Shown here: piece by piece, positions 1-64,000 of the stretch
How positions within the stretch are numbered: position 1 is the first letter of the stretch
How the letters are laid out: each line of letters begins with the position of its first letter
Assembly (NCBI GenBank): GCA_977862235.1
Contig: OZ374559.1
Coordinates: forward strand, 2,294,001 to 2,358,000
Length of the DNA: 64,000 nucleotides
Direction: 5' to 3'
Source of the DNA: Dudresnaya verticillata
Taxonomy: Eukaryota
Translations under genes and position numbers: made by a program
Notes under the pieces: model-generated
Told to the model about the DNA's origin: nothing
Database searches by the model: none
What the model saw: the letters and a program-made list of their open reading frames with translations, nothing else

Positions 1-1435
1 GAAAAATATCACCACTACATAACTATATTATAGTGGTCTCTGTGACAATAATAAAATCGAACCGCATTCGAATATATTATGCGATGGTCATGGGCATCTA
101 TGGAGCAATTGGTACTGGTTACGACGTACATGGAGGGCAGTGAATCGCTGCTTTTGTGGCTGTTTCGAAGCGAACTTCTCGGAGAGCCGAAAATAAGGAG
201 AGTCTCCTTAAACTCTTGATCTGTGTCGCTCTACAATCCGTCTAGTGAGAAGCTCTCCCTTCTCAAACGTCTTACCTCTTTAGCATTACAGTTCGTCACG
301 GTCTCAATTAAGAGGCGTAAGTGTGTTGACCGACATATTATAAATAGTGCATATTACGTCCGCTTAAGGGGCTGACTCTCAACTTTGCGAATAAAGGGAC
401 GCTTGCTCGTTCTACATTATGCGGCGGTCGCTTTCAAACGCCACAGGCTCGCGGATAGCAGTGCACGCTATGGCAGAAATTAAGCCCCCTTAAGGGTCTT
501 TAGGTTCTTCTCTGAGTAATGTGTTCTACTAGTTAGTAAGCGCTCATTCAGTTACCAGGGCAGTGCCAGTTTGACTTCAAATCTGAACATGGTGCCAGAT
601 GTAACGGGTTTCGAAGTCGCAACGACGCGCCAGGAAAAAAAGTTCGGACCCCCCGCTCAAAGGCTCGAACCTTCTACTTTTCACCCTGTGCTGGGCTACT
701 CCAACGGCTCGCAGACGACTAGATCAGATAGGCTCCAATGCGCTCTCTCCTTCTTTCCCCGAGCGGAAGGATGCGCTAATAACACAGGGTGTTACACCGA
801 ACTGGAGCGATTTCGAGAGATTATATGTAGCAGTACGTACTGTAAGAAGGGGGCTCTATTGAGAGCAAACGAGAGGCCCGTTAAGGGTGCTTAGAAAATA
901 GAACTAAAGAGAGAAGGAACCTTTATAGATCCAGAAGCTAAAAAGGGACGCTAGTTGCCCCAGAGGCTAAAGCACCAATGGAGAGGACAAGCCGATGGAG
1001 GTTGAGAGGTGAAGATTGACGACAACCTTTATTTTAAGTGAAGATTGATAGCGAAGCAAATGAGAGATAAACCGGACAGTGCGCGCACAATTTCCATCCG
1101 ACGGCTTACTGCCCCGGCATTCGGCCGTGTAGAACGAAAAGCGGGGGACAAAGGGAAGCTCTTATCGATTAGCTTTCATTCTGGAATCCAAACACTTGCG
1201 AACTTTATAGCTGACAAGAAAGGATCGACTCCGCTTGTTGAATAGAACTCTCCCCCCTCACTCGCCTAGTTACGTTGGTTGCTAAAAAAGGAAAAACCTT
1301 ACCGTAAACCGTCGGCGCCTTCTCAGCGACCCTGCGGATGCACGGCTGTCCTTCCTCGTAGTTCCGTCCTCTTCCGGTACCCCTCTTACGCCTTCATTAT
1401 AGTGATGTTTCCCCCTCAGCTTAACCACATTTGGT

Positions 1436-1981
1436 CTATCCAAACTGCAAATGGTGAGCCACAAGGTTGCCACCAGACTTGACCGAGACTTGCGCAGGGG
1501 ATTTTTGGATTTCTACGTTGCCATATGGGAATGAAACAACGGCTACCTCCTGACAGAGATCCAGCCCCAGCCCCTCTCTTAGCTCCTCTGCGGAAATCCA
1601 GAGGTGCTCCCCAGCGTCGTCGGCAATTAGTTTGGCTATTTCGACATCCAATTCAGCCTCTTCTTCCTTCAATTGCCGAGCTGTTTCCTCAAGGTTATCT
1701 GCGTTCTGCTTCATTCTTTCAACGTCCTCATCACTAACAGGCTGGTCCAGGGGAGGGATTGCAGGGTCCCCAACTCTGTATTTACCCCACTCTTTGTCTG
1801 CTTCGACTAGACGAACGACTTGTAGGATGTTAATGATCTCATATATTCGCGGGGAGGACACTCCTGTAGCAGTGTGGATGTCATACACTGAGAACTTTGT
1901 ATCCTGGATGCCTTCCAAGAACTCCATTATCTTTTCTGCAGCGCCGAAAATACCGGCACGATTCTGTGGGAAGTCGGTCAT
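1436..1981 (-). CDS. Divergent E2F-family transcription factor-like protein (winged-helix DBD, coiled coil and marked-box-like region); start uncertain, ORF open to 2071
   Basis: FSVYDIHTATGVSSPRIYEIINILQVVRLVE resembles the E2F/DP DNA-binding motif RRIYDITNVLEGIGLIEK. It is followed by a heptad coiled coil (LEETARQLKEEEAELDVEIAKL) and HLWISAEELR...EVAVVSFP...QVSVKS, which resembles the E2F CC-MB domain. First in-frame ATG is at 1981. Confidence 0.65.
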   Translation of the reverse strand: MTDFPQNRAGIFGAAEKIMEFLEGIQDTKFSVYDIHTATGVSSPRIYEIINILQVVRLVEADKEWGKYRVGDPAIPPLDQPVSDEDVERMKQNADNLEETARQLKEEEAELDVEIAKLIADDAGEHLWISAEELREGLGLDLCQEVAVVSFPYGNVEIQKSPAQVSVKSGGNLVAHHLQFG

Positions 1982-2319
1982 CTCGCTAAGAGCGTGTCTC
2001 AAGAGTGCTGCGGTTTGGTGGAGGTGGCAACAATAGCACGTCTTGCTCGCAGAGTCTTTCGTTGGCACCAAAGTCGTGAGAGCTTTGACTCGACTCGAAA
2101 CTGGAATGTTTCCAATGCTGATATATGGTGTTCTGTTCTGCTGCAGTTTTCCTGGGCGCTGTGGGAGAGGGGGTACCAGAAAATCTTCACAGGAACTTGC
2201 TTTAGTCTTGCGATGTATTTAAAAGTTTTCCAGTTTGGCAATTCCGGCACAGAAGGAGCCTTGAAAGTGTCCTCATTCTCCCTCATACTCGACATCATGC
2301 CCGAAATCGGATAGCCCGC

Positions 2320-2419
2320 GCCTCACACAAAGCATGCCGAAATTCGGCCCGAACTCGGTCAGCTCCTGCCTCACACAAAGCATGCCGAAAACAGTCCGCT
2401 CCGCAAGCGTTGTGTGAGG
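2320..2419. repeat. 23-bp direct repeat (2320-2342, 2368-2390) with a partial inverted copy (2410-2419)
   Basis: gcctcacacaaagcatgccgaaa occurs twice; ttgtgtgagg is the reverse complement of cctcacacaa. Confidence 0.8.
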
Positions 2420-2749
2420 GGGGCACAAGTTTGTTGCATTCGCAGGGTAGCAGAGGAGCCCAATAACGCTTTGCAGGCCACTGGAGCTCGAAATTGCTTT
2501 ACTGTGCTCTGGAGTCGCGTAAAGTTGCCAGTGGCAATGCTCCCTGTTTATAAAACTGGGAGACCAAAGAGGCCATTCAGTGATCTTTCCACTGAGAAAG
2601 AATATGCACATGACGTCCCTTCCCCAAGCTTTGAGTGAAAATGAAGTAATCTTGAAAGTTTCCTTGAGCTGACGATTAAGTGTTGTTGTATTTTGTTTGT
2701 TGTTTAACGTGGTCCTGCGTAGGCGACGTTGTCCCATTTGCTCACGGTC

Positions 2750-4325
2750 GATTGATGGGCGGGGAGTTATAAACTACGGAATGAAGGTGTGGTAGTGGGT
2801 AAGCCTGTCTACTGGGTGACATGTGGTGAGGGGTAGTCTTCGAGGCATATACGACGGATGGCTCGCAGGGCGTCGCAGACGCGGGCGGCGGCGGATAGGT
2901 CGGGGTCTTGGAGTGACAGAAGTGACAGCGCCTGTGCGTGCGGTCGCAGCGCGAGGCGGGCGGCTGCACAGCTGGGTGGGATCGGGAAAGTCCCCAGGTG
3001 CCAGCATGTGGCTAGCTTCCTGTCTTGATAGCCCGGGAGTTGCAAAGCCACCGGTAGCCGGTGATGGCTGTAAACCAGTGCCATCCTTCTTCCTGATAAC
3101 GCCATTGCCGGTTCCCTTATTACGAGTGCTGTGGGAGACATACCTTGGCGCAGAATTCTTGGATGCCTGGATGTTGGAAGGTTGATAACGCCGTGAGTGT
3201 CCGACTTGCCTGCCATGAGGCTTGAGTGTTCTGCCGCTGGGTCAAGCATCGCAGGCTGTGAACGAGTTTGTGTTCTAGGGATCTTTGTCGCAATTTTGGG
3301 GACTTTAGTCTGTATATGGCTCGTAGTTTGCGTAAGCGAGGTGCACTAACCACTGATGATGCTTGGGAGATGCACAGTCGGAGGAATTGTGCATTGACCT
3401 TGTCTAGAGCTTACGTTAGGTCTCGTGTGAGTGGCACGAGTGCTAGTCCGTATTCAATTATCGGACGTATGAAGACCGAGTAGACATATCGGGCGGTCGG
3501 AGCAGGTATTGCTGAGCTTAGGTGACCCATTCTCACAAGTTTCGCCCGTAGCACTTTTGGCTTTTCTCACGCGCAGTATTGTTGTTGTGGTCCCGATTCC
3601 GGAGGATGAGCTGTCGATTCCCAGGTACCGGACACTTTGCTGATGCACTATTCTCTCGTTGTTAAGGGAAAAGGCGCAGTTGTTAGGGCGTGTGTAGTGC
3701 CGGGCTGGCATGACGATAGCGCATTTCTTAACGGACCAACACATGCCTGTGTCTCGGGACCACTCAGACCTTTCGCAGACCTGAAGTGCAGTGCGAATAA
3801 CTGGCGGAGATGGTCCATGGAGGAGGCAATCATCAACAAATGAAGCGACCTGGAAGGTTCGAGTGCAGTCGGTTCAGCCGCTCACATAACGCGTACGCTA
3901 GAGGGTCGATGAACAAATTGAACAAAACTGGGCTTAGTGGAGATCCCTGCACGACCCCTCTTCTCACTTCTGCGCTGCAAGGTATCGCATCGCCCACGGT
4001 CTGTGCATAGAGAGAGCCCAGAATTGAGTTTATCATCGCTTTCAGGTGGGGCGGGAGTCGCTCTTCGCAAAGAGATACCAGTCTGGGGCGGTCAACACGG
4101 TCATATGCGCTTTTGAGATCAAGAACGGCTATGTAACCATCGCCGGATGTTGCTGCCTCTATGGTCATGGCGATTGCCATCTCCGTGCGCAAATGTTTCT
4201 GGAAGCCCCATTGCATACAGTGCGGCTTGAAGACGTGTTCGACATCATCTATAATATATGATGTCATAGGCAATTGCCCTCTCCATTGCTTTGCGAAGGT
4301 GGGATAGTAGACAGAGGGGCGTTTA
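2750..4325 (-). mobile_element. Decayed, 5'-truncated non-LTR retrotransposon (LINE) reverse transcriptase
   Basis: Successive RT motifs across frameshifts and stops: RPLCLLSHLRKAMERAI, QWGFQK, VLDLKSAYDRVDR, RGVVQGSPLSPVLFNLFIDPL, FVDDCLL (reached by a frameshift near 3840), WSVKKC and RYLGI. The left boundary is approximate. Confidence 0.85.
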
Positions 4326-5266
4326 AGTGATTATAAAGGGGTGAACAGGTGAAGAGCTGGGCCACGACAAAGTACGGTTCAAAACGGGAAGCTACCCAAA
4401 GTTCTGAGTGAACAAGATTAGTATAAAGAAGGTTTAGTTGGAGGCTGAGCCAACGTCACTAACCGAGAGCAGTACAGTGTTTAAGAAATGGAAATCGTCT
4501 TCCTTCTGGACATCTTTGTTATCAACAGCATTATTATTTACATTGCTGTCAAGAAGGGGACCTCCCCCATCGCTGAGAAGCTTGCTCTCTTAAAGTCTCT
4601 TACTACGCTAGTTAGCGTGAATCGCCCCAACCTCTCCCCTCCTCCTGCAATGTGTGCTGGTAGTTAGACCCTTTCCCAGGGTTTCTTTTTAGATTAAAAT
4701 AACCAGTAGTCATCAGCGGCTAAGTCATTAGGGTTTCCGCTGTTCGCCTTGCTTCAATAAAGTTGTGATGATGATGATGATGATTAAAATAGAGGTTGTC
4801 AGCATTATTAGCAGAGAATGTAGCCAATAGTGGGGAATTGTGAAAAAAGTGTCCGTCATAGGACGGGACACGTTCAAGACGTAAGGGGTTGCTAGCTTTA
4901 CGATGAGTAAAGTGAACACATGTTCAAAACGTATCCCGGTAGAGTGAGGGACTGAAATGTCATGCTCGCATCGAGATGAAGGAAGGGGGGAGATGTTTTT
5001 GAGCATTTGGTGTTTCGTAAATGAAGCAACGTCGCATCAGTCTACCACCCATGCCGCGGGAGGAAACTACTTTGACCAGAAGGAAGCTGGTTCACGTTAC
5101 AGCTTGAATAGGGCAGACTGGATTGTAGCTCCATGTTTGAGAGTTGGTCTCCAGCCACGGGTTGTTAATGTCGGCCAAGGCGTAGTCTGCTTTTTTTTAC
5201 CAAGCACGCGGTCGAAACACCACGCGCGGTCGCGCAAGGAATATCAGCGACCTGAAAAAGAACTCT

Positions 5267-5857
5267 CTACAACAATGCGGGGTTGGCGACGCCGATAACA
5301 CAAGCGGCCTGGCGCGCGCCCGCGGCGCCGGTGGGCTGAAAAGCGCTGCCCATATCGGGGAGCTCGTGCACGACCATGCCCCTGCCTAGAATACCAGCAA
5401 TGGAGATGACGCGGTCGACGCGGCGATACGTAGCGATGCGGTTCTTGCGGACGACCAGGCTGCCAAAGTCGCCCCAGTGTCTGCGGCGGTCGTTGGGGAG
5501 CCCGTGCGGGCGCGCGGCGCCGCGCGGGTTGGAGAAGTGCGAGCCGGCCGACGTGGCGTCCGCGGCCGACAGGTCGCCGAACGCGTGGATGTGGAAGGCG
5601 TGGCGGCCCGGGCGCAGACGCGACACGGACGCGACGACGCGCACGACGCAGCGGCCGTGGCGGCCCGGCGCGGACGGGCGCCACAGCGCGGTGAACACGA
5701 CCTTGCCGTGCGCGCGGTGGCCCTTGGTCGGGGCTAGGTTGCACACCAGGCGCGGCTGGGACGTGCAGGACGAGCGGGTGTTTTGGCAGAGGGCGGGCGG
5801 GAGGAGTAGCGAGAGGAGCACCAGGGTGAGGGGCGCGTGGGGACGGCGGCGAAGCAT
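5267..5857 (-). CDS. Secreted Cu/Zn superoxide dismutase-family protein, very Arg-rich
   Basis: N-terminal hydrophobic signal (LTLVLLSLLLPPALC). All canonical ligands are present: HAFHIH, SAGSHF, PHG, RHWGDFG and MVVH, plus C-terminal GAAGARQAACVIG. Single exon in a GC-rich island. Confidence 0.92.
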   Translation of the reverse strand: MLRRRPHAPLTLVLLSLLLPPALCQNTRSSCTSQPRLVCNLAPTKGHRAHGKVVFTALWRPSAPGRHGRCVVRVVASVSRLRPGRHAFHIHAFGDLSAADATSAGSHFSNPRGAARPHGLPNDRRRHWGDFGSLVVRKNRIATYRRVDRVISIAGILGRGMVVHELPDMGSAFQPTGAAGARQAACVIGVANPALL

Positions 5858-6199
5858 GTCTGCGCGGGGGGTTTGCGCGTGATGGGCGGTGGGTGGGATG
5901 CGTTGGGGGCGGGGATGGGCGGGTGATGGGGGGGCGGTTTGGGCGGAGGGCTGCCGCGGGGGGTGGCGGTTGGGGATTTATGGGTTGCGGATCGGGCGGC
6001 GCGGGACGCGGCAGGCGGGAGAGACAGTGCGACCAGGGCGGGAAGCAGAGACGCGGGGCGCACGGCGTTTTGTTTGCGCGCGAGCTGAATTTGCGGGTGT
6101 GGAAAGCGCAGCGCGCGGATCAACGCGGCACCCGAAGATGCGGGCGTTTTGTGTGCTTTCCGACGGGCTCTTTACAGCGCGCGGCGTCAGTCCTCTCTC

Positions 6200-6946
6200 T
6201 CTCGGAACGGGGTCAAAGTGATCGATGCTTATGCCTCGATGCGCGCCGTGTTCGGCGACTACATTAGCGTTTCCTGTTGTTAGGGTCAAGGCCGTTGGTA
6301 GCCCTATCCTACTGCAGTACTGTGCCTGCCGCTGGCAGGTCGGGAGACCACCTCCATTACACCGTAGAAACAGCCCTACTTGCGCCTGCACGGCACATGC
6401 ACCGACCTCCGCCCGCACACTTCGCCGGCTACCCAGTGCGCCAACATCCCGTTGAGTTGCAGGATGCAATTCACGCGCTAAAGCCGATATTGGGAAGGAT
6501 AGATCAGGTCTTGTGCAGGTTGCAAGGAAAAGTCGTTCACTTGCTGTGCATCCATATTTTGCGTGTTCCGCCTTGGATAGGGGCAAGTCCTGTTCTGTTA
6601 CACGTCCCACGTCGCCTTGGGTAGAAAGCGGAGTTAGAGCACCATTCGCTTTGTCCAACCCGTACTTCTTAAGGAGCAATCTAGTAAATCATTCTTGCGA
6701 GATGGATATACCAGCATTGCTCTGTGATATTTCCCACCCTATGAAAATTTTGAGCTTCGCATACAACCTGAGATCAATTGAAGCCGCGAGCTTCTTCTTG
6801 AATTCTTCCATGAGTTCACGGGAGTTACTTGAAAACTTCACATCCTCAACGACAACAATGATTATCAGAAACTTGTCCTCAACAACCTTGAACAATACAC
6901 GATGGCCAATGAGGGATTGGCTTGGCTTGAAAAGCTGTTCACTCAT
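6200..6946 (-). mobile_element. Degenerate Ty1/Copia reverse transcriptase-RNase H fragment
   Basis: FLIIIVVVEDVKFSSNSRELMEEFKKKL (decayed YVDD), FIGWEISQSNAGISISQE*, LLKKYGLDKANGALTPL and LFLATCTRPDLSFPISALAR match the Copia RT C-terminal motifs; stops and frameshifts are present. Confidence 0.85.
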
Positions 6947-7384
6947 GGCTGAAACACTACTATTTGTTTTACTGTTTATCGTTCAAGCACTGCCGTTCAA
7001 GATATATGTTTTTACTGTTTATTGCTCAAGCACTGCCGTTCACAGTATTTGTTGTACTGCTTCTTGTTCAAGCAGTTGAGTAGTTACATACTAGATATGT
7101 TGTTACGATTATTCCAGCGGTTCACGGCTACGGTCTGACAGAACTAGCTGTTTGTACGTTTATGTTACGTCTAGTACTACAGTTGTATTCATGCTACAGA
7201 CTACAATGTAGTGCAGACTTTGATCTATTTATACTGACCTTCTCGAGGTCTGCAGTAGTTCTAGTCATGCTGTAGTCTTTCCTATGCATAAAGGTCTCCA
7301 TCTCTAGTCATCCAACCACAAGAACACTTACCAACTTATCAATAACCATTCATCCTGTCTTGCATCACTTTCCCTTTCGTCAGC

Positions 7385-7720
7385 ATGCCATTCATTCCGT
7401 GTGCTTCCTTTTACCTTTTTAAGTTATGGGCCCAGAGCTTCATTCTCGCCCGAAATTCTCATGCACTCAAGGAAGCGCCTTAGACAGATGGCCGTGGTCC
7501 ACAGGAAGCATATCTTCAGGCTGTGAGACTACGGATGTCATTCCACGATAACCTGCCCGACTCCAATAGTAACAAGATTCTCAAAGATCTTCAGGGACTT
7601 GTGCTGCAGTCACAGCTTTATGATCGCGCAAAGTATTTGGTTAAAAAGCTGTCTAGAGATGTGATTGAAAGCGAAGACGGCGCACTTGCTATTGCTAAAA
7701 CACTACACAAAGATGATCCT
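7385..7720 (+). mobile_element. Probable retrotransposon gag N-terminal fragment, truncated at the array boundary; 6950-7380 may be its LTR/UTR
   Basis: Helical protein-like frame MSFHDNLPDSNSNKILKDLQGLVLQSQLYDRAKYLVKKLSRDVIESEDGALAIAKTLHKDDP stops being coherent exactly at 7720. It is adjacent to Copia debris. Family assignment is from recalled similarity only. Confidence 0.45.
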
Positions 7721-7753
7721 TTCGTACTATTGACGTGGATCGACCTACGTGTT

Positions 7754-8167
7754 CTAACAATAGTAGTAATACCAATAGCAGTAGCGGTAGCAATAGCACC
7801 GGTACGGAGAACAGATACACCTGTAGCGGCAGATAACACGCCTGCAAAGCCCACGAGATGTGGCCTGAAGCGACTGCTTCTCGTTCACGGTAAGGCTACG
7901 AACAAGCTCCTCGTTCTTGCCGGCGCTTTCCTGAAGCATTCTGGTGGAGGTCTTCGTCTTGGAAATGAAACAGCAGGTCTTACCCATAGATCCATCGGTC
8001 GACAACTCTGAGTTGAATACATGGCAGTGGGAGTATTCGTCCTTGGCACATTCTTTGGCGGCCTTACCCTCGTCGTCGCCTTCATGGATTTTGCATGGGC
8101 AGTCGGGAGTGGCTGTGGCGACAGCGAAGAGGGCGAGCAAGAGGGCGAGCAAGAAGAACTTGTTCAT
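7754..8167 (-). CDS. Secreted Cys-rich precursor, copy 1 (signal peptide, CPC/GKTCC domain, spacer, cationic Cys/Tyr/Arg C-terminal peptide)
   Basis: ATG start, classic signal peptide MNKFFLLALLLALFAVATA, 14 Cys in two clusters, upstream TATA-like box and a paralog at 47500. Confidence 0.9.
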   Translation of the reverse strand: MNKFFLLALLLALFAVATATPDCPCKIHEGDDEGKAAKECAKDEYSHCHVFNSELSTDGSMGKTCCFISKTKTSTRMLQESAGKNEELVRSLTVNEKQSLQATSRGLCRRVICRYRCICSPYRCYCYRYCYWYYYYC

Positions 8168-8290
8168 GCTGAGAGGAGGTAGCGAACAACGGTTGGTAGT
8201 TGGTGGTGTAGGTGATGAGTGAACACTGAGCGTGCGAAGCTTGGTGCGTTTGAAAAGTGTTGAAACGCGTTCTACTGAGGTTGATGGGTC

Positions 8291-8300
8291 GTATATATAC
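8291..8300 (-). promoter_or_regulatory. TATA-like box upstream of the peptide-precursor gene (repeated every 3983 bp)
   Basis: gtatatatac lies about 125 bp upstream of the ATG at 8167 on the minus strand, followed by a C/A-rich leader. Confidence 0.5.
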
Positions 8301-10320
8301 AGGTTTTGGTTTGGGGACTACTCAGCATAGGGACATTGGGATAGGGATAGAATATTGATAGCGGTTGCGATGCTGTTTCCTTGTGACAGGCACGGCTGGT
8401 ATGCTATGAAGCGTTTTTAAGGCTTACAATGCGTATAATGCGTTCCCACGCGTGGCTCGACGGCTTGAGGGGACTCGGCGCTGGGCACTGGGGCTGCCTC
8501 ATTACCAGCTCTGTAAACTAAACACAACAGCGCATGTGAGGTGTTGTTGAAGATGTGATGATAGACCACGTCCCCCTCCAGAGTCAGTTGTTGTGAATAT
8601 CATACCCCGCACGCAACATACACTCACTCCTTGAATCGCCACAATGAACGCAATCGACCAAGTTGGACAGAAATGAAGCTTGGCTGCAGGACTGACCGCA
8701 AATGCCAACACAACAGTGACGAAGATCGTGAGTGCGGGTCAGGCAGTTCGGCACACCAGCAATGACCTTGGCACTTGTTGTCGCGCTTTCCCATAAGTCA
8801 CAGCTCTCTGAATTTGTTTTCATTGGATAGGCCTCTGCACCTGTTGCTTTCGGTAGGTACATTGCCGAGGCCGGAGGTTGGTTGGTCGTCGTCTACTACC
8901 ACACGAGTTTGCCAGTAGACGCCCGGTAAAATACCCATTACCTGAAGCCACCGCGGTACATCAATTGGACAACGGGAGTTGTCTCTCCCATGAACCGGGT
9001 GGGGAACGATCATCGCCAACGTGAAGAAGACGAAGAGAGCGTATTAGCCGAGGCAGCGAGGATGGGAAAAGTTGAGATATACATGTATAGATATGTCTAC
9101 ATCGTCAAGTGAGTGAAGCTTTTAGACTGCCGTGGTTGGGTCCTGACAAGGTGGGGTTCCCCACTTTGTGCGCACTCCTCGCCGCTGCCCTCGGGGCACG
9201 ACCACATGCCTTCCTATTGACAATGACGCGTGATGCAGGCGCAGCATTACGGGCGATGTAGAGCGCCGATTTTGACTGTTGACCTGAAAGTGCATGAGCT
9301 GCTCCTCAGTCATTCCAACAGTTCGTTTGTCTCAACAACCTGGTTATTGAGGTTGCACTCGGATAGGTGCATGAGTCTGTTGAACAAAATCACCTGCAAC
9401 TGCAACTCTACAATTCTCTCGCCGAACGATGCCACAATTATTGCTTAACACACTGTGGTCAACTATCGAAATGAATCCTATCCCTCGATGAGTCACAGAC
9501 CTTGATACCCATTCGAGCACGACGCAAGTATCAGTTTGTGTGTGTGTATGTGTGTGTTTGATGTTCTCCTTCGTCTCTAGCAACCAACCCAATTCGCATA
9601 AAGGAAGCATCCTGACCATGATTCGATTAGGCAGCTCCGTTTCTTCGGTGTCAGTTTGTGTTCCCTTGAGGGCAGTCAAGTAAGCACCGGTAGCAGTGAA
9701 CATACTCAGAAAAAATGTTCACAGTTCCGTCTCAAGTCAGATCGAATGTCTACAGCTCAGCGTTCTATTCATTCTATAAGCGAAGAGAGACCAGTACAGA
9801 GAAGGGGAGCGTTATCAACATATCAACATATTGTTGCATTTGAATAGGTCTAAAGGGCCCTATGGCAGAACATCATTCAAGCTGTTCCGGAAGCTGTATT
9901 TATGTAGTATTGTTGTGAGTATAGGAAAATATCCTGATAACAAGCTTGCAGCTTTCTACATGAGCAGTCTGTATGAGTCTGTCGTTTTGTTGCATATATA
10001 CTCATTTTTACGACCGCTATGACCACGCCCTTAGATTAATGGAGGGTAGCTCGTAACCCTCGCCTGATGTTCTCCATACTGCTTCAACTTTAATTGACAG
10101 GGCAAACTCGATACCTATTATTGTTATTCGCACGCCTAAACCTGAAGTGTCATTTCTTTGTCTCCCTCTTTCCATTCGAGGCCTGCGCGAACGGAAGGAG
10201 CTCGATTAAGGAAATCCTACTGTGCTGTTATACTGCAAAATCTTATGAGCGAAGGGGCTACAAGGCACAACGATCAGCAAGGTAGTCGATCAGATGATGG
10301 AACCTCCGCATTTGTCGCTG

Positions 10321-10370
10321 TTATCATAAACGGAGAGCTCACTCACTTATCATAAACGGAGAGCTCACTC
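10321..10370. repeat. 26-bp-period tandem duplication within segment B (present in all nine B copies)
   Basis: ttatcataaacggagagctcactc occurs twice, separated by ac. Confidence 0.85.
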
Positions 10371-11736
10371 GAATTGATTTAGAGTTGCATTTGCCTCGCT
10401 GTGATTCATGGCAGTTCTCATCCATTCAGCCCCCTTGAAGGACTGCAGGTTATTCTTTGAGCAAAGTGTTGTACTACATAACTCATTCATTAATAATAAC
10501 TGCTTGTGAGAATACAAATCTTGCACTTGTGGTTCCGGCCACGATGGCAAGCAGGAAGGTCTACGGTACAACAGGCGCAATAAAATAGAGGTTGTCATTC
10601 CCATTCCTCCTCTGCACAGTTTTTGATCCTCTTGTTTAGAGGTTCGAAAGTGCATAAACTGCGAGTAGAATACTAGGGACTGATAGGATTCCTTGGAAGT
10701 GAAACAATTTTCCCGTCTCAAATTCGCCTGTCCGCAGGGCTTTGAACAAAGAGGCTCAAAAGTCTCTTTACGCATGACGGCCGTGCCTAAACCGCCATTC
10801 AAGCCGCATTCAAACCCCGTTCGCCTCCAACCAATGTGTTAACATAAACAGGTCGTACGGTCGTACCAGCTCCACAGCCAACTCCCTTTTCCTCCGACAA
10901 TTTTATTTCTCTTTCCAGACTACTCTCAAAGTCCTGGTCGAGTCCTGAGAAGGTAAAGCAAGTCATAGGGAAGTGGTAATTAGTGGTAAATGTGTTGGAA
11001 TAAAATAAACGCAAGCAAGCGTCACCTTTATTTCAATCTATGGATCGATCCTAGGAAGGGAACGAATTGTTTAATCGGCACTAAACACTACAAGTGGCAG
11101 CAAGAAAACAAGCCGGAACTTCAGTTCCGGTATTGTTAGATAGGGCGGTAGGTACTACACGTACCCTAGAAATACCGTTGAGAACCTGAAGTTTCCTTAC
11201 TTGTTTCCACCCCCACAACATACCGATATATTATACCACAGTGAAACACTGGATTTACGTCATAGGATTGCCATTTGTTTCAACGGCACGTACTATTGCC
11301 TATGCACCCCACCTGTCATTCAGCCTGGATACAACGCCCTACGGAACCGCTTTCCTCAAGTTTACAACAACTCCTATCGTAAATATGCGGGGTAATCAGT
11401 GCAAAGTGCAGTGCAAAGTGCAGTGCGAACCCCCTAACGCAGTGCCCACCAAACAATCCAAGCCACTCTTTTTTTGCAGCCTACATTCTAAGAACGACAT
11501 TGCTTTTAAATCCCGCACTCCTACGACACAAGAAAGAAGAAACTGTTGAGACAGAGGCACGTCTATGTGTAACAATGATCAACTGAACTGAGCAGGTGAT
11601 AGGTTATCGTCTCTTTATCTTTGCTAGTTCAAAACCAGGCACTATCAAGACTTGTACTTGTCGAGACATATTGCCTTCTGTACCATTGGTAGCACTGGTT
11701 CTATTCGTACTATTGACGTGGATCGACCTACGTGTT

Positions 11737-12150
11737 CTAACAATAGTAGTAATACCAATAGCAGTAGCGGTAGCAATAGCACCGGTACGGAGAACAGATA
11801 CACCTGTAGCGGCAGATAACACGCCTGCAAAGCCCACGAGATGTGGCCTGAAGCGACTGCTTCTCGTTCACGGTAAGGCTACGAACAAGCTCCTCGTTCT
11901 TGCCGGCGCTTTCCTGAAGCATTCTGGTGGAGGTCTTCGTCTTGGAAATGAAACAGCAGGTCTTACCCATAGATCCATCGATCGACAACTCTGAGTTGAA
12001 TACATGGCAGTGGGAGTATTCGTCCTTGGCACATTCTTTGGCGGCCTTACCCTCGTCGTCGCCTTCATGGATTTTGCATGGGCAGTCGGGAGTGGCTGTG
12101 GCGACAGCGAAGAGGGCGAGCAAGAGGGCGAGCAAGAAGAACTTGTTCAT
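11737..12150 (-). CDS. Secreted Cys-rich precursor, copy 2 (T57I variant)
   Basis: Same ORF as copy 1 except G>A at 11981. Confidence 0.9.
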   Translation of the reverse strand: MNKFFLLALLLALFAVATATPDCPCKIHEGDDEGKAAKECAKDEYSHCHVFNSELSIDGSMGKTCCFISKTKTSTRMLQESAGKNEELVRSLTVNEKQSLQATSRGLCRRVICRYRCICSPYRCYCYRYCYWYYYYC

Positions 12151-15100
12151 GCTGAGAGGAGGTAGCGAACAACGGTTGGTAGTTGGTGGTGTAGGTGATG
12201 AGTGAACACTGAGCGTGCGAAGCTTGGTGCGTTTGAAAAGTGTTGAAACGCGTTCTACTGAGGTTGATGGGTCGTATATATACAGGTTTTGGTTTGGGGA
12301 CTACTCAGCATAGGGACATTGGGATAGGGATAGAATATTGATAGCGGTTGCGTTGCTGTTTCCTTGTGACAGGCACGGCTGGTATGCTATGAAGCGTTTT
12401 TAAGGCTTACAATGCGTATAATGCGTTCCCACGCGTGGCTCGACGGCTTGAGGGGACTCGGCGCTGGGCACTGGGGCTGCCTCATTACCAGCTCTGTAAA
12501 CTAAACACAACAGCGCATGTGAGGTGTTGTTGAAGATGTGATGATAGACCACGTCCCCCTCCAGAGTCAGTTGTTGTGAATATCATACCCCGCACGCAAC
12601 ATACACTCACTCCTTGAATCGCCACAATGAACGCAATCGACCAAGTTGGACAGAAATGAAGCTTGGCTGCAGGACTGACCGCAAATGCCAACACAACAGT
12701 GACGAAGATCGTGAGTGCGGGTCAGGCAGTTCGGCACACCAGCAATGACCTTGGCACTTGTTGTCGCGCTTTCCCATAAGTCACAGCTCTCTGAATTTGT
12801 TTTCATTGGATAGGCCTCTGCACCTGTTGCTTTCGGTAGGTACATTGCCGAGGCCGGAGGTTGGTTGGTCGTCGTCTACTACCACACGAGTTTGCCAGTA
12901 GACGTCCGGTAAAATACCCATTACCTGAAGCCACCGCGGTACATCAATTGGACAACGGGAGTTGTCTCTCCCATGAACCGGGTGGGGAACGATCATCGCC
13001 AACGTGAAGAAGACGAAGAGAGCGTATTAGCCGAGGCAGCGAGGATGGGAAAAGTTGAGATATACATGTATAGATATGTCTACATCGTCAAGTGAGTGAA
13101 GCTTTTAGACTGCCGTGGTTGGGTCCTGACAAGGTGGGGTTCCCCACTTTGTGCGCACTCCTCGCCGCTGCCCTCGGGGCACGACCACATGCCTTCCTAT
13201 TGACAATGACGCGTGATGCAGGCGCAGCATTACGGGCGATGTAGAGCGCCGATTTTGACTGTTGACCTGAAAGTGCATGAGCTGCTCCTCAGTCATTCCA
13301 ACAGTTCGTTTGTCTCAACAACCTGGTTATTGAGGTTGCACTCGGATAGGTGCATGAGTCTGTTGAACAAAATCACCTGCAACTGCAACTCTACAATTCT
13401 CTCGCCGAACGATGCCACAATTATTGCTTAACACACTGTGGTCAACTATCGAAATGAATCCTATCCCTCGATGAGTCACAGACCTTGATACCCATTCGAG
13501 CACGACGCAAGTATCAGTTTGTGTGTGTGTATGTGTGTGTTTGATGTTCTCCTTCGTCTCTAGCAACCAACCCAATTCGCATAAAGGAAGCATCCTGACC
13601 ATGATTCGATTAGGCAGCTCCGTTTCTTCGGTGTCAGTTTGTGTTCCCTTGAGGGCAGTCAAGTAAGCACCGGTAGCAGTGAACATACTCAGAAAAAATG
13701 TTCACAGTTCCGTCTCAAGTCAGATCGAATGTCTACAGCTCAGCGTTCTATTCATTCTATAAGCGAAGAGAGACCAGTACAGAGAAGGGGAGCGTTATCA
13801 ACATATCAACATATTGTTGCATTTGAATAGGTCTAAAGGGCCCTATGGCAGAACATCATTCAAGCTGTTCCGGAAGCTGTATTTATGTAGTATTGTTGTG
13901 AGTATAGGAAAATATCCTGATAACAAGCTTGCAGCTTTCTACATGAGCAGTCTGTATGAGTCTGTCGTTTTGTTGCATATATACTCATTTTTACGACCGC
14001 TATGACCACGCCCTTAGATTAATGGAGGGTAGCTCGTAACCCTCGCCTGATGTTCTCCATACTGCTTCAACTTTAATTGACAGGGCAAACTCGATACCTA
14101 TTATTGTTATTCGCACGCCTAAACCTGAAGTGTCATTTCTTTGTCTCCCTCTTTCCATTCGAGGCCTGCGCGAACGGAAGGAGCTCGATTAAGGAAATCC
14201 TACTGTGCTGTTATACTGCAAAATCTTATGAGCGAAGGGGCTACAAGGCACAACGATCAGCAAGGTAGTCGATCAGATGATGGAACCTCCGCATTTGTCG
14301 CTGTTATCATAAACGGAGAGCTCACTCACTTATCATAAACGGAGAGCTCACTCGAATTGATTTAGAGTTGCATTTGCCTCGCTGTGATTCATGGCAGTTC
14401 TCATCCATTCAGCCCCCTTGAAGGACTGCAGGTTATTCTTTGAGCAAAGTGTTGTACTACATAACTCATTCATTAATAATAACTGCTTGTGAGAATACAA
14501 ATCTTGCACTTGTGGTTCCGGCCACGATGGCAAGCAGGAAGGTCTACGGTACAACAGGCGCAATAAAATAGAGGTTGTCATTCCCATTCCTCCTCTGCAC
14601 AGTTTTTGATCCTCTTGTTTAGAGGTTCGAAAGTGCATAAACTGCGAGTAGAATACTAGGGACTGATAGGATTCCTTGGAAGTGAAACAATTTTCCCGTC
14701 TCAAATTCGCCTGTCCGCAGGGCTTTGAACAAAGAGGCTCAAAAGTCTCTTTACGCATGACGGCCGTGCCTAAACCGCCATTCAAGCCGCATTCAAACCC
14801 CGTTCGCCTCCAACCAATGTGTTAACATAAACAGGTCGTACGGTCGTACCAGCTCCACAGCCAACTCCCTTTTCCTCCGACAATTTTATTTCTCTTTCCA
14901 GACTACTCTCAAAGTCCTGGTCGAGTCCTGAGAAGGTAAAGCAAGTCATAGGGAAGTGGTAATTAGTGGTAAATGTGTTGGAATAAAATAAACGCAAGCA
15001 AGCGTCACCTTTATTTCAATCTATGGATCGATCCTAGGAAGGGAACGAATTGTTTAATCGGCACTAAACACTACAAGTGGCAGCAAGAAAACAAGCCGGA

Positions 15101-15719
15101 ACTTCAGTTCCGGTATTGTTAGATAGGGCGGTAGGTACTACACGTACCCTAGAAATACCGTTGAGAACCTGAAGTTTCCTTACTTGTTTCCACCCCCACA
15201 ACATACCGATATATTATACCACAGTGAAACACTGGATTTACGTCATAGGATTGCCATTTGTTTCAACGGCACGTACTATTGCCTATGCACCCCACCTGTC
15301 ATTCAGCCTGGATACAACGCCCTACGGAACCGCTTTCCTCAAGTTTACAACAACTCCTATCGTAAATATGCGGGGTAATCAGTGCAAAGTGCAGTGCAAA
15401 GTGCAGTGCGAACCCCCTAACGCAGTGCCCACCAAACAATCCAAGCCACTCTTTTTTTGCAGCCTACATTCTAAGAACGACATTGCTTTTAAATCCCGCA
15501 CTCCTACGACACAAGAAAGAAGAAACTGTTGAGACAGAGGCACGTCTATGTGTAACAATGATCAACTGAACTGAGCAGGTGATAGGTTATCGTCTCTTTA
15601 TCTTTGCTAGTTCAAAACCAGGCACTATCAAGACTTGTACTTGTCGAGACATATTGCCTTCTGTACCATTGGTAGCACTGGTTCTATTCGTACTATTGAC
15701 GTGGATCGACCTACGTGTT

Positions 15720-16133
15720 CTAACAATAGTAGTAATACCAATAGCAGTAGCGGTAGCAATAGCACCGGTACGGAGAACAGATACACCTGTAGCGGCAGAT
15801 AACACGCCTGCAAAGCCCACGAGATGTGGCCTGAAGCGACTGCTTCTCGTTCACGGTAAGGCTACGAACAAGCTCCTCGTTCTTGCCGGCGCTTTCCTGA
15901 AGCATTCTGGTGGAGGTCTTCGTCTTGGAAATGAAACAGCAGGTCTTACCCATAGATCCATCGATCGACAACTCTGAGTTGAATACATGGCAGTGGGAGT
16001 ATTCGTCCTTGGCACATTCTTTGGCGGCCTTACCCTCGTCGTCGCCTTCATGGATTTTGCATGGGCAGTCGGGAGTGGCTGTGGCGACAGCGAAGAGGGC
16101 GAGCAAGAGGGCGAGCAAGAAGAACTTGTTCAT
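15720..16133 (-). CDS. Secreted Cys-rich precursor, copy 3 (T57I variant)
   Basis: Same ORF as copy 1 except G>A at 15964. Confidence 0.9.
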   Translation of the reverse strand: MNKFFLLALLLALFAVATATPDCPCKIHEGDDEGKAAKECAKDEYSHCHVFNSELSIDGSMGKTCCFISKTKTSTRMLQESAGKNEELVRSLTVNEKQSLQATSRGLCRRVICRYRCICSPYRCYCYRYCYWYYYYC

Positions 16134-19100
16134 GCTGAGAGGAGGTAGCGAACAACGGTTGGTAGTTGGTGGTGTAGGTGATGAGTGAACACTGAGCGTG
16201 CGAAGCTTGGTGCGTTTGAAAAGTGTTGAAACGCGTTCTACTGAGGTTGATGGGTCGTATATATACAGGTTTTGGTTTGGGGACTACTCAGCATAGGGAC
16301 ATTGGGATAGGGATAGAATATTGATAGCGGTTGCGTTGCTGTTTCCTTGTGACAGGCACGGCTGGTATGCTATGAAGCGTTTTTAAGGCTTACAATGCGT
16401 ATAATGCGTTCCCACGCGTGGCTCGACGGCTTGAGGGGACTCGGCGCTGGGCACTGGGGCTGCCTCATTACCAGCTCTGTAAACTAAACACAACAGCGCA
16501 TGTGAGGTGTTGTTGAAGATGTGATGATAGACCACGTCCCCCTCCAGAGTCAGTTGTTGTGAATATCATACCCCGCACGCAACATACACTCACTCCTTGA
16601 ATCGCCACAATGAACGCAATCGACCAAGTTGGACAGAAATGAAGCTTGGCTGCAGGACTGACCGCAAATGCCAACACAACAGTGACGAAGATCGTGAGTG
16701 CGGGTCAGGCAGTTCGGCACACCAGCAATGACCTTGGCACTTGTTGTCGCGCTTTCCCATAAGTCACAGCTCTCTGAATTTGTTTTCATTGGATAGGCCT
16801 CTGCACCTGTTGCTTTCGGTAGGTACATTGCCGAGGCCGGAGGTTGGTTGGTCGTCGTCTACTACCACACGAGTTTGCCAGTAGACGTCCGGTAAAATAC
16901 CCATTACCTGAAGCCACCGCGGTACATCAATTGGACAACGGGAGTTGTCTCTCCCATGAACCGGGTGGGGAACGATCATCGCCAACGTGAAGAAGACGAA
17001 GAGAGCGTATTAGCCGAGGCAGCGAGGATGGGAAAAGTTGAGATATACATGTATAGATATGTCTACATCGTCAAGTGAGTGAAGCTTTTAGACTGCCGTG
17101 GTTGGGTCCTGACAAGGTGGGGTTCCCCACTTTGTGCGCACTCCTCGCCGCTGCCCTCGGGGCACGACCACATGCCTTCCTATTGACAATGACGCGTGAT
17201 GCAGGCGCAGCATTACGGGCGATGTAGAGCGCCGATTTTGACTGTTGACCTGAAAGTGCATGAGCTGCTCCTCAGTCATTCCAACAGTTCGTTTGTCTCA
17301 ACAACCTGGTTATTGAGGTTGCACTCGGATAGGTGCATGAGTCTGTTGAACAAAATCACCTGCAACTGCAACTCTACAATTCTCTCGCCGAACGATGCCA
17401 CAATTATTGCTTAACACACTGTGGTCAACTATCGAAATGAATCCTATCCCTCGATGAGTCACAGACCTTGATACCCATTCGAGCACGACGCAAGTATCAG
17501 TTTGTGTGTGTGTATGTGTGTGTTTGATGTTCTCCTTCGTCTCTAGCAACCAACCCAATTCGCATAAAGGAAGCATCCTGACCATGATTCGATTAGGCAG
17601 CTCCGTTTCTTCGGTGTCAGTTTGTGTTCCCTTGAGGGCAGTCAAGTAAGCACCGGTAGCAGTGAACATACTCAGAAAAAATGTTCACAGTTCCGTCTCA
17701 AGTCAGATCGAATGTCTACAGCTCAGCGTTCTATTCATTCTATAAGCGAAGAGAGACCAGTACAGAGAAGGGGAGCGTTATCAACATATCAACATATTGT
17801 TGCATTTGAATAGGTCTAAAGGGCCCTATGGCAGAACATCATTCAAGCTGTTCCGGAAGCTGTATTTATGTAGTATTGTTGTGAGTATAGGAAAATATCC
17901 TGATAACAAGCTTGCAGCTTTCTACATGAGCAGTCTGTATGAGTCTGTCGTTTTGTTGCATATATACTCATTTTTACGACCGCTATGACCACGCCCTTAG
18001 ATTAATGGAGGGTAGCTCGTAACCCTCGCCTGATGTTCTCCATACTGCTTCAACTTTAATTGACAGGGCAAACTCGATACCTATTATTGTTATTCGCACG
18101 CCTAAACCTGAAGTGTCATTTCTTTGTCTCCCTCTTTCCATTCGAGGCCTGCGCGAACGGAAGGAGCTCGATTAAGGAAATCCTACTGTGCTGTTATACT
18201 GCAAAATCTTATGAGCGAAGGGGCTACAAGGCACAACGATCAGCAAGGTAGTCGATCAGATGATGGAACCTCCGCATTTGTCGCTGTTATCATAAACGGA
18301 GAGCTCACTCACTTATCATAAACGGAGAGCTCACTCGAATTGATTTAGAGTTGCATTTGCCTCGCTGTGATTCATGGCAGTTCTCATCCATTCAGCCCCC
18401 TTGAAGGACTGCAGGTTATTCTTTGAGCAAAGTGTTGTACTACATAACTCATTCATTAATAATAACTGCTTGTGAGAATACAAATCTTGCACTTGTGGTT
18501 CCGGCCACGATGGCAAGCAGGAAGGTCTACGGTACAACAGGCGCAATAAAATAGAGGTTGTCATTCCCATTCCTCCTCTGCACAGTTTTTGATCCTCTTG
18601 TTTAGAGGTTCGAAAGTGCATAAACTGCGAGTAGAATACTAGGGACTGATAGGATTCCTTGGAAGTGAAACAATTTTCCCGTCTCAAATTCGCCTGTCCG
18701 CAGGGCTTTGAACAAAGAGGCTCAAAAGTCTCTTTACGCATGACGGCCGTGCCTAAACCGCCATTCAAGCCGCATTCAAACCCCGTTCGCCTCCAACCAA
18801 TGTGTTAACATAAACAGGTCGTACGGTCGTACCAGCTCCACAGCCAACTCCCTTTTCCTCCGACAATTTTATTTCTCTTTCCAGACTACTCTCAAAGTCC
18901 TGGTCGAGTCCTGAGAAGGTAAAGCAAGTCATAGGGAAGTGGTAATTAGTGGTAAATGTGTTGGAATAAAATAAACGCAAGCAAGCGTCACCTTTATTTC
19001 AATCTATGGATCGATCCTAGGAAGGGAACGAATTGTTTAATCGGCACTAAACACTACAAGTGGCAGCAAGAAAACAAGCCGGAACTTCAGTTCCGGTATT

Positions 19101-19702
19101 GTTAGATAGGGCGGTAGGTACTACACGTACCCTAGAAATACCGTTGAGAACCTGAAGTTTCCTTACTTGTTTCCACCCCCACAACATACCGATATATTAT
19201 ACCACAGTGAAACACTGGATTTACGTCATAGGATTGCCATTTGTTTCAACGGCACGTACTATTGCCTATGCACCCCACCTGTCATTCAGCCTGGATACAA
19301 CGCCCTACGGAACCGCTTTCCTCAAGTTTACAACAACTCCTATCGTAAATATGCGGGGTAATCAGTGCAAAGTGCAGTGCAAAGTGCAGTGCGAACCCCC
19401 TAACGCAGTGCCCACCAAACAATCCAAGCCACTCTTTTTTTGCAGCCTACATTCTAAGAACGACATTGCTTTTAAATCCCGCACTCCTACGACACAAGAA
19501 AGAAGAAACTGTTGAGACAGAGGCACGTCTATGTGTAACAATGATCAACTGAACTGAGCAGGTGATAGGTTATCGTCTCTTTATCTTTGCTAGTTCAAAA
19601 CCAGGCACTATCAAGACTTGTACTTGTCGAGACATATTGCCTTCTGTACCATTGGTAGCACTGGTTCTATTCGTACTATTGACGTGGATCGACCTACGTG
19701 TT

Positions 19703-20116
19703 CTAACAATAGTAGTAATACCAATAGCAGTAGCGGTAGCAATAGCACCGGTACGGAGAACAGATACACCTGTAGCGGCAGATAACACGCCTGCAAAGCC
19801 CACGAGATGTGGCCTGAAGCGACTGCTTCTCGTTCACGGTAAGGCTACGAACAAGCTCCTCGTTCTTGCCGGCGCTTTCCTGAAGCATTCTGGTGGAGGT
19901 CTTCGTCTTGGAAATGAAACAGCAGGTCTTACCCATAGATCCATCGGTCGACAACTCTGAGTTGAATACATGGCAGTGGGAGTATTCGTCCTTGGCACAT
20001 TCTTTGGCGGCCTTACCCTCGTCGTCGCCTTCATGGATTTTGCATGGGCAGTCGGGAGTGGCTGTGGCGACAGCGAAGAGGGCGAGCAAGAGGGCGAGCA
20101 AGAAGAACTTGTTCAT
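19703..20116 (-). CDS. Secreted Cys-rich precursor, copy 4
   Basis: Protein identical to copy 1. Confidence 0.9.
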   Translation of the reverse strand: MNKFFLLALLLALFAVATATPDCPCKIHEGDDEGKAAKECAKDEYSHCHVFNSELSTDGSMGKTCCFISKTKTSTRMLQESAGKNEELVRSLTVNEKQSLQATSRGLCRRVICRYRCICSPYRCYCYRYCYWYYYYC

Positions 20117-23100
20117 GCTGAGAGGAGGTAGCGAACAACGGTTGGTAGTTGGTGGTGTAGGTGATGAGTGAACACTGAGCGTGCGAAGCTTGGTGCGTTT
20201 GAAAAGTGTTGAAACGCGTTCTACTGAGGTTGATGGGTCGTATATATACAGGTTTTGGTTTGGGGACTACTCAGCATAGGGACATTGGGATAGGGATAGA
20301 ATATTGATAGCGGTTGCGTTGCTGTTTCCTTGTGACAGGCACGGCTGGTATGCTATGAAGCGTTTTTAAGGCTTACAATGCGTATAATGCGTTCCCACGC
20401 GTGGCTCGACGGCTTGAGGGGACTCGGCGCTGGGCACTGGGGCTGCCTCATTACCAGCTCTGTAAACTAAACACAACAGCGCATGTGAGGTGTTGTTGAA
20501 GATGTGATGATAGACCACGTCCCCCTCCAGAGTCAGTTGTTGTGAATATCATACCCCGCACGCAACATACACTCACTCCTTGAATCGCCACAATGAACGC
20601 AATCGACCAAGTTGGACAGAAATGAAGCTTGGCTGCAGGACTGACCGCAAATGCCAACACAACAGTGACGAAGATCGTGAGTGCGGGTCAGGCAGTTCGG
20701 CACACCAGCAATGACCTTGGCACTTGTTGTCGCGCTTTCCCATAAGTCACAGCTCTCTGAATTTGTTTTCATTGGATAGGCCTCTGCACCTGTTGCTTTC
20801 GGTAGGTACATTGCCGAGGCCGGAGGTTGGTTGGTCGTCGTCTACTACCACACGAGTTTGCCAGTAGACGTCCGGTAAAATACCCATTACCTGAAGCCAC
20901 CGCGGTACATCAATTGGACAACGGGAGTTGTCTCTCCCATGAACCGGGTGGGGAACGATCATCGCCAACGTGAAGAAGACGAAGAGAGCGTATTAGCCGA
21001 GGCAGCGAGGATGGGAAAAGTTGAGATATACATGTATAGATATGTCTACATCGTCAAGTGAGTGAAGCTTTTAGACTGCCGTGGTTGGGTCCTGACAAGG
21101 TGGGGTTCCCCACTTTGTGCGCACTCCTCGCCGCTGCCCTCGGGGCACGACCACATGCCTTCCTATTGACAATGACGCGTGATGCAGGCGCAGCATTACG
21201 GGCGATGTAGAGCGCCGATTTTGACTGTTGACCTGAAAGTGCATGAGCTGCTCCTCAGTCATTCCAACAGTTCGTTTGTCTCAACAACCTGGTTATTGAG
21301 GTTGCACTCGGATAGGTGCATGAGTCTGTTGAACAAAATCACCTGCAACTGCAACTCTACAATTCTCTCGCCGAACGATGCCACAATTATTGCTTAACAC
21401 ACTGTGGTCAACTATCGAAATGAATCCTATCCCTCGATGAGTCACAGACCTTGATACCCATTCGAGCACGACGCAAGTATCAGTTTGTGTGTGTGTATGT
21501 GTGTGTTTGATGTTCTCCTTCGTCTCTAGCAACCAACCCAATTCGCATAAAGGAAGCATCCTGACCATGATTCGATTAGGCAGCTCCGTTTCTTCGGTGT
21601 CAGTTTGTGTTCCCTTGAGGGCAGTCAAGTAAGCACCGGTAGCAGTGAACATACTCAGAAAAAATGTTCACAGTTCCGTCTCAAGTCAGATCGAATGTCT
21701 ACAGCTCAGCGTTCTATTCATTCTATAAGCGAAGAGAGACCAGTACAGAGAAGGGGAGCGTTATCAACATATCAACATATTGTTGCATTTGAATAGGTCT
21801 AAAGGGCCCTATGGCAGAACATCATTCAAGCTGTTCCGGAAGCTGTATTTATGTAGTATTGTTGTGAGTATAGGAAAATATCCTGATAACAAGCTTGCAG
21901 CTTTCTACATGAGCAGTCTGTATGAGTCTGTCGTTTTGTTGCATATATACTCATTTTTACGACCGCTATGACCACGCCCTTAGATTAATGGAGGGTAGCT
22001 CGTAACCCTCGCCTGATGTTCTCCATACTGCTTCAACTTTAATTGACAGGGCAAACTCGATACCTATTATTGTTATTCGCACGCCTAAACCTGAAGTGTC
22101 ATTTCTTTGTCTCCCTCTTTCCATTCGAGGCCTGCGCGAACGGAAGGAGCTCGATTAAGGAAATCCTACTGTGCTGTTATACTGCAAAATCTTATGAGCG
22201 AAGGGGCTACAAGGCACAACGATCAGCAAGGTAGTCGATCAGATGATGGAACCTCCGCATTTGTCGCTGTTATCATAAACGGAGAGCTCACTCACTTATC
22301 ATAAACGGAGAGCTCACTCGAATTGATTTAGAGTTGCATTTGCCTCGCTGTGATTCATGGCAGTTCTCATCCATTCAGCCCCCTTGAAGGACTGCAGGTT
22401 ATTCTTTGAGCAAAGTGTTGTACTACATAACTCATTCATTAATAATAACTGCTTGTGAGAATACAAATCTTGCACTTGTGGTTCCGGCCACGATGGCAAG
22501 CAGGAAGGTCTACGGTACAACAGGCGCAATAAAATAGAGGTTGTCATTCCCATTCCTCCTCTGCACAGTTTTTGATCCTCTTGTTTAGAGGTTCGAAAGT
22601 GCATAAACTGCGAGTAGAATACTAGGGACTGATAGGATTCCTTGGAAGTGAAACAATTTTCCCGTCTCAAATTCGCCTGTCCGCAGGGCTTTGAACAAAG
22701 AGGCTCAAAAGTCTCTTTACGCATGACGGCCGTGCCTAAACCGCCATTCAAGCCGCATTCAAACCCCGTTCGCCTCCAACCAATGTGTTAACATAAACAG
22801 GTCGTACGGTCGTACCAGCTCCACAGCCAACTCCCTTTTCCTCCGACAATTTTATTTCTCTTTCCAGACTACTCTCAAAGTCCTGGTCGAGTCCTGAGAA
22901 GGTAAAGCAAGTCATAGGGAAGTGGTAATTAGTGGTAAATGTGTTGGAATAAAATAAACGCAAGCAAGCGTCACCTTTATTTCAATCTATGGATCGATCC
23001 TAGGAAGGGAACGAATTGTTTAATCGGCACTAAACACTACAAGTGGCAGCAAGAAAACAAGCCGGAACTTCAGTTCCGGTATTGTTAGATAGGGCGGTAG

Positions 23101-23685
23101 GTACTACACGTACCCTAGAAATACCGTTGAGAACCTGAAGTTTCCTTACTTGTTTCCACCCCCACAACATACCGATATATTATACCACAGTGAAACACTG
23201 GATTTACGTCATAGGATTGCCATTTGTTTCAACGGCACGTACTATTGCCTATGCACCCCACCTGTCATTCAGCCTGGATACAACGCCCTACGGAACCGCT
23301 TTCCTCAAGTTTACAACAACTCCTATCGTAAATATGCGGGGTAATCAGTGCAAAGTGCAGTGCAAAGTGCAGTGCGAACCCCCTAACGCAGTGCCCACCA
23401 AACAATCCAAGCCACTCTTTTTTTGCAGCCTACATTCTAAGAACGACATTGCTTTTAAATCCCGCACTCCTACGACACAAGAAAGAAGAAACTGTTGAGA
23501 CAGAGGCACGTCTATGTGTAACAATGATCAACTGAACTGAGCAGGTGATAGGTTATCGTCTCTTTATCTTTGCTAGTTCAAAACCAGGCACTATCAAGAC
23601 TTGTACTTGTCGAGACATATTGCCTTCTGTACCATTGGTAGCACTGGTTCTATTCGTACTATTGACGTGGATCGACCTACGTGTT

Positions 23686-24099
23686 CTAACAATAGTAGTA
23701 ATACCAATAGCAGTAGCGGTAGCAATAGCACCGGTACGGAGAACAGATACACCTGTAGCGGCAGATAACACGCCTGCAAAGCCCACGAGATGTGGCCTGA
23801 AGCGACTGCTTCTCGTTCACGGTAAGGCTACGAACAAGCTCCTCGTTCTTGCCGGCGCTTTCCTGAAGCATTCTGGTGGAGGTCTTCGTCTTGGAAATGA
23901 AACAGCAGGTCTTACCCATAGATCCATCGGTCGACAACTCTGAGTTGAATACATGGCAGTGGGAGTATTCGTCCTTGGCACATTCTTTGGCGGCCTTACC
24001 CTCGTCGTCGCCTTCATGGATTTTGCATGGGCAGTCGGGAGTGGCTGTGGCGACAGCGAAGAGGGCGAGCAAGAGGGCGAGCAAGAAGAACTTGTTCAT
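23686..24099 (-). CDS. Secreted Cys-rich precursor, copy 5
   Basis: Protein identical to copy 1. Confidence 0.9.
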   Translation of the reverse strand: MNKFFLLALLLALFAVATATPDCPCKIHEGDDEGKAAKECAKDEYSHCHVFNSELSTDGSMGKTCCFISKTKTSTRMLQESAGKNEELVRSLTVNEKQSLQATSRGLCRRVICRYRCICSPYRCYCYRYCYWYYYYC

Positions 24100-27000
24100 G
24101 CTGAGAGGAGGTAGCGAACAACGGTTGGTAGTTGGTGGTGTAGGTGATGAGTGAACACTGAGCGTGCGAAGCTTGGTGCGTTTGAAAAGTGTTGAAACGC
24201 GTTCTACTGAGGTTGATGGGTCGTATATATACAGGTTTTGGTTTGGGGACTACTCAGCATAGGGACATTGGGATAGGGATAGAATATTGATAGCGGTTGC
24301 GTTGCTGTTTCCTTGTGACAGGCACGGCTGGTATGCTATGAAGCGTTTTTAAGGCTTACAATGCGTATAATGCGTTCCCACGCGTGGCTCGACGGCTTGA
24401 GGGGACTCGGCGCTGGGCACTGGGGCTGCCTCATTACCAGCTCTGTAAACTAAACACAACAGCGCATGTGAGGTGTTGTTGAAGATGTGATGATAGACCA
24501 CGTCCCCCTCCAGAGTCAGTTGTTGTGAATATCATACCCCGCACGCAACATACACTCACTCCTTGAATCGCCACAATGAACGCAATCGACCAAGTTGGAC
24601 AGAAATGAAGCTTGGCTGCAGGACTGACCGCAAATGCCAACACAACAGTGACGAAGATCGTGAGTGCGGGTCAGGCAGTTCGGCACACCAGCAATGACCT
24701 TGGCACTTGTTGTCGCGCTTTCCCATAAGTCACAGCTCTCTGAATTTGTTTTCATTGGATAGGCCTCTGCACCTGTTGCTTTCGGTAGGTACATTGCCGA
24801 GGCCGGAGGTTGGTTGGTCGTCGTCTACTACCACACGAGTTTGCCAGTAGACGTCCGGTAAAATACCCATTACCTGAAGCCACCGCGGTACATCAATTGG
24901 ACAACGGGAGTTGTCTCTCCCATGAACCGGGTGGGGAACGATCATCGCCAACGTGAAGAAGACGAAGAGAGCGTATTAGCCGAGGCAGCGAGGATGGGAA
25001 AAGTTGAGATATACATGTATAGATATGTCTACATCGTCAAGTGAGTGAAGCTTTTAGACTGCCGTGGTTGGGTCCTGACAAGGTGGGGTTCCCCACTTTG
25101 TGCGCACTCCTCGCCGCTGCCCTCGGGGCACGACCACATGCCTTCCTATTGACAATGACGCGTGATGCAGGCGCAGCATTACGGGCGATGTAGAGCGCCG
25201 ATTTTGACTGTTGACCTGAAAGTGCATGAGCTGCTCCTCAGTCATTCCAACAGTTCGTTTGTCTCAACAACCTGGTTATTGAGGTTGCACTCGGATAGGT
25301 GCATGAGTCTGTTGAACAAAATCACCTGCAACTGCAACTCTACAATTCTCTCGCCGAACGATGCCACAATTATTGCTTAACACACTGTGGTCAACTATCG
25401 AAATGAATCCTATCCCTCGATGAGTCACAGACCTTGATACCCATTCGAGCACGACGCAAGTATCAGTTTGTGTGTGTGTATGTGTGTGTTTGATGTTCTC
25501 CTTCGTCTCTAGCAACCAACCCAATTCGCATAAAGGAAGCATCCTGACCATGATTCGATTAGGCAGCTCCGTTTCTTCGGTGTCAGTTTGTGTTCCCTTG
25601 AGGGCAGTCAAGTAAGCACCGGTAGCAGTGAACATACTCAGAAAAAATGTTCACAGTTCCGTCTCAAGTCAGATCGAATGTCTACAGCTCAGCGTTCTAT
25701 TCATTCTATAAGCGAAGAGAGACCAGTACAGAGAAGGGGAGCGTTATCAACATATCAACATATTGTTGCATTTGAATAGGTCTAAAGGGCCCTATGGCAG
25801 AACATCATTCAAGCTGTTCCGGAAGCTGTATTTATGTAGTATTGTTGTGAGTATAGGAAAATATCCTGATAACAAGCTTGCAGCTTTCTACATGAGCAGT
25901 CTGTATGAGTCTGTCGTTTTGTTGCATATATACTCATTTTTACGACCGCTATGACCACGCCCTTAGATTAATGGAGGGTAGCTCGTAACCCTCGCCTGAT
26001 GTTCTCCATACTGCTTCAACTTTAATTGACAGGGCAAACTCGATACCTATTATTGTTATTCGCACGCCTAAACCTGAAGTGTCATTTCTTTGTCTCCCTC
26101 TTTCCATTCGAGGCCTGCGCGAACGGAAGGAGCTCGATTAAGGAAATCCTACTGTGCTGTTATACTGCAAAATCTTATGAGCGAAGGGGCTACAAGGCAC
26201 AACGATCAGCAAGGTAGTCGATCAGATGATGGAACCTCCGCATTTGTCGCTGTTATCATAAACGGAGAGCTCACTCACTTATCATAAACGGAGAGCTCAC
26301 TCGAATTGATTTAGAGTTGCATTTGCCTCGCTGTGATTCATGGCAGTTCTCATCCATTCAGCCCCCTTGAAGGACTGCAGGTTATTCTTTGAGCAAAGTG
26401 TTGTACTACATAACTCATTCATTAATAATAACTGCTTGTGAGAATACAAATCTTGCACTTGTGGTTCCGGCCACGATGGCAAGCAGGAAGGTCTACGGTA
26501 CAACAGGCGCAATAAAATAGAGGTTGTCATTCCCATTCCTCCTCTGCACAGTTTTTGATCCTCTTGTTTAGAGGTTCGAAAGTGCATAAACTGCGAGTAG
26601 AATACTAGGGACTGATAGGATTCCTTGGAAGTGAAACAATTTTCCCGTCTCAAATTCGCCTGTCCGCAGGGCTTTGAACAAAGAGGCTCAAAAGTCTCTT
26701 TACGCATGACGGCCGTGCCTAAACCGCCATTCAAGCCGCATTCAAACCCCGTTCGCCTCCAACCAATGTGTTAACATAAACAGGTCGTACGGTCGTACCA
26801 GCTCCACAGCCAACTCCCTTTTCCTCCGACAATTTTATTTCTCTTTCCAGACTACTCTCAAAGTCCTGGTCGAGTCCTGAGAAGGTAAAGCAAGTCATAG
26901 GGAAGTGGTAATTAGTGGTAAATGTGTTGGAATAAAATAAACGCAAGCAAGCGTCACCTTTATTTCAATCTATGGATCGATCCTAGGAAGGGAACGAATT

Positions 27001-27668
27001 GTTTAATCGGCACTAAACACTACAAGTGGCAGCAAGAAAACAAGCCGGAACTTCAGTTCCGGTATTGTTAGATAGGGCGGTAGGTACTACACGTACCCTA
27101 GAAATACCGTTGAGAACCTGAAGTTTCCTTACTTGTTTCCACCCCCACAACATACCGATATATTATACCACAGTGAAACACTGGATTTACGTCATAGGAT
27201 TGCCATTTGTTTCAACGGCACGTACTATTGCCTATGCACCCCACCTGTCATTCAGCCTGGATACAACGCCCTACGGAACCGCTTTCCTCAAGTTTACAAC
27301 AACTCCTATCGTAAATATGCGGGGTAATCAGTGCAAAGTGCAGTGCAAAGTGCAGTGCGAACCCCCTAACGCAGTGCCCACCAAACAATCCAAGCCACTC
27401 TTTTTTTGCAGCCTACATTCTAAGAACGACATTGCTTTTAAATCCCGCACTCCTACGACACAAGAAAGAAGAAACTGTTGAGACAGAGGCACGTCTATGT
27501 GTAACAATGATCAACTGAACTGAGCAGGTGATAGGTTATCGTCTCTTTATCTTTGCTAGTTCAAAACCAGGCACTATCAAGACTTGTACTTGTCGAGACA
27601 TATTGCCTTCTGTACCATTGGTAGCACTGGTTCTATTCGTACTATTGACGTGGATCGACCTACGTGTT

Positions 27669-28082
27669 CTAACAATAGTAGTAATACCAATAGCAGTAGC
27701 GGTAGCAATAGCACCGGTACGGAGAACAGATACACCTGTAGCGGCAGATAACACGCCTGCAAAGCCCACGAGATGTGGCCTGAAGCGACTGCTTCTCGTT
27801 CACGGTAAGGCTACGAACAAGCTCCTCGTTCTTGCCGGCGCTTTCCTGAAGCATTCTGGTGGAGGTCTTCGTCTTGGAAATGAAACAGCAGGTCTTACCC
27901 ATAGATCCATCGGTCGACAACTCTGAGTTGAATACATGGCAGTGGGAGTATTCGTCCTTGGCACATTCTTTGGCGGCCTTACCCTCGTCGTCGCCTTCAT
28001 GGATTTTGCATGGGCAGTCGGGAGTGGCTGTGGCGACAGCGAAGAGGGCGAGCAAGAGGGCGAGCAAGAAGAACTTGTTCAT
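27669..28082 (-). CDS. Secreted Cys-rich precursor, copy 6
   Basis: Protein identical to copy 1. Confidence 0.9.
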   Translation of the reverse strand: MNKFFLLALLLALFAVATATPDCPCKIHEGDDEGKAAKECAKDEYSHCHVFNSELSTDGSMGKTCCFISKTKTSTRMLQESAGKNEELVRSLTVNEKQSLQATSRGLCRRVICRYRCICSPYRCYCYRYCYWYYYYC

Positions 28083-31000
28083 GCTGAGAGGAGGTAGCGA
28101 ACAACGGTTGGTAGTTGGTGGTGTAGGTGATGAGTGAACACTGAGCGTGCGAAGCTTGGTGCGTTTGAAAAGTGTTGAAACGCGTTCTACTGAGGTTGAT
28201 GGGTCGTATATATACAGGTTTTGGTTTGGGGACTACTCAGCATAGGGACATTGGGATAGGGATAGAATATTGATAGCGGTTGCGTTGCTGTTTCCTTGTG
28301 ACAGGCACGGCTGGTATGCTATGAAGCGTTTTTAAGGCTTACAATGCGTATAATGCGTTCCCACGCGTGGCTCGACGGCTTGAGGGGACTCGGCGCTGGG
28401 CACTGGGGCTGCCTCATTACCAGCTCTGTAAACTAAACACAACAGCGCATGTGAGGTGTTGTTGAAGATGTGATGATAGACCACGTCCCCCTCCAGAGTC
28501 AGTTGTTGTGAATATCATACCCCGCACGCAACATACACTCACTCCTTGAATCGCCACAATGAACGCAATCGACCAAGTTGGACAGAAATGAAGCTTGGCT
28601 GCAGGACTGACCGCAAATGCCAACACAACAGTGACGAAGATCGTGAGTGCGGGTCAGGCAGTTCGGCACACCAGCAATGACCTTGGCACTTGTTGTCGCG
28701 CTTTCCCATAAGTCACAGCTCTCTGAATTTGTTTTCATTGGATAGGCCTCTGCACCTGTTGCTTTCGGTAGGTACATTGCCGAGGCCGGAGGTTGGTTGG
28801 TCGTCGTCTACTACCACACGAGTTTGCCAGTAGACGTCCGGTAAAATACCCATTACCTGAAGCCACCGCGGTACATCAATTGGACAACGGGAGTTGTCTC
28901 TCCCATGAACCGGGTGGGGAACGATCATCGCCAACGTGAAGAAGACGAAGAGAGCGTATTAGCCGAGGCAGCGAGGATGGGAAAAGTTGAGATATACATG
29001 TATAGATATGTCTACATCGTCAAGTGAGTGAAGCTTTTAGACTGCCGTGGTTGGGTCCTGACAAGGTGGGGTTCCCCACTTTGTGCGCACTCCTCGCCGC
29101 TGCCCTCGGGGCACGACCACATGCCTTCCTATTGACAATGACGCGTGATGCAGGCGCAGCATTACGGGCGATGTAGAGCGCCGATTTTGACTGTTGACCT
29201 GAAAGTGCATGAGCTGCTCCTCAGTCATTCCAACAGTTCGTTTGTCTCAACAACCTGGTTATTGAGGTTGCACTCGGATAGGTGCATGAGTCTGTTGAAC
29301 AAAATCACCTGCAACTGCAACTCTACAATTCTCTCGCCGAACGATGCCACAATTATTGCTTAACACACTGTGGTCAACTATCGAAATGAATCCTATCCCT
29401 CGATGAGTCACAGACCTTGATACCCATTCGAGCACGACGCAAGTATCAGTTTGTGTGTGTGTATGTGTGTGTTTGATGTTCTCCTTCGTCTCTAGCAACC
29501 AACCCAATTCGCATAAAGGAAGCATCCTGACCATGATTCGATTAGGCAGCTCCGTTTCTTCGGTGTCAGTTTGTGTTCCCTTGAGGGCAGTCAAGTAAGC
29601 ACCGGTAGCAGTGAACATACTCAGAAAAAATGTTCACAGTTCCGTCTCAAGTCAGATCGAATGTCTACAGCTCAGCGTTCTATTCATTCTATAAGCGAAG
29701 AGAGACCAGTACAGAGAAGGGGAGCGTTATCAACATATCAACATATTGTTGCATTTGAATAGGTCTAAAGGGCCCTATGGCAGAACATCATTCAAGCTGT
29801 TCCGGAAGCTGTATTTATGTAGTATTGTTGTGAGTATAGGAAAATATCCTGATAACAAGCTTGCAGCTTTCTACATGAGCAGTCTGTATGAGTCTGTCGT
29901 TTTGTTGCATATATACTCATTTTTACGACCGCTATGACCACGCCCTTAGATTAATGGAGGGTAGCTCGTAACCCTCGCCTGATGTTCTCCATACTGCTTC
30001 AACTTTAATTGACAGGGCAAACTCGATACCTATTATTGTTATTCGCACGCCTAAACCTGAAGTGTCATTTCTTTGTCTCCCTCTTTCCATTCGAGGCCTG
30101 CGCGAACGGAAGGAGCTCGATTAAGGAAATCCTACTGTGCTGTTATACTGCAAAATCTTATGAGCGAAGGGGCTACAAGGCACAACGATCAGCAAGGTAG
30201 TCGATCAGATGATGGAACCTCCGCATTTGTCGCTGTTATCATAAACGGAGAGCTCACTCACTTATCATAAACGGAGAGCTCACTCGAATTGATTTAGAGT
30301 TGCATTTGCCTCGCTGTGATTCATGGCAGTTCTCATCCATTCAGCCCCCTTGAAGGACTGCAGGTTATTCTTTGAGCAAAGTGTTGTACTACATAACTCA
30401 TTCATTAATAATAACTGCTTGTGAGAATACAAATCTTGCACTTGTGGTTCCGGCCACGATGGCAAGCAGGAAGGTCTACGGTACAACAGGCGCAATAAAA
30501 TAGAGGTTGTCATTCCCATTCCTCCTCTGCACAGTTTTTGATCCTCTTGTTTAGAGGTTCGAAAGTGCATAAACTGCGAGTAGAATACTAGGGACTGATA
30601 GGATTCCTTGGAAGTGAAACAATTTTCCCGTCTCAAATTCGCCTGTCCGCAGGGCTTTGAACAAAGAGGCTCAAAAGTCTCTTTACGCATGACGGCCGTG
30701 CCTAAACCGCCATTCAAGCCGCATTCAAACCCCGTTCGCCTCCAACCAATGTGTTAACATAAACAGGTCGTACGGTCGTACCAGCTCCACAGCCAACTCC
30801 CTTTTCCTCCGACAATTTTATTTCTCTTTCCAGACTACTCTCAAAGTCCTGGTCGAGTCCTGAGAAGGTAAAGCAAGTCATAGGGAAGTGGTAATTAGTG
30901 GTAAATGTGTTGGAATAAAATAAACGCAAGCAAGCGTCACCTTTATTTCAATCTATGGATCGATCCTAGGAAGGGAACGAATTGTTTAATCGGCACTAAA

Positions 31001-31651
31001 CACTACAAGTGGCAGCAAGAAAACAAGCCGGAACTTCAGTTCCGGTATTGTTAGATAGGGCGGTAGGTACTACACGTACCCTAGAAATACCGTTGAGAAC
31101 CTGAAGTTTCCTTACTTGTTTCCACCCCCACAACATACCGATATATTATACCACAGTGAAACACTGGATTTACGTCATAGGATTGCCATTTGTTTCAACG
31201 GCACGTACTATTGCCTATGCACCCCACCTGTCATTCAGCCTGGATACAACGCCCTACGGAACCGCTTTCCTCAAGTTTACAACAACTCCTATCGTAAATA
31301 TGCGGGGTAATCAGTGCAAAGTGCAGTGCAAAGTGCAGTGCGAACCCCCTAACGCAGTGCCCACCAAACAATCCAAGCCACTCTTTTTTTGCAGCCTACA
31401 TTCTAAGAACGACATTGCTTTTAAATCCCGCACTCCTACGACACAAGAAAGAAGAAACTGTTGAGACAGAGGCACGTCTATGTGTAACAATGATCAACTG
31501 AACTGAGCAGGTGATAGGTTATCGTCTCTTTATCTTTGCTAGTTCAAAACCAGGCACTATCAAGACTTGTACTTGTCGAGACATATTGCCTTCTGTACCA
31601 TTGGTAGCACTGGTTCTATTCGTACTATTGACGTGGATCGACCTACGTGTT

Positions 31652-32065
31652 CTAACAATAGTAGTAATACCAATAGCAGTAGCGGTAGCAATAGCACCGG
31701 TACGGAGAACAGATACACCTGTAGCGGCAGATAACACGCCTGCAAAGCCCACGAGATGTGGCCTGAAGCGACTGCTTCTCGTTCACGGTAAGGCTACGAA
31801 CAAGCTCCTCGTTCTTGCCGGCGCTTTCCTGAAGCATTCTGGTGGAGGTCTTCGTCTTGGAAATGAAACAGCAGGTCTTACCCATAGATCCATCGGTCGA
31901 CAACTCTGAGTTGAATACATGGCAGTGGGAGTATTCGTCCTTGGCACATTCTTTGGCGGCCTTACCCTCGTCGTCGCCTTCATGGATTTTGCATGGGCAG
32001 TCGGGAGTGGCTGTGGCGACAGCGAAGAGGGCGAGCAAGAGGGCGAGCAAGAAGAACTTGTTCAT
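31652..32065 (-). CDS. Secreted Cys-rich precursor, copy 7
   Basis: Protein identical to copy 1. Confidence 0.9.
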   Translation of the reverse strand: MNKFFLLALLLALFAVATATPDCPCKIHEGDDEGKAAKECAKDEYSHCHVFNSELSTDGSMGKTCCFISKTKTSTRMLQESAGKNEELVRSLTVNEKQSLQATSRGLCRRVICRYRCICSPYRCYCYRYCYWYYYYC

Positions 32066-35000
32066 GCTGAGAGGAGGTAGCGAACAACGGTTGGTAGTTG
32101 GTGGTGTAGGTGATGAGTGAACACTGAGCGTGCGAAGCTTGGTGCGTTTGAAAAGTGTTGAAACGCGTTCTACTGAGGTTGATGGGTCGTATATATACAG
32201 GTTTTGGTTTGGGGACTACTCAGCATAGGGACATTGGGATAGGGATAGAATATTGATAGCGGTTGCGTTGCTGTTTCCTTGTGACAGGCACGGCTGGTAT
32301 GCTATGAAGCGTTTTTAAGGCTTACAATGCGTATAATGCGTTCCCACGCGTGGCTCGACGGCTTGAGGGGACTCGGCGCTGGGCACTGGGGCTGCCTCAT
32401 TACCAGCTCTGTAAACTAAACACAACAGCGCATGTGAGGTGTTGTTGAAGATGTGATGATAGACCACGTCCCCCTCCAGAGTCAGTTGTTGTGAATATCA
32501 TACCCCGCACGCAACATACACTCACTCCTTGAATCGCCACAATGAACGCAATCGACCAAGTTGGACAGAAATGAAGCTTGGCTGCAGGACTGACCGCAAA
32601 TGCCAACACAACAGTGACGAAGATCGTGAGTGCGGGTCAGGCAGTTCGGCACACCAGCAATGACCTTGGCACTTGTTGTCGCGCTTTCCCATAAGTCACA
32701 GCTCTCTGAATTTGTTTTCATTGGATAGGCCTCTGCACCTGTTGCTTTCGGTAGGTACATTGCCGAGGCCGGAGGTTGGTTGGTCGTCGTCTACTACCAC
32801 ACGAGTTTGCCAGTAGACGTCCGGTAAAATACCCATTACCTGAAGCCACCGCGGTACATCAATTGGACAACGGGAGTTGTCTCTCCCATGAACCGGGTGG
32901 GGAACGATCATCGCCAACGTGAAGAAGACGAAGAGAGCGTATTAGCCGAGGCAGCGAGGATGGGAAAAGTTGAGATATACATGTATAGATATGTCTACAT
33001 CGTCAAGTGAGTGAAGCTTTTAGACTGCCGTGGTTGGGTCCTGACAAGGTGGGGTTCCCCACTTTGTGCGCACTCCTCGCCGCTGCCCTCGGGGCACGAC
33101 CACATGCCTTCCTATTGACAATGACGCGTGATGCAGGCGCAGCATTACGGGCGATGTAGAGCGCCGATTTTGACTGTTGACCTGAAAGTGCATGAGCTGC
33201 TCCTCAGTCATTCCAACAGTTCGTTTGTCTCAACAACCTGGTTATTGAGGTTGCACTCGGATAGGTGCATGAGTCTGTTGAACAAAATCACCTGCAACTG
33301 CAACTCTACAATTCTCTCGCCGAACGATGCCACAATTATTGCTTAACACACTGTGGTCAACTATCGAAATGAATCCTATCCCTCGATGAGTCACAGACCT
33401 TGATACCCATTCGAGCACGACGCAAGTATCAGTTTGTGTGTGTGTATGTGTGTGTTTGATGTTCTCCTTCGTCTCTAGCAACCAACCCAATTCGCATAAA
33501 GGAAGCATCCTGACCATGATTCGATTAGGCAGCTCCGTTTCTTCGGTGTCAGTTTGTGTTCCCTTGAGGGCAGTCAAGTAAGCACCGGTAGCAGTGAACA
33601 TACTCAGAAAAAATGTTCACAGTTCCGTCTCAAGTCAGATCGAATGTCTACAGCTCAGCGTTCTATTCATTCTATAAGCGAAGAGAGACCAGTACAGAGA
33701 AGGGGAGCGTTATCAACATATCAACATATTGTTGCATTTGAATAGGTCTAAAGGGCCCTATGGCAGAACATCATTCAAGCTGTTCCGGAAGCTGTATTTA
33801 TGTAGTATTGTTGTGAGTATAGGAAAATATCCTGATAACAAGCTTGCAGCTTTCTACATGAGCAGTCTGTATGAGTCTGTCGTTTTGTTGCATATATACT
33901 CATTTTTACGACCGCTATGACCACGCCCTTAGATTAATGGAGGGTAGCTCGTAACCCTCGCCTGATGTTCTCCATACTGCTTCAACTTTAATTGACAGGG
34001 CAAACTCGATACCTATTATTGTTATTCGCACGCCTAAACCTGAAGTGTCATTTCTTTGTCTCCCTCTTTCCATTCGAGGCCTGCGCGAACGGAAGGAGCT
34101 CGATTAAGGAAATCCTACTGTGCTGTTATACTGCAAAATCTTATGAGCGAAGGGGCTACAAGGCACAACGATCAGCAAGGTAGTCGATCAGATGATGGAA
34201 CCTCCGCATTTGTCGCTGTTATCATAAACGGAGAGCTCACTCACTTATCATAAACGGAGAGCTCACTCGAATTGATTTAGAGTTGCATTTGCCTCGCTGT
34301 GATTCATGGCAGTTCTCATCCATTCAGCCCCCTTGAAGGACTGCAGGTTATTCTTTGAGCAAAGTGTTGTACTACATAACTCATTCATTAATAATAACTG
34401 CTTGTGAGAATACAAATCTTGCACTTGTGGTTCCGGCCACGATGGCAAGCAGGAAGGTCTACGGTACAACAGGCGCAATAAAATAGAGGTTGTCATTCCC
34501 ATTCCTCCTCTGCACAGTTTTTGATCCTCTTGTTTAGAGGTTCGAAAGTGCATAAACTGCGAGTAGAATACTAGGGACTGATAGGATTCCTTGGAAGTGA
34601 AACAATTTTCCCGTCTCAAATTCGCCTGTCCGCAGGGCTTTGAACAAAGAGGCTCAAAAGTCTCTTTACGCATGACGGCCGTGCCTAAACCGCCATTCAA
34701 GCCGCATTCAAACCCCGTTCGCCTCCAACCAATGTGTTAACATAAACAGGTCGTACGGTCGTACCAGCTCCACAGCCAACTCCCTTTTCCTCCGACAATT
34801 TTATTTCTCTTTCCAGACTACTCTCAAAGTCCTGGTCGAGTCCTGAGAAGGTAAAGCAAGTCATAGGGAAGTGGTAATTAGTGGTAAATGTGTTGGAATA
34901 AAATAAACGCAAGCAAGCGTCACCTTTATTTCAATCTATGGATCGATCCTAGGAAGGGAACGAATTGTTTAATCGGCACTAAACACTACAAGTGGCAGCA

Positions 35001-35634
35001 AGAAAACAAGCCGGAACTTCAGTTCCGGTATTGTTAGATAGGGCGGTAGGTACTACACGTACCCTAGAAATACCGTTGAGAACCTGAAGTTTCCTTACTT
35101 GTTTCCACCCCCACAACATACCGATATATTATACCACAGTGAAACACTGGATTTACGTCATAGGATTGCCATTTGTTTCAACGGCACGTACTATTGCCTA
35201 TGCACCCCACCTGTCATTCAGCCTGGATACAACGCCCTACGGAACCGCTTTCCTCAAGTTTACAACAACTCCTATCGTAAATATGCGGGGTAATCAGTGC
35301 AAAGTGCAGTGCAAAGTGCAGTGCGAACCCCCTAACGCAGTGCCCACCAAACAATCCAAGCCACTCTTTTTTTGCAGCCTACATTCTAAGAACGACATTG
35401 CTTTTAAATCCCGCACTCCTACGACACAAGAAAGAAGAAACTGTTGAGACAGAGGCACGTCTATGTGTAACAATGATCAACTGAACTGAGCAGGTGATAG
35501 GTTATCGTCTCTTTATCTTTGCTAGTTCAAAACCAGGCACTATCAAGACTTGTACTTGTCGAGACATATTGCCTTCTGTACCATTGGTAGCACTGGTTCT
35601 ATTCGTACTATTGACGTGGATCGACCTACGTGTT

Positions 35635-36048
35635 CTAACAATAGTAGTAATACCAATAGCAGTAGCGGTAGCAATAGCACCGGTACGGAGAACAGATACA
35701 CCTGTAGCGGCAGATAACACGCCTGCAAAGCCCACGAGATGTGGCCTGAAGCGACTGCTTCTCGTTCACGGTAAGGCTACGAACAAGCTCCTCGTTCTTG
35801 CCGGCGCTTTCCTGAAGCATTCTGGTGGAGGTCTTCGTCTTGGAAATGAAACAGCAGGTCTTACCCATAGATCCATCGGTCGACAACTCTGAGTTGAATA
35901 CATGGCAGTGGGAGTATTCGTCCTTGGCACATTCTTTGGCGGCCTTACCCTCGTCGTCGCCTTCATGGATTTTGCATGGGCAGTCGGGAGTGGCTGTGGC
36001 GACAGCGAAGAGGGCGAGCAAGAGGGCGAGCAAGAAGAACTTGTTCAT
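35635..36048 (-). CDS. Secreted Cys-rich precursor, copy 8
   Basis: Protein identical to copy 1. Confidence 0.9.
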   Translation of the reverse strand: MNKFFLLALLLALFAVATATPDCPCKIHEGDDEGKAAKECAKDEYSHCHVFNSELSTDGSMGKTCCFISKTKTSTRMLQESAGKNEELVRSLTVNEKQSLQATSRGLCRRVICRYRCICSPYRCYCYRYCYWYYYYC

Positions 36049-39000
36049 GCTGAGAGGAGGTAGCGAACAACGGTTGGTAGTTGGTGGTGTAGGTGATGAG
36101 TGAACACTGAGCGTGCGAAGCTTGGTGCGTTTGAAAAGTGTTGAAACGCGTTCTACTGAGGTTGATGGGTCGTATATATACAGGTTTTGGTTTGGGGACT
36201 ACTCAGCATAGGGACATTGGGATAGGGATAGAATATTGATAGCGGTTGCGTTGCTGTTTCCTTGTGACAGGCACGGCTGGTATGCTATGAAGCGTTTTTA
36301 AGGCTTACAATGCGTATAATGCGTTCCCACGCGTGGCTCGACGGCTTGAGGGGACTCGGCGCTGGGCACTGGGGCTGCCTCATTACCAGCTCTGTAAACT
36401 AAACACAACAGCGCATGTGAGGTGTTGTTGAAGATGTGATGATAGACCACGTCCCCCTCCAGAGTCAGTTGTTGTGAATATCATACCCCGCACGCAACAT
36501 ACACTCACTCCTTGAATCGCCACAATGAACGCAATCGACCAAGTTGGACAGAAATGAAGCTTGGCTGCAGGACTGACCGCAAATGCCAACACAACAGTGA
36601 CGAAGATCGTGAGTGCGGGTCAGGCAGTTCGGCACACCAGCAATGACCTTGGCACTTGTTGTCGCGCTTTCCCATAAGTCACAGCTCTCTGAATTTGTTT
36701 TCATTGGATAGGCCTCTGCACCTGTTGCTTTCGGTAGGTACATTGCCGAGGCCGGAGGTTGGTTGGTCGTCGTCTACTACCACACGAGTTTGCCAGTAGA
36801 CGTCCGGTAAAATACCCATTACCTGAAGCCACCGCGGTACATCAATTGGACAACGGGAGTTGTCTCTCCCATGAACCGGGTGGGGAACGATCATCGCCAA
36901 CGTGAAGAAGACGAAGAGAGCGTATTAGCCGAGGCAGCGAGGATGGGAAAAGTTGAGATATACATGTATAGATATGTCTACATCGTCAAGTGAGTGAAGC
37001 TTTTAGACTGCCGTGGTTGGGTCCTGACAAGGTGGGGTTCCCCACTTTGTGCGCACTCCTCGCCGCTGCCCTCGGGGCACGACCACATGCCTTCCTATTG
37101 ACAATGACGCGTGATGCAGGCGCAGCATTACGGGCGATGTAGAGCGCCGATTTTGACTGTTGACCTGAAAGTGCATGAGCTGCTCCTCAGTCATTCCAAC
37201 AGTTCGTTTGTCTCAACAACCTGGTTATTGAGGTTGCACTCGGATAGGTGCATGAGTCTGTTGAACAAAATCACCTGCAACTGCAACTCTACAATTCTCT
37301 CGCCGAACGATGCCACAATTATTGCTTAACACACTGTGGTCAACTATCGAAATGAATCCTATCCCTCGATGAGTCACAGACCTTGATACCCATTCGAGCA
37401 CGACGCAAGTATCAGTTTGTGTGTGTGTATGTGTGTGTTTGATGTTCTCCTTCGTCTCTAGCAACCAACCCAATTCGCATAAAGGAAGCATCCTGACCAT
37501 GATTCGATTAGGCAGCTCCGTTTCTTCGGTGTCAGTTTGTGTTCCCTTGAGGGCAGTCAAGTAAGCACCGGTAGCAGTGAACATACTCAGAAAAAATGTT
37601 CACAGTTCCGTCTCAAGTCAGATCGAATGTCTACAGCTCAGCGTTCTATTCATTCTATAAGCGAAGAGAGACCAGTACAGAGAAGGGGAGCGTTATCAAC
37701 ATATCAACATATTGTTGCATTTGAATAGGTCTAAAGGGCCCTATGGCAGAACATCATTCAAGCTGTTCCGGAAGCTGTATTTATGTAGTATTGTTGTGAG
37801 TATAGGAAAATATCCTGATAACAAGCTTGCAGCTTTCTACATGAGCAGTCTGTATGAGTCTGTCGTTTTGTTGCATATATACTCATTTTTACGACCGCTA
37901 TGACCACGCCCTTAGATTAATGGAGGGTAGCTCGTAACCCTCGCCTGATGTTCTCCATACTGCTTCAACTTTAATTGACAGGGCAAACTCGATACCTATT
38001 ATTGTTATTCGCACGCCTAAACCTGAAGTGTCATTTCTTTGTCTCCCTCTTTCCATTCGAGGCCTGCGCGAACGGAAGGAGCTCGATTAAGGAAATCCTA
38101 CTGTGCTGTTATACTGCAAAATCTTATGAGCGAAGGGGCTACAAGGCACAACGATCAGCAAGGTAGTCGATCAGATGATGGAACCTCCGCATTTGTCGCT
38201 GTTATCATAAACGGAGAGCTCACTCACTTATCATAAACGGAGAGCTCACTCGAATTGATTTAGAGTTGCATTTGCCTCGCTGTGATTCATGGCAGTTCTC
38301 ATCCATTCAGCCCCCTTGAAGGACTGCAGGTTATTCTTTGAGCAAAGTGTTGTACTACATAACTCATTCATTAATAATAACTGCTTGTGAGAATACAAAT
38401 CTTGCACTTGTGGTTCCGGCCACGATGGCAAGCAGGAAGGTCTACGGTACAACAGGCGCAATAAAATAGAGGTTGTCATTCCCATTCCTCCTCTGCACAG
38501 TTTTTGATCCTCTTGTTTAGAGGTTCGAAAGTGCATAAACTGCGAGTAGAATACTAGGGACTGATAGGATTCCTTGGAAGTGAAACAATTTTCCCGTCTC
38601 AAATTCGCCTGTCCGCAGGGCTTTGAACAAAGAGGCTCAAAAGTCTCTTTACGCATGACGGCCGTGCCTAAACCGCCATTCAAGCCGCATTCAAACCCCG
38701 TTCGCCTCCAACCAATGTGTTAACATAAACAGGTCGTACGGTCGTACCAGCTCCACAGCCAACTCCCTTTTCCTCCGACAATTTTATTTCTCTTTCCAGA
38801 CTACTCTCAAAGTCCTGGTCGAGTCCTGAGAAGGTAAAGCAAGTCATAGGGAAGTGGTAATTAGTGGTAAATGTGTTGGAATAAAATAAACGCAAGCAAG
38901 CGTCACCTTTATTTCAATCTATGGATCGATCCTAGGAAGGGAACGAATTGTTTAATCGGCACTAAACACTACAAGTGGCAGCAAGAAAACAAGCCGGAAC

Positions 39001-39617
39001 TTCAGTTCCGGTATTGTTAGATAGGGCGGTAGGTACTACACGTACCCTAGAAATACCGTTGAGAACCTGAAGTTTCCTTACTTGTTTCCACCCCCACAAC
39101 ATACCGATATATTATACCACAGTGAAACACTGGATTTACGTCATAGGATTGCCATTTGTTTCAACGGCACGTACTATTGCCTATGCACCCCACCTGTCAT
39201 TCAGCCTGGATACAACGCCCTACGGAACCGCTTTCCTCAAGTTTACAACAACTCCTATCGTAAATATGCGGGGTAATCAGTGCAAAGTGCAGTGCAAAGT
39301 GCAGTGCGAACCCCCTAACGCAGTGCCCACCAAACAATCCAAGCCACTCTTTTTTTGCAGCCTACATTCTAAGAACGACATTGCTTTTAAATCCCGCACT
39401 CCTACGACACAAGAAAGAAGAAACTGTTGAGACAGAGGCACGTCTATGTGTAACAATGATCAACTGAACTGAGCAGGTGATAGGTTATCGTCTCTTTATC
39501 TTTGCTAGTTCAAAACCAGGCACTATCAAGACTTGTACTTGTCGAGACATATTGCCTTCTGTACCATTGGTAGCACTGGTTCTATTCGTACTATTGACGT
39601 GGATCGACCTACGTGTT

Positions 39618-40031
39618 CTAACAATAGTAGTAATACCAATAGCAGTAGCGGTAGCAATAGCACCGGTACGGAGAACAGATACACCTGTAGCGGCAGATAA
39701 CACGCCTGCAAAGCCCACGAGATGTGGCCTGAAGCGACTGCTTCTCGTTCACGGTAAGGCTACGAACAAGCTCCTCGTTCTTGCCGGCGCTTTCCTGAAG
39801 CATTCTGGTGGAGGTCTTCGTCTTGGAAATGAAACAGCAGGTCTTACCCATAGATCCATCGGTCGACAACTCTGAGTTGAATACATGGCAGTGGGAGTAT
39901 TCGTCCTTGGCACATTCTTTGGCGGCCTTACCCTCGTCGTCGCCTTCATGGATTTTGCATGGGCAGTCGGGAGTGGCTGTGGCGACAGCGAAGAGGGCGA
40001 GCAAGAGGGCGAGCAAGAAGAACTTGTTCAT
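39618..40031 (-). CDS. Secreted Cys-rich precursor, copy 9
   Basis: Protein identical to copy 1. Confidence 0.9.
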   Translation of the reverse strand: MNKFFLLALLLALFAVATATPDCPCKIHEGDDEGKAAKECAKDEYSHCHVFNSELSTDGSMGKTCCFISKTKTSTRMLQESAGKNEELVRSLTVNEKQSLQATSRGLCRRVICRYRCICSPYRCYCYRYCYWYYYYC

Positions 40032-43000
40032 GCTGAGAGGAGGTAGCGAACAACGGTTGGTAGTTGGTGGTGTAGGTGATGAGTGAACACTGAGCGTGCG
40101 AAGCTTGGTGCGTTTGAAAAGTGTTGAAACGCGTTCTACTGAGGTTGATGGGTCGTATATATACAGGTTTTGGTTTGGGGACTACTCAGCATAGGGACAT
40201 TGGGATAGGGATAGAATATTGATAGCGGTTGCGTTGCTGTTTCCTTGTGACAGGCACGGCTGGTATGCTATGAAGCGTTTTTAAGGCTTACAATGCGTAT
40301 AATGCGTTCCCACGCGTGGCTCGACGGCTTGAGGGGACTCGGCGCTGGGCACTGGGGCTGCCTCATTACCAGCTCTGTAAACTAAACACAACAGCGCATG
40401 TGAGGTGTTGTTGAAGATGTGATGATAGACCACGTCCCCCTCCAGAGTCAGTTGTTGTGAATATCATACCCCGCACGCAACATACACTCACTCCTTGAAT
40501 CGCCACAATGAACGCAATCGACCAAGTTGGACAGAAATGAAGCTTGGCTGCAGGACTGACCGCAAATGCCAACACAACAGTGACGAAGATCGTGAGTGCG
40601 GGTCAGGCAGTTCGGCACACCAGCAATGACCTTGGCACTTGTTGTCGCGCTTTCCCATAAGTCACAGCTCTCTGAATTTGTTTTCATTGGATAGGCCTCT
40701 GCACCTGTTGCTTTCGGTAGGTACATTGCCGAGGCCGGAGGTTGGTTGGTCGTCGTCTACTACCACACGAGTTTGCCAGTAGACGTCCGGTAAAATACCC
40801 ATTACCTGAAGCCACCGCGGTACATCAATTGGACAACGGGAGTTGTCTCTCCCATGAACCGGGTGGGGAACGATCATCGCCAACGTGAAGAAGACGAAGA
40901 GAGCGTATTAGCCGAGGCAGCGAGGATGGGAAAAGTTGAGATATACATGTATAGATATGTCTACATCGTCAAGTGAGTGAAGCTTTTAGACTGCCGTGGT
41001 TGGGTCCTGACAAGGTGGGGTTCCCCACTTTGTGCGCACTCCTCGCCGCTGCCCTCGGGGCACGACCACATGCCTTCCTATTGACAATGACGCGTGATGC
41101 AGGCGCAGCATTACGGGCGATGTAGAGCGCCGATTTTGACTGTTGACCTGAAAGTGCATGAGCTGCTCCTCAGTCATTCCAACAGTTCGTTTGTCTCAAC
41201 AACCTGGTTATTGAGGTTGCACTCGGATAGGTGCATGAGTCTGTTGAACAAAATCACCTGCAACTGCAACTCTACAATTCTCTCGCCGAACGATGCCACA
41301 ATTATTGCTTAACACACTGTGGTCAACTATCGAAATGAATCCTATCCCTCGATGAGTCACAGACCTTGATACCCATTCGAGCACGACGCAAGTATCAGTT
41401 TGTGTGTGTGTATGTGTGTGTTTGATGTTCTCCTTCGTCTCTAGCAACCAACCCAATTCGCATAAAGGAAGCATCCTGACCATGATTCGATTAGGCAGCT
41501 CCGTTTCTTCGGTGTCAGTTTGTGTTCCCTTGAGGGCAGTCAAGTAAGCACCGGTAGCAGTGAACATACTCAGAAAAAATGTTCACAGTTCCGTCTCAAG
41601 TCAGATCGAATGTCTACAGCTCAGCGTTCTATTCATTCTATAAGCGAAGAGAGACCAGTACAGAGAAGGGGAGCGTTATCAACATATCAACATATTGTTG
41701 CATTTGAATAGGTCTAAAGGGCCCTATGGCAGAACATCATTCAAGCTGTTCCGGAAGCTGTATTTATGTAGTATTGTTGTGAGTATAGGAAAATATCCTG
41801 ATAACAAGCTTGCAGCTTTCTACATGAGCAGTCTGTATGAGTCTGTCGTTTTGTTGCATATATACTCATTTTTACGACCGCTATGACCACGCCCTTAGAT
41901 TAATGGAGGGTAGCTCGTAACCCTCGCCTGATGTTCTCCATACTGCTTCAACTTTAATTGACAGGGCAAACTCGATACCTATTATTGTTATTCGCACGCC
42001 TAAACCTGAAGTGTCATTTCTTTGTCTCCCTCTTTCCATTCGAGGCCTGCGCGAACGGAAGGAGCTCGATTAAGGAAATCCTACTGTGCTGTTATACTGC
42101 AAAATCTTATGAGCGAAGGGGCTACAAGGCACAACGATCAGCAAGGTAGTCGATCAGATGATGGAACCTCCGCATTTGTCGCTGTTATCATAAACGGAGA
42201 GCTCACTCACTTATCATAAACGGAGAGCTCACTCGAATTGATTTAGAGTTGCATTTGCCTCGCTGTGATTCATGGCAGTTCTCATCCATTCAGCCCCCTT
42301 GAAGGACTGCAGGTTATTCTTTGAGCAAAGTGTTGTACTACATAACTCATTCATTAATAATAACTGCTTGTGAGAATACAAATCTTGCACTTGTGGTTCC
42401 GGCCACGATGGCAAGCAGGAAGGTCTACGGTACAACAGGCGCAATAAAATAGAGGTTGTCATTCCCATTCCTCCTCTGCACAGTTTTTGATCCTCTTGTT
42501 TAGAGGTTCGAAAGTGCATAAACTGCGAGTAGAATACTAGGGACTGATAGGATTCCTTGGAAGTGAAACAATTTTCCCGTCTCAAATTCGCCTGTCCGCA
42601 GGGCTTTGAACAAAGAGGCTCAAAAGTCTCTTTACGCATGACGGCCGTGCCTAAACCGCCATTCAAGCCGCATTCAAACCCCGTTCGCCTCCAACCAATG
42701 TGTTAACATAAACAGGTCGTACGGTCGTACCAGCTCCACAGCCAACTCCCTTTTCCTCCGACAATTTTATTTCTCTTTCCAGACTACTCTCAAAGTCCTG
42801 GTCGAGTCCTGAGAAGGTAAAGCAAGTCATAGGGAAGTGGTAATTAGTGGTAAATGTGTTGGAATAAAATAAACGCAAGCAAGCGTCACCTTTATTTCAA
42901 TCTATGGATCGATCCTAGGAAGGGAACGAATTGTTTAATCGGCACTAAACACTACAAGTGGCAGCAAGAAAACAAGCCGGAACTTCAGTTCCGGTATTGT

Positions 43001-43600
43001 TAGATAGGGCGGTAGGTACTACACGTACCCTAGAAATACCGTTGAGAACCTGAAGTTTCCTTACTTGTTTCCACCCCCACAACATACCGATATATTATAC
43101 CACAGTGAAACACTGGATTTACGTCATAGGATTGCCATTTGTTTCAACGGCACGTACTATTGCCTATGCACCCCACCTGTCATTCAGCCTGGATACAACG
43201 CCCTACGGAACCGCTTTCCTCAAGTTTACAACAACTCCTATCGTAAATATGCGGGGTAATCAGTGCAAAGTGCAGTGCAAAGTGCAGTGCGAACCCCCTA
43301 ACGCAGTGCCCACCAAACAATCCAAGCCACTCTTTTTTTGCAGCCTACATTCTAAGAACGACATTGCTTTTAAATCCCGCACTCCTACGACACAAGAAAG
43401 AAGAAACTGTTGAGACAGAGGCACGTCTATGTGTAACAATGATCAACTGAACTGAGCAGGTGATAGGTTATCGTCTCTTTATCTTTGCTAGTTCAAAACC
43501 AGGCACTATCAAGACTTGTACTTGTCGAGACATATTGCCTTCTGTACCATTGGTAGCACTGGTTCTATTCGTACTATTGACGTGGATCGACCTACGTGTT

Positions 43601-44014
43601 CTAACAATAGTAGTAATACCAATAGCAGTAGCGGTAGCAATAGCACCGGTACGGAGAACAGATACACCTGTAGCGGCAGATAACACGCCTGCAAAGCCCA
43701 CGAGATGTGGCCTGAAGCGACTGCTTCTCGTTCACGGTAAGGCTACGAACAAGCTCCTCGTTCTTGCCGGCGCTTTCCTGAAGCATTCTGGTGGAGGTCT
43801 TCGTCTTGGAAATGAAACAGCAGGTCTTACCCATAGATCCATCGGTCGACAACTCTGAGTTGAATACATGGCAGTGGGAGTATTCGTCCTTGGCACATTC
43901 TTTGGCGGCCTTACCCTCGTCGTCGCCTTCATGGATTTTGCATGGGCAGTCGGGAGTGGCTGTGGCGACAGCGAAGAGGGCGAGCAAGAGGGCGAGCAAG
44001 AAGAACTTGTTCAT
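43601..44014 (-). CDS. Secreted Cys-rich precursor, copy 10
   Basis: Protein identical to copy 1. Confidence 0.9.
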   Translation of the reverse strand: MNKFFLLALLLALFAVATATPDCPCKIHEGDDEGKAAKECAKDEYSHCHVFNSELSTDGSMGKTCCFISKTKTSTRMLQESAGKNEELVRSLTVNEKQSLQATSRGLCRRVICRYRCICSPYRCYCYRYCYWYYYYC

Positions 44015-45310
44015 GCTGAGAGGAGGTAGCGAACAACGGTTGGTAGTTGGTGGTGTAGGTGATGAGTGAACACTGAGCGTGCGAAGCTTGGTGCGTTTGA
44101 AAAGTGTTGAAACGCGTTCTACTGAGGTTGATGGGTCGTATATATACAGGTTTTGGTTTGGGGACTACTCAGCATAGGGACATTGGGATAGGGATAGAAT
44201 ATTGATAGCGGTTGCGTTGCTGTTTCCTTGTGACAGGCACGGCTGGTATGCTATGAAGCGTTTTTAAGGCTTACAATGCGTATAATGCGTTCCCACGCGT
44301 GGCTCGACGGCTTGAGGGGACTCGGCGCTGGGCACTGGGGCTGCCTCATTACCAGCTCTGTAAACTAAACACAACAGCGCATGTGAGGTGTTGTTGAAGA
44401 TGTGATGATAGACCACGTCCCCCTCCAGAGTCAGTTGTTGTGAATATCATACCCCGCACGCAACATACACTCACTCCTTGAATCGCCACAATGAACGCAA
44501 TCGACCAAGTTGGACAGAAATGAAGCTTGGCTGCAGGACTGACCGCAAATGCCAACACAACAGTGACGAAGATCGTGAGTGCGGGTCAGGCAGTTCGGCA
44601 CACCAGCAATGACCTTGGCACTTGTTGTCGCGCTTTCCCATAAGTCACAGCTCTCTGAATTTGTTTTCATTGGATAGGCCTCTGCACCTGTTGCTTTCGG
44701 TAGGTACATTGCCGAGGCCGGAGGTTGGTTGGTCGTCGTCTACTACCACACGAGTTTGCCAGTAGACGTCCGGTAAAATACCCATTACCTGAAGCCACCG
44801 CGGTACATCAATTGGACAACGGGAGTTGTCTCTCCCATGAACCGGGTGGGGAACGATCATCGCCAACGTGAAGAAGACGAAGAGAGCGTATTAGCCGAGG
44901 CAGCGAGGATGGGAAAAGTTGAGATATACATGTATAGATATGTCTACATCGTCAAGTGAGTGAAGCTTTTAGACTGCCGTGGTTGGGTCCTGACAAGGTG
45001 GGGTTCCCCACTTTGTGCGCACTCCTCGCCGCTGCCCTCGGGGCACGACCACATGCCTTCCTATTGACAATGACGCGTGATGCAGGCGCAGCATTACGGG
45101 CGATGTAGAGCGCCGATTTTGACTGTTGACCTGAAAGTGCATGAGCTGCTCCTCAGTCATTCCAACAGTTCGTTTGTCTCAACAACCTGGTTATTGAGGT
45201 TGCACTCGGATAGGTGCATGAGTCTGTTGAACAAAATCACCTGCAACTGCAACTCTACAATTCTCTCGCCGAACGATGCCACAATTATTGCTTAAATGAC
45301 ATAGTATCAT

Positions 45311-45480
45311 TCAAGCTGTTCTGGAAGCTGAGAAGCTTATTGACGTAGTATTGTTGTGAGTATAGGAAAATGTCCTGATAACAGGCTTTCATCTTTCTAC
45401 ATGAGCAGTCTGTATGAGTGTGTTCGTTTTGTTGCATATGTACTCATTTTTATGACCGCAATGAGAACGCTGTTGGATTA
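45311..45480 (+). repeat. Diverged copy of array segment B positions about 9872-10040 in the right flank
   Basis: tcaagctgttc(t/c)ggaagctg...gtagtattgttgtgagtataggaaaat(g/a)tcctgataaca...ctttctacatgagcagtctgtatgagt aligns with many substitutions and small indels. Confidence 0.85.
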
Positions 45481-47499
45481 AGTGTCAATCGCCGCAAGGT
45501 AGCTCCTCAGCCTCTTTACTGTACCTCTGATACCTAAGCCCCCTTAAGATGCTTCTCTTTTGTTCTTTCATAAATATCCCTCTCTCTTGGATTAATGGAG
45601 GTCCATTACTCTCTGGATCAATGTCGTATTATTCGACCAATTGCACCTTCTAGTAATGTCTTGGTGACGTTTTTGCTTCTAACAAGCGCCCCGTAGTCTT
45701 AAAATCGTTTGGAATGGCATATATCGGTGAAACGGGCGAGGCTGTAGATACTTACTGTGTAGGGCGTGAGTAAGGGTGCATCACGGCAAAACAACACCAC
45801 AGAAAGCGGCTAGAGGAGCGGCCATAGCCCGGTGGGACGTTTTTTGCTCCGTCCGGCATGGAGGTCGTGGGCTCGAGCCTGTGTACTCTGGGGCGTAGTG
45901 TAGTAGGCACTCTTTTGTTCTCTGACTGGTAATGATTGATGGGGGGGAGCGTTTGCCGTACTCAACTCACTCATAATGTATTGATCGAAGTAATGGATCG
46001 CAGTCGTAATGGAATCTCTCTCGGCACCTCTCGACTCATTGGAGACGTAGACTAGTGATGGTAAACATTTACTAATTGTTTAGGGTGGTCCCGCACGGGC
46101 AACTAAGACCCAGTAGCAGGCGCACCAGCACAAAGTGCCAGAGAAGCAAAGAGATACACGCAAGGAAGGGGGCTGATCGGAGGAGGGGAAGCGGTAGGGG
46201 TGGTCACGAGGAGGGTGGTGGGCGCGTCTCTGAGCACATATATGCCTGATGGTCGCGATGGTTCTGGAGACGGATTGGAGATCAGCTGCAGTAGGGTGGA
46301 GTGACGATAGTGTGCGGAGGGCTTGCGTGTGGGTACCAAGTAAGCTGCGTTTGGTAGGACACGAGGGGGGATGGGAACTAGAGCCCCCTATCTCGCATCC
46401 CAGCAACGTATCCACCGGGCGCTAATTTTCTTGCTTGTACTAGTTCCCCTGCAAGTACGACGACAACGACCCGCACCTCGTCCGAGGACCAGTATATAAA
46501 TAGCGGTTGTCACCTAATAGCTACCACCAAGAGTTTACCAGTGTAGCTCATCTGTTTGTTCATAGGTTGAATCACTCGCGATGTATTGTACGGTAGCTGA
46601 CATAGAGTGTTTTGCATGACACGCATTGCATGCTCGCTTGCGGAGATATCTTACACACACACGACGAAAATATACATTGTGATGATTGCATACAGAGTCA
46701 CTGCTATCGTTGCCGCCTCCGGCTCCACCGACCGATCTTACTTCAACAGATCCGCAGCGTTGTCTGCAAACAGTGACGATTCAGCCATAGACTCTTAAAC
46801 CAATGCACGGCATGCACTTTCCATGCAATGTACTATTCTGTATACCACTCTCGCGCTTGCCGGCTTTATGCGCATATGTGCAACAACAACTGCTGTTGTT
46901 GCTAGCAACAACTGCTGTTGTTGCTAGGGTTTAGCCTGTCGCCTGGATTGAATGCATTGGCGACATATCGGAACATCGGATCCCAGCCTGGGGCACTCGC
47001 TGTGCTTCAGTCAACTTTGGGGGTGAACGGCGCCAACAGGAGATGCAGCTTTGCAACTGCACGCGGCTTTCCAAGCCGGGCAGCAGGTGTCAAGCAGCGC
47101 ACACGTGATGTTGCATAGATCGCTTGGGATTGCTTCTGCATTGGCGTCTACGCTGCACAACAAGTACAATGGACATAGAAGGCTGTAGATAATACCGGAT
47201 GATTGCGGCAAGCACCGCTCTCTCCGCCAGCAACTCGTTTATACCGATTCATAGCCAATTCCCGTGCCCCGCTGGACCGCAGCAATGACAAACGCCCTCG
47301 TAACAGCACAATAATCCCACCAACCACCGCACCGCACCCCACTCAATCCGCGCCGACAAACAACCTCCCCCTCGCCGCCCCTCGTCCCTCCCGCCAGCTG
47401 AATAAAGCCGCAACCCACCCACGCAGGCAAGCCCCCCACCGGCGCTGCCATCCCACCCCCTTCCCTCCTCTCTCCACTCAGACCCATCCAGTGCACACC

Positions 47500-47967
47500 A
47501 TGTTCCGCCTCTCGCACTCCATCCCCCTCGCCCTGTGTCTGCTCTCCTTCCTGCTGCACGCGCCCGCGCACGCCGCCGACGCAGCGCCGCCGTGCCCGTG
47601 CCAGTGCGTGGCCGCGGCCGCGGCGCAGGACGCATGCGACAAGCTGGGCAGCGCCGCGGGCTGCTCCGTCATGGACTGCGAGGACGTCAACAAGAAGACC
47701 TCCGGAAAGACGTGCTGCGCCCTGTCCACGGGCACCGTCGACAACATTCCGGACGAGATGCGGGCCGCGGTTGAGGAGCAGAAGCGCGCAGATGCCGCGG
47801 CTGGCGAGGTTGCCGACGGCTTGGATGAGGGTGACACTGTTGTTGTTGCCAGGAAGGATGGCGATGGAGTCCACATTGTTGGCGACGCTGGGGAGGATGA
47901 GCAGACCATTCGCGATATGCTTGAGAAGGAGGAGGGGGAGTTTGAGATTCTTGAGCACAAGGAATAG
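47500..47967 (+). CDS. Secreted Cys-rich protein with CPC/GKTCC domain and acidic C-terminus; paralog of the arrayed precursor (155 aa)
   Basis: ATG at 47500 in the context cacaccATG; signal peptide MFRLSHSIPLALCLLSFLLHAPAHA; CPCQC..C..C-x13-GKTCC; Asp/Glu-rich tail; GC-rich coding bias. Confidence 0.88.
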   Translation: MFRLSHSIPLALCLLSFLLHAPAHAADAAPPCPCQCVAAAAAQDACDKLGSAAGCSVMDCEDVNKKTSGKTCCALSTGTVDNIPDEMRAAVEEQKRADAAAGEVADGLDEGDTVVVARKDGDGVHIVGDAGEDEQTIRDMLEKEEGEFEILEHKE

Positions 47968-48961
47968 ATGCGTCGGGCCGATTGTTGAACAGTTTTTTGG
48001 TAGGTTGAGGACAGCGACGGAGGCAATGCTGTGGCGTTCGGATGTTGCTCTACTTGTGTCGTGTCAACAACCCCTCTAGTATTGCCTGCGTGCATCCTCA
48101 CAGCAGACAGGTTGGTCTTTCTAGTCTGCATCCATCGCCTGCAAGGTTTAAACTAGACTTGGACTTAGATTGTAATGTACTGTAGCAGGTCCTCATTTGT
48201 TTGAACATAAATTATGGACGCCGCTTCCTGTTGAGATGAGAGCGGAGGGAGAGAGCGACCTGTCGATAGTCTTGGAATGTACACTGAACATTTTGCACAG
48301 CTAGCTATCAATGTGGGGCAAGTCAACTGGGACTTTGTATTCAGGAGCCGCTGCATTCAAAGAGGCATGGACCAGTAGCAAAGTGCGTCTAGAATAAACG
48401 TTTGTATTCAACAGATCGACGTAAGCGGGTAGACCGTCGCTTAGAGCCCGGCTAAGCCCCATGTGGGGCTTCTGGATTTCTGGTGATTAAAGTGAATACT
48501 ACGGTATTCAACAGATTTAAAAAGCACGCCCGTTGGGGGCTCATCGCGCTTGGACAATCTGGCACTGCCACACTTGCTGCTACTATCTGTCATGTTACGA
48601 CAGTCTGGTGAGCAAGGAGAAGCCATGGCAGGTTCGTGAGAAGGTTAGAAGATTGCGCTGAAGTGAGCGTCATATATTTGAAAAGGAAATGATTACTTTA
48701 TTGGAGAAGTAGTAATCATCAGTAACCATGACTAACCAAGGAAGGCGTAAATGCTAGAACAATTGCAGAGATTGGAGGCGTTAATGCCAAGTAGAATGGT
48801 GTAACGAAGGAAAGAATTTGAAGCGAAAGAGCAGGGCGGGAGGGTGCGAGAACGAAGGAAAGAACTTGCCGAGTAGGACAGTGAGCTACTGTAGGGTGAG
48901 TCTTATATACAGCTTGGCCGAGTTAAAACTCGGTCATGGGATCGCTGCTTGTGTGAAGAAG

Positions 48962-49059
48962 CCACCCACAAAATTGCGCGACCTAGCATCATCCAGAAGC
49001 TGTGTATCAAACCACCCACAAACTGCTCGACCTAGCATCATCCAGAAGCTGGGGTGCAA
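48962..49059. repeat. About 49-bp imperfect tandem duplication, possibly within an LTR remnant (48800-49150)
   Basis: ccacccacaaa..tgc.cgacctagcatcatccagaagctg occurs twice. Confidence 0.75.
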
Positions 49060-49235
49060 CTAAGAGTCCCGATTTGGAGCTGCAATTCAAACAGCGTACC
49101 CAAAAAGGGTGTGAGTTGTGGGACGCTCGGCCTATGCTCGCTACCCTTGGCATGTCTTTTCAGAAGTGTAAAGCGATTAGGACACCCTCTGAAAATCTGG
49201 TACCGAAACAGGGAAGCTTGTTGAACTTGTGGAGC

Positions 49236-50330
49236 TTACTGAGGGGGCGGGAGCGGAGGACGAGAAGAGTCTTTCAGCGACCAGAAATAAAGATTCATTT
49301 CCGGAGACAGGCGAGGCCTTGAGTCAAAGTAGACGTTCACGACCATATTGCTGCTACGCCAGCCGCCCCGGTTTGTGATGACGGGCATGGGAACGTTGAG
49401 GAGGACTTGTGCTGTAACACTGCCGCTTCGGAGGCTGGGGGAGGTGTAACTGGCGAACGGCGGCGGAATTATTTGCAGATCTGTGAGACACGCTGCAAGA
49501 GAATCACTGACGATTTGTGGACGAAGATCGACACCCTGACGGGCCCAGTAGAGTTCGTCGGTTTGGGCAACTGTGGAGCGTCCAGCATAGAAGCGAAGCT
49601 GTAGCGCGAGCGGGTTTCGATTGGCAAAACCAACGGGACTATGACGGCAGGTGACGGCGCAGGCCCCAACGCCTCGGAGCAATCTGCCTTTCAGAGAACG
49701 GGGTCGTGCAGTGATGGTAATGTGGTTGAGCACAGTGGGTGAAGTGTCTGAAGCTGGAGCGCGAACCACGCTGATATCTTGGACCTGTACAGTTCGAACA
49801 GAATTTTCCCGCCATGTCATCAAATATTGAAATCCCACGAGAGCGCACTGATGCTCCGTAAGCGAACCTGGACGAGCTTGAAGGCCGCGACGCCTGATCC
49901 TGAAGACAATTGCAGCCGGTAGAGCAGCTCGAACGTCTACGAGTGCCCCTGGATTGTCGTCTTGATGACGAAAAGCACGAAGAAGGTCGGCATGAGGATT
50001 GCCTACCAGAGGGTCTGGCAAACCTTCTCGCAAATGCCTCGTCCGGATTGCGGAAAGGTAGTGGTCCACTGACTTTCCATGAATGCGATTTTCTTCAAAT
50101 AAGAAACCAACGTAGGATAGAACGGTACCAACCCCTGCTGGGAGGGAAGAATGCCCATTCCGATTGCAAAAGCCCTCAAACTTCCTCCACTGAGTTGTTT
50201 TGGTATGGTCAGTGGACGGCGCAATGCAGCGCCCTGCTAGACGTACTGTAGCTCGTCCGGCAGCAGTTGAAGGGACGAGAGACGCGATTCTGCGTTGGAG
50301 GGCCTGACCGGCGGTTTCCCTACTTCGGCC
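49236..50330 (-). CDS. DIRS tyrosine recombinase (the frame stays open upstream to 51563)
   Basis: SAM-like core-binding region (WRKFEGFC...YVGFLFE...YLSAIRTRH), then MTWRENSV (catalytic R), YTSPSLRSG (HxxR with H replaced by P), GGWRSS and VYFD (catalytic Y). Confidence 0.85.
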   Translation of the reverse strand, partial: GRSRETAGQALQRRIASLVPSTAAGRATVRLAGRCIAPSTDHTKTTQWRKFEGFCNRNGHSSLPAGVGTVLSYVGFLFEENRIHGKSVDHYLSAIRTRHLREGLPDPLVGNPHADLLRAFRHQDDNPGALVDVRAALPAAIVFRIRRRGLQARPGSLTEHQCALVGFQYLMTWRENSVRTVQVQDISVVRAPASDTSPTVLNHITITARPRSLKGRLLRGVGACAVTCRHSPVGFANRNPLALQLRFYAGRSTVAQTDELYWARQGVDLRPQIVSDSLAACLTDLQIIPPPFASYTSPSLRSGSVTAQVLLNVPMPVITNRGGWRSSNMVVNVYFDSRPRLSPEMNLYFWSLKDSSRPPLPPPQ

Positions 50331-52276
50331 AATAACAACGCCCAGGCGGGGTTGGCTTGTTCTGTTGTGAGTAGAGGACGGCCCGGGCCGGGACTGATGA
50401 CGCGACTGTTGAGCGAGATCTGTTGCAATAGTACGAACCAAGGCGCTCCGGTCCAGTAGGGGACGACTAAGATGCCGTGCCCTCCTTCCTCTCTGATCTT
50501 GAGGAGCGTGGACGGAATCCACGGCGGAGGAGGGTTCCATAAACGACTCTTCCCGTCTCCCCAGTGCTCGGCGAACTGGGCCATCATAACCTTGCGGCGT
50601 GCGGATGGTGCTTCCCCGAGGAGCCAGTAACGCCGCACGGTTTGTAATTGGAGCGAGGTTGCTACGGACTGCAGCAATAATGGCGTCGCTGCGAGGTCTC
50701 GCGGGTTCCAAGTCCGACTCAGGCTGTCCGCGTATTTGTTGAGGGCCGACGGAAGCCACTCCGCGCGAATGGTTACCTTCATCCTGACGAGGAGGTGATG
50801 TAGCCGACGGAGTTCTGCCATTAGTTCTGCCTTCGCTGACACCATGTTGGAGATGATGTGGAAGACTGCCATATTGTCCACGTGTAAGAGCAATATGGAA
50901 TGATCTCCGGTAATTTGAGACTGCATCATCGAATCCTCCAAAGCCATTCGGACAGCAACAAGTTCCCGGAGCGTAATGGACTTCAACCGAAGAAAGGGAG
51001 ACCAAATTCCTTGTACCTCTATGTCTCCCGGGGATCCGGCCTGCATATCTGAACCCAATGTAGCACCGTACCCTACATCGGCTGCATCGGTATGCAGGCA
51101 CCATGAAGGTTTTCCGCCACCAATTAACCGTCCATCTCCAGCCAGCATCGTATACCAGGATTGCAGATCCCGAACCGCGGTGTGGCTCAGCTTCACTGTG
51201 CGTTCCGGATAGCGGCCGCGCCTGGGCGCCACATCCTTCAGAGCATCGTACAAGCTCCGAGTAAAGAAGCGCGCCAGCGGGAGCGGTATGAGCTGGGAGA
51301 CAGCACGGCCACAAAAACTGGCAAGTACAGTTTCGCGGACCCAGCGACGCCTCTGCCTTGCGGTTCGGAGCAAAGCTGAGGACATCTCTTGGAGCTGCTG
51401 AAGCTTCGAGGGAGATACGAAGTATCGAAATGCGACAGTGTCGATAACCAGCCCTAGATGTTCGATTCTCGTCGCGCCGTGACCCCAAATGCCCTTGCTG
51501 GGATGCCGAACTAACCCCAGCATCGTGAACAGCTGGTCCAAATGAACAGAGGTGATGCAGCAATCTTCTGGAGTGCTCGGTCTGCTACCATCTCCAGGGG
51601 CGATTAGGTAGTCGTCGAGCCAGACTAGGACACGAAGGCACAGCTCGCTCCGCATAAACCGAGTCAAAGGGCTTAGAAGTTTTGTAAACCAGAACGGAGA
51701 GGCTGTCCAACCAAATGGCAACGCGGTACATCGATAATACTGTCCATCGTACCTGAAAATAAACCAATTCCACATCTTCCGATGAAGAGCGAAGTGACGA
51801 TACCCAGATGACTAGTCGAATGATAAAAGGTAATCGCTAGGGCAAAGGCAGGCCCCAAAGCTGGACAGTGTATCCATACGTACGGATTTTTTGTCCCAAT
51901 GGGTGCTTTGCTCTTTTAGGTTGATGATGAAGCGGGGTTTGCCTTTCTGCCAAGTGACAAATGCGCTTGAAATGAGAGCTCCATTGCTGAGTTGTTGATG
52001 TGCAAAGGTCGCACTCACCTGCTGGTAAGTGCCGATAGTGCACCCCTCCGACAGCTCCTTCCGGCCAAAAGAGAGATCTTCTGGGCTCTGAGGGATCTCG
52101 GGAAGCTCCCGTCCTAGGGTGAACGGGCGTTGAGGAGGGTCCCACACTCCAAACATAAGAATGCGGATGACAAAGGCGGACGCGCTGATCTGCTCCCAGT
52201 TCTGCGCTCTTTGTCTCGTGCCGGCCCACCGCGCTTGGTGCCAGGAGGCCTGCACTGGGTCCTGTCCGGGTGACAT
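50237..52276 (-). pseudogene. DIRS pol: RT, RNase H and Dam-like methyltransferase domain, with one in-frame TAG at 51812-51814
   Basis: KPRFIINLK, SFD*SSGYRHF, ALPFGWTASPFWF, VWLDDYL, HTDAADVGYG, ITLRELVAV, HVDNMAV, NKYADSLSR, then WNPPPPWI...LVVPYWTGAPWF. The two ORF-track pieces are in the same frame. Confidence 0.9.
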
Positions 52277-52536
52277 TATCCCTTGTGGTCCGGCTTCTTG
52301 CCACCGCTGGTAGCATCCTTAGCCAGACTCTTGGCTGTCTCGATGACATATTTCGCAGACAGTTTCTGATAGACGTCTGCGTAGGCTTCCGAGGGAACCT
52401 GGTGTGGCACAACGGCGATCTGCGCCAAGTGGGCGCTCGACGCTGTAAGTTGTAACGGGCCAATACCCTGTAAGGCGCTGGCATTGCTGGACTGCGCCAT
52501 GATGCGACACGTGATTGGCGCCTGGCGCGAAATCAT
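52276..52536 (-). pseudogene. C-terminal remnant of DIRS gag/ORF1
   Basis: Lies immediately upstream of pol, and its TAA overlaps the pol ATG (TAATG at about 52278-52274). Confidence 0.5.
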
Positions 52537-53589
52537 CTGCGCCTCAGACGCGCAATTGTCGCCTGATCATTGGTGCGGCGTTGGGATATTTCCCGATTAT
52601 ACGCCCCCACAGGGGCGTAGATCCGCCTCCCATTGCTCAATGTAATTCGTGTACAGTACACTGTAGTAGTTAGTATTAGCATGGGCACAAGCCCTATTTA
52701 TTGGTCCCCTGAATAGCAGGGCACCCCTGATTGAACCCCACGGGGAGTTTCTCGGTCTTGACCGTTTTCTGGATTCCGGGCGCTTCCCGTTCCCTTTTTG
52801 GACGCCAACTACAGGCTCGTCACCGTACGGCAGGTTCCCTGCGGAATACAGGGTCGCGTCCCCTTTTCCTTTTCCTTTTTCCTGGCCTAGCGCCATTCTA
52901 CCAAGCCTCTACCACACCCGAGCTACCTGTGAGCACGACGGTTCCGGACAGGTGTCCTTTGTTCTTTTTGCTCTTCCTGGGCTGGACCCGTTGTGCTACG
53001 TTGGTCTCCCGACCTAGAAGTGTTCTGGGTTGGTTTCCCCTTTCTTCCTCAACCCTGGTTGGTTAACTGAACGAGTACAAGACTCAAGACGTTGTTTCCT
53101 GTCAAGGACGAGTTTCCCGGCCAACCGGTGTTGAAACCCTAGTCAGGATTGTTGACGGTTTCTACGCTCCATCTCAAGCCGCTGAGTAGCGTCAAATCAG
53201 TGGCGAGCACGTTTATTCTTGGAATTACAACCGGCCCTAGTGGCCATTTAGAAGTTGCCGTTGAGGGCGTGACTGACGCCCCCCTCAAGACTGCTTCGAC
53301 AAGTTATCGGTGCATCCTGGTAAAACACCGTCCTTTTGTACAGGCCGTGCCAGCGCACAAGTTGGAGAGTCCTCTTGGAGAAATCGCTGGTAGCCCTGAA
53401 GTCTACCAAGGCTTACGTACGAGCACCGTGCTCAAGCTGGAAAGGATTCCCCTTCGACGCACCGTCTCGTGCGACAACACATACGGAACGCCGGTTGGCG
53501 CATCGGGAAAAAGTCCCATCGACCCACCGATCCTTCCGGAATTACTACCTATTTTTGGGACGGGTTATTAGTCCCATACTCTCGGAAAG

Positions 53590-56403
53590 ATGCCGACATC
53601 AAACGGCGATACAACCAGGCCGAGCCTCATCGGCCGTGGTGGCAGTCGTGCTGGAAGTCTTTCCTCCGTCCGTATCTCGGGCGTTACCACCCGTTCAGGG
53701 ACTGCCGCGCTAAGGCGCAGCCCTTCGGACGGGCGATTGGGGCGACGCCATACCGACGGCGACGCCCCCGAGAAAGACGGTCCCGAACCAAGATCAAACC
53801 GCGAACGACCGCCATTGGTTGGAAGTTCGAGGCCCGACCTTGTTCTCGGGATTACTCCCGGTTTAATGCCGAACCCGGGAAGGGATTCGGCCTCGTTTGA
53901 AGGAAAAATGACCCGGTCAGAACCGCAAACATCCACACACGTGGATGGGAATGAGGACCAGGGTCCAGAAGTGATGCCGGAATCAGGGCGACTCCCCAGT
54001 GGACGATCGACCGATTACGCGGCACCGACAGAGGTCGACTCGGCGCCTGGATATGGGCAGCCGACCCGAACGAATACCCATTCGGAGGACGTCCAATGCT
54101 TTACGGAATCGGAGATCCACCGAATGGTCGCTGATCGTGTTGGTCACCTCGTAGCGACCCAAATCAGGCCGCTTGCCGCAGCACAGGCTGATGAAACGCT
54201 CACGCGTGTAAAACGCTACATTGATGAGTCAGCCGGTCGCCGAGATGAGCGGATACTGACCTTGTGTCAAGAGGAAATGACCGGCCGCATCCGCCACTCC
54301 GATACAGGACAGAGAGTGGCGGATGAGATGGAATCACTCGATGCGAGGATAGAATCGCTCGTGGAGCGGGTGGAAACGTTCCACGGAGATTTTGAGTCCC
54401 TCACTCGAGGAGTGGACCTCTCCCGGGAAGAAGCGTCCGAAGCAGTTCGGGCCCTTCGTCTCGATGGGAACGACGCCACGTGCGTAGAACAGGACTGAGC
54501 AATTGCGCTCTTACGGAAGGAACTAGCTGACGAACGGCGTCGGGTCAATATAATCGAGAGTCGTCTCCAGTTATGCCTTCTTGAGAAGAACTTATCGCCT
54601 GAAGTGGAGCGACGCCGGAGCCCGGTGCCAAAAGGCACTCGAGACCGGCGACGTCATTCGCCTAGGCGAGACTCCGATGTGGAATCGGTACACGACCATT
54701 CGGATGCGGAAAACCCGCGCGTGGCGCATTCCGGTTGCAAAACCTGCCGTACTGTTCAAGGGACTGAATCCCGGCGAAACCGGGATGAACCACGCCGGTC
54801 GGCGCAGCGGCGTCAGCCGCAGTTCTCCGAAAAGGATAGTTCCCCACCAAGGAGTTCATCGCGCCCCTCTTGGCGAGGACCTAGACGCTCGGACGTTAAG
54901 GAGCTGGCTCCGCAGAACCCGGCTTTCATTCAGGTTCTCTCTTATCGACGCTATCGTCTGCTGAACCTGGACCAATACAGGGGTCCAGAAGTCACGGAGG
55001 ACACGTCGAAAAAGATCAAGAGGATCAAGTCCGTCATGAAGAGTCGCAGGTTCGACGGAAGTGATCCAGTTGCGATCATTGGCTTCTTAGCCGCTTTGAA
55101 GCGCCAACTGGACCAACCCAGGATAAGCGAAGGAGCAGCAATCCTTGTGCTTCCCGAGTTCCTGGATAAGGATGCGCGAGACATGTTCGAAGCCAACTTC
55201 GACGTGGCCGGGGATGATAATGGAGGGTTCTCCGAGTGGCCCGAGGCCGTCAATTACCTCCTACGCACATATGCGAAGGACGTGTACATCGAGCGGATAG
55301 CATCGGAAATGGACCGTATGGCACAAGCCGAGGATGAGGACGAAGTGACCTTCTCACGGCGCCTCCAGAATAAGGCTCGAAAGGTCGCGGGTGTGTATAC
55401 AGAACAGGACCTGATTACCCGGTTCATCCGTGGACTCTTGCCGGCCACAAAGCCGTTACTGAGTAATTCGGGTTTGGACCCACGGACGGCAAAGCTTGCC
55501 GACTATGTGGAACTGGCTACTGCCCAAGGTGACTCACACCGGGCCCTCATGGGCGCTGGTCGTCGAGAGCGTGTCTCTGGTACTTCAATGTTGCGACGAA
55601 AGTCGTCCATTAAATCCAAGAAGGCCGGACGGGCGCTGCTGGTCAGACAGGGACGTCCCAACACTGAGGTCGCGTCAAGTGACAGTGGTGGCTCTACAAG
55701 GACTAGCTCCGATTCGGAGGACGCTGTGGTGGCGGCCATCGATAGCCAAGCGCCGGATTCGTCCGTAACAACATCGGGAGTCTGGTCCACAGCCCCGTCG
55801 GACGCTACGGACAGCTATTATGACTCCGTCAGTGCAGTACTATCCAACCAGAATCCGAGGCTTCCCTCGTGGGCCCAACCATCTCGCACACAGCGTCCCG
55901 GCTGGCTAGTGGTGGAGGATAGGCCATCTCGCACACAGCGTCCCGGCTGGCTAGTGGTGGAGGATAGGCCAAATGACATCTGCTTCGAATGTCTGGGCAT
56001 CGGGCATAAAAAGCCCAATTGCCCATATCTGGCACGAACAGACGAGCGTGGCTTCTCACAGATACTACGTAACCACTACACCCAACTATCCAGGGAGCAA
56101 CGGGAATGGCTGTCCATCGTGGGCCGTTCGCCATCATTCGCGAATGAGATGCGTCCTTCGGATCTAGGTCCTCAAAATTCACGCCGACATTTCAACGAGG
56201 GCACGGCCAGCCCGCACCCGGAGCACAGGGGGGCACCCCGACCGACAAGTCCCCAGGTGCAGTTCGCCGACGCACTCAACCATCCTGTGGATAGGCCGCG
56301 GAGTAACCCCCGCTCTCCTCGCCCAAGTGGCAGACCGTTCCCACCTCCTCCGCCTTTACCGGCATCCCCATCAGCAAGAAACGGCCGTGTGCCGAAAAAC
56401 TAG
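53590..56403 (+). pseudogene. Gypsy gag (long, with coiled-coil N-terminal extension and CCHC knuckle); one nonsense TGA at 54496-54498
   Basis: ORFs 53590-54498 and 54604-56403 are in the same frame and read through as EQD*AIALLRKELADERRR. Motifs FDGSDPVAIIGFL, WPEAVNYLLRTY and CFECLGIGHKKPNC are present. Confidence 0.88.
55879..55971 (+). repeat. In-frame perfect 45-bp tandem duplication in gag (PSRTQRPGWLVVEDR x2)
   Basis: ccatctcgcacacagcgtcccggctggctagtggtggaggatagg occurs at 55879 and 55924. Confidence 0.95.
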
Positions 56404-56462
56404 ACTGGGGGACCTTGGACCCCGTCGAACCGCAGCTCTTGCTACGCGGCCCGGGGTCCCCC
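56394..56462 (+). promoter_or_regulatory. Putative -1 ribosomal frameshift signal at the gag/pol junction
   Basis: G AAA AAC immediately precedes the gag TAG. Pol is in the -1 frame and open through the site. A downstream GC stem can form (gggggacc/ggtccccc or ggaccccg/cggggtcc). Confidence 0.7.
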
Positions 56463-59400
56463 GACCGATCGAGCGAGGACGGCCACCCGTCCCCGTTATC
56501 CCCGGATCGGCCGGAACCAGCATCCGACACAAACCTCCTCCCAAGGAAGATCTTACCTCGCCCTCTAGGGCTTCCTCGAGGACGCACTTTTGATGAGTAT
56601 TGTAAGGATCCCATATGCGCGCTGTCGCGATATAACTATAAAGTGGCAGCGTCCATTGGGACCTCTCTTGACGAACTCTCTCGCGTCCTTTCGGTCCTGG
56701 ATACAGGGGCAGGCCCCAACCTCATACGAGCTGGTGCTCTTTCCTCGGAGGATCAAAAGAAGATCGCTTCTGGCCGGTCCATCGTGAATCTAACTTCCGC
56801 CTCACGGCACAAACTAACTACCTTAGGGACTATCTCCCTATACGTTCGAATCGGAACCTACACGGTCCGACAACCTTTCATCGTCGTCCAAGCACTCGCC
56901 GTGGATGTGATCCTGGGTTGTACCTTCATCGACCACCATGTCGATAACTTAAGAATCAAGCGTCAACGCGCCGTCTTGCGTGATGGGTCCATACACCCGA
57001 TATTACGCCGACGATGCGGACTTCCACGCACCTCGCGCCCCGCGGAATCACAAGAGGTCCCCACTGGTCCTCCCGAACCGCGACACCTGCGCGTGGCACA
57101 TTCGGTTGTTATACCCGCGGCGTCAGAAGCATGGGTCACGGTCACGTGCCCGGCGCGAGGTGTACACTTCATGGATTCATTCCAGCGGCTCTACGACCGC
57201 CAGGGTCTGGTGGCCACAAATGGCATCATCGACGTGCAACCTAACCGGCCGTTCCGGGTCAAGGTCGCCAATTTCTCTCAAGGCCCGAAGCGACTGGCCA
57301 AACGCCAGAAGATTGGACACGCCATTCCCGCTCCTTCCACAACCCCAGTGTACGCTCTGTCCTTCGAGGACGCCCCATCTGCTCCTCACGAACCCGACGA
57401 GCCGTCGCTCGATGTGGGGGGGGGCAGGGCTTGCTGCTGCCTTCTCTCCGGATACGGCTCCAAAACCAGGCATTAAGGCCTCGGTCGCCAACATGACGGT
57501 CGAAGACCTAAACCTTTCACATCTGGAACCAAAGGATCAGCGTCGAGTACGCAAGATGCTCCGGCCATTCTCGGAAATGTGGAGTGGTAAACTCGGGACT
57601 ATCAAAGTCACGGAGCACCGTATCGAGCTCAAACCAGGGACGAAGCCCGTCTTCTCACAACCCTATAGGGCAGGCCCCAAAGCTCGACAGGCTGAACAAG
57701 CGGAAGTAACCAAGATGTTGGAAGCAGGGGTCATACAACCCGCGCGGTCGGAATTCGCGAGCCCAGTCGTGCTGGTCAATAAGCCTGATGGCTCCTTACG
57801 CTTTTGCGTCGACTATCGAAAGCTTAATGCAGTAACGATCAAGGATTCTTATCCTTTGCCCCGTATGGACGAATGTCTGGACTCACTGGGAGATGCCCAG
57901 TTCTTCACAACGCTTGATTGTAATTCTGGCTACTGGCAGATACCGGTCGCCAAGGAAGACCAGACGAAGACGGCGTTCACTTGTCACGCTGGATGCTTCC
58001 AATTTTTCCGCATGCCCTTTGGGCTATGTAATGCATCAGCCACGTTCCAGCGAACGGTCGACATCCTCCTGTCTGGATTCAGATGGAAGTCGTGCTTGGT
58101 ATATCTGGATGATATCATCATCTTCTCCAAAAGCGTCAAAGAGCACCTTGCTCATGTAAAGGAAATCCTGGAGGTGCTCCAGAACGCTGGAGTATCGCTG
58201 AAGTTGAAGAAATGTAACTTCTTCGCGAAGAGCGTCGATTATCTGGGACACGTGGTCCGCCCTGGCCTCCTGGAGGTTGCCTCGAAGAACACACAAGCCA
58301 TCGACGGGTTCAGGGAACCAAAGACGCAAACACAGCTACGCTCTTTCCTTGGCTTGTGCAACGTTTATAGACGGTTCGTGCCCAACTTTGCGAGAGTCGC
58401 TGCGCCGCTTAACGCATTACTGCAGAAGACAGTGGATTTCAACCTCCCGACGTTCAACGAGGAACATGGAGATTCCTTCTCGCTTCTGAAGAAAGCACTC
58501 GTGGCTCCGCCCATACTGCAACTACCGCAAGTGGGACGCCAATTATCAGTCGACACCGACGCGTGCGACTATCAAGTGGGCTGTGCCCTGATGCAGACCG
58601 ACGAGAATGGTGATCGGCACCCTATTGGTTTCTGGAGCCGCTCGCTAACGAAAGCTGAGAAGAACTACTCAGTCGGAGAGAAAGAGTGTCTCGCCGTCGT
58701 ATGGGCAGTACAGATATTGCGACCCTATTTGGAGCGGTCTCACTTCGATCTTTTCACGGATCATCAAGCGTTACCGTAACGCCAGACATACTCATGATCC
58801 AGCGTAACGCTGGATCATGAGTATGTCTGACGCGTTAGGACGCTTGGCGAGATGGAGGCTTCGCCTTTTGGAATATAACTTTACGGTCCAATACCGGACG
58901 GGGCGTAAGAAACAGATTGCCGACGCGGTGTCTCGCCTCCCTACATGGGGTCATACCCACAAGGAGCCTGATCTCGAGATACCTTGCTTCATAGTCGAAG
59001 AGGAAGACGGTCCAGTCCGAATGACTTCAGCGGAGTCAATGGTGGTCACGGATAGACCCACCAAAATAGAGCCCCTAGAGGCGTGGGATATCGAACCCCC
59101 CGAGGATTACAGTCACATGGACGAGATACTCATCGCCACCGTGGCGGAGAAGCGAGCCGACGAGGGCAGCGTCTCACAAGTTACTGTAGAGGAGCTGCTC
59201 CGAGAGCAAAAACGAGACTCGTTCTGCCAAGACGTGCGGAAGCGCCTTGATATGGGAAGCCCCGGGTGCTACTTGGAAGACGAACGAGGACTTCTCGCCC
59301 GCAAGGCGTACGTGGATGGGGCCATACAGGTCCTCATACCCGCGACCCTTCGCGAAAAGGTGCTACATTTGGCCCATTATCCGGCCCTAGCTGGCTACCC

Positions 59401-60808
59401 AGGGGGAACCCGCATGTTTCACAACCTACGCCGGCAAGTGTATTGGCCGGATATGGCCTTGGCCGTCTACTCAACCGTTCGGAATTGCGTCCAGTGCACG
59501 AAAGAGCGAGTCAAGCTCAGGAAGCATACTTCGTTTCTCAAGCTCTTCCCCGCCACGGCTCCTTTGGAGTTTGTCGGAATCGACATTTTAGGTCCATTGA
59601 CCAAGTCAAGCAAGGGAAATGAGTATTTACTCGTGATCACGGATCGCTTCTCAAAGCTAACCCGGACTGTGCCGCTCAAGACGATTACGGCCTATACCGT
59701 CGCTAAAGCCTTCTGCGACCACTGGGTCTATGTATATGGACCTCCGCGGTATGTGCTATCGGACAATGGGTCCCAGTTTGCCTCGAAGTTCTTCATGAAC
59801 ATTTGCAGCATTCTGCGAGTGCGTAATCTATTTACGTCTACTTATCACCCACAAAGTAACGGCCAGACCGAACGCTTTAATCGCACCATTCTAGCCGGGC
59901 TAAGGCACTTCATCGCTGAGAATCAGCGTGACTGGGATGAGTTTTCTAACGCACTCACGTTTGCGTACAATACCACGGTGCACAAAGCCACGGGGCTATC
60001 CCCTTTCGATCTGGTGATCTCGAATCCCCCGAACTCCCTGCTCCTGGAGCGATCCGAGACGGTGGAAGTTGCTAATGTCCCCGCGACTAACGTCAAGAAA
60101 CGCTTATCAGAGCGATTGGAGCGATTGATGAACACCGCTCTATCTCTTCTAAGGCTCGCGCAGAAGCGCTATCAAGCGGACTTCAACCGACGGGTCCGCC
60201 CTGCGAATCGGAATATTCGCGTTGGCAGCTGGGTGTTCCTAGGGCGCGAGACGCGGGTGAAAGACGTGGATGGCGTGGATCGCGAAGGCAAGCTGTTTCC
60301 TAAGGCACTAGGCCCATATAAGGTGGTGGACCGTGGCACCCACGTTGTGGTCCTTGAGGTCAAGGGCGAACGGGAATCAGTCTCCCTAGGCAGGGTAACG
60401 CTAGCGCTTCCCCCTGACGAGTCGCTGGATGCTCGGGGTGAAGCCCCTACTATCATGGAGGCGAACCCGGCTACTGGGCCAGGCCCCATCGAAGAGGGAA
60501 CCGTGCCCTTGACCGCACTACAGCCGGAACAGGCGAGGCCCACTAACGCCACTCCTCCCGCCGTTGAGAGCGAATGCCCTGCACAAGAGCCTGAGGCTTC
60601 GCCAACGGAGCGCCGCTTCTCGCGCTATCAGCGCCCTATTCCGCGGGAGCACGTCTATGATCTGATCATGTCCTATGACCCCGACTCGGCACGGTATAAG
60701 ATTCGCTGGCACCAGCGTTCGGCCTCTGACGACACATGGGAACCCCGGGAGAATCTTCCTCACAACCTCGTGGCGAGGTACCATCGCAAACGGGGCATTC
60801 CCATTTAA
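56400..60808 (+). pseudogene. Gypsy pol (protease, RT, RNase H, integrase, chromodomain) broken by an extra G in the G9 run at 57416-57424 and a 34-nt insertion at 58775-58808
   Basis: LDTGAG; RFCVDYRKLN, MPFGL, YLDD; TDACD, EKECLAVVWA, TDHQAL; H..GYPG..CVQC, IDILG, SDNGSQF, QTERFN, GPYKV; YKIRWHQRSASDDTWEPRENL. Confidence 0.93.
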
Positions 60809-61585
60809 CTCGCGTATGCGACATAGCTCCCCCATTGGGACGGGAGTTGGCAAGCGCCGGAAAATAGGCGGACTATCATATGGTAGAGATATCTCGGCCT
60901 CAACGCCCCCTTTGGCTTCACAGCCTGATACAGTGCGAGGCGACACACAAGGCGGCATCGTCCGATGCCACGGGCAGAGGTGTAAGCCAAAATAGCACAG
61001 TACTGGGAACTGGTGCCGTTGGGCGTACTGTGGCCGGACAGCGAGCGGAGATATATCTCAAGTGGGAAAGGACACTGTCTGGCGACGGTATAATACCAAG
61101 TATTACACGCGCACGTACGCCAAGCATCGTTTTGGAAACCACTGTCTCCTTCCCCACTACAAGGGGGAAGGCCACTAGCTGCCTGCCTTAGAGGCTGGCC
61201 TCGATGCGACGCTAAGGGGCGTTCTCGACCCGTCCGCCGCTACGCATAGCATTCAGGGATAATGGCCCTCTTCCCTCTCTGCCAAATGATGCAAGTATCA
61301 TGCATGATCATGAATGGAGCGGAGGCTCACCTCCTATTCCAGGAAGCTGAAACAGGGCTGAGACCCTTGCCTACGGTACAAGCCAACGAGGCTAACTCGC
61401 GCACGACGCGCACTTTAACTTTAACATTAACCCAACCGATGTTGGCGGCAGCCATTAGCTTGGCGAATTCCCCCGTCAACAGTGACTTTTATTCTTAACT
61501 CATGCACAGACATTAACTTCTACGCGGTAAAACCGCACTAACTTATTGGGCCAGACGCCCTAATGAGCAACAGGAGGATGGGAGT

Positions 61586-63968
61586 CTACTCATCCTCCGT
61601 CAGGTCAACTACCTCGTCGTTGTCCCCATTAGTTGGATGCACGGCACCGACCGGGTGAACGATACGCCGCACTTCGCGGATGATGCGACGCACTCGCGGC
61701 TGAGCAGGGTCCGTTTCCATAGGATTTGGCTCCTCTTCGAGCTCTTCCTTAATGATGAGCTCGGTCTTAACCAGGCCCCCGCCTTCCTCCTGCATGACTT
61801 GCGATCCCGCATCGGGCGACGCCCCGGCGCTGTCCACTGCTGCCGACGGGGCCGCGAGCTGCACTAAGTCCGACTCGATCGGGCCAGGCCCGGACGCTGC
61901 GTTGCCGTCAATAGGCAGCGCCGGCGGCGTCTCACCCGTCGTCGGGGAAGACACCACCACTGCCCCAAGGGCCGAGTTGGACGCTGGAGCAGGCGGCGCC
62001 GCAGGAGCAGCAGGCTAGATCCTATCCTCAACCCTCTCGCTGGCCGGTGCCGTTGCTACCGCCGTGGATGTTGGATCTTGAGACAGGGTTGCCCCAAGGG
62101 CAGCTTCCGAAGCGGGAGGGAGAGACGCCATGGCCGCGTCACCCTCGCGACCCTCGCATCCCTCTGCAAGTGGGGCATTCCCCGTGTTTCCAGGAATGGT
62201 GACGCCCTGGATGGCCAAGCCTTGCGCTATCTCCTCTTCTTGACGGGCTCGACGCCCAGCTGATCCAATGCCATGACGACCCCTGGGTCGAGTCTCTCCA
62301 ATAGGAGATGCCGACGCGACTCCCCCGTGGCCGGTAACGATGGCTGTAGAAGCCCCTGGAGCCGGACTGGTCGTAGTGTTGACCCCCTCCTCTCGCGCGA
62401 CAGGCGCTTCGCGTTCCTCCTTGGCTTGTTCGCCCAAACGGGGCAATCCCCGGAAATGTTCCGACATCCGATGGATGGGGCCAGGCACTGTTAGCCACGA
62501 GGCTTCGTAGTCGACCATGGTCGCCTCGACCCAATCCGCCAGGGAATTCACCCTCAAGTTTTGGATGTTCCAGTGGGTTTGGAGGCGCACGGCCAAACCA
62601 CGCTGACGAAAGACTTCGCGAATGACGGCATCGGCCTTGCTTCGCCCATGGATCACCGGCGGCGCGTAGGGGCCTAAAGGCTGACCATCGGTAAGCGCGT
62701 CATACGCGGGCACCTCCGCGGGATTCTGCGGCTCGTGCCAGTTGTTACAAACCCACCCCGCGGTGAAATCGGACCGCAGGCGCATGCCTTCGTCCGCCTC
62801 GATTGACTGAGCGTCCACTGGGACCGATTTGATCAGATATTCGGGAATGTCGGGAGCCCAGGCATCGGGGTCGAAATCGACCCAATCCCCGCGGTCAAAC
62901 ACCGGCGTGATGGTGCCCGTGTCTGCGGGCAAGAACCGGTTTTGCTTCGACACTCGTTGCCAGACGATACGCTCGACGAAGAGTAGGAGCGAGTCCAGGT
63001 CGACTGCGTCATCGGCATTAGCCGTAAACTCCGACGAGCCGATCTCGCGAATATCATCGCGTATCTTCTGATTGATGAAGAACAGGGCCCTTCCGCGCCT
63101 CGTACATGAAGACCTGGGTGATGAGGACGATCCGTTCGTGCCGATAGATGAGCCATAGCAAACTACTACTCGAGGCCTGCATCAACTCCAAGCCGAGATA
63201 GGCCACAAGGGTCGGGACCCCCACGGGCATCGAGTACGAGACTTCGTAACAACTGTAGTCTGGAGGGATCTGCGGGTACTTGCTTGTGAACAATTCCGGC
63301 TTAATAGCTGAGACCTCCTGGCAGTGGAACGGGACCAGGCACCCGGTGCGATGCCTCTGGCGACGCTCAAAGCGAGCAGCTTCGTGGGGAAGAGCCGTCT
63401 GCGGCGTGTCCAACTGGTACTTATAGGCGGTGCGGTTGTTGGGAAGAGTGCTCCTGGTTGTGTTGTACGGGAAATTGTCCCTGCCTGCCCGGATGAAAGG
63501 GCGCGGATGGCCAACTGCCCTCATATCGTACTTCTCGGACACAAATATCTCGTCCAACACGTACTTCTCTTCGCCCAAGAAGCGGGCCATCTTCTCAATC
63601 CATGGAACCTCCCACCGATATCGGGCTCGTGCCAAGTCAAAGGGGAACGGCCCCGGCGTCGAAATACGCAGAGTCGTTAACGACAAATGGCTCACACGGG
63701 TCCTCAACAGGGTATTCCAAGCCTTGGCTTCCGCCCTCTTTCCGCCTAGGCGGCGCACTTCGTCGCGGTTCGCCCCAGCGCGGGGTCGCACATGATTTAG
63801 GTCAGTGCGCACTCGCCAATCGCGGCTAGACGCAATATCAACAGGGACACCTCCCGCGTCCACAGCGACCGGCGCTATGTTGTCCGGCGAGCCAGCTTGC
63901 CCATAGTGGAAGCTGGGGTTTACGGGCATGATGATGACGAGCCCGGGCTCCTGCTTGTGTAATACCAC
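61586..63968 (-). pseudogene. Extra antisense ORF (about 790 codons when repaired) downstream of Gypsy pol; unknown function
   Basis: ORF 63054-63968 joins 62015-62953 by one frameshift near 63090 (ALFFINQKIRDDIREIG...VWQRVSKQNR). It then reads through one TAG at 62015-62017 in frame into 61586-61960. Confidence 0.7.
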
Positions 63969-64000
63969 TTGAAAGGGGCCTGCCCAGAACTCTCCTCTCG

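Follow-up and report, generated by a model that had tools for sequence, protein, structure and literature searches.

A tandemly amplified precursor gene in Dudresnaya verticillata encodes a predicted arginine- and tyrosine-rich cystine-ladder hairpin peptide

We analysed a 64,000-nucleotide stretch of the Dudresnaya verticillata genome (GenBank assembly GCA_977862235.1, contig OZ374559.1, positions 2,294,001 to 2,358,000 of the forward strand), hereafter the window, in which a short gene for a candidate secreted peptide precursor recurs in a tandem array (Table 1). The unit repeats without indels across all 9.43 units, and three of its 3,983 columns vary, namely 7998, 8370 and 8922; the variant at the first of these is T57I, present in copies 2 and 3 only, and the other two columns differ in copy 1 only. 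The first-pass annotation had reported a ten-fold amplification, and ten near-identical open reading frames of the precursor are indeed present, a count that is the assembly's own. The 3,983-bp unit showed neither a terminal inverted repeat nor any other transposon end, the five other open reading frames of the unit that were tested gave no significant Pfam match, and Rfam returned no match between positions 6000 and 12000.

Such a near-identical array suggests a recent change in dosage, at a locus that also holds an older paralogue. We regard it as doubtful, though far from negligible, that the number ten is partly an effect of the assembly, in which case the gene would be real and the genome would hold fewer (~3 or 4) or more copies. 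Copies 4 to 10 are identical over ~26 kb, a stretch that exceeds typical accurate long reads; against this, the array contains three distinct unit types, T57I is common to two adjacent copies, indels are absent and both array junctions are unique. This pattern of variants is consistent with genuine duplication in successive steps, but stitching-in of a second allele could produce the same picture. The question of copy number concerns the dosage count alone and is compatible with every functional reading considered below.

Table 1. Features of the array and its surroundings (window coordinates). The precursor copies lie on the minus strand at 7754-8167 + k x 3983 (k = 0-9).
Feature	Position	Strand	Evidence or remark
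Tandem array	7721..45295	.	unit 3,983 bp, 9.43 units, 99.9% identical
Precursor gene copy 1 (P0001, 137 aa, intronless)	7754..8167	-	stop then only 33 nt of unit
Predicted signal peptide, residues 1-19 (copy 1)	8111..8167	-	hydropathy 3.2 over 11 residues; model helix 3-18
Cys-rich N-domain, residues 20-66, ends GKTCC	7970..8110	-	net charge -5; predicted beta-alpha-beta-beta
Cys-free variable spacer, residues 67-105, ends at conserved T/S-S-R site	7853..7969	-	low pLDDT at 70-103
32-aa Arg/Tyr/Cys tail, predicted cystine-ladder beta-hairpin	7757..7852	-	sequence; AlphaFold2
TATA-like box, in every unit	8292..8299	-	132 nt upstream of ATG
Precursor copy 2 (T57I)	11737..12150	-	array comparison
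Precursor copy 3 (T57I)	15720..16133	-	array comparison
Precursor copy 4	19703..20116	-	array comparison
Precursor copy 5	23686..24099	-	array comparison
Precursor copy 6	27669..28082	-	array comparison
Precursor copy 7	31652..32065	-	array comparison
Precursor copy 8	35635..36048	-	array comparison
Precursor copy 9	39618..40031	-	array comparison
Precursor copy 10	43601..44014	-	array comparison
Right junction	45296..45481	+	85%-identical copy of unit positions 9862-10039, abuts last partial unit directly
Paralogue P0003, 155 aa, divergently oriented (head-to-head)	47500..47967	+	signal-like N-terminus, same N-domain, acidic tail

The precursor has the layout described in the first-pass annotation, with a signal-like N terminus, a Cys-rich domain, a spacer ending in TSR and a 32-residue tail; its pro-region amounts to 86 residues in total, including a 47-residue Cys-rich module. 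The Cys-free spacer, given earlier as 36 residues, spans 39 from C66 to R105, and the domain described as having six Cys does contain six here, but its consensus is an eight-Cys domain from which one pair has been lost in this sequence. We ruled out that the Cys/Tyr run merely mirrors, in antisense, a hydrophobic gene on the plus strand: the opposite-strand frame lacks Met, has an A in 21 of the 33 third positions over the tail, and shows a GC3 of 0.36 against 0.69 for the minus frame. In the precursor and its three homologues alike, T/S-S-R is followed by G/A-L/I-C-R-R, as would suit the secreted-type precursor with a basic site that had been proposed. It is likely that the precursor is secreted and likely, too, that cleavage after the conserved T/S-S-R site frees a 4.3-kDa peptide; in the overall anatomy of a processed hairpin precursor we have good confidence.

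The three homologues (P0002, P0004 and P0005), all on Logan contigs, share the layout of P0001. A single-protein search gave one relative among 55 candidates, phmmer over 1.84 billion representatives yielded four hits at E values up to 0.001, of which three were kept, and a profile search recovered the same three only, among 2,498 candidates. P0006, a repetitive protein of 1,034 residues with no matched stretch, was dropped as spurious. None of the pattern scans yielded a confirmed relative, whether in JGI metagenomes (575 and 302 stretches), prokaryote genomes (607 stretches) or viral contigs (625 stretches), and annotated model seaweeds are absent from the homologues found. Conservation along the precursor is highest in the tail: identity to P0002, P0004 and P0005 is 28, 21 and 25 of 32 residues in the tail, 19, 27 and 18 of 48 in the N-domain, and 4, 6 and 12 of 33 in the spacer. 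The spacer drifts in sequence and in length (30-39 residues) with T/S-S-R kept in all four sequences, and the N-domain measures 45-49 residues with 6-8 Cys across the family. If cut after the T/S-S-R site, every tail is 32 residues long, and 20 of the 32 columns are invariant, including all six Arg and eight Tyr positions. Each tail contains six or seven Arg and has a net charge of +6/+7 carried by Arg only, with no Lys, Asp, Glu, His or Gln. Tyr content is 31-41%, and the 128 residues of the four tails include 44 Tyr and 2 Trp but not a single Phe. This use of Tyr without Phe suggests that the phenol group itself may be needed, beyond its hydrophobicity.

In copy 1 the tail carries Cys at positions 3, 8, 12, 14, 19, 21, 25 and 32, together with ten Tyr, six Arg, one Trp and no acidic residue, exactly as described earlier for this 32-mer, and has a calculated mass of ~4,270 Da with four disulfides; trypsin would be expected to reduce it to fragments of 1-9 residues. 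The mirror symmetry that had been claimed holds for the three inner Cys pairs, whose positions sum to 33, but not for the outer one: C3 and C32 sum to 35, two off register, and an outer C3-C32 bond therefore needs a two-residue bulge. The claim that Cys symmetry is conserved survived the comparison with the three homologues. We rejected symmetry alone as proof of a ladder, because three symmetric Cys pairs about any centre also arose in 16.9% of 200,000 shuffles; in 300,000 shuffles scored by criteria chosen post hoc, three inner nested pairs with one sum arose in 1.1%, and one sum together with same-face spacing in 0.16%. In the i+j=33 register the cross-strand pairs R11:Y22, R9:Y24, R5:Y28 and R4:Y29 are invariant, and both hairpin faces carry Arg and Tyr. 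AlphaFold2, run with the four-sequence alignment, predicted the hairpin that the first-pass annotation had expected, with strands at residues 107-119 and 124-136 and a block pLDDT of 73-77 over residues 111-137. In the homologue P0004, C8 and C25 are both replaced by Tyr, a joint loss as predicted by the ladder pairing and one with a chance expectation of 4 in 28; the model and this paired loss are not independent, because the model used the same alignment. Altogether, the tail is predicted to fold as a disulfide-laddered hairpin in which an Arg-rich strand faces a Tyr-rich strand. A complex prediction for the N-domain and the tail, in a run that did not use the alignment, gave a score of 0.00, a value that decides neither way.

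The tail peptide matched no described family, and the N-domain matched no known family or fold, in keeping with the earlier statement that the peptide was not recognisable as a described family. Pfam returned no family at E values up to 10 for any of the four precursors and none for the tail or the N-domain taken separately, and a PDB sequence search with the tail gave no hits at E values up to 10. Among PDB profile matches, myosin IE (the best, E 0.0095) and two scorpion peptides (E 0.75 and 3.9) were rejected as chance or Cys-driven. Fold searches covered the whole model and the N-domain; Foldseek found no match at E values up to 0.001 for either, and the best VIA-align Z scores were 2.7 (rmsd 7.1, 51 aligned) and 3.1 (rmsd 2.4, 46 aligned), with plant defensin rows at Z 2.0-2.3, values that leave a known fold neither demonstrated nor ruled out. 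In CS-alpha-beta defensins a helix CxxxC is bonded to a strand CxC on a beta-alpha-beta-beta fold; the N-domain is predicted to have the same order of elements, but with a single Cys in the helix and CC in the last strand. We found no description of the peptide family in the literature searched, a scope that excluded subscription papers and bioRxiv supplements, and four exact motifs were likewise absent from it; the protein table of a preprint on the Chondrus cuticle could hold a relative.

In the paralogue P0003, on the far side of the array, the N-domain has all eight Cys and is followed, instead of by the hairpin, by an acidic tail of 82 residues with a net charge of -17. A profile of the four precursors matched it within the window at 26.7 bits (E 3.6e-07), and P0003 as query gave no relative among 843 candidates; because the profile scores P0003 so low, relatives sharing the N-domain alone would escape the search. 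The array has a signal-bearing CuZn superoxide dismutase gene (Sod_Cu, E 4.6e-29) as a neighbour at a distance of 1.9 kb, which may be coincidental.

The first-pass annotation had left open whether the peptide is antimicrobial or a Tyr-cross-linked wall or adhesive component. We tentatively favour the latter, that the released hairpin is a peroxidase-cross-linkable building block of the algal wall, cuticle or adhesive, and place it slightly ahead of a defence role. In such a scheme the acidic, disulfide-bonded N-domain and the spacer would keep the aggregation-prone hairpin soluble during secretion; the invariant Arg of the freed hairpin would bind sulfated galactans, and the strip of invariant Tyr would pack against sugars and adjacent hairpins and be cross-linked or halogenated by surface peroxidases, the local and recent tandem amplification raising the dose of peptide. 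We count in favour of this reading the conservation of the tail, Tyr without Phe, the paired Cys loss and the AlphaFold2 hairpin, as well as the contents of the Chondrus cuticle, the neighbouring dismutase gene and the precedent of RALF22. As described in the cited parts of the preprint, that cuticle is rich in protein, with six heme peroxidases, a putative CuZn superoxide dismutase, lineage-restricted secreted proteins, a cationic carrageenan-binding protein and small bands that are still unidentified (10.64898/2026.01.12.698930); its main text makes no mention of tyrosine, cross-linking or bromination. RALF22 is a cationic processed peptide reported to bind and compact an anionic wall polysaccharide (10.1101/2023.08.23.554416, in the part cited here). 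As only three homologues were found, none of them from annotated model seaweeds, the hairpin peptide is not a general cuticle component.

Some of these features would suit beta-hairpin defence peptides equally and so count against a wall role, namely the Cx3CxC-x4-CxCx3C spacing, the Arg-only charge of +6/+7 and the C-terminal place behind a folded, disulfide-bonded pro-domain, as in cathelicidin and BRICHOS precursors. It is possible, at somewhat lower probability, that the freed hairpin acts in host defence in the manner of protegrin, tachyplesin or arenicin, binding to the envelopes of microbes at the surface of the thallus and disrupting them, and that its dose was raised by amplification. 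On visual comparison (PMC13001179 datafile), protegrin-1 and theta-defensin-1 share the CxC-x4-CxC core of the tail, and tachyplesin has the same Cx3C flanks. The freedom from Asp, Glu, His and Gln follows the preference of the class, the pro-domain is acidic in three of the four sequences, and class members that are conserved (hepcidin) or non-amphipathic (capitellacin) exist. The defence reading is weakened by length (32 against 11-25 residues), by Tyr content (31-41% against at most 17%), by the lack of any Tyr-to-Phe exchange at the eight invariant positions, by the net charge of +2 of the P0005 N-domain, and by a conserved mature part behind a variable pro-region, the reverse of frog antimicrobial precursors as outlined in the cited part of PMC7106915.

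That the hairpin is a receptor-read signal in development, wounding or mating, similar to RALF or EPF peptides, seems improbable to us. Peptide signals usually have a conserved C-terminal Cys-rich mature peptide after a variable pro-region, as here, and RALF22 is both signal and wall component; yet tenfold amplification and an aggregation-prone Tyr run better suit a bulk product, Pfam gave no RALF or EPF family match, and the window contains no receptor gene. There is a similarly small chance that the protein stays uncut, as a two-domain secreted protein with a functional N-domain and the Arg/Tyr hairpin as a wall-anchoring tag, replaced in the paralogue by an acidic tail. P0003 does join the same N-domain to a different tail, and the site ahead of the hairpin is monobasic rather than of the furin-type dibasic kind, but T/S-S-R stands in all four sequences exactly at the start of the conserved block while the remaining spacer drifts.

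Returning to the wall reading, it is tempting to speculate, although we think it on balance unlikely, that gene-encoded cystine-ladder hairpins form a family peculiar to red seaweeds, in which a strand of Arg pairs with a strand of Tyr and a small modular Cys-rich domain carries interchangeable cargo. At this locus the amplified +6 hairpin and the -17 paralogue tail would then be the two components, opposite in charge, of a surface glue or cuticle that is cured by peroxidase or brominated and that may be antimicrobial too. Such a glue, if real, would offer an adhesive or antifouling scaffold that is natural, compact and open to synthesis, from beyond animals and land plants. A structural role, if true, would open a molecular route to understanding how seaweed surfaces are assembled and hardened, and a defence role would extend the beta-hairpin peptide class to a new eukaryotic lineage; the 32-residue peptide is a defined, synthesisable molecule with which both roles can be tested.

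The closest known systems are the beta-hairpin antimicrobial peptides (protegrins, theta-defensins, tachyplesins/polyphemusins, gomesin and arenicins), which likewise form a single hairpin with nested disulfides, predicted in the case of the tail, and share with it Arg-only charge and a C-terminal origin in a secreted precursor (cited sections of PMC13001179 and PMC4410394). In those sections of the review, the class is defined on experimental evidence by a single antiparallel hairpin of 11-25 residues with at least one cross-strand disulfide between Cys three or more residues apart, a net charge of +1 to +8, Arg over Lys, few Asp, Glu, His or Gln, and antimicrobial activity (PMC13001179). All four tails fall within these limits of charge and Arg preference and all four, at 32 residues if cut after T/S-S-R, exceed the length; the Cys spacing fits, and the C8/C25 loss in P0004 lends support to one rung. 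With up to four putative rungs, the tail is also two to three times richer in Tyr, most of it on one strand, than the catalogued members, which have at most three Tyr (counted from the PMC13001179 datafile). It lacks an amidation Gly and a backbone cyclisation signal, and its pro-domain is unrelated. Fewer than 30 disulfide-closed families are catalogued in the cited sections of the review, from animals and flowering plants and none from algae (PMC13001179), which also weighs against a defence role for the present algal peptide.

Individual families differ further. Theta-defensins are 18-residue head-to-tail cycles spliced from two nonapeptides of alpha-defensin-like precursors (PMC4410394, as excerpted), whereas the algal hairpin lies whole in one chain. 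No cathelin match was found in Pfam and all four tails end in Cys without a Gly donor, unlike protegrins, and the pro-region matched no Pfam family, unlike that of the BRICHOS-domain peptides arenicin and capitellacin. Hepcidins have eight Cys nested 1-8, 2-7, 3-6 and 4-5 (PMC4410394, as excerpted), the order predicted for the tail, and are also conserved mature peptides after a basic residue; they are, however, 20-25-mers with vicinal Cys, whereas the tail has no adjacent Cys, another spacing and a Tyr/Arg composition, and it gave no Pfam or PDB sequence match to them. As in cathelicidin and BRICHOS precursors, a folded pro-domain precedes an aggregation-prone C-terminal hairpin, and by analogy with BRICHOS-type precursors a chaperone role for it is plausible (PMC7761999, in the part cited); the pro-domain here, with 45-49 residues and 6-8 Cys, has no cathelin or BRICHOS match in Pfam and is also joined to an acidic tail in the neighbouring gene. 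Like RALF22, the tail is a cationic, putatively Cys-bonded and secreted peptide that could condense anionic wall polysaccharide through its Arg (10.1101/2023.08.23.554416, in the part cited). There is no sequence similarity between the two, and fold and Cys pattern differ, so that the likeness is one of analogy only. Compared from description rather than homology, coccidian oocyst-wall precursors, mussel foot proteins and sandcastle-worm cement are likewise Tyr-rich, secreted and oxidatively cross-linked, often with Arg or Lys partners; these proteins are mostly repetitive or disordered, whereas the algal tail is predicted to be a compact cystine-ladder hairpin.

The ORF repeated across the array is a genuine gene. 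It begins with an ATG, encodes an N-terminus that is hydrophobic (hydropathy 3.2) and ends in A-T-A, has a GC3 of 0.69 and is preceded by a TATA-like box 132 nt upstream. Antisense of a hydrophobic gene can give runs of Cys and Tyr codons; we rejected such a shadow as the source of the Cys/Tyr run in the C-terminal 32-mer, given that the plus frame lacks Met, uses A in 21 of 33 third positions and has a GC3 of 0.36. Three homologues (P0002, P0004 and P0005) of the array precursor, P0001, were found in Logan contigs (44-52% identity), and all keep the whole precursor layout, even to terminating at the last Cys. The precursor family is real, conserved and, in the literature searched, undescribed, with a supported hairpin architecture and a modular pro-domain. 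The first-pass annotation had not recognized a described family, and our searches agree: the four precursors have no Pfam family, the 32-mer tail has no PDB sequence match, and no description was found in the literature searched, which was mostly open-access and included text of PMC10222056, PMC8307928 and PMC12115072.

Compared with P0002, P0004 and P0005, in that order, P0001 is identical at 8, 7 and 9 of the 19 signal residues, at 19, 27 and 18 of the 48 N-domain residues, at 4, 6 and 12 of the 33 spacer residues and at 28, 21 and 25 of the 32 tail residues. Conservation increases at T/S-S-R, immediately N-terminal to a G/A-L/I-C-R-R block in all four sequences, which makes T/S-S-R the probable site of monobasic cleavage. 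In the tail, 20 of 32 columns do not vary; they comprise six Cys, eight Tyr and every one of the six Arg, and the four tails together contain 44 Tyr and no Phe, Lys or acidic residue. The composition and Cys positions first assigned to the 32-mer were exact; the Cys-free spacer, put at 36 residues, is a stretch of 39 after C66.

Using the four-sequence alignment, AlphaFold2 predicted for P0001 the hairpin that had been anticipated, with strands 107-119 and 124-136 flanking the S-P-Y-R turn (block pLDDT of 73-77 over 111-137, low confidence in the spacer, mean 62.5). In the predicted register, strand one holds Arg and aliphatic residues and strand two Tyr, which gives both faces invariant Arg:Tyr pairs across the strands. 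In P0004, Tyr stands at C8 as well as at C25, the opposite ends of a single predicted rung (chance 4 in 28). The mirror symmetry originally claimed for the Cys residues applies to the three inner pairs (C14-C19, C12-C21, C8-C25), whereas C3 and C32 sum to 35, leaving the outer rung two residues out of register. Shuffled sequences had three symmetric Cys pairs somewhere in 16.9% of cases, the three inner nested pairs in 1.1%, and these with same-face spacing in 0.16%; Cys symmetry alone is modest evidence for the ladder.

The N-domain is a separate module. The only non-array match above threshold to the precursor profile in the window was the paralogue ORF P0003 (E 3.6e-07), which scored higher than every one of 2,000 shuffles when compared with P0002, P0004 or P0005, and higher than 1,999 of 2,000 when compared with P0001. 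Its module, CPC...C...C...C...GKTCC, has all eight Cys and is followed by a tail that is strongly acidic (net charge -17); no relatives of P0003 were found in the protein collection searched. P0005 lacks C23 and C48 and P0001 lacks positions 27 and 53, paired losses that suggest two of the four bonds of the domain; P0002 is the exception, lacking position 27 alone and retaining seven Cys. The best of five N-domain models is beta-alpha-beta-beta with a mean pLDDT of 74.5 (48-66 in the other four). As this old paralogue adjoins the array, the present locus may well be the native one of the array gene.

Six-frame translation yielded ten occurrences of the 32-mer, all on the minus strand and spaced at a constant 3,983 bp. 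Variation across the array is confined to three unit columns, without indels: T57I is common to neighbouring copies 2 and 3, copy 1 has two private changes, both non-coding, and copies 4-10 are identical across about 26 kb, so that the count of ten is that of the assembly alone. The presence of three unit types, and the uniqueness of the junctions, favour a real amplification, apparently a recent one. No transposon ends were seen in the array unit, and the array would be most simply explained by unequal crossing-over at the locus or a comparable tandem amplification. Retroelement debris abuts the left end 33 nt past the stop of copy 1, whose 3' flank therefore differs from that of copies 2-10; the plus-strand ORF piece within it (7535-7720) gave no Pfam hit and is presumably Copia gag-like. 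The spacer copy at the right junction is arranged as if 413 bp (9449-9861) were absent, which hints at an older duplication beneath the recently homogenized array. A 106-bp match (68% identical) between the far left flank (479-584) and the unit spacer (10424-10521) is probably a dispersed repeat.

Features of the array and its surroundings (window positions)
Feature	Position	Strand	Details
181-aa ORF	1436-1981	-	weak E2F/DP winged-helix match, E 3.9e-04 (below Pfam cut-off), then coiled stretch
Cu/Zn superoxide dismutase-like gene	5267-5857	-	signal-bearing, intronless; Sod_Cu E 4.6e-29; GC3 0.89
Retroelement debris, left junction	6689-7720		RVT_2 fragment and plus-strand ORF piece
RVT_2 fragment	6689-6946	-	E 1.8e-09
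Tandem array	7721-45295		nine whole units plus 1,728 bp
Right junction, copy of part of unit spacer	45296-45481		85% identical to unit 9862-10039
Paralogue P0003	47500-47967	+	head-to-head with copy 10, 3.5 kb off; same N-domain plus 82-aa acidic tail
Overlapping ORFs	49236-52276	-	weak RT match, E 8e-04
Gypsy-type LTR retrotransposon	55036-60808	+	gag, RT, RNase H, integrase, chromodomain

The overlapping ORFs, the second of which we take to be tyrosine-recombinase-like, are probably a DIRS-type retrotransposon. The superoxide dismutase-like gene, 1.9 kb from the array, has His residues spaced like ligands and is presumably of a secreted type known from Chondrus and Gracilaria. The window is eukaryotic: LTR retrotransposons carrying RT, integrase and chromodomain occur in it, as does the weak E2F/DP match. 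The type of the dismutase and the intronless GC3-rich genes among the retroelements make a multicellular red alga the very likely source. Introns are present in only a small share of red-algal genes (15.59% in Bostrychia, in the accessible text of 10.1101/2025.02.11.637652).

Secretion of the precursor is likely, as are folding assisted by the acidic pro-region and cleavage after R105, which would free a 4.27-kDa hairpin. For this hairpin we tentatively favour a matrix role, at somewhat less than an even chance. With 32 residues against 11-25, it is longer than any catalogued beta-hairpin defence peptide, and its Tyr count is 10-13, where catalogued members have no more than 3 (accessible portion of PMC13001179); moreover, Tyr is never swapped for Phe in the tails. 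The mature part is conserved, unlike that of frog AMP precursors (PMC7106915, in part), an argument weakened by the likewise conserved hepcidin (PMC4410394, in part). Further support comes from the Chondrus cuticle, which contains peroxidases, CuZn SOD, a cationic carrageenan-binding protein, lineage-restricted secreted proteins and unidentified small bands, although the main text of that preprint, as far as accessible, mentions neither tyrosine nor cross-linking (10.64898/2026.01.12.698930). In RALF22, a small cationic peptide, Arg mediates the binding and compaction of an anionic wall polymer (10.1101/2023.08.23.554416, in part).

That the hairpin is a defence peptide is plausible and only slightly less probable. 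Its CxC-x4-CxC core occurs in protegrin and theta-defensin, its Cx3C flanks resemble tachyplesin and its charge comes from Arg only (all from excerpts of PMC13001179), while a C-terminal position in the precursor also fits defence (PMC4410394 and PMC7761999, in part). The matrix and defence roles can coexist. A signalling function for the released hairpin is improbable, and we give equally little weight to an uncut two-domain protein.

The defining features of theta-defensins, protegrins/cathelicidins and BRICHOS peptides are absent from the 32-mer precursor, and those of hepcidins from the 32-mer. With beta-hairpin host-defence peptides the 32-mer shares its predicted build, but it exceeds the length range of that class (32 against 11-25 residues).

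What the first reader, a model, noticed from the sequence alone, without database searches (positions are those of the whole stretch)
43601..47967. Divergently oriented paralog shares the CPC...C-x13-GKTCC domain but carries an acidic tail instead of the cationic peptide
Seen: array protein CPC-KIHEGDDEGKAAKE-C-AKDEYSH-C-HVFNSELSTDGSM-GKTCC aligns to CPC-QCVAAAAAQDA-C-DKLGSAAG-C-SVMDCEDVNKKTS-GKTCC. The C-x13-GKTCC spacing is identical, xVxxxE is conserved, and the paralog has exactly one extra pair of Cys, consistent with an additional disulfide. Both have signal peptides and lie head-to-head about 3.5 kb apart. The C-termini are unrelated and opposite in charge (Arg/Tyr versus Asp/Glu). Inference: the shared domain is a modular carrier, targeting or oligomerisation unit with swappable cargo. 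The acidic protein could neutralise, chaperone or co-assemble with the cationic peptide, as in a toxin/immunity or coacervate-adhesive pair.
Basis: partly seen in the sequence, partly recalled or inferred. Interest (0 to 1): 0.85.

Follow-up and report, generated by a model that had tools for sequence, protein, structure and literature searches.

The report
Amplified hairpin-peptide precursor with modular domain
Both genes carry the same undescribed small cysteine-rich module: one, present in ten near-identical tandem copies, joins it to a conserved positively charged peptide predicted to fold as a disulfide-laddered hairpin and likely released as a defence peptide, while the single-copy neighbour joins it to an acidic tail and is likely an ordinary family member, not an antidote.

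Summary
The shared domain is real. A profile built only from outside relatives finds both genes (E about 1e-6 to 2e-6; next hit 0.15), and both domains are predicted to fold alike. It is a roughly 45-residue module, CPCxC..C..C-x4-C..GxxCC, unknown to Pfam and PDB. It occurs once, twice or eight times in other predicted secreted proteins, so 'modular' holds. Eight cysteines is the family norm (14 of 17 rows): the array protein lost a pair; the neighbour did not gain one. The neighbour is no closer to the array protein (15/45) than other family members are, lies outside the tenfold-amplified 3,983-bp unit, and shows nothing that points to partnership; binding could not be tested. The stronger finding is the array protein. 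It and three relatives share signal, module, linker, (T/S)SR and a 32-residue Arg/Tyr/Cys peptide (+6 to +7). The peptide's cysteines form a hairpin ladder; one relative loses exactly one predicted pair (C8/C25). This works like cathelicidin or BRICHOS prepro-peptides but belongs to neither family. Antimicrobial function, processing and expression are untested; a wall or adhesive role is the main rival. The host is a eukaryote, likely a red alga (recalled, not shown).

The parts
43601..44014 (-). P0001 gene, 137 aa, intronless; last of ten tandem copies; predicted prepropeptide
43958..44014 (-). Predicted signal peptide of P0001 (about residues 1-19)
   Evidence: hydropathy; same pattern in P0003-P0005
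43817..43948 (-). Cys module of P0001 (residues 23-66), 6 of the family's 8 Cys, net charge about -5; predicted strand-helix-strand-strand
43700..43816 (-). Variable linker (residues 67-105) ending in the conserved (T/S)SR, the inferred cleavage site
   Evidence: low model confidence
43604..43699 (-). 32-residue Arg/Tyr/Cys peptide (residues 106-137), +6, 8 Cys, 10 Tyr; predicted hairpin with disulfides 14-19, 12-21, 8-25 and 3-32
47500..47967 (+). P0002 gene, 155 aa, intronless, single copy in the window
47500..47577 (+). Predicted signal peptide of P0002 (about residues 1-26)
   Evidence: hydropathy
47593..47718 (+). Cys module of P0002 (residues 32-73), all 8 Cys
47719..47964 (+). Acidic tail of P0002 (82 aa, -17, no Cys), with a KR site at residues 95-96; low-confidence model; no relative found
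7721..45295 (.). Tandem array, period 3,983 bp, about 9.4 periods, ten P0001 genes (first at 7754-8167); only three variable positions, one of them coding (T57I in copies 2 and 3); excludes P0002

Best explanation
The two genes share a small, undescribed cysteine-rich module; in the ten-copy gene it likely serves as the pro-domain of a secreted precursor from which a conserved 32-residue cationic peptide, predicted to be a disulfide-laddered hairpin, would be cut and would likely act as an antimicrobial surface-defence peptide, while the neighbour is likely an older family member with an unrelated acidic tail and no special partnership. Steps: (1) shown: homology of the module, its use in 1, 2 or 8 copies, conservation of the peptide, and amplification of the peptide gene alone; (2) predicted: secretion, the module's fold with disulfides between its 1st/5th and 3rd/6th cysteines, and the hairpin ladder; (3) inferred: cleavage after (T/S)SR, help from the module and linker in folding or masking the peptide inside the cell, killing of microbes by membrane binding, and selection for higher dose behind the array; adjacency of the two genes is read as the trace of an old local duplication.
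For: Three outside relatives keep the order signal, module, linker, (T/S)SR, 32-residue peptide. Among P0001/P0003/P0004 the peptide is 28, 25 and 23 of 32 identical while the module is 19/45, 19/45 and 21/43. Cys 8:25, 12:21 and 14:19 fall on one same-parity register (about 3% of 20,000 shuffles); AlphaFold2 gives a long hairpin turning at that place (pLDDT about 67-75); P0005, found afterwards, has Tyr at both 8 and 25, a test of a prediction noted. Cross-strand Arg/aromatic pairs number 5, 4 and 5 (3%, 28% and 3% of shuffles). Charge +6 to +7. Pro-domain plus beta-hairpin peptide is the established plan of BRICHOS and cathelin precursors, and such genes occur in clusters with copy-number change (PMC10608444 section 3; PMC6265681 passages). 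P0002's domain is 15/45 identical to P0001's, the same as P0006 (15/44) and P0007 repeats (12-16 of 45-48), against 19-28 of 46-48 for the peptide-bearing relatives.
Against: No activity, processing or expression data. The peptide is unusually conserved and Tyr-rich (10 of 32) for a defence peptide, which fits a structural or receptor-binding role as well (own knowledge: host-defence peptides usually diversify fast). The whole pro-region is nearly neutral (-2, -2, +3), so simple charge masking in the same chain is weak. The same module sits in P0007, a Pro-rich, wall-protein-like repeat protein with no peptide. Models rest on 3-4 sequences (mean pLDDT 66 and 60), and disulfide distances could not be read from them. 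P0003 has 7 module Cys, lacking only the 3rd, which breaks the 3rd/6th pairing rule once. The site is a single Arg, not a dibasic site. The tree does not resolve where P0002 falls.
Confidence: 0.5

Rival explanations
1. The Tyr/Arg/Cys hairpin is a structural or adhesive element of the wall, cuticle or spore glue. Its arginines would bind acidic polysaccharides and its tyrosines would be cross-linked oxidatively; the module would be a general wall-targeting or assembly unit, and the array would supply bulk protein.
For: 10-11 Tyr in 32 residues and strong conservation; P0007 has eight modules with Pro-rich linkers and a Gly-rich end; an earlier, unchecked scan note reads cystine-ladder proteins of another red alga as wall material (a lead only).
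Against: A short peptide at a conserved basic site with a fixed start and end in 4 of 4 relatives looks like a released product; size, charge and ladder match beta-hairpin defence peptides.
Confidence: 0.25
2. One reading: the acidic protein binds and neutralises, chaperones or co-assembles with the cationic peptide in trans.
For: Adjacent, divergent, both predicted secreted, charges +6 and -17; thionin and sea-urchin precursors use acidic pieces to neutralise a cationic peptide, though within one chain; the peptide precursor's own pro-region is nearly neutral overall.
Against: Ten-to-one gene dose, with the amplified unit stopping 2.2 kb short of P0002; 3.5 kb spacing; no closer kinship than the family background; no relative with the acidic tail was found among proteins of 85-272 aa or among the 5 domain hits, while three with the peptide were.
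Confidence: 0.1
3. The module itself is the active part, a small lectin-like or inhibitor domain, and the tails are accessories; P0002 and P0006 would be the plain forms.
For: P0006/P0008 consist of two modules and little else, P0007 of eight. Red algal mucin-binding lectins HCA/HML are 9 kDa, have 14 half-cystines and a predicted tandem repeat (PMC3475265 and PMC11957679 passages), a size that fits two such modules.
Against: In the peptide-bearing proteins the module drifts (about 42-58% identity, with Cys pairs lost) while the peptide is held. HCA/HML sequences could not be obtained, so the likeness is one of size and Cys count only.
Confidence: 0.12
4. The ten-copy array is partly an assembly artefact; this would change the copy number only, not the two genes.
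For: Only three variable positions in 37.6 kb; no reads could be laid.
Against: The variants form a pattern (two private to copy 1, one shared by copies 2 and 3) and both ends are clean junctions into unique sequence.
Confidence: 0.15

Closest known systems
BRICHOS-containing precursors of polychaete beta-hairpin antimicrobial peptides (arenicin, alvinellacin, capitellacin, nicomicin)
   Same: Signal, Cys-containing pro-domain, C-terminal cationic peptide; one pro-domain used with different cargos (PMC6265681 passages).
   Different: BRICHOS is about 100 aa with two conserved Cys; this module is about 45 aa with 6-8 Cys and no Pfam match. The peptide has four predicted disulfides, not one or two.
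Cathelicidins, protegrin type
   Same: Conserved pro-domain with variable C-terminal peptide; protegrins are Arg/Cys-rich beta-hairpins (PMC8583803 passages). The CxC-x4-CxC core is recalled as the protegrin spacing, not checked here.
   Different: No cathelin domain; 32 aa against 16-18; here the peptide is the conserved part and the pro-domain the variable one.
Tachyplesin/polyphemusin/gomesin and theta-defensin cystine-ladder peptides
   Same: Arg- and aromatic-rich hairpin held by cross-strand disulfides and cation-pi pairs (PMC10608444 passages).
   Different: No sequence match in PDB at E up to 10; longer; no C-terminal Gly for amidation; no sign of backbone cyclisation from two precursors.
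Plant thionin precursors
   Different: In thionins both lie in one chain, peptide first; here the order is reversed and the strongly acidic tail is on a separate gene.
Hypnea lectins HCA and HML
   Same: Small, very Cys-rich red algal proteins with a predicted tandem repeat.
   Different: Sequences not available here; homology untested.

Membership tests
Beta-hairpin cationic host-defence peptides (structural class) | Short, cationic, Arg/aromatic-rich peptide at the end of a secreted precursor | tested here: met
   32 aa, +6 to +7, 10-11 Tyr in P0001/P0003/P0004; hydrophobic N-terminus
Beta-hairpin cationic host-defence peptides (structural class) | Two antiparallel strands with cross-strand disulfides | tested here: met
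   Predicted only: register test, AlphaFold2 hairpin at pLDDT about 67-75, joint loss of C8 and C25 in P0005
Beta-hairpin cationic host-defence peptides (structural class) | Proteolytic release and antimicrobial activity | not testable with these tools
   Conserved (T/S)SR before the peptide in 4 of 4 is only suggestive
BRICHOS-related peptide precursors | About 100-residue BRICHOS domain with two conserved Cys | tested here: not met
   45-aa module with 6-8 Cys; no Pfam family for P0001, P0003, P0004, P0005
Cathelicidins | Cathelin pro-domain | tested here: not met
   No Pfam or PDB sequence match
Theta-defensins | Cyclic backbone joined from two truncated alpha-defensin precursors | tested here: not met
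   One continuous 32-residue peptide in a precursor with no defensin match
Thionins | Signal, basic thionin domain, acidic C-terminal pro-domain in one chain | tested here: not met
   Order reversed in P0001; P0002's module is not basic (-2); no Pfam match
CS-alpha-beta defensins (for the module) | CxxxC on the helix bonded to CxC on the last strand (motif recalled) | tested here: not met
   Helix has AxxxC and the last strand CC in the alignment
CS-alpha-beta defensins (for the module) | Strand-helix-strand-strand fold match to solved members | tested here: inconclusive
   Topology is similar, but the whole-model searches gave best Z 3.0 (rmsd 3.2, 54 aligned) and best E 0.63; the module was not folded alone
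HCA/HML lectin family | Sequence and Cys-spacing match to the two-repeat 9 kDa lectins | not testable with these tools
   Primary paper not held; no held paper seen printed the sequences
Toxin/immunity-type pair (P0001 with P0002) | Genes travel and amplify together | tested here: not met
   The amplified unit holds P0001 only
Toxin/immunity-type pair (P0001 with P0002) | Conserved linkage, co-expression and binding | not testable with these tools
   No genome, no context for relatives, no runs and no complex prediction were available

The most novel reading that the evidence does not exclude
A seaweed-type eukaryote has independently evolved a cathelicidin-like system: an undescribed 8-Cys extracellular module is used as a pro-domain for interchangeable cargos, one of them a new four-disulfide laddered hairpin antimicrobial peptide whose gene has just been amplified tenfold; the acidic neighbour is a second cargo released at its own KR site. 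No gene-encoded hairpin defence-peptide family of red algae turned up in the searches run here.
Probability: 0.35. Interest if true: 0.8.

Novelty: new variant of a known kind. Interest (0 to 1): 0.58.

Why it matters
If the peptide is antimicrobial, it is a defined, synthesisable 32-mer from a group in which such peptides are described as underexplored (PMC13518417 passages). It would show a third, independent pro-domain-plus-hairpin design beside cathelin and BRICHOS, and would make algal peptide defence directly testable. If it is structural, it is a candidate for algal wall or adhesive chemistry. Either way the module is a new domain family that needs a profile. The proposed neutralising pair adds little on present evidence.

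Tried and rejected
No whole genome is held, so no genome-wide cargo catalogue. No sequencing run was listed for 43300-48300; that is no evidence on expression or copy number. Complex prediction of P0002 with the peptide was not available: no verdict. Fold search with the P0002 model never ran because the machine was busy; the P0001 model gave no clear match, which does not show a new fold. Metagenome scans: 597 and 571 pattern matches, none confirmed. ESM Atlas: no usable hit for either protein. Pfam, NCBIfam, PDB sequence searches: nothing at curated cut-offs. Word search for P0002 found no relative among 85-272 aa proteins; longer and shorter forms were not searched. Idea that P0002's post-domain helix and KR site are homologous to the precursors' linker: 88 of 5000 with an end point chosen after looking, but 4318, 693, 2531, 2869 and 250 of 5000 against five relatives with a fixed length; not accepted. 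My early note that the pro-region is acidic enough to neutralise the peptide was weakened by the counts (-2, -2, +3). Trees of the 45-residue module did not place P0002. No DNA-level similarity between the two coding sequences (best E 0.08). The host clade was not established by any search; paper searches on red algal genomes did not help. Earlier-findings look-ups by place and sequence were empty.
Full report
Setting. The window is eukaryotic: it holds a chromodomain Ty3/gypsy element, copia and other reverse-transcriptase remnants, a Cu/Zn superoxide dismutase and a weak E2F-like match. The genes examined read as single ORFs. I take the host to be a red alga from recall of such genomes; no call shows it, and no whole genome is held.

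The observation. P0001 (43601-44014, minus) and P0002 (47500-47967, plus) are as described. P0001 is the last of ten copies in a 3,983-bp array running 7721-45295; eight copies encode the same protein and two differ by T57I. The array has three variable positions. Its left end meets a retroelement-like remnant 33 bp past the first copy's stop codon (RVT_2 match at 6689-6946). P0002 is outside the repeated unit and single in the window.

Homology. Direct BLASTP is marginal (E 0.027). Relatives settle it. P0003 (found with P0001 alone) has P0001's peptide but a domain that matches P0002 at E 1e-6. P0004 followed (that query included P0002). A domain-only profile run over 1.84 billion representatives gave 5 hits at E up to 0.001: P0003-P0007; P0008 is a cluster mate of P0006. 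All six are unnamed single records. Profiles without the window proteins recover both genes from 1339 six-frame pieces with a wide gap to the next hit. AlphaFold2 gives both domains a helix followed by two strands, pLDDT about 70-80, from alignments of only 3 and 4 rows.

The module. Seventeen rows (15 distinct) give CPCxC-x9-14-C-x5-8-C-x4-C-x9-11-CC, with Ala four before the 4th Cys in 16 rows and Gly three before CC in 16. Fourteen rows have all eight Cys. P0001 lacks the 3rd and 6th, P0004 the 1st and 5th, P0003 the 3rd only. Paired losses suggest disulfides 1-5 and 3-6; P0003 is an exception. So the neighbour's 'extra' pair is the usual state. Architectures: module plus peptide (P0001, P0003, P0004, P0005), module plus acidic tail (P0002), two modules (P0006, P0008), eight modules with Pro-rich linkers and a Gly-rich end (P0007). 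No Pfam, NCBIfam, PDB sequence, Atlas or fold match was found.

The peptide. All four precursors end in (T/S)SR followed by exactly 32 residues with charge +6 or +7. Among the first three the peptide is 72-88% identical, the module 42-49%. Cys 8:25, 12:21 and 14:19 share one register (636, 624 and 612 of 20,000 shuffles; the three are not independent), leaving 3:32. The model has strands 88-100 and 105-117 of the mature chain, turning where the register predicts. P0005, seen later, has Tyr at both 8 and 25 and keeps the other six. The hairpin ladder is therefore well supported as a prediction. Signal plus pro-domain plus cationic hairpin is the plan of BRICHOS and cathelin precursors, but neither domain is present.

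The neighbour. P0002's domain shares GKTCC and the 11-residue last loop with the peptide precursors, and the short first loop with P0006 (21/44, its best match). Its identity to P0001, 15/45, equals the family background. Trees do not resolve its place. Its tail (82 aa, -17) has no relative in the searches run and a low-confidence model. A KR site sits where a second cargo could begin, but linker homology failed the unbiased test. For a neutralising pair there is adjacency and opposite charge; against it, the tenfold amplification left P0002 behind and no acidic-tail relative appeared. Binding, co-expression and synteny were untestable, so the idea stays open at about 0.1.

Mechanism, shown and inferred. 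Shown: homology, modular use, peptide conservation, amplification of one gene. Predicted: secretion, folds, disulfides. Inferred: cleavage at the single Arg, pro-domain help in folding or masking an aggregation-prone Tyr-rich hairpin, antimicrobial action, dose selection. I put about 0.95 on homology, 0.75 on a processed hairpin peptide and 0.5 on the whole reading. The peptide's strong conservation and Tyr content, the near-neutral pro-region and the wall-like P0007 keep a structural or adhesive role at about 0.25.

Literature seen. Passages only: PMC6265681, PMC13518417, PMC3475265, PMC11957679, PMC10136942, PMC8583803. PMC10608444: passages and its section 3 in full. The HCA/HML paper (PMC2279328) is not held; I saw only what two other papers say of it. 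Nine searches were seen as listings; none listed a paper describing this module or a gene-encoded hairpin peptide of red algae. The library lacks most subscription journals, and no supplements were read, so genome-paper gene tables could already list these proteins as hypothetical. An earlier scan note on cystine-ladder proteins in Cyanidioschyzon is an unchecked lead, not support.

Verdict. The value lies in the new module family and the amplified hairpin-peptide precursor, not in the proposed pair. New variant of a known kind; interest 0.58.

Noticed in passing
window 5267-5857 (-): Intronless Cu/Zn superoxide dismutase (Pfam Sod_Cu E 4.6e-29) with a hydrophobic N-terminus and many Arg, 1.9 kb left of the array; possibly a secreted oxidative-defence gene beside the peptide array.
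   Followed up: partly
window 1436-1981 (-): 181-aa ORF with a weak E2F/DP winged-helix match (E 4e-4, below the curated cut-off).
   Followed up: partly
window 41736-41903 and 45306-45481: A 170-bp stretch inside each array unit is 86% identical to the sequence just beyond the array's right end: relic of an older duplication or a small dispersed repeat near the junction.
   Followed up: partly
window 6689-7720: Copia-type reverse-transcriptase remnant (RVT_2 E 1.8e-9) and a gag-like piece (recalled; no Pfam match) abut the array; the first gene copy keeps only 33 bp of the downstream sequence that the other copies have.
   Followed up: partly
window 49236-52484 (-): Overlapping long ORFs with a weak reverse-transcriptase match (E 8e-4); the layout recalls a DIRS-type tyrosine-recombinase retroelement (recalled, not shown).
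   Followed up: no
window 53590-60808 (+): Ty3/gypsy element with gag, reverse transcriptase, RNase H, integrase and chromodomain, split over several ORFs.
   Followed up: no
window 44137-44152 and 46494-46504: A TATATATA box about 125 bp upstream of the P0001 start in every unit, and a separate TATATAAATA on the plus strand 1 kb upstream of P0002 with no convincing ORF behind it (read).
   Followed up: no
P0007: 590-aa predicted secreted protein with eight modules, Pro-rich linkers and a Gly/Asp/Arg-rich C-terminal repeat; looks like a wall or matrix protein; no Pfam match.
   Followed up: partly
window 46884-46927: Short tandem, self-complementary 22-bp repeat between the two genes.
   Followed up: no
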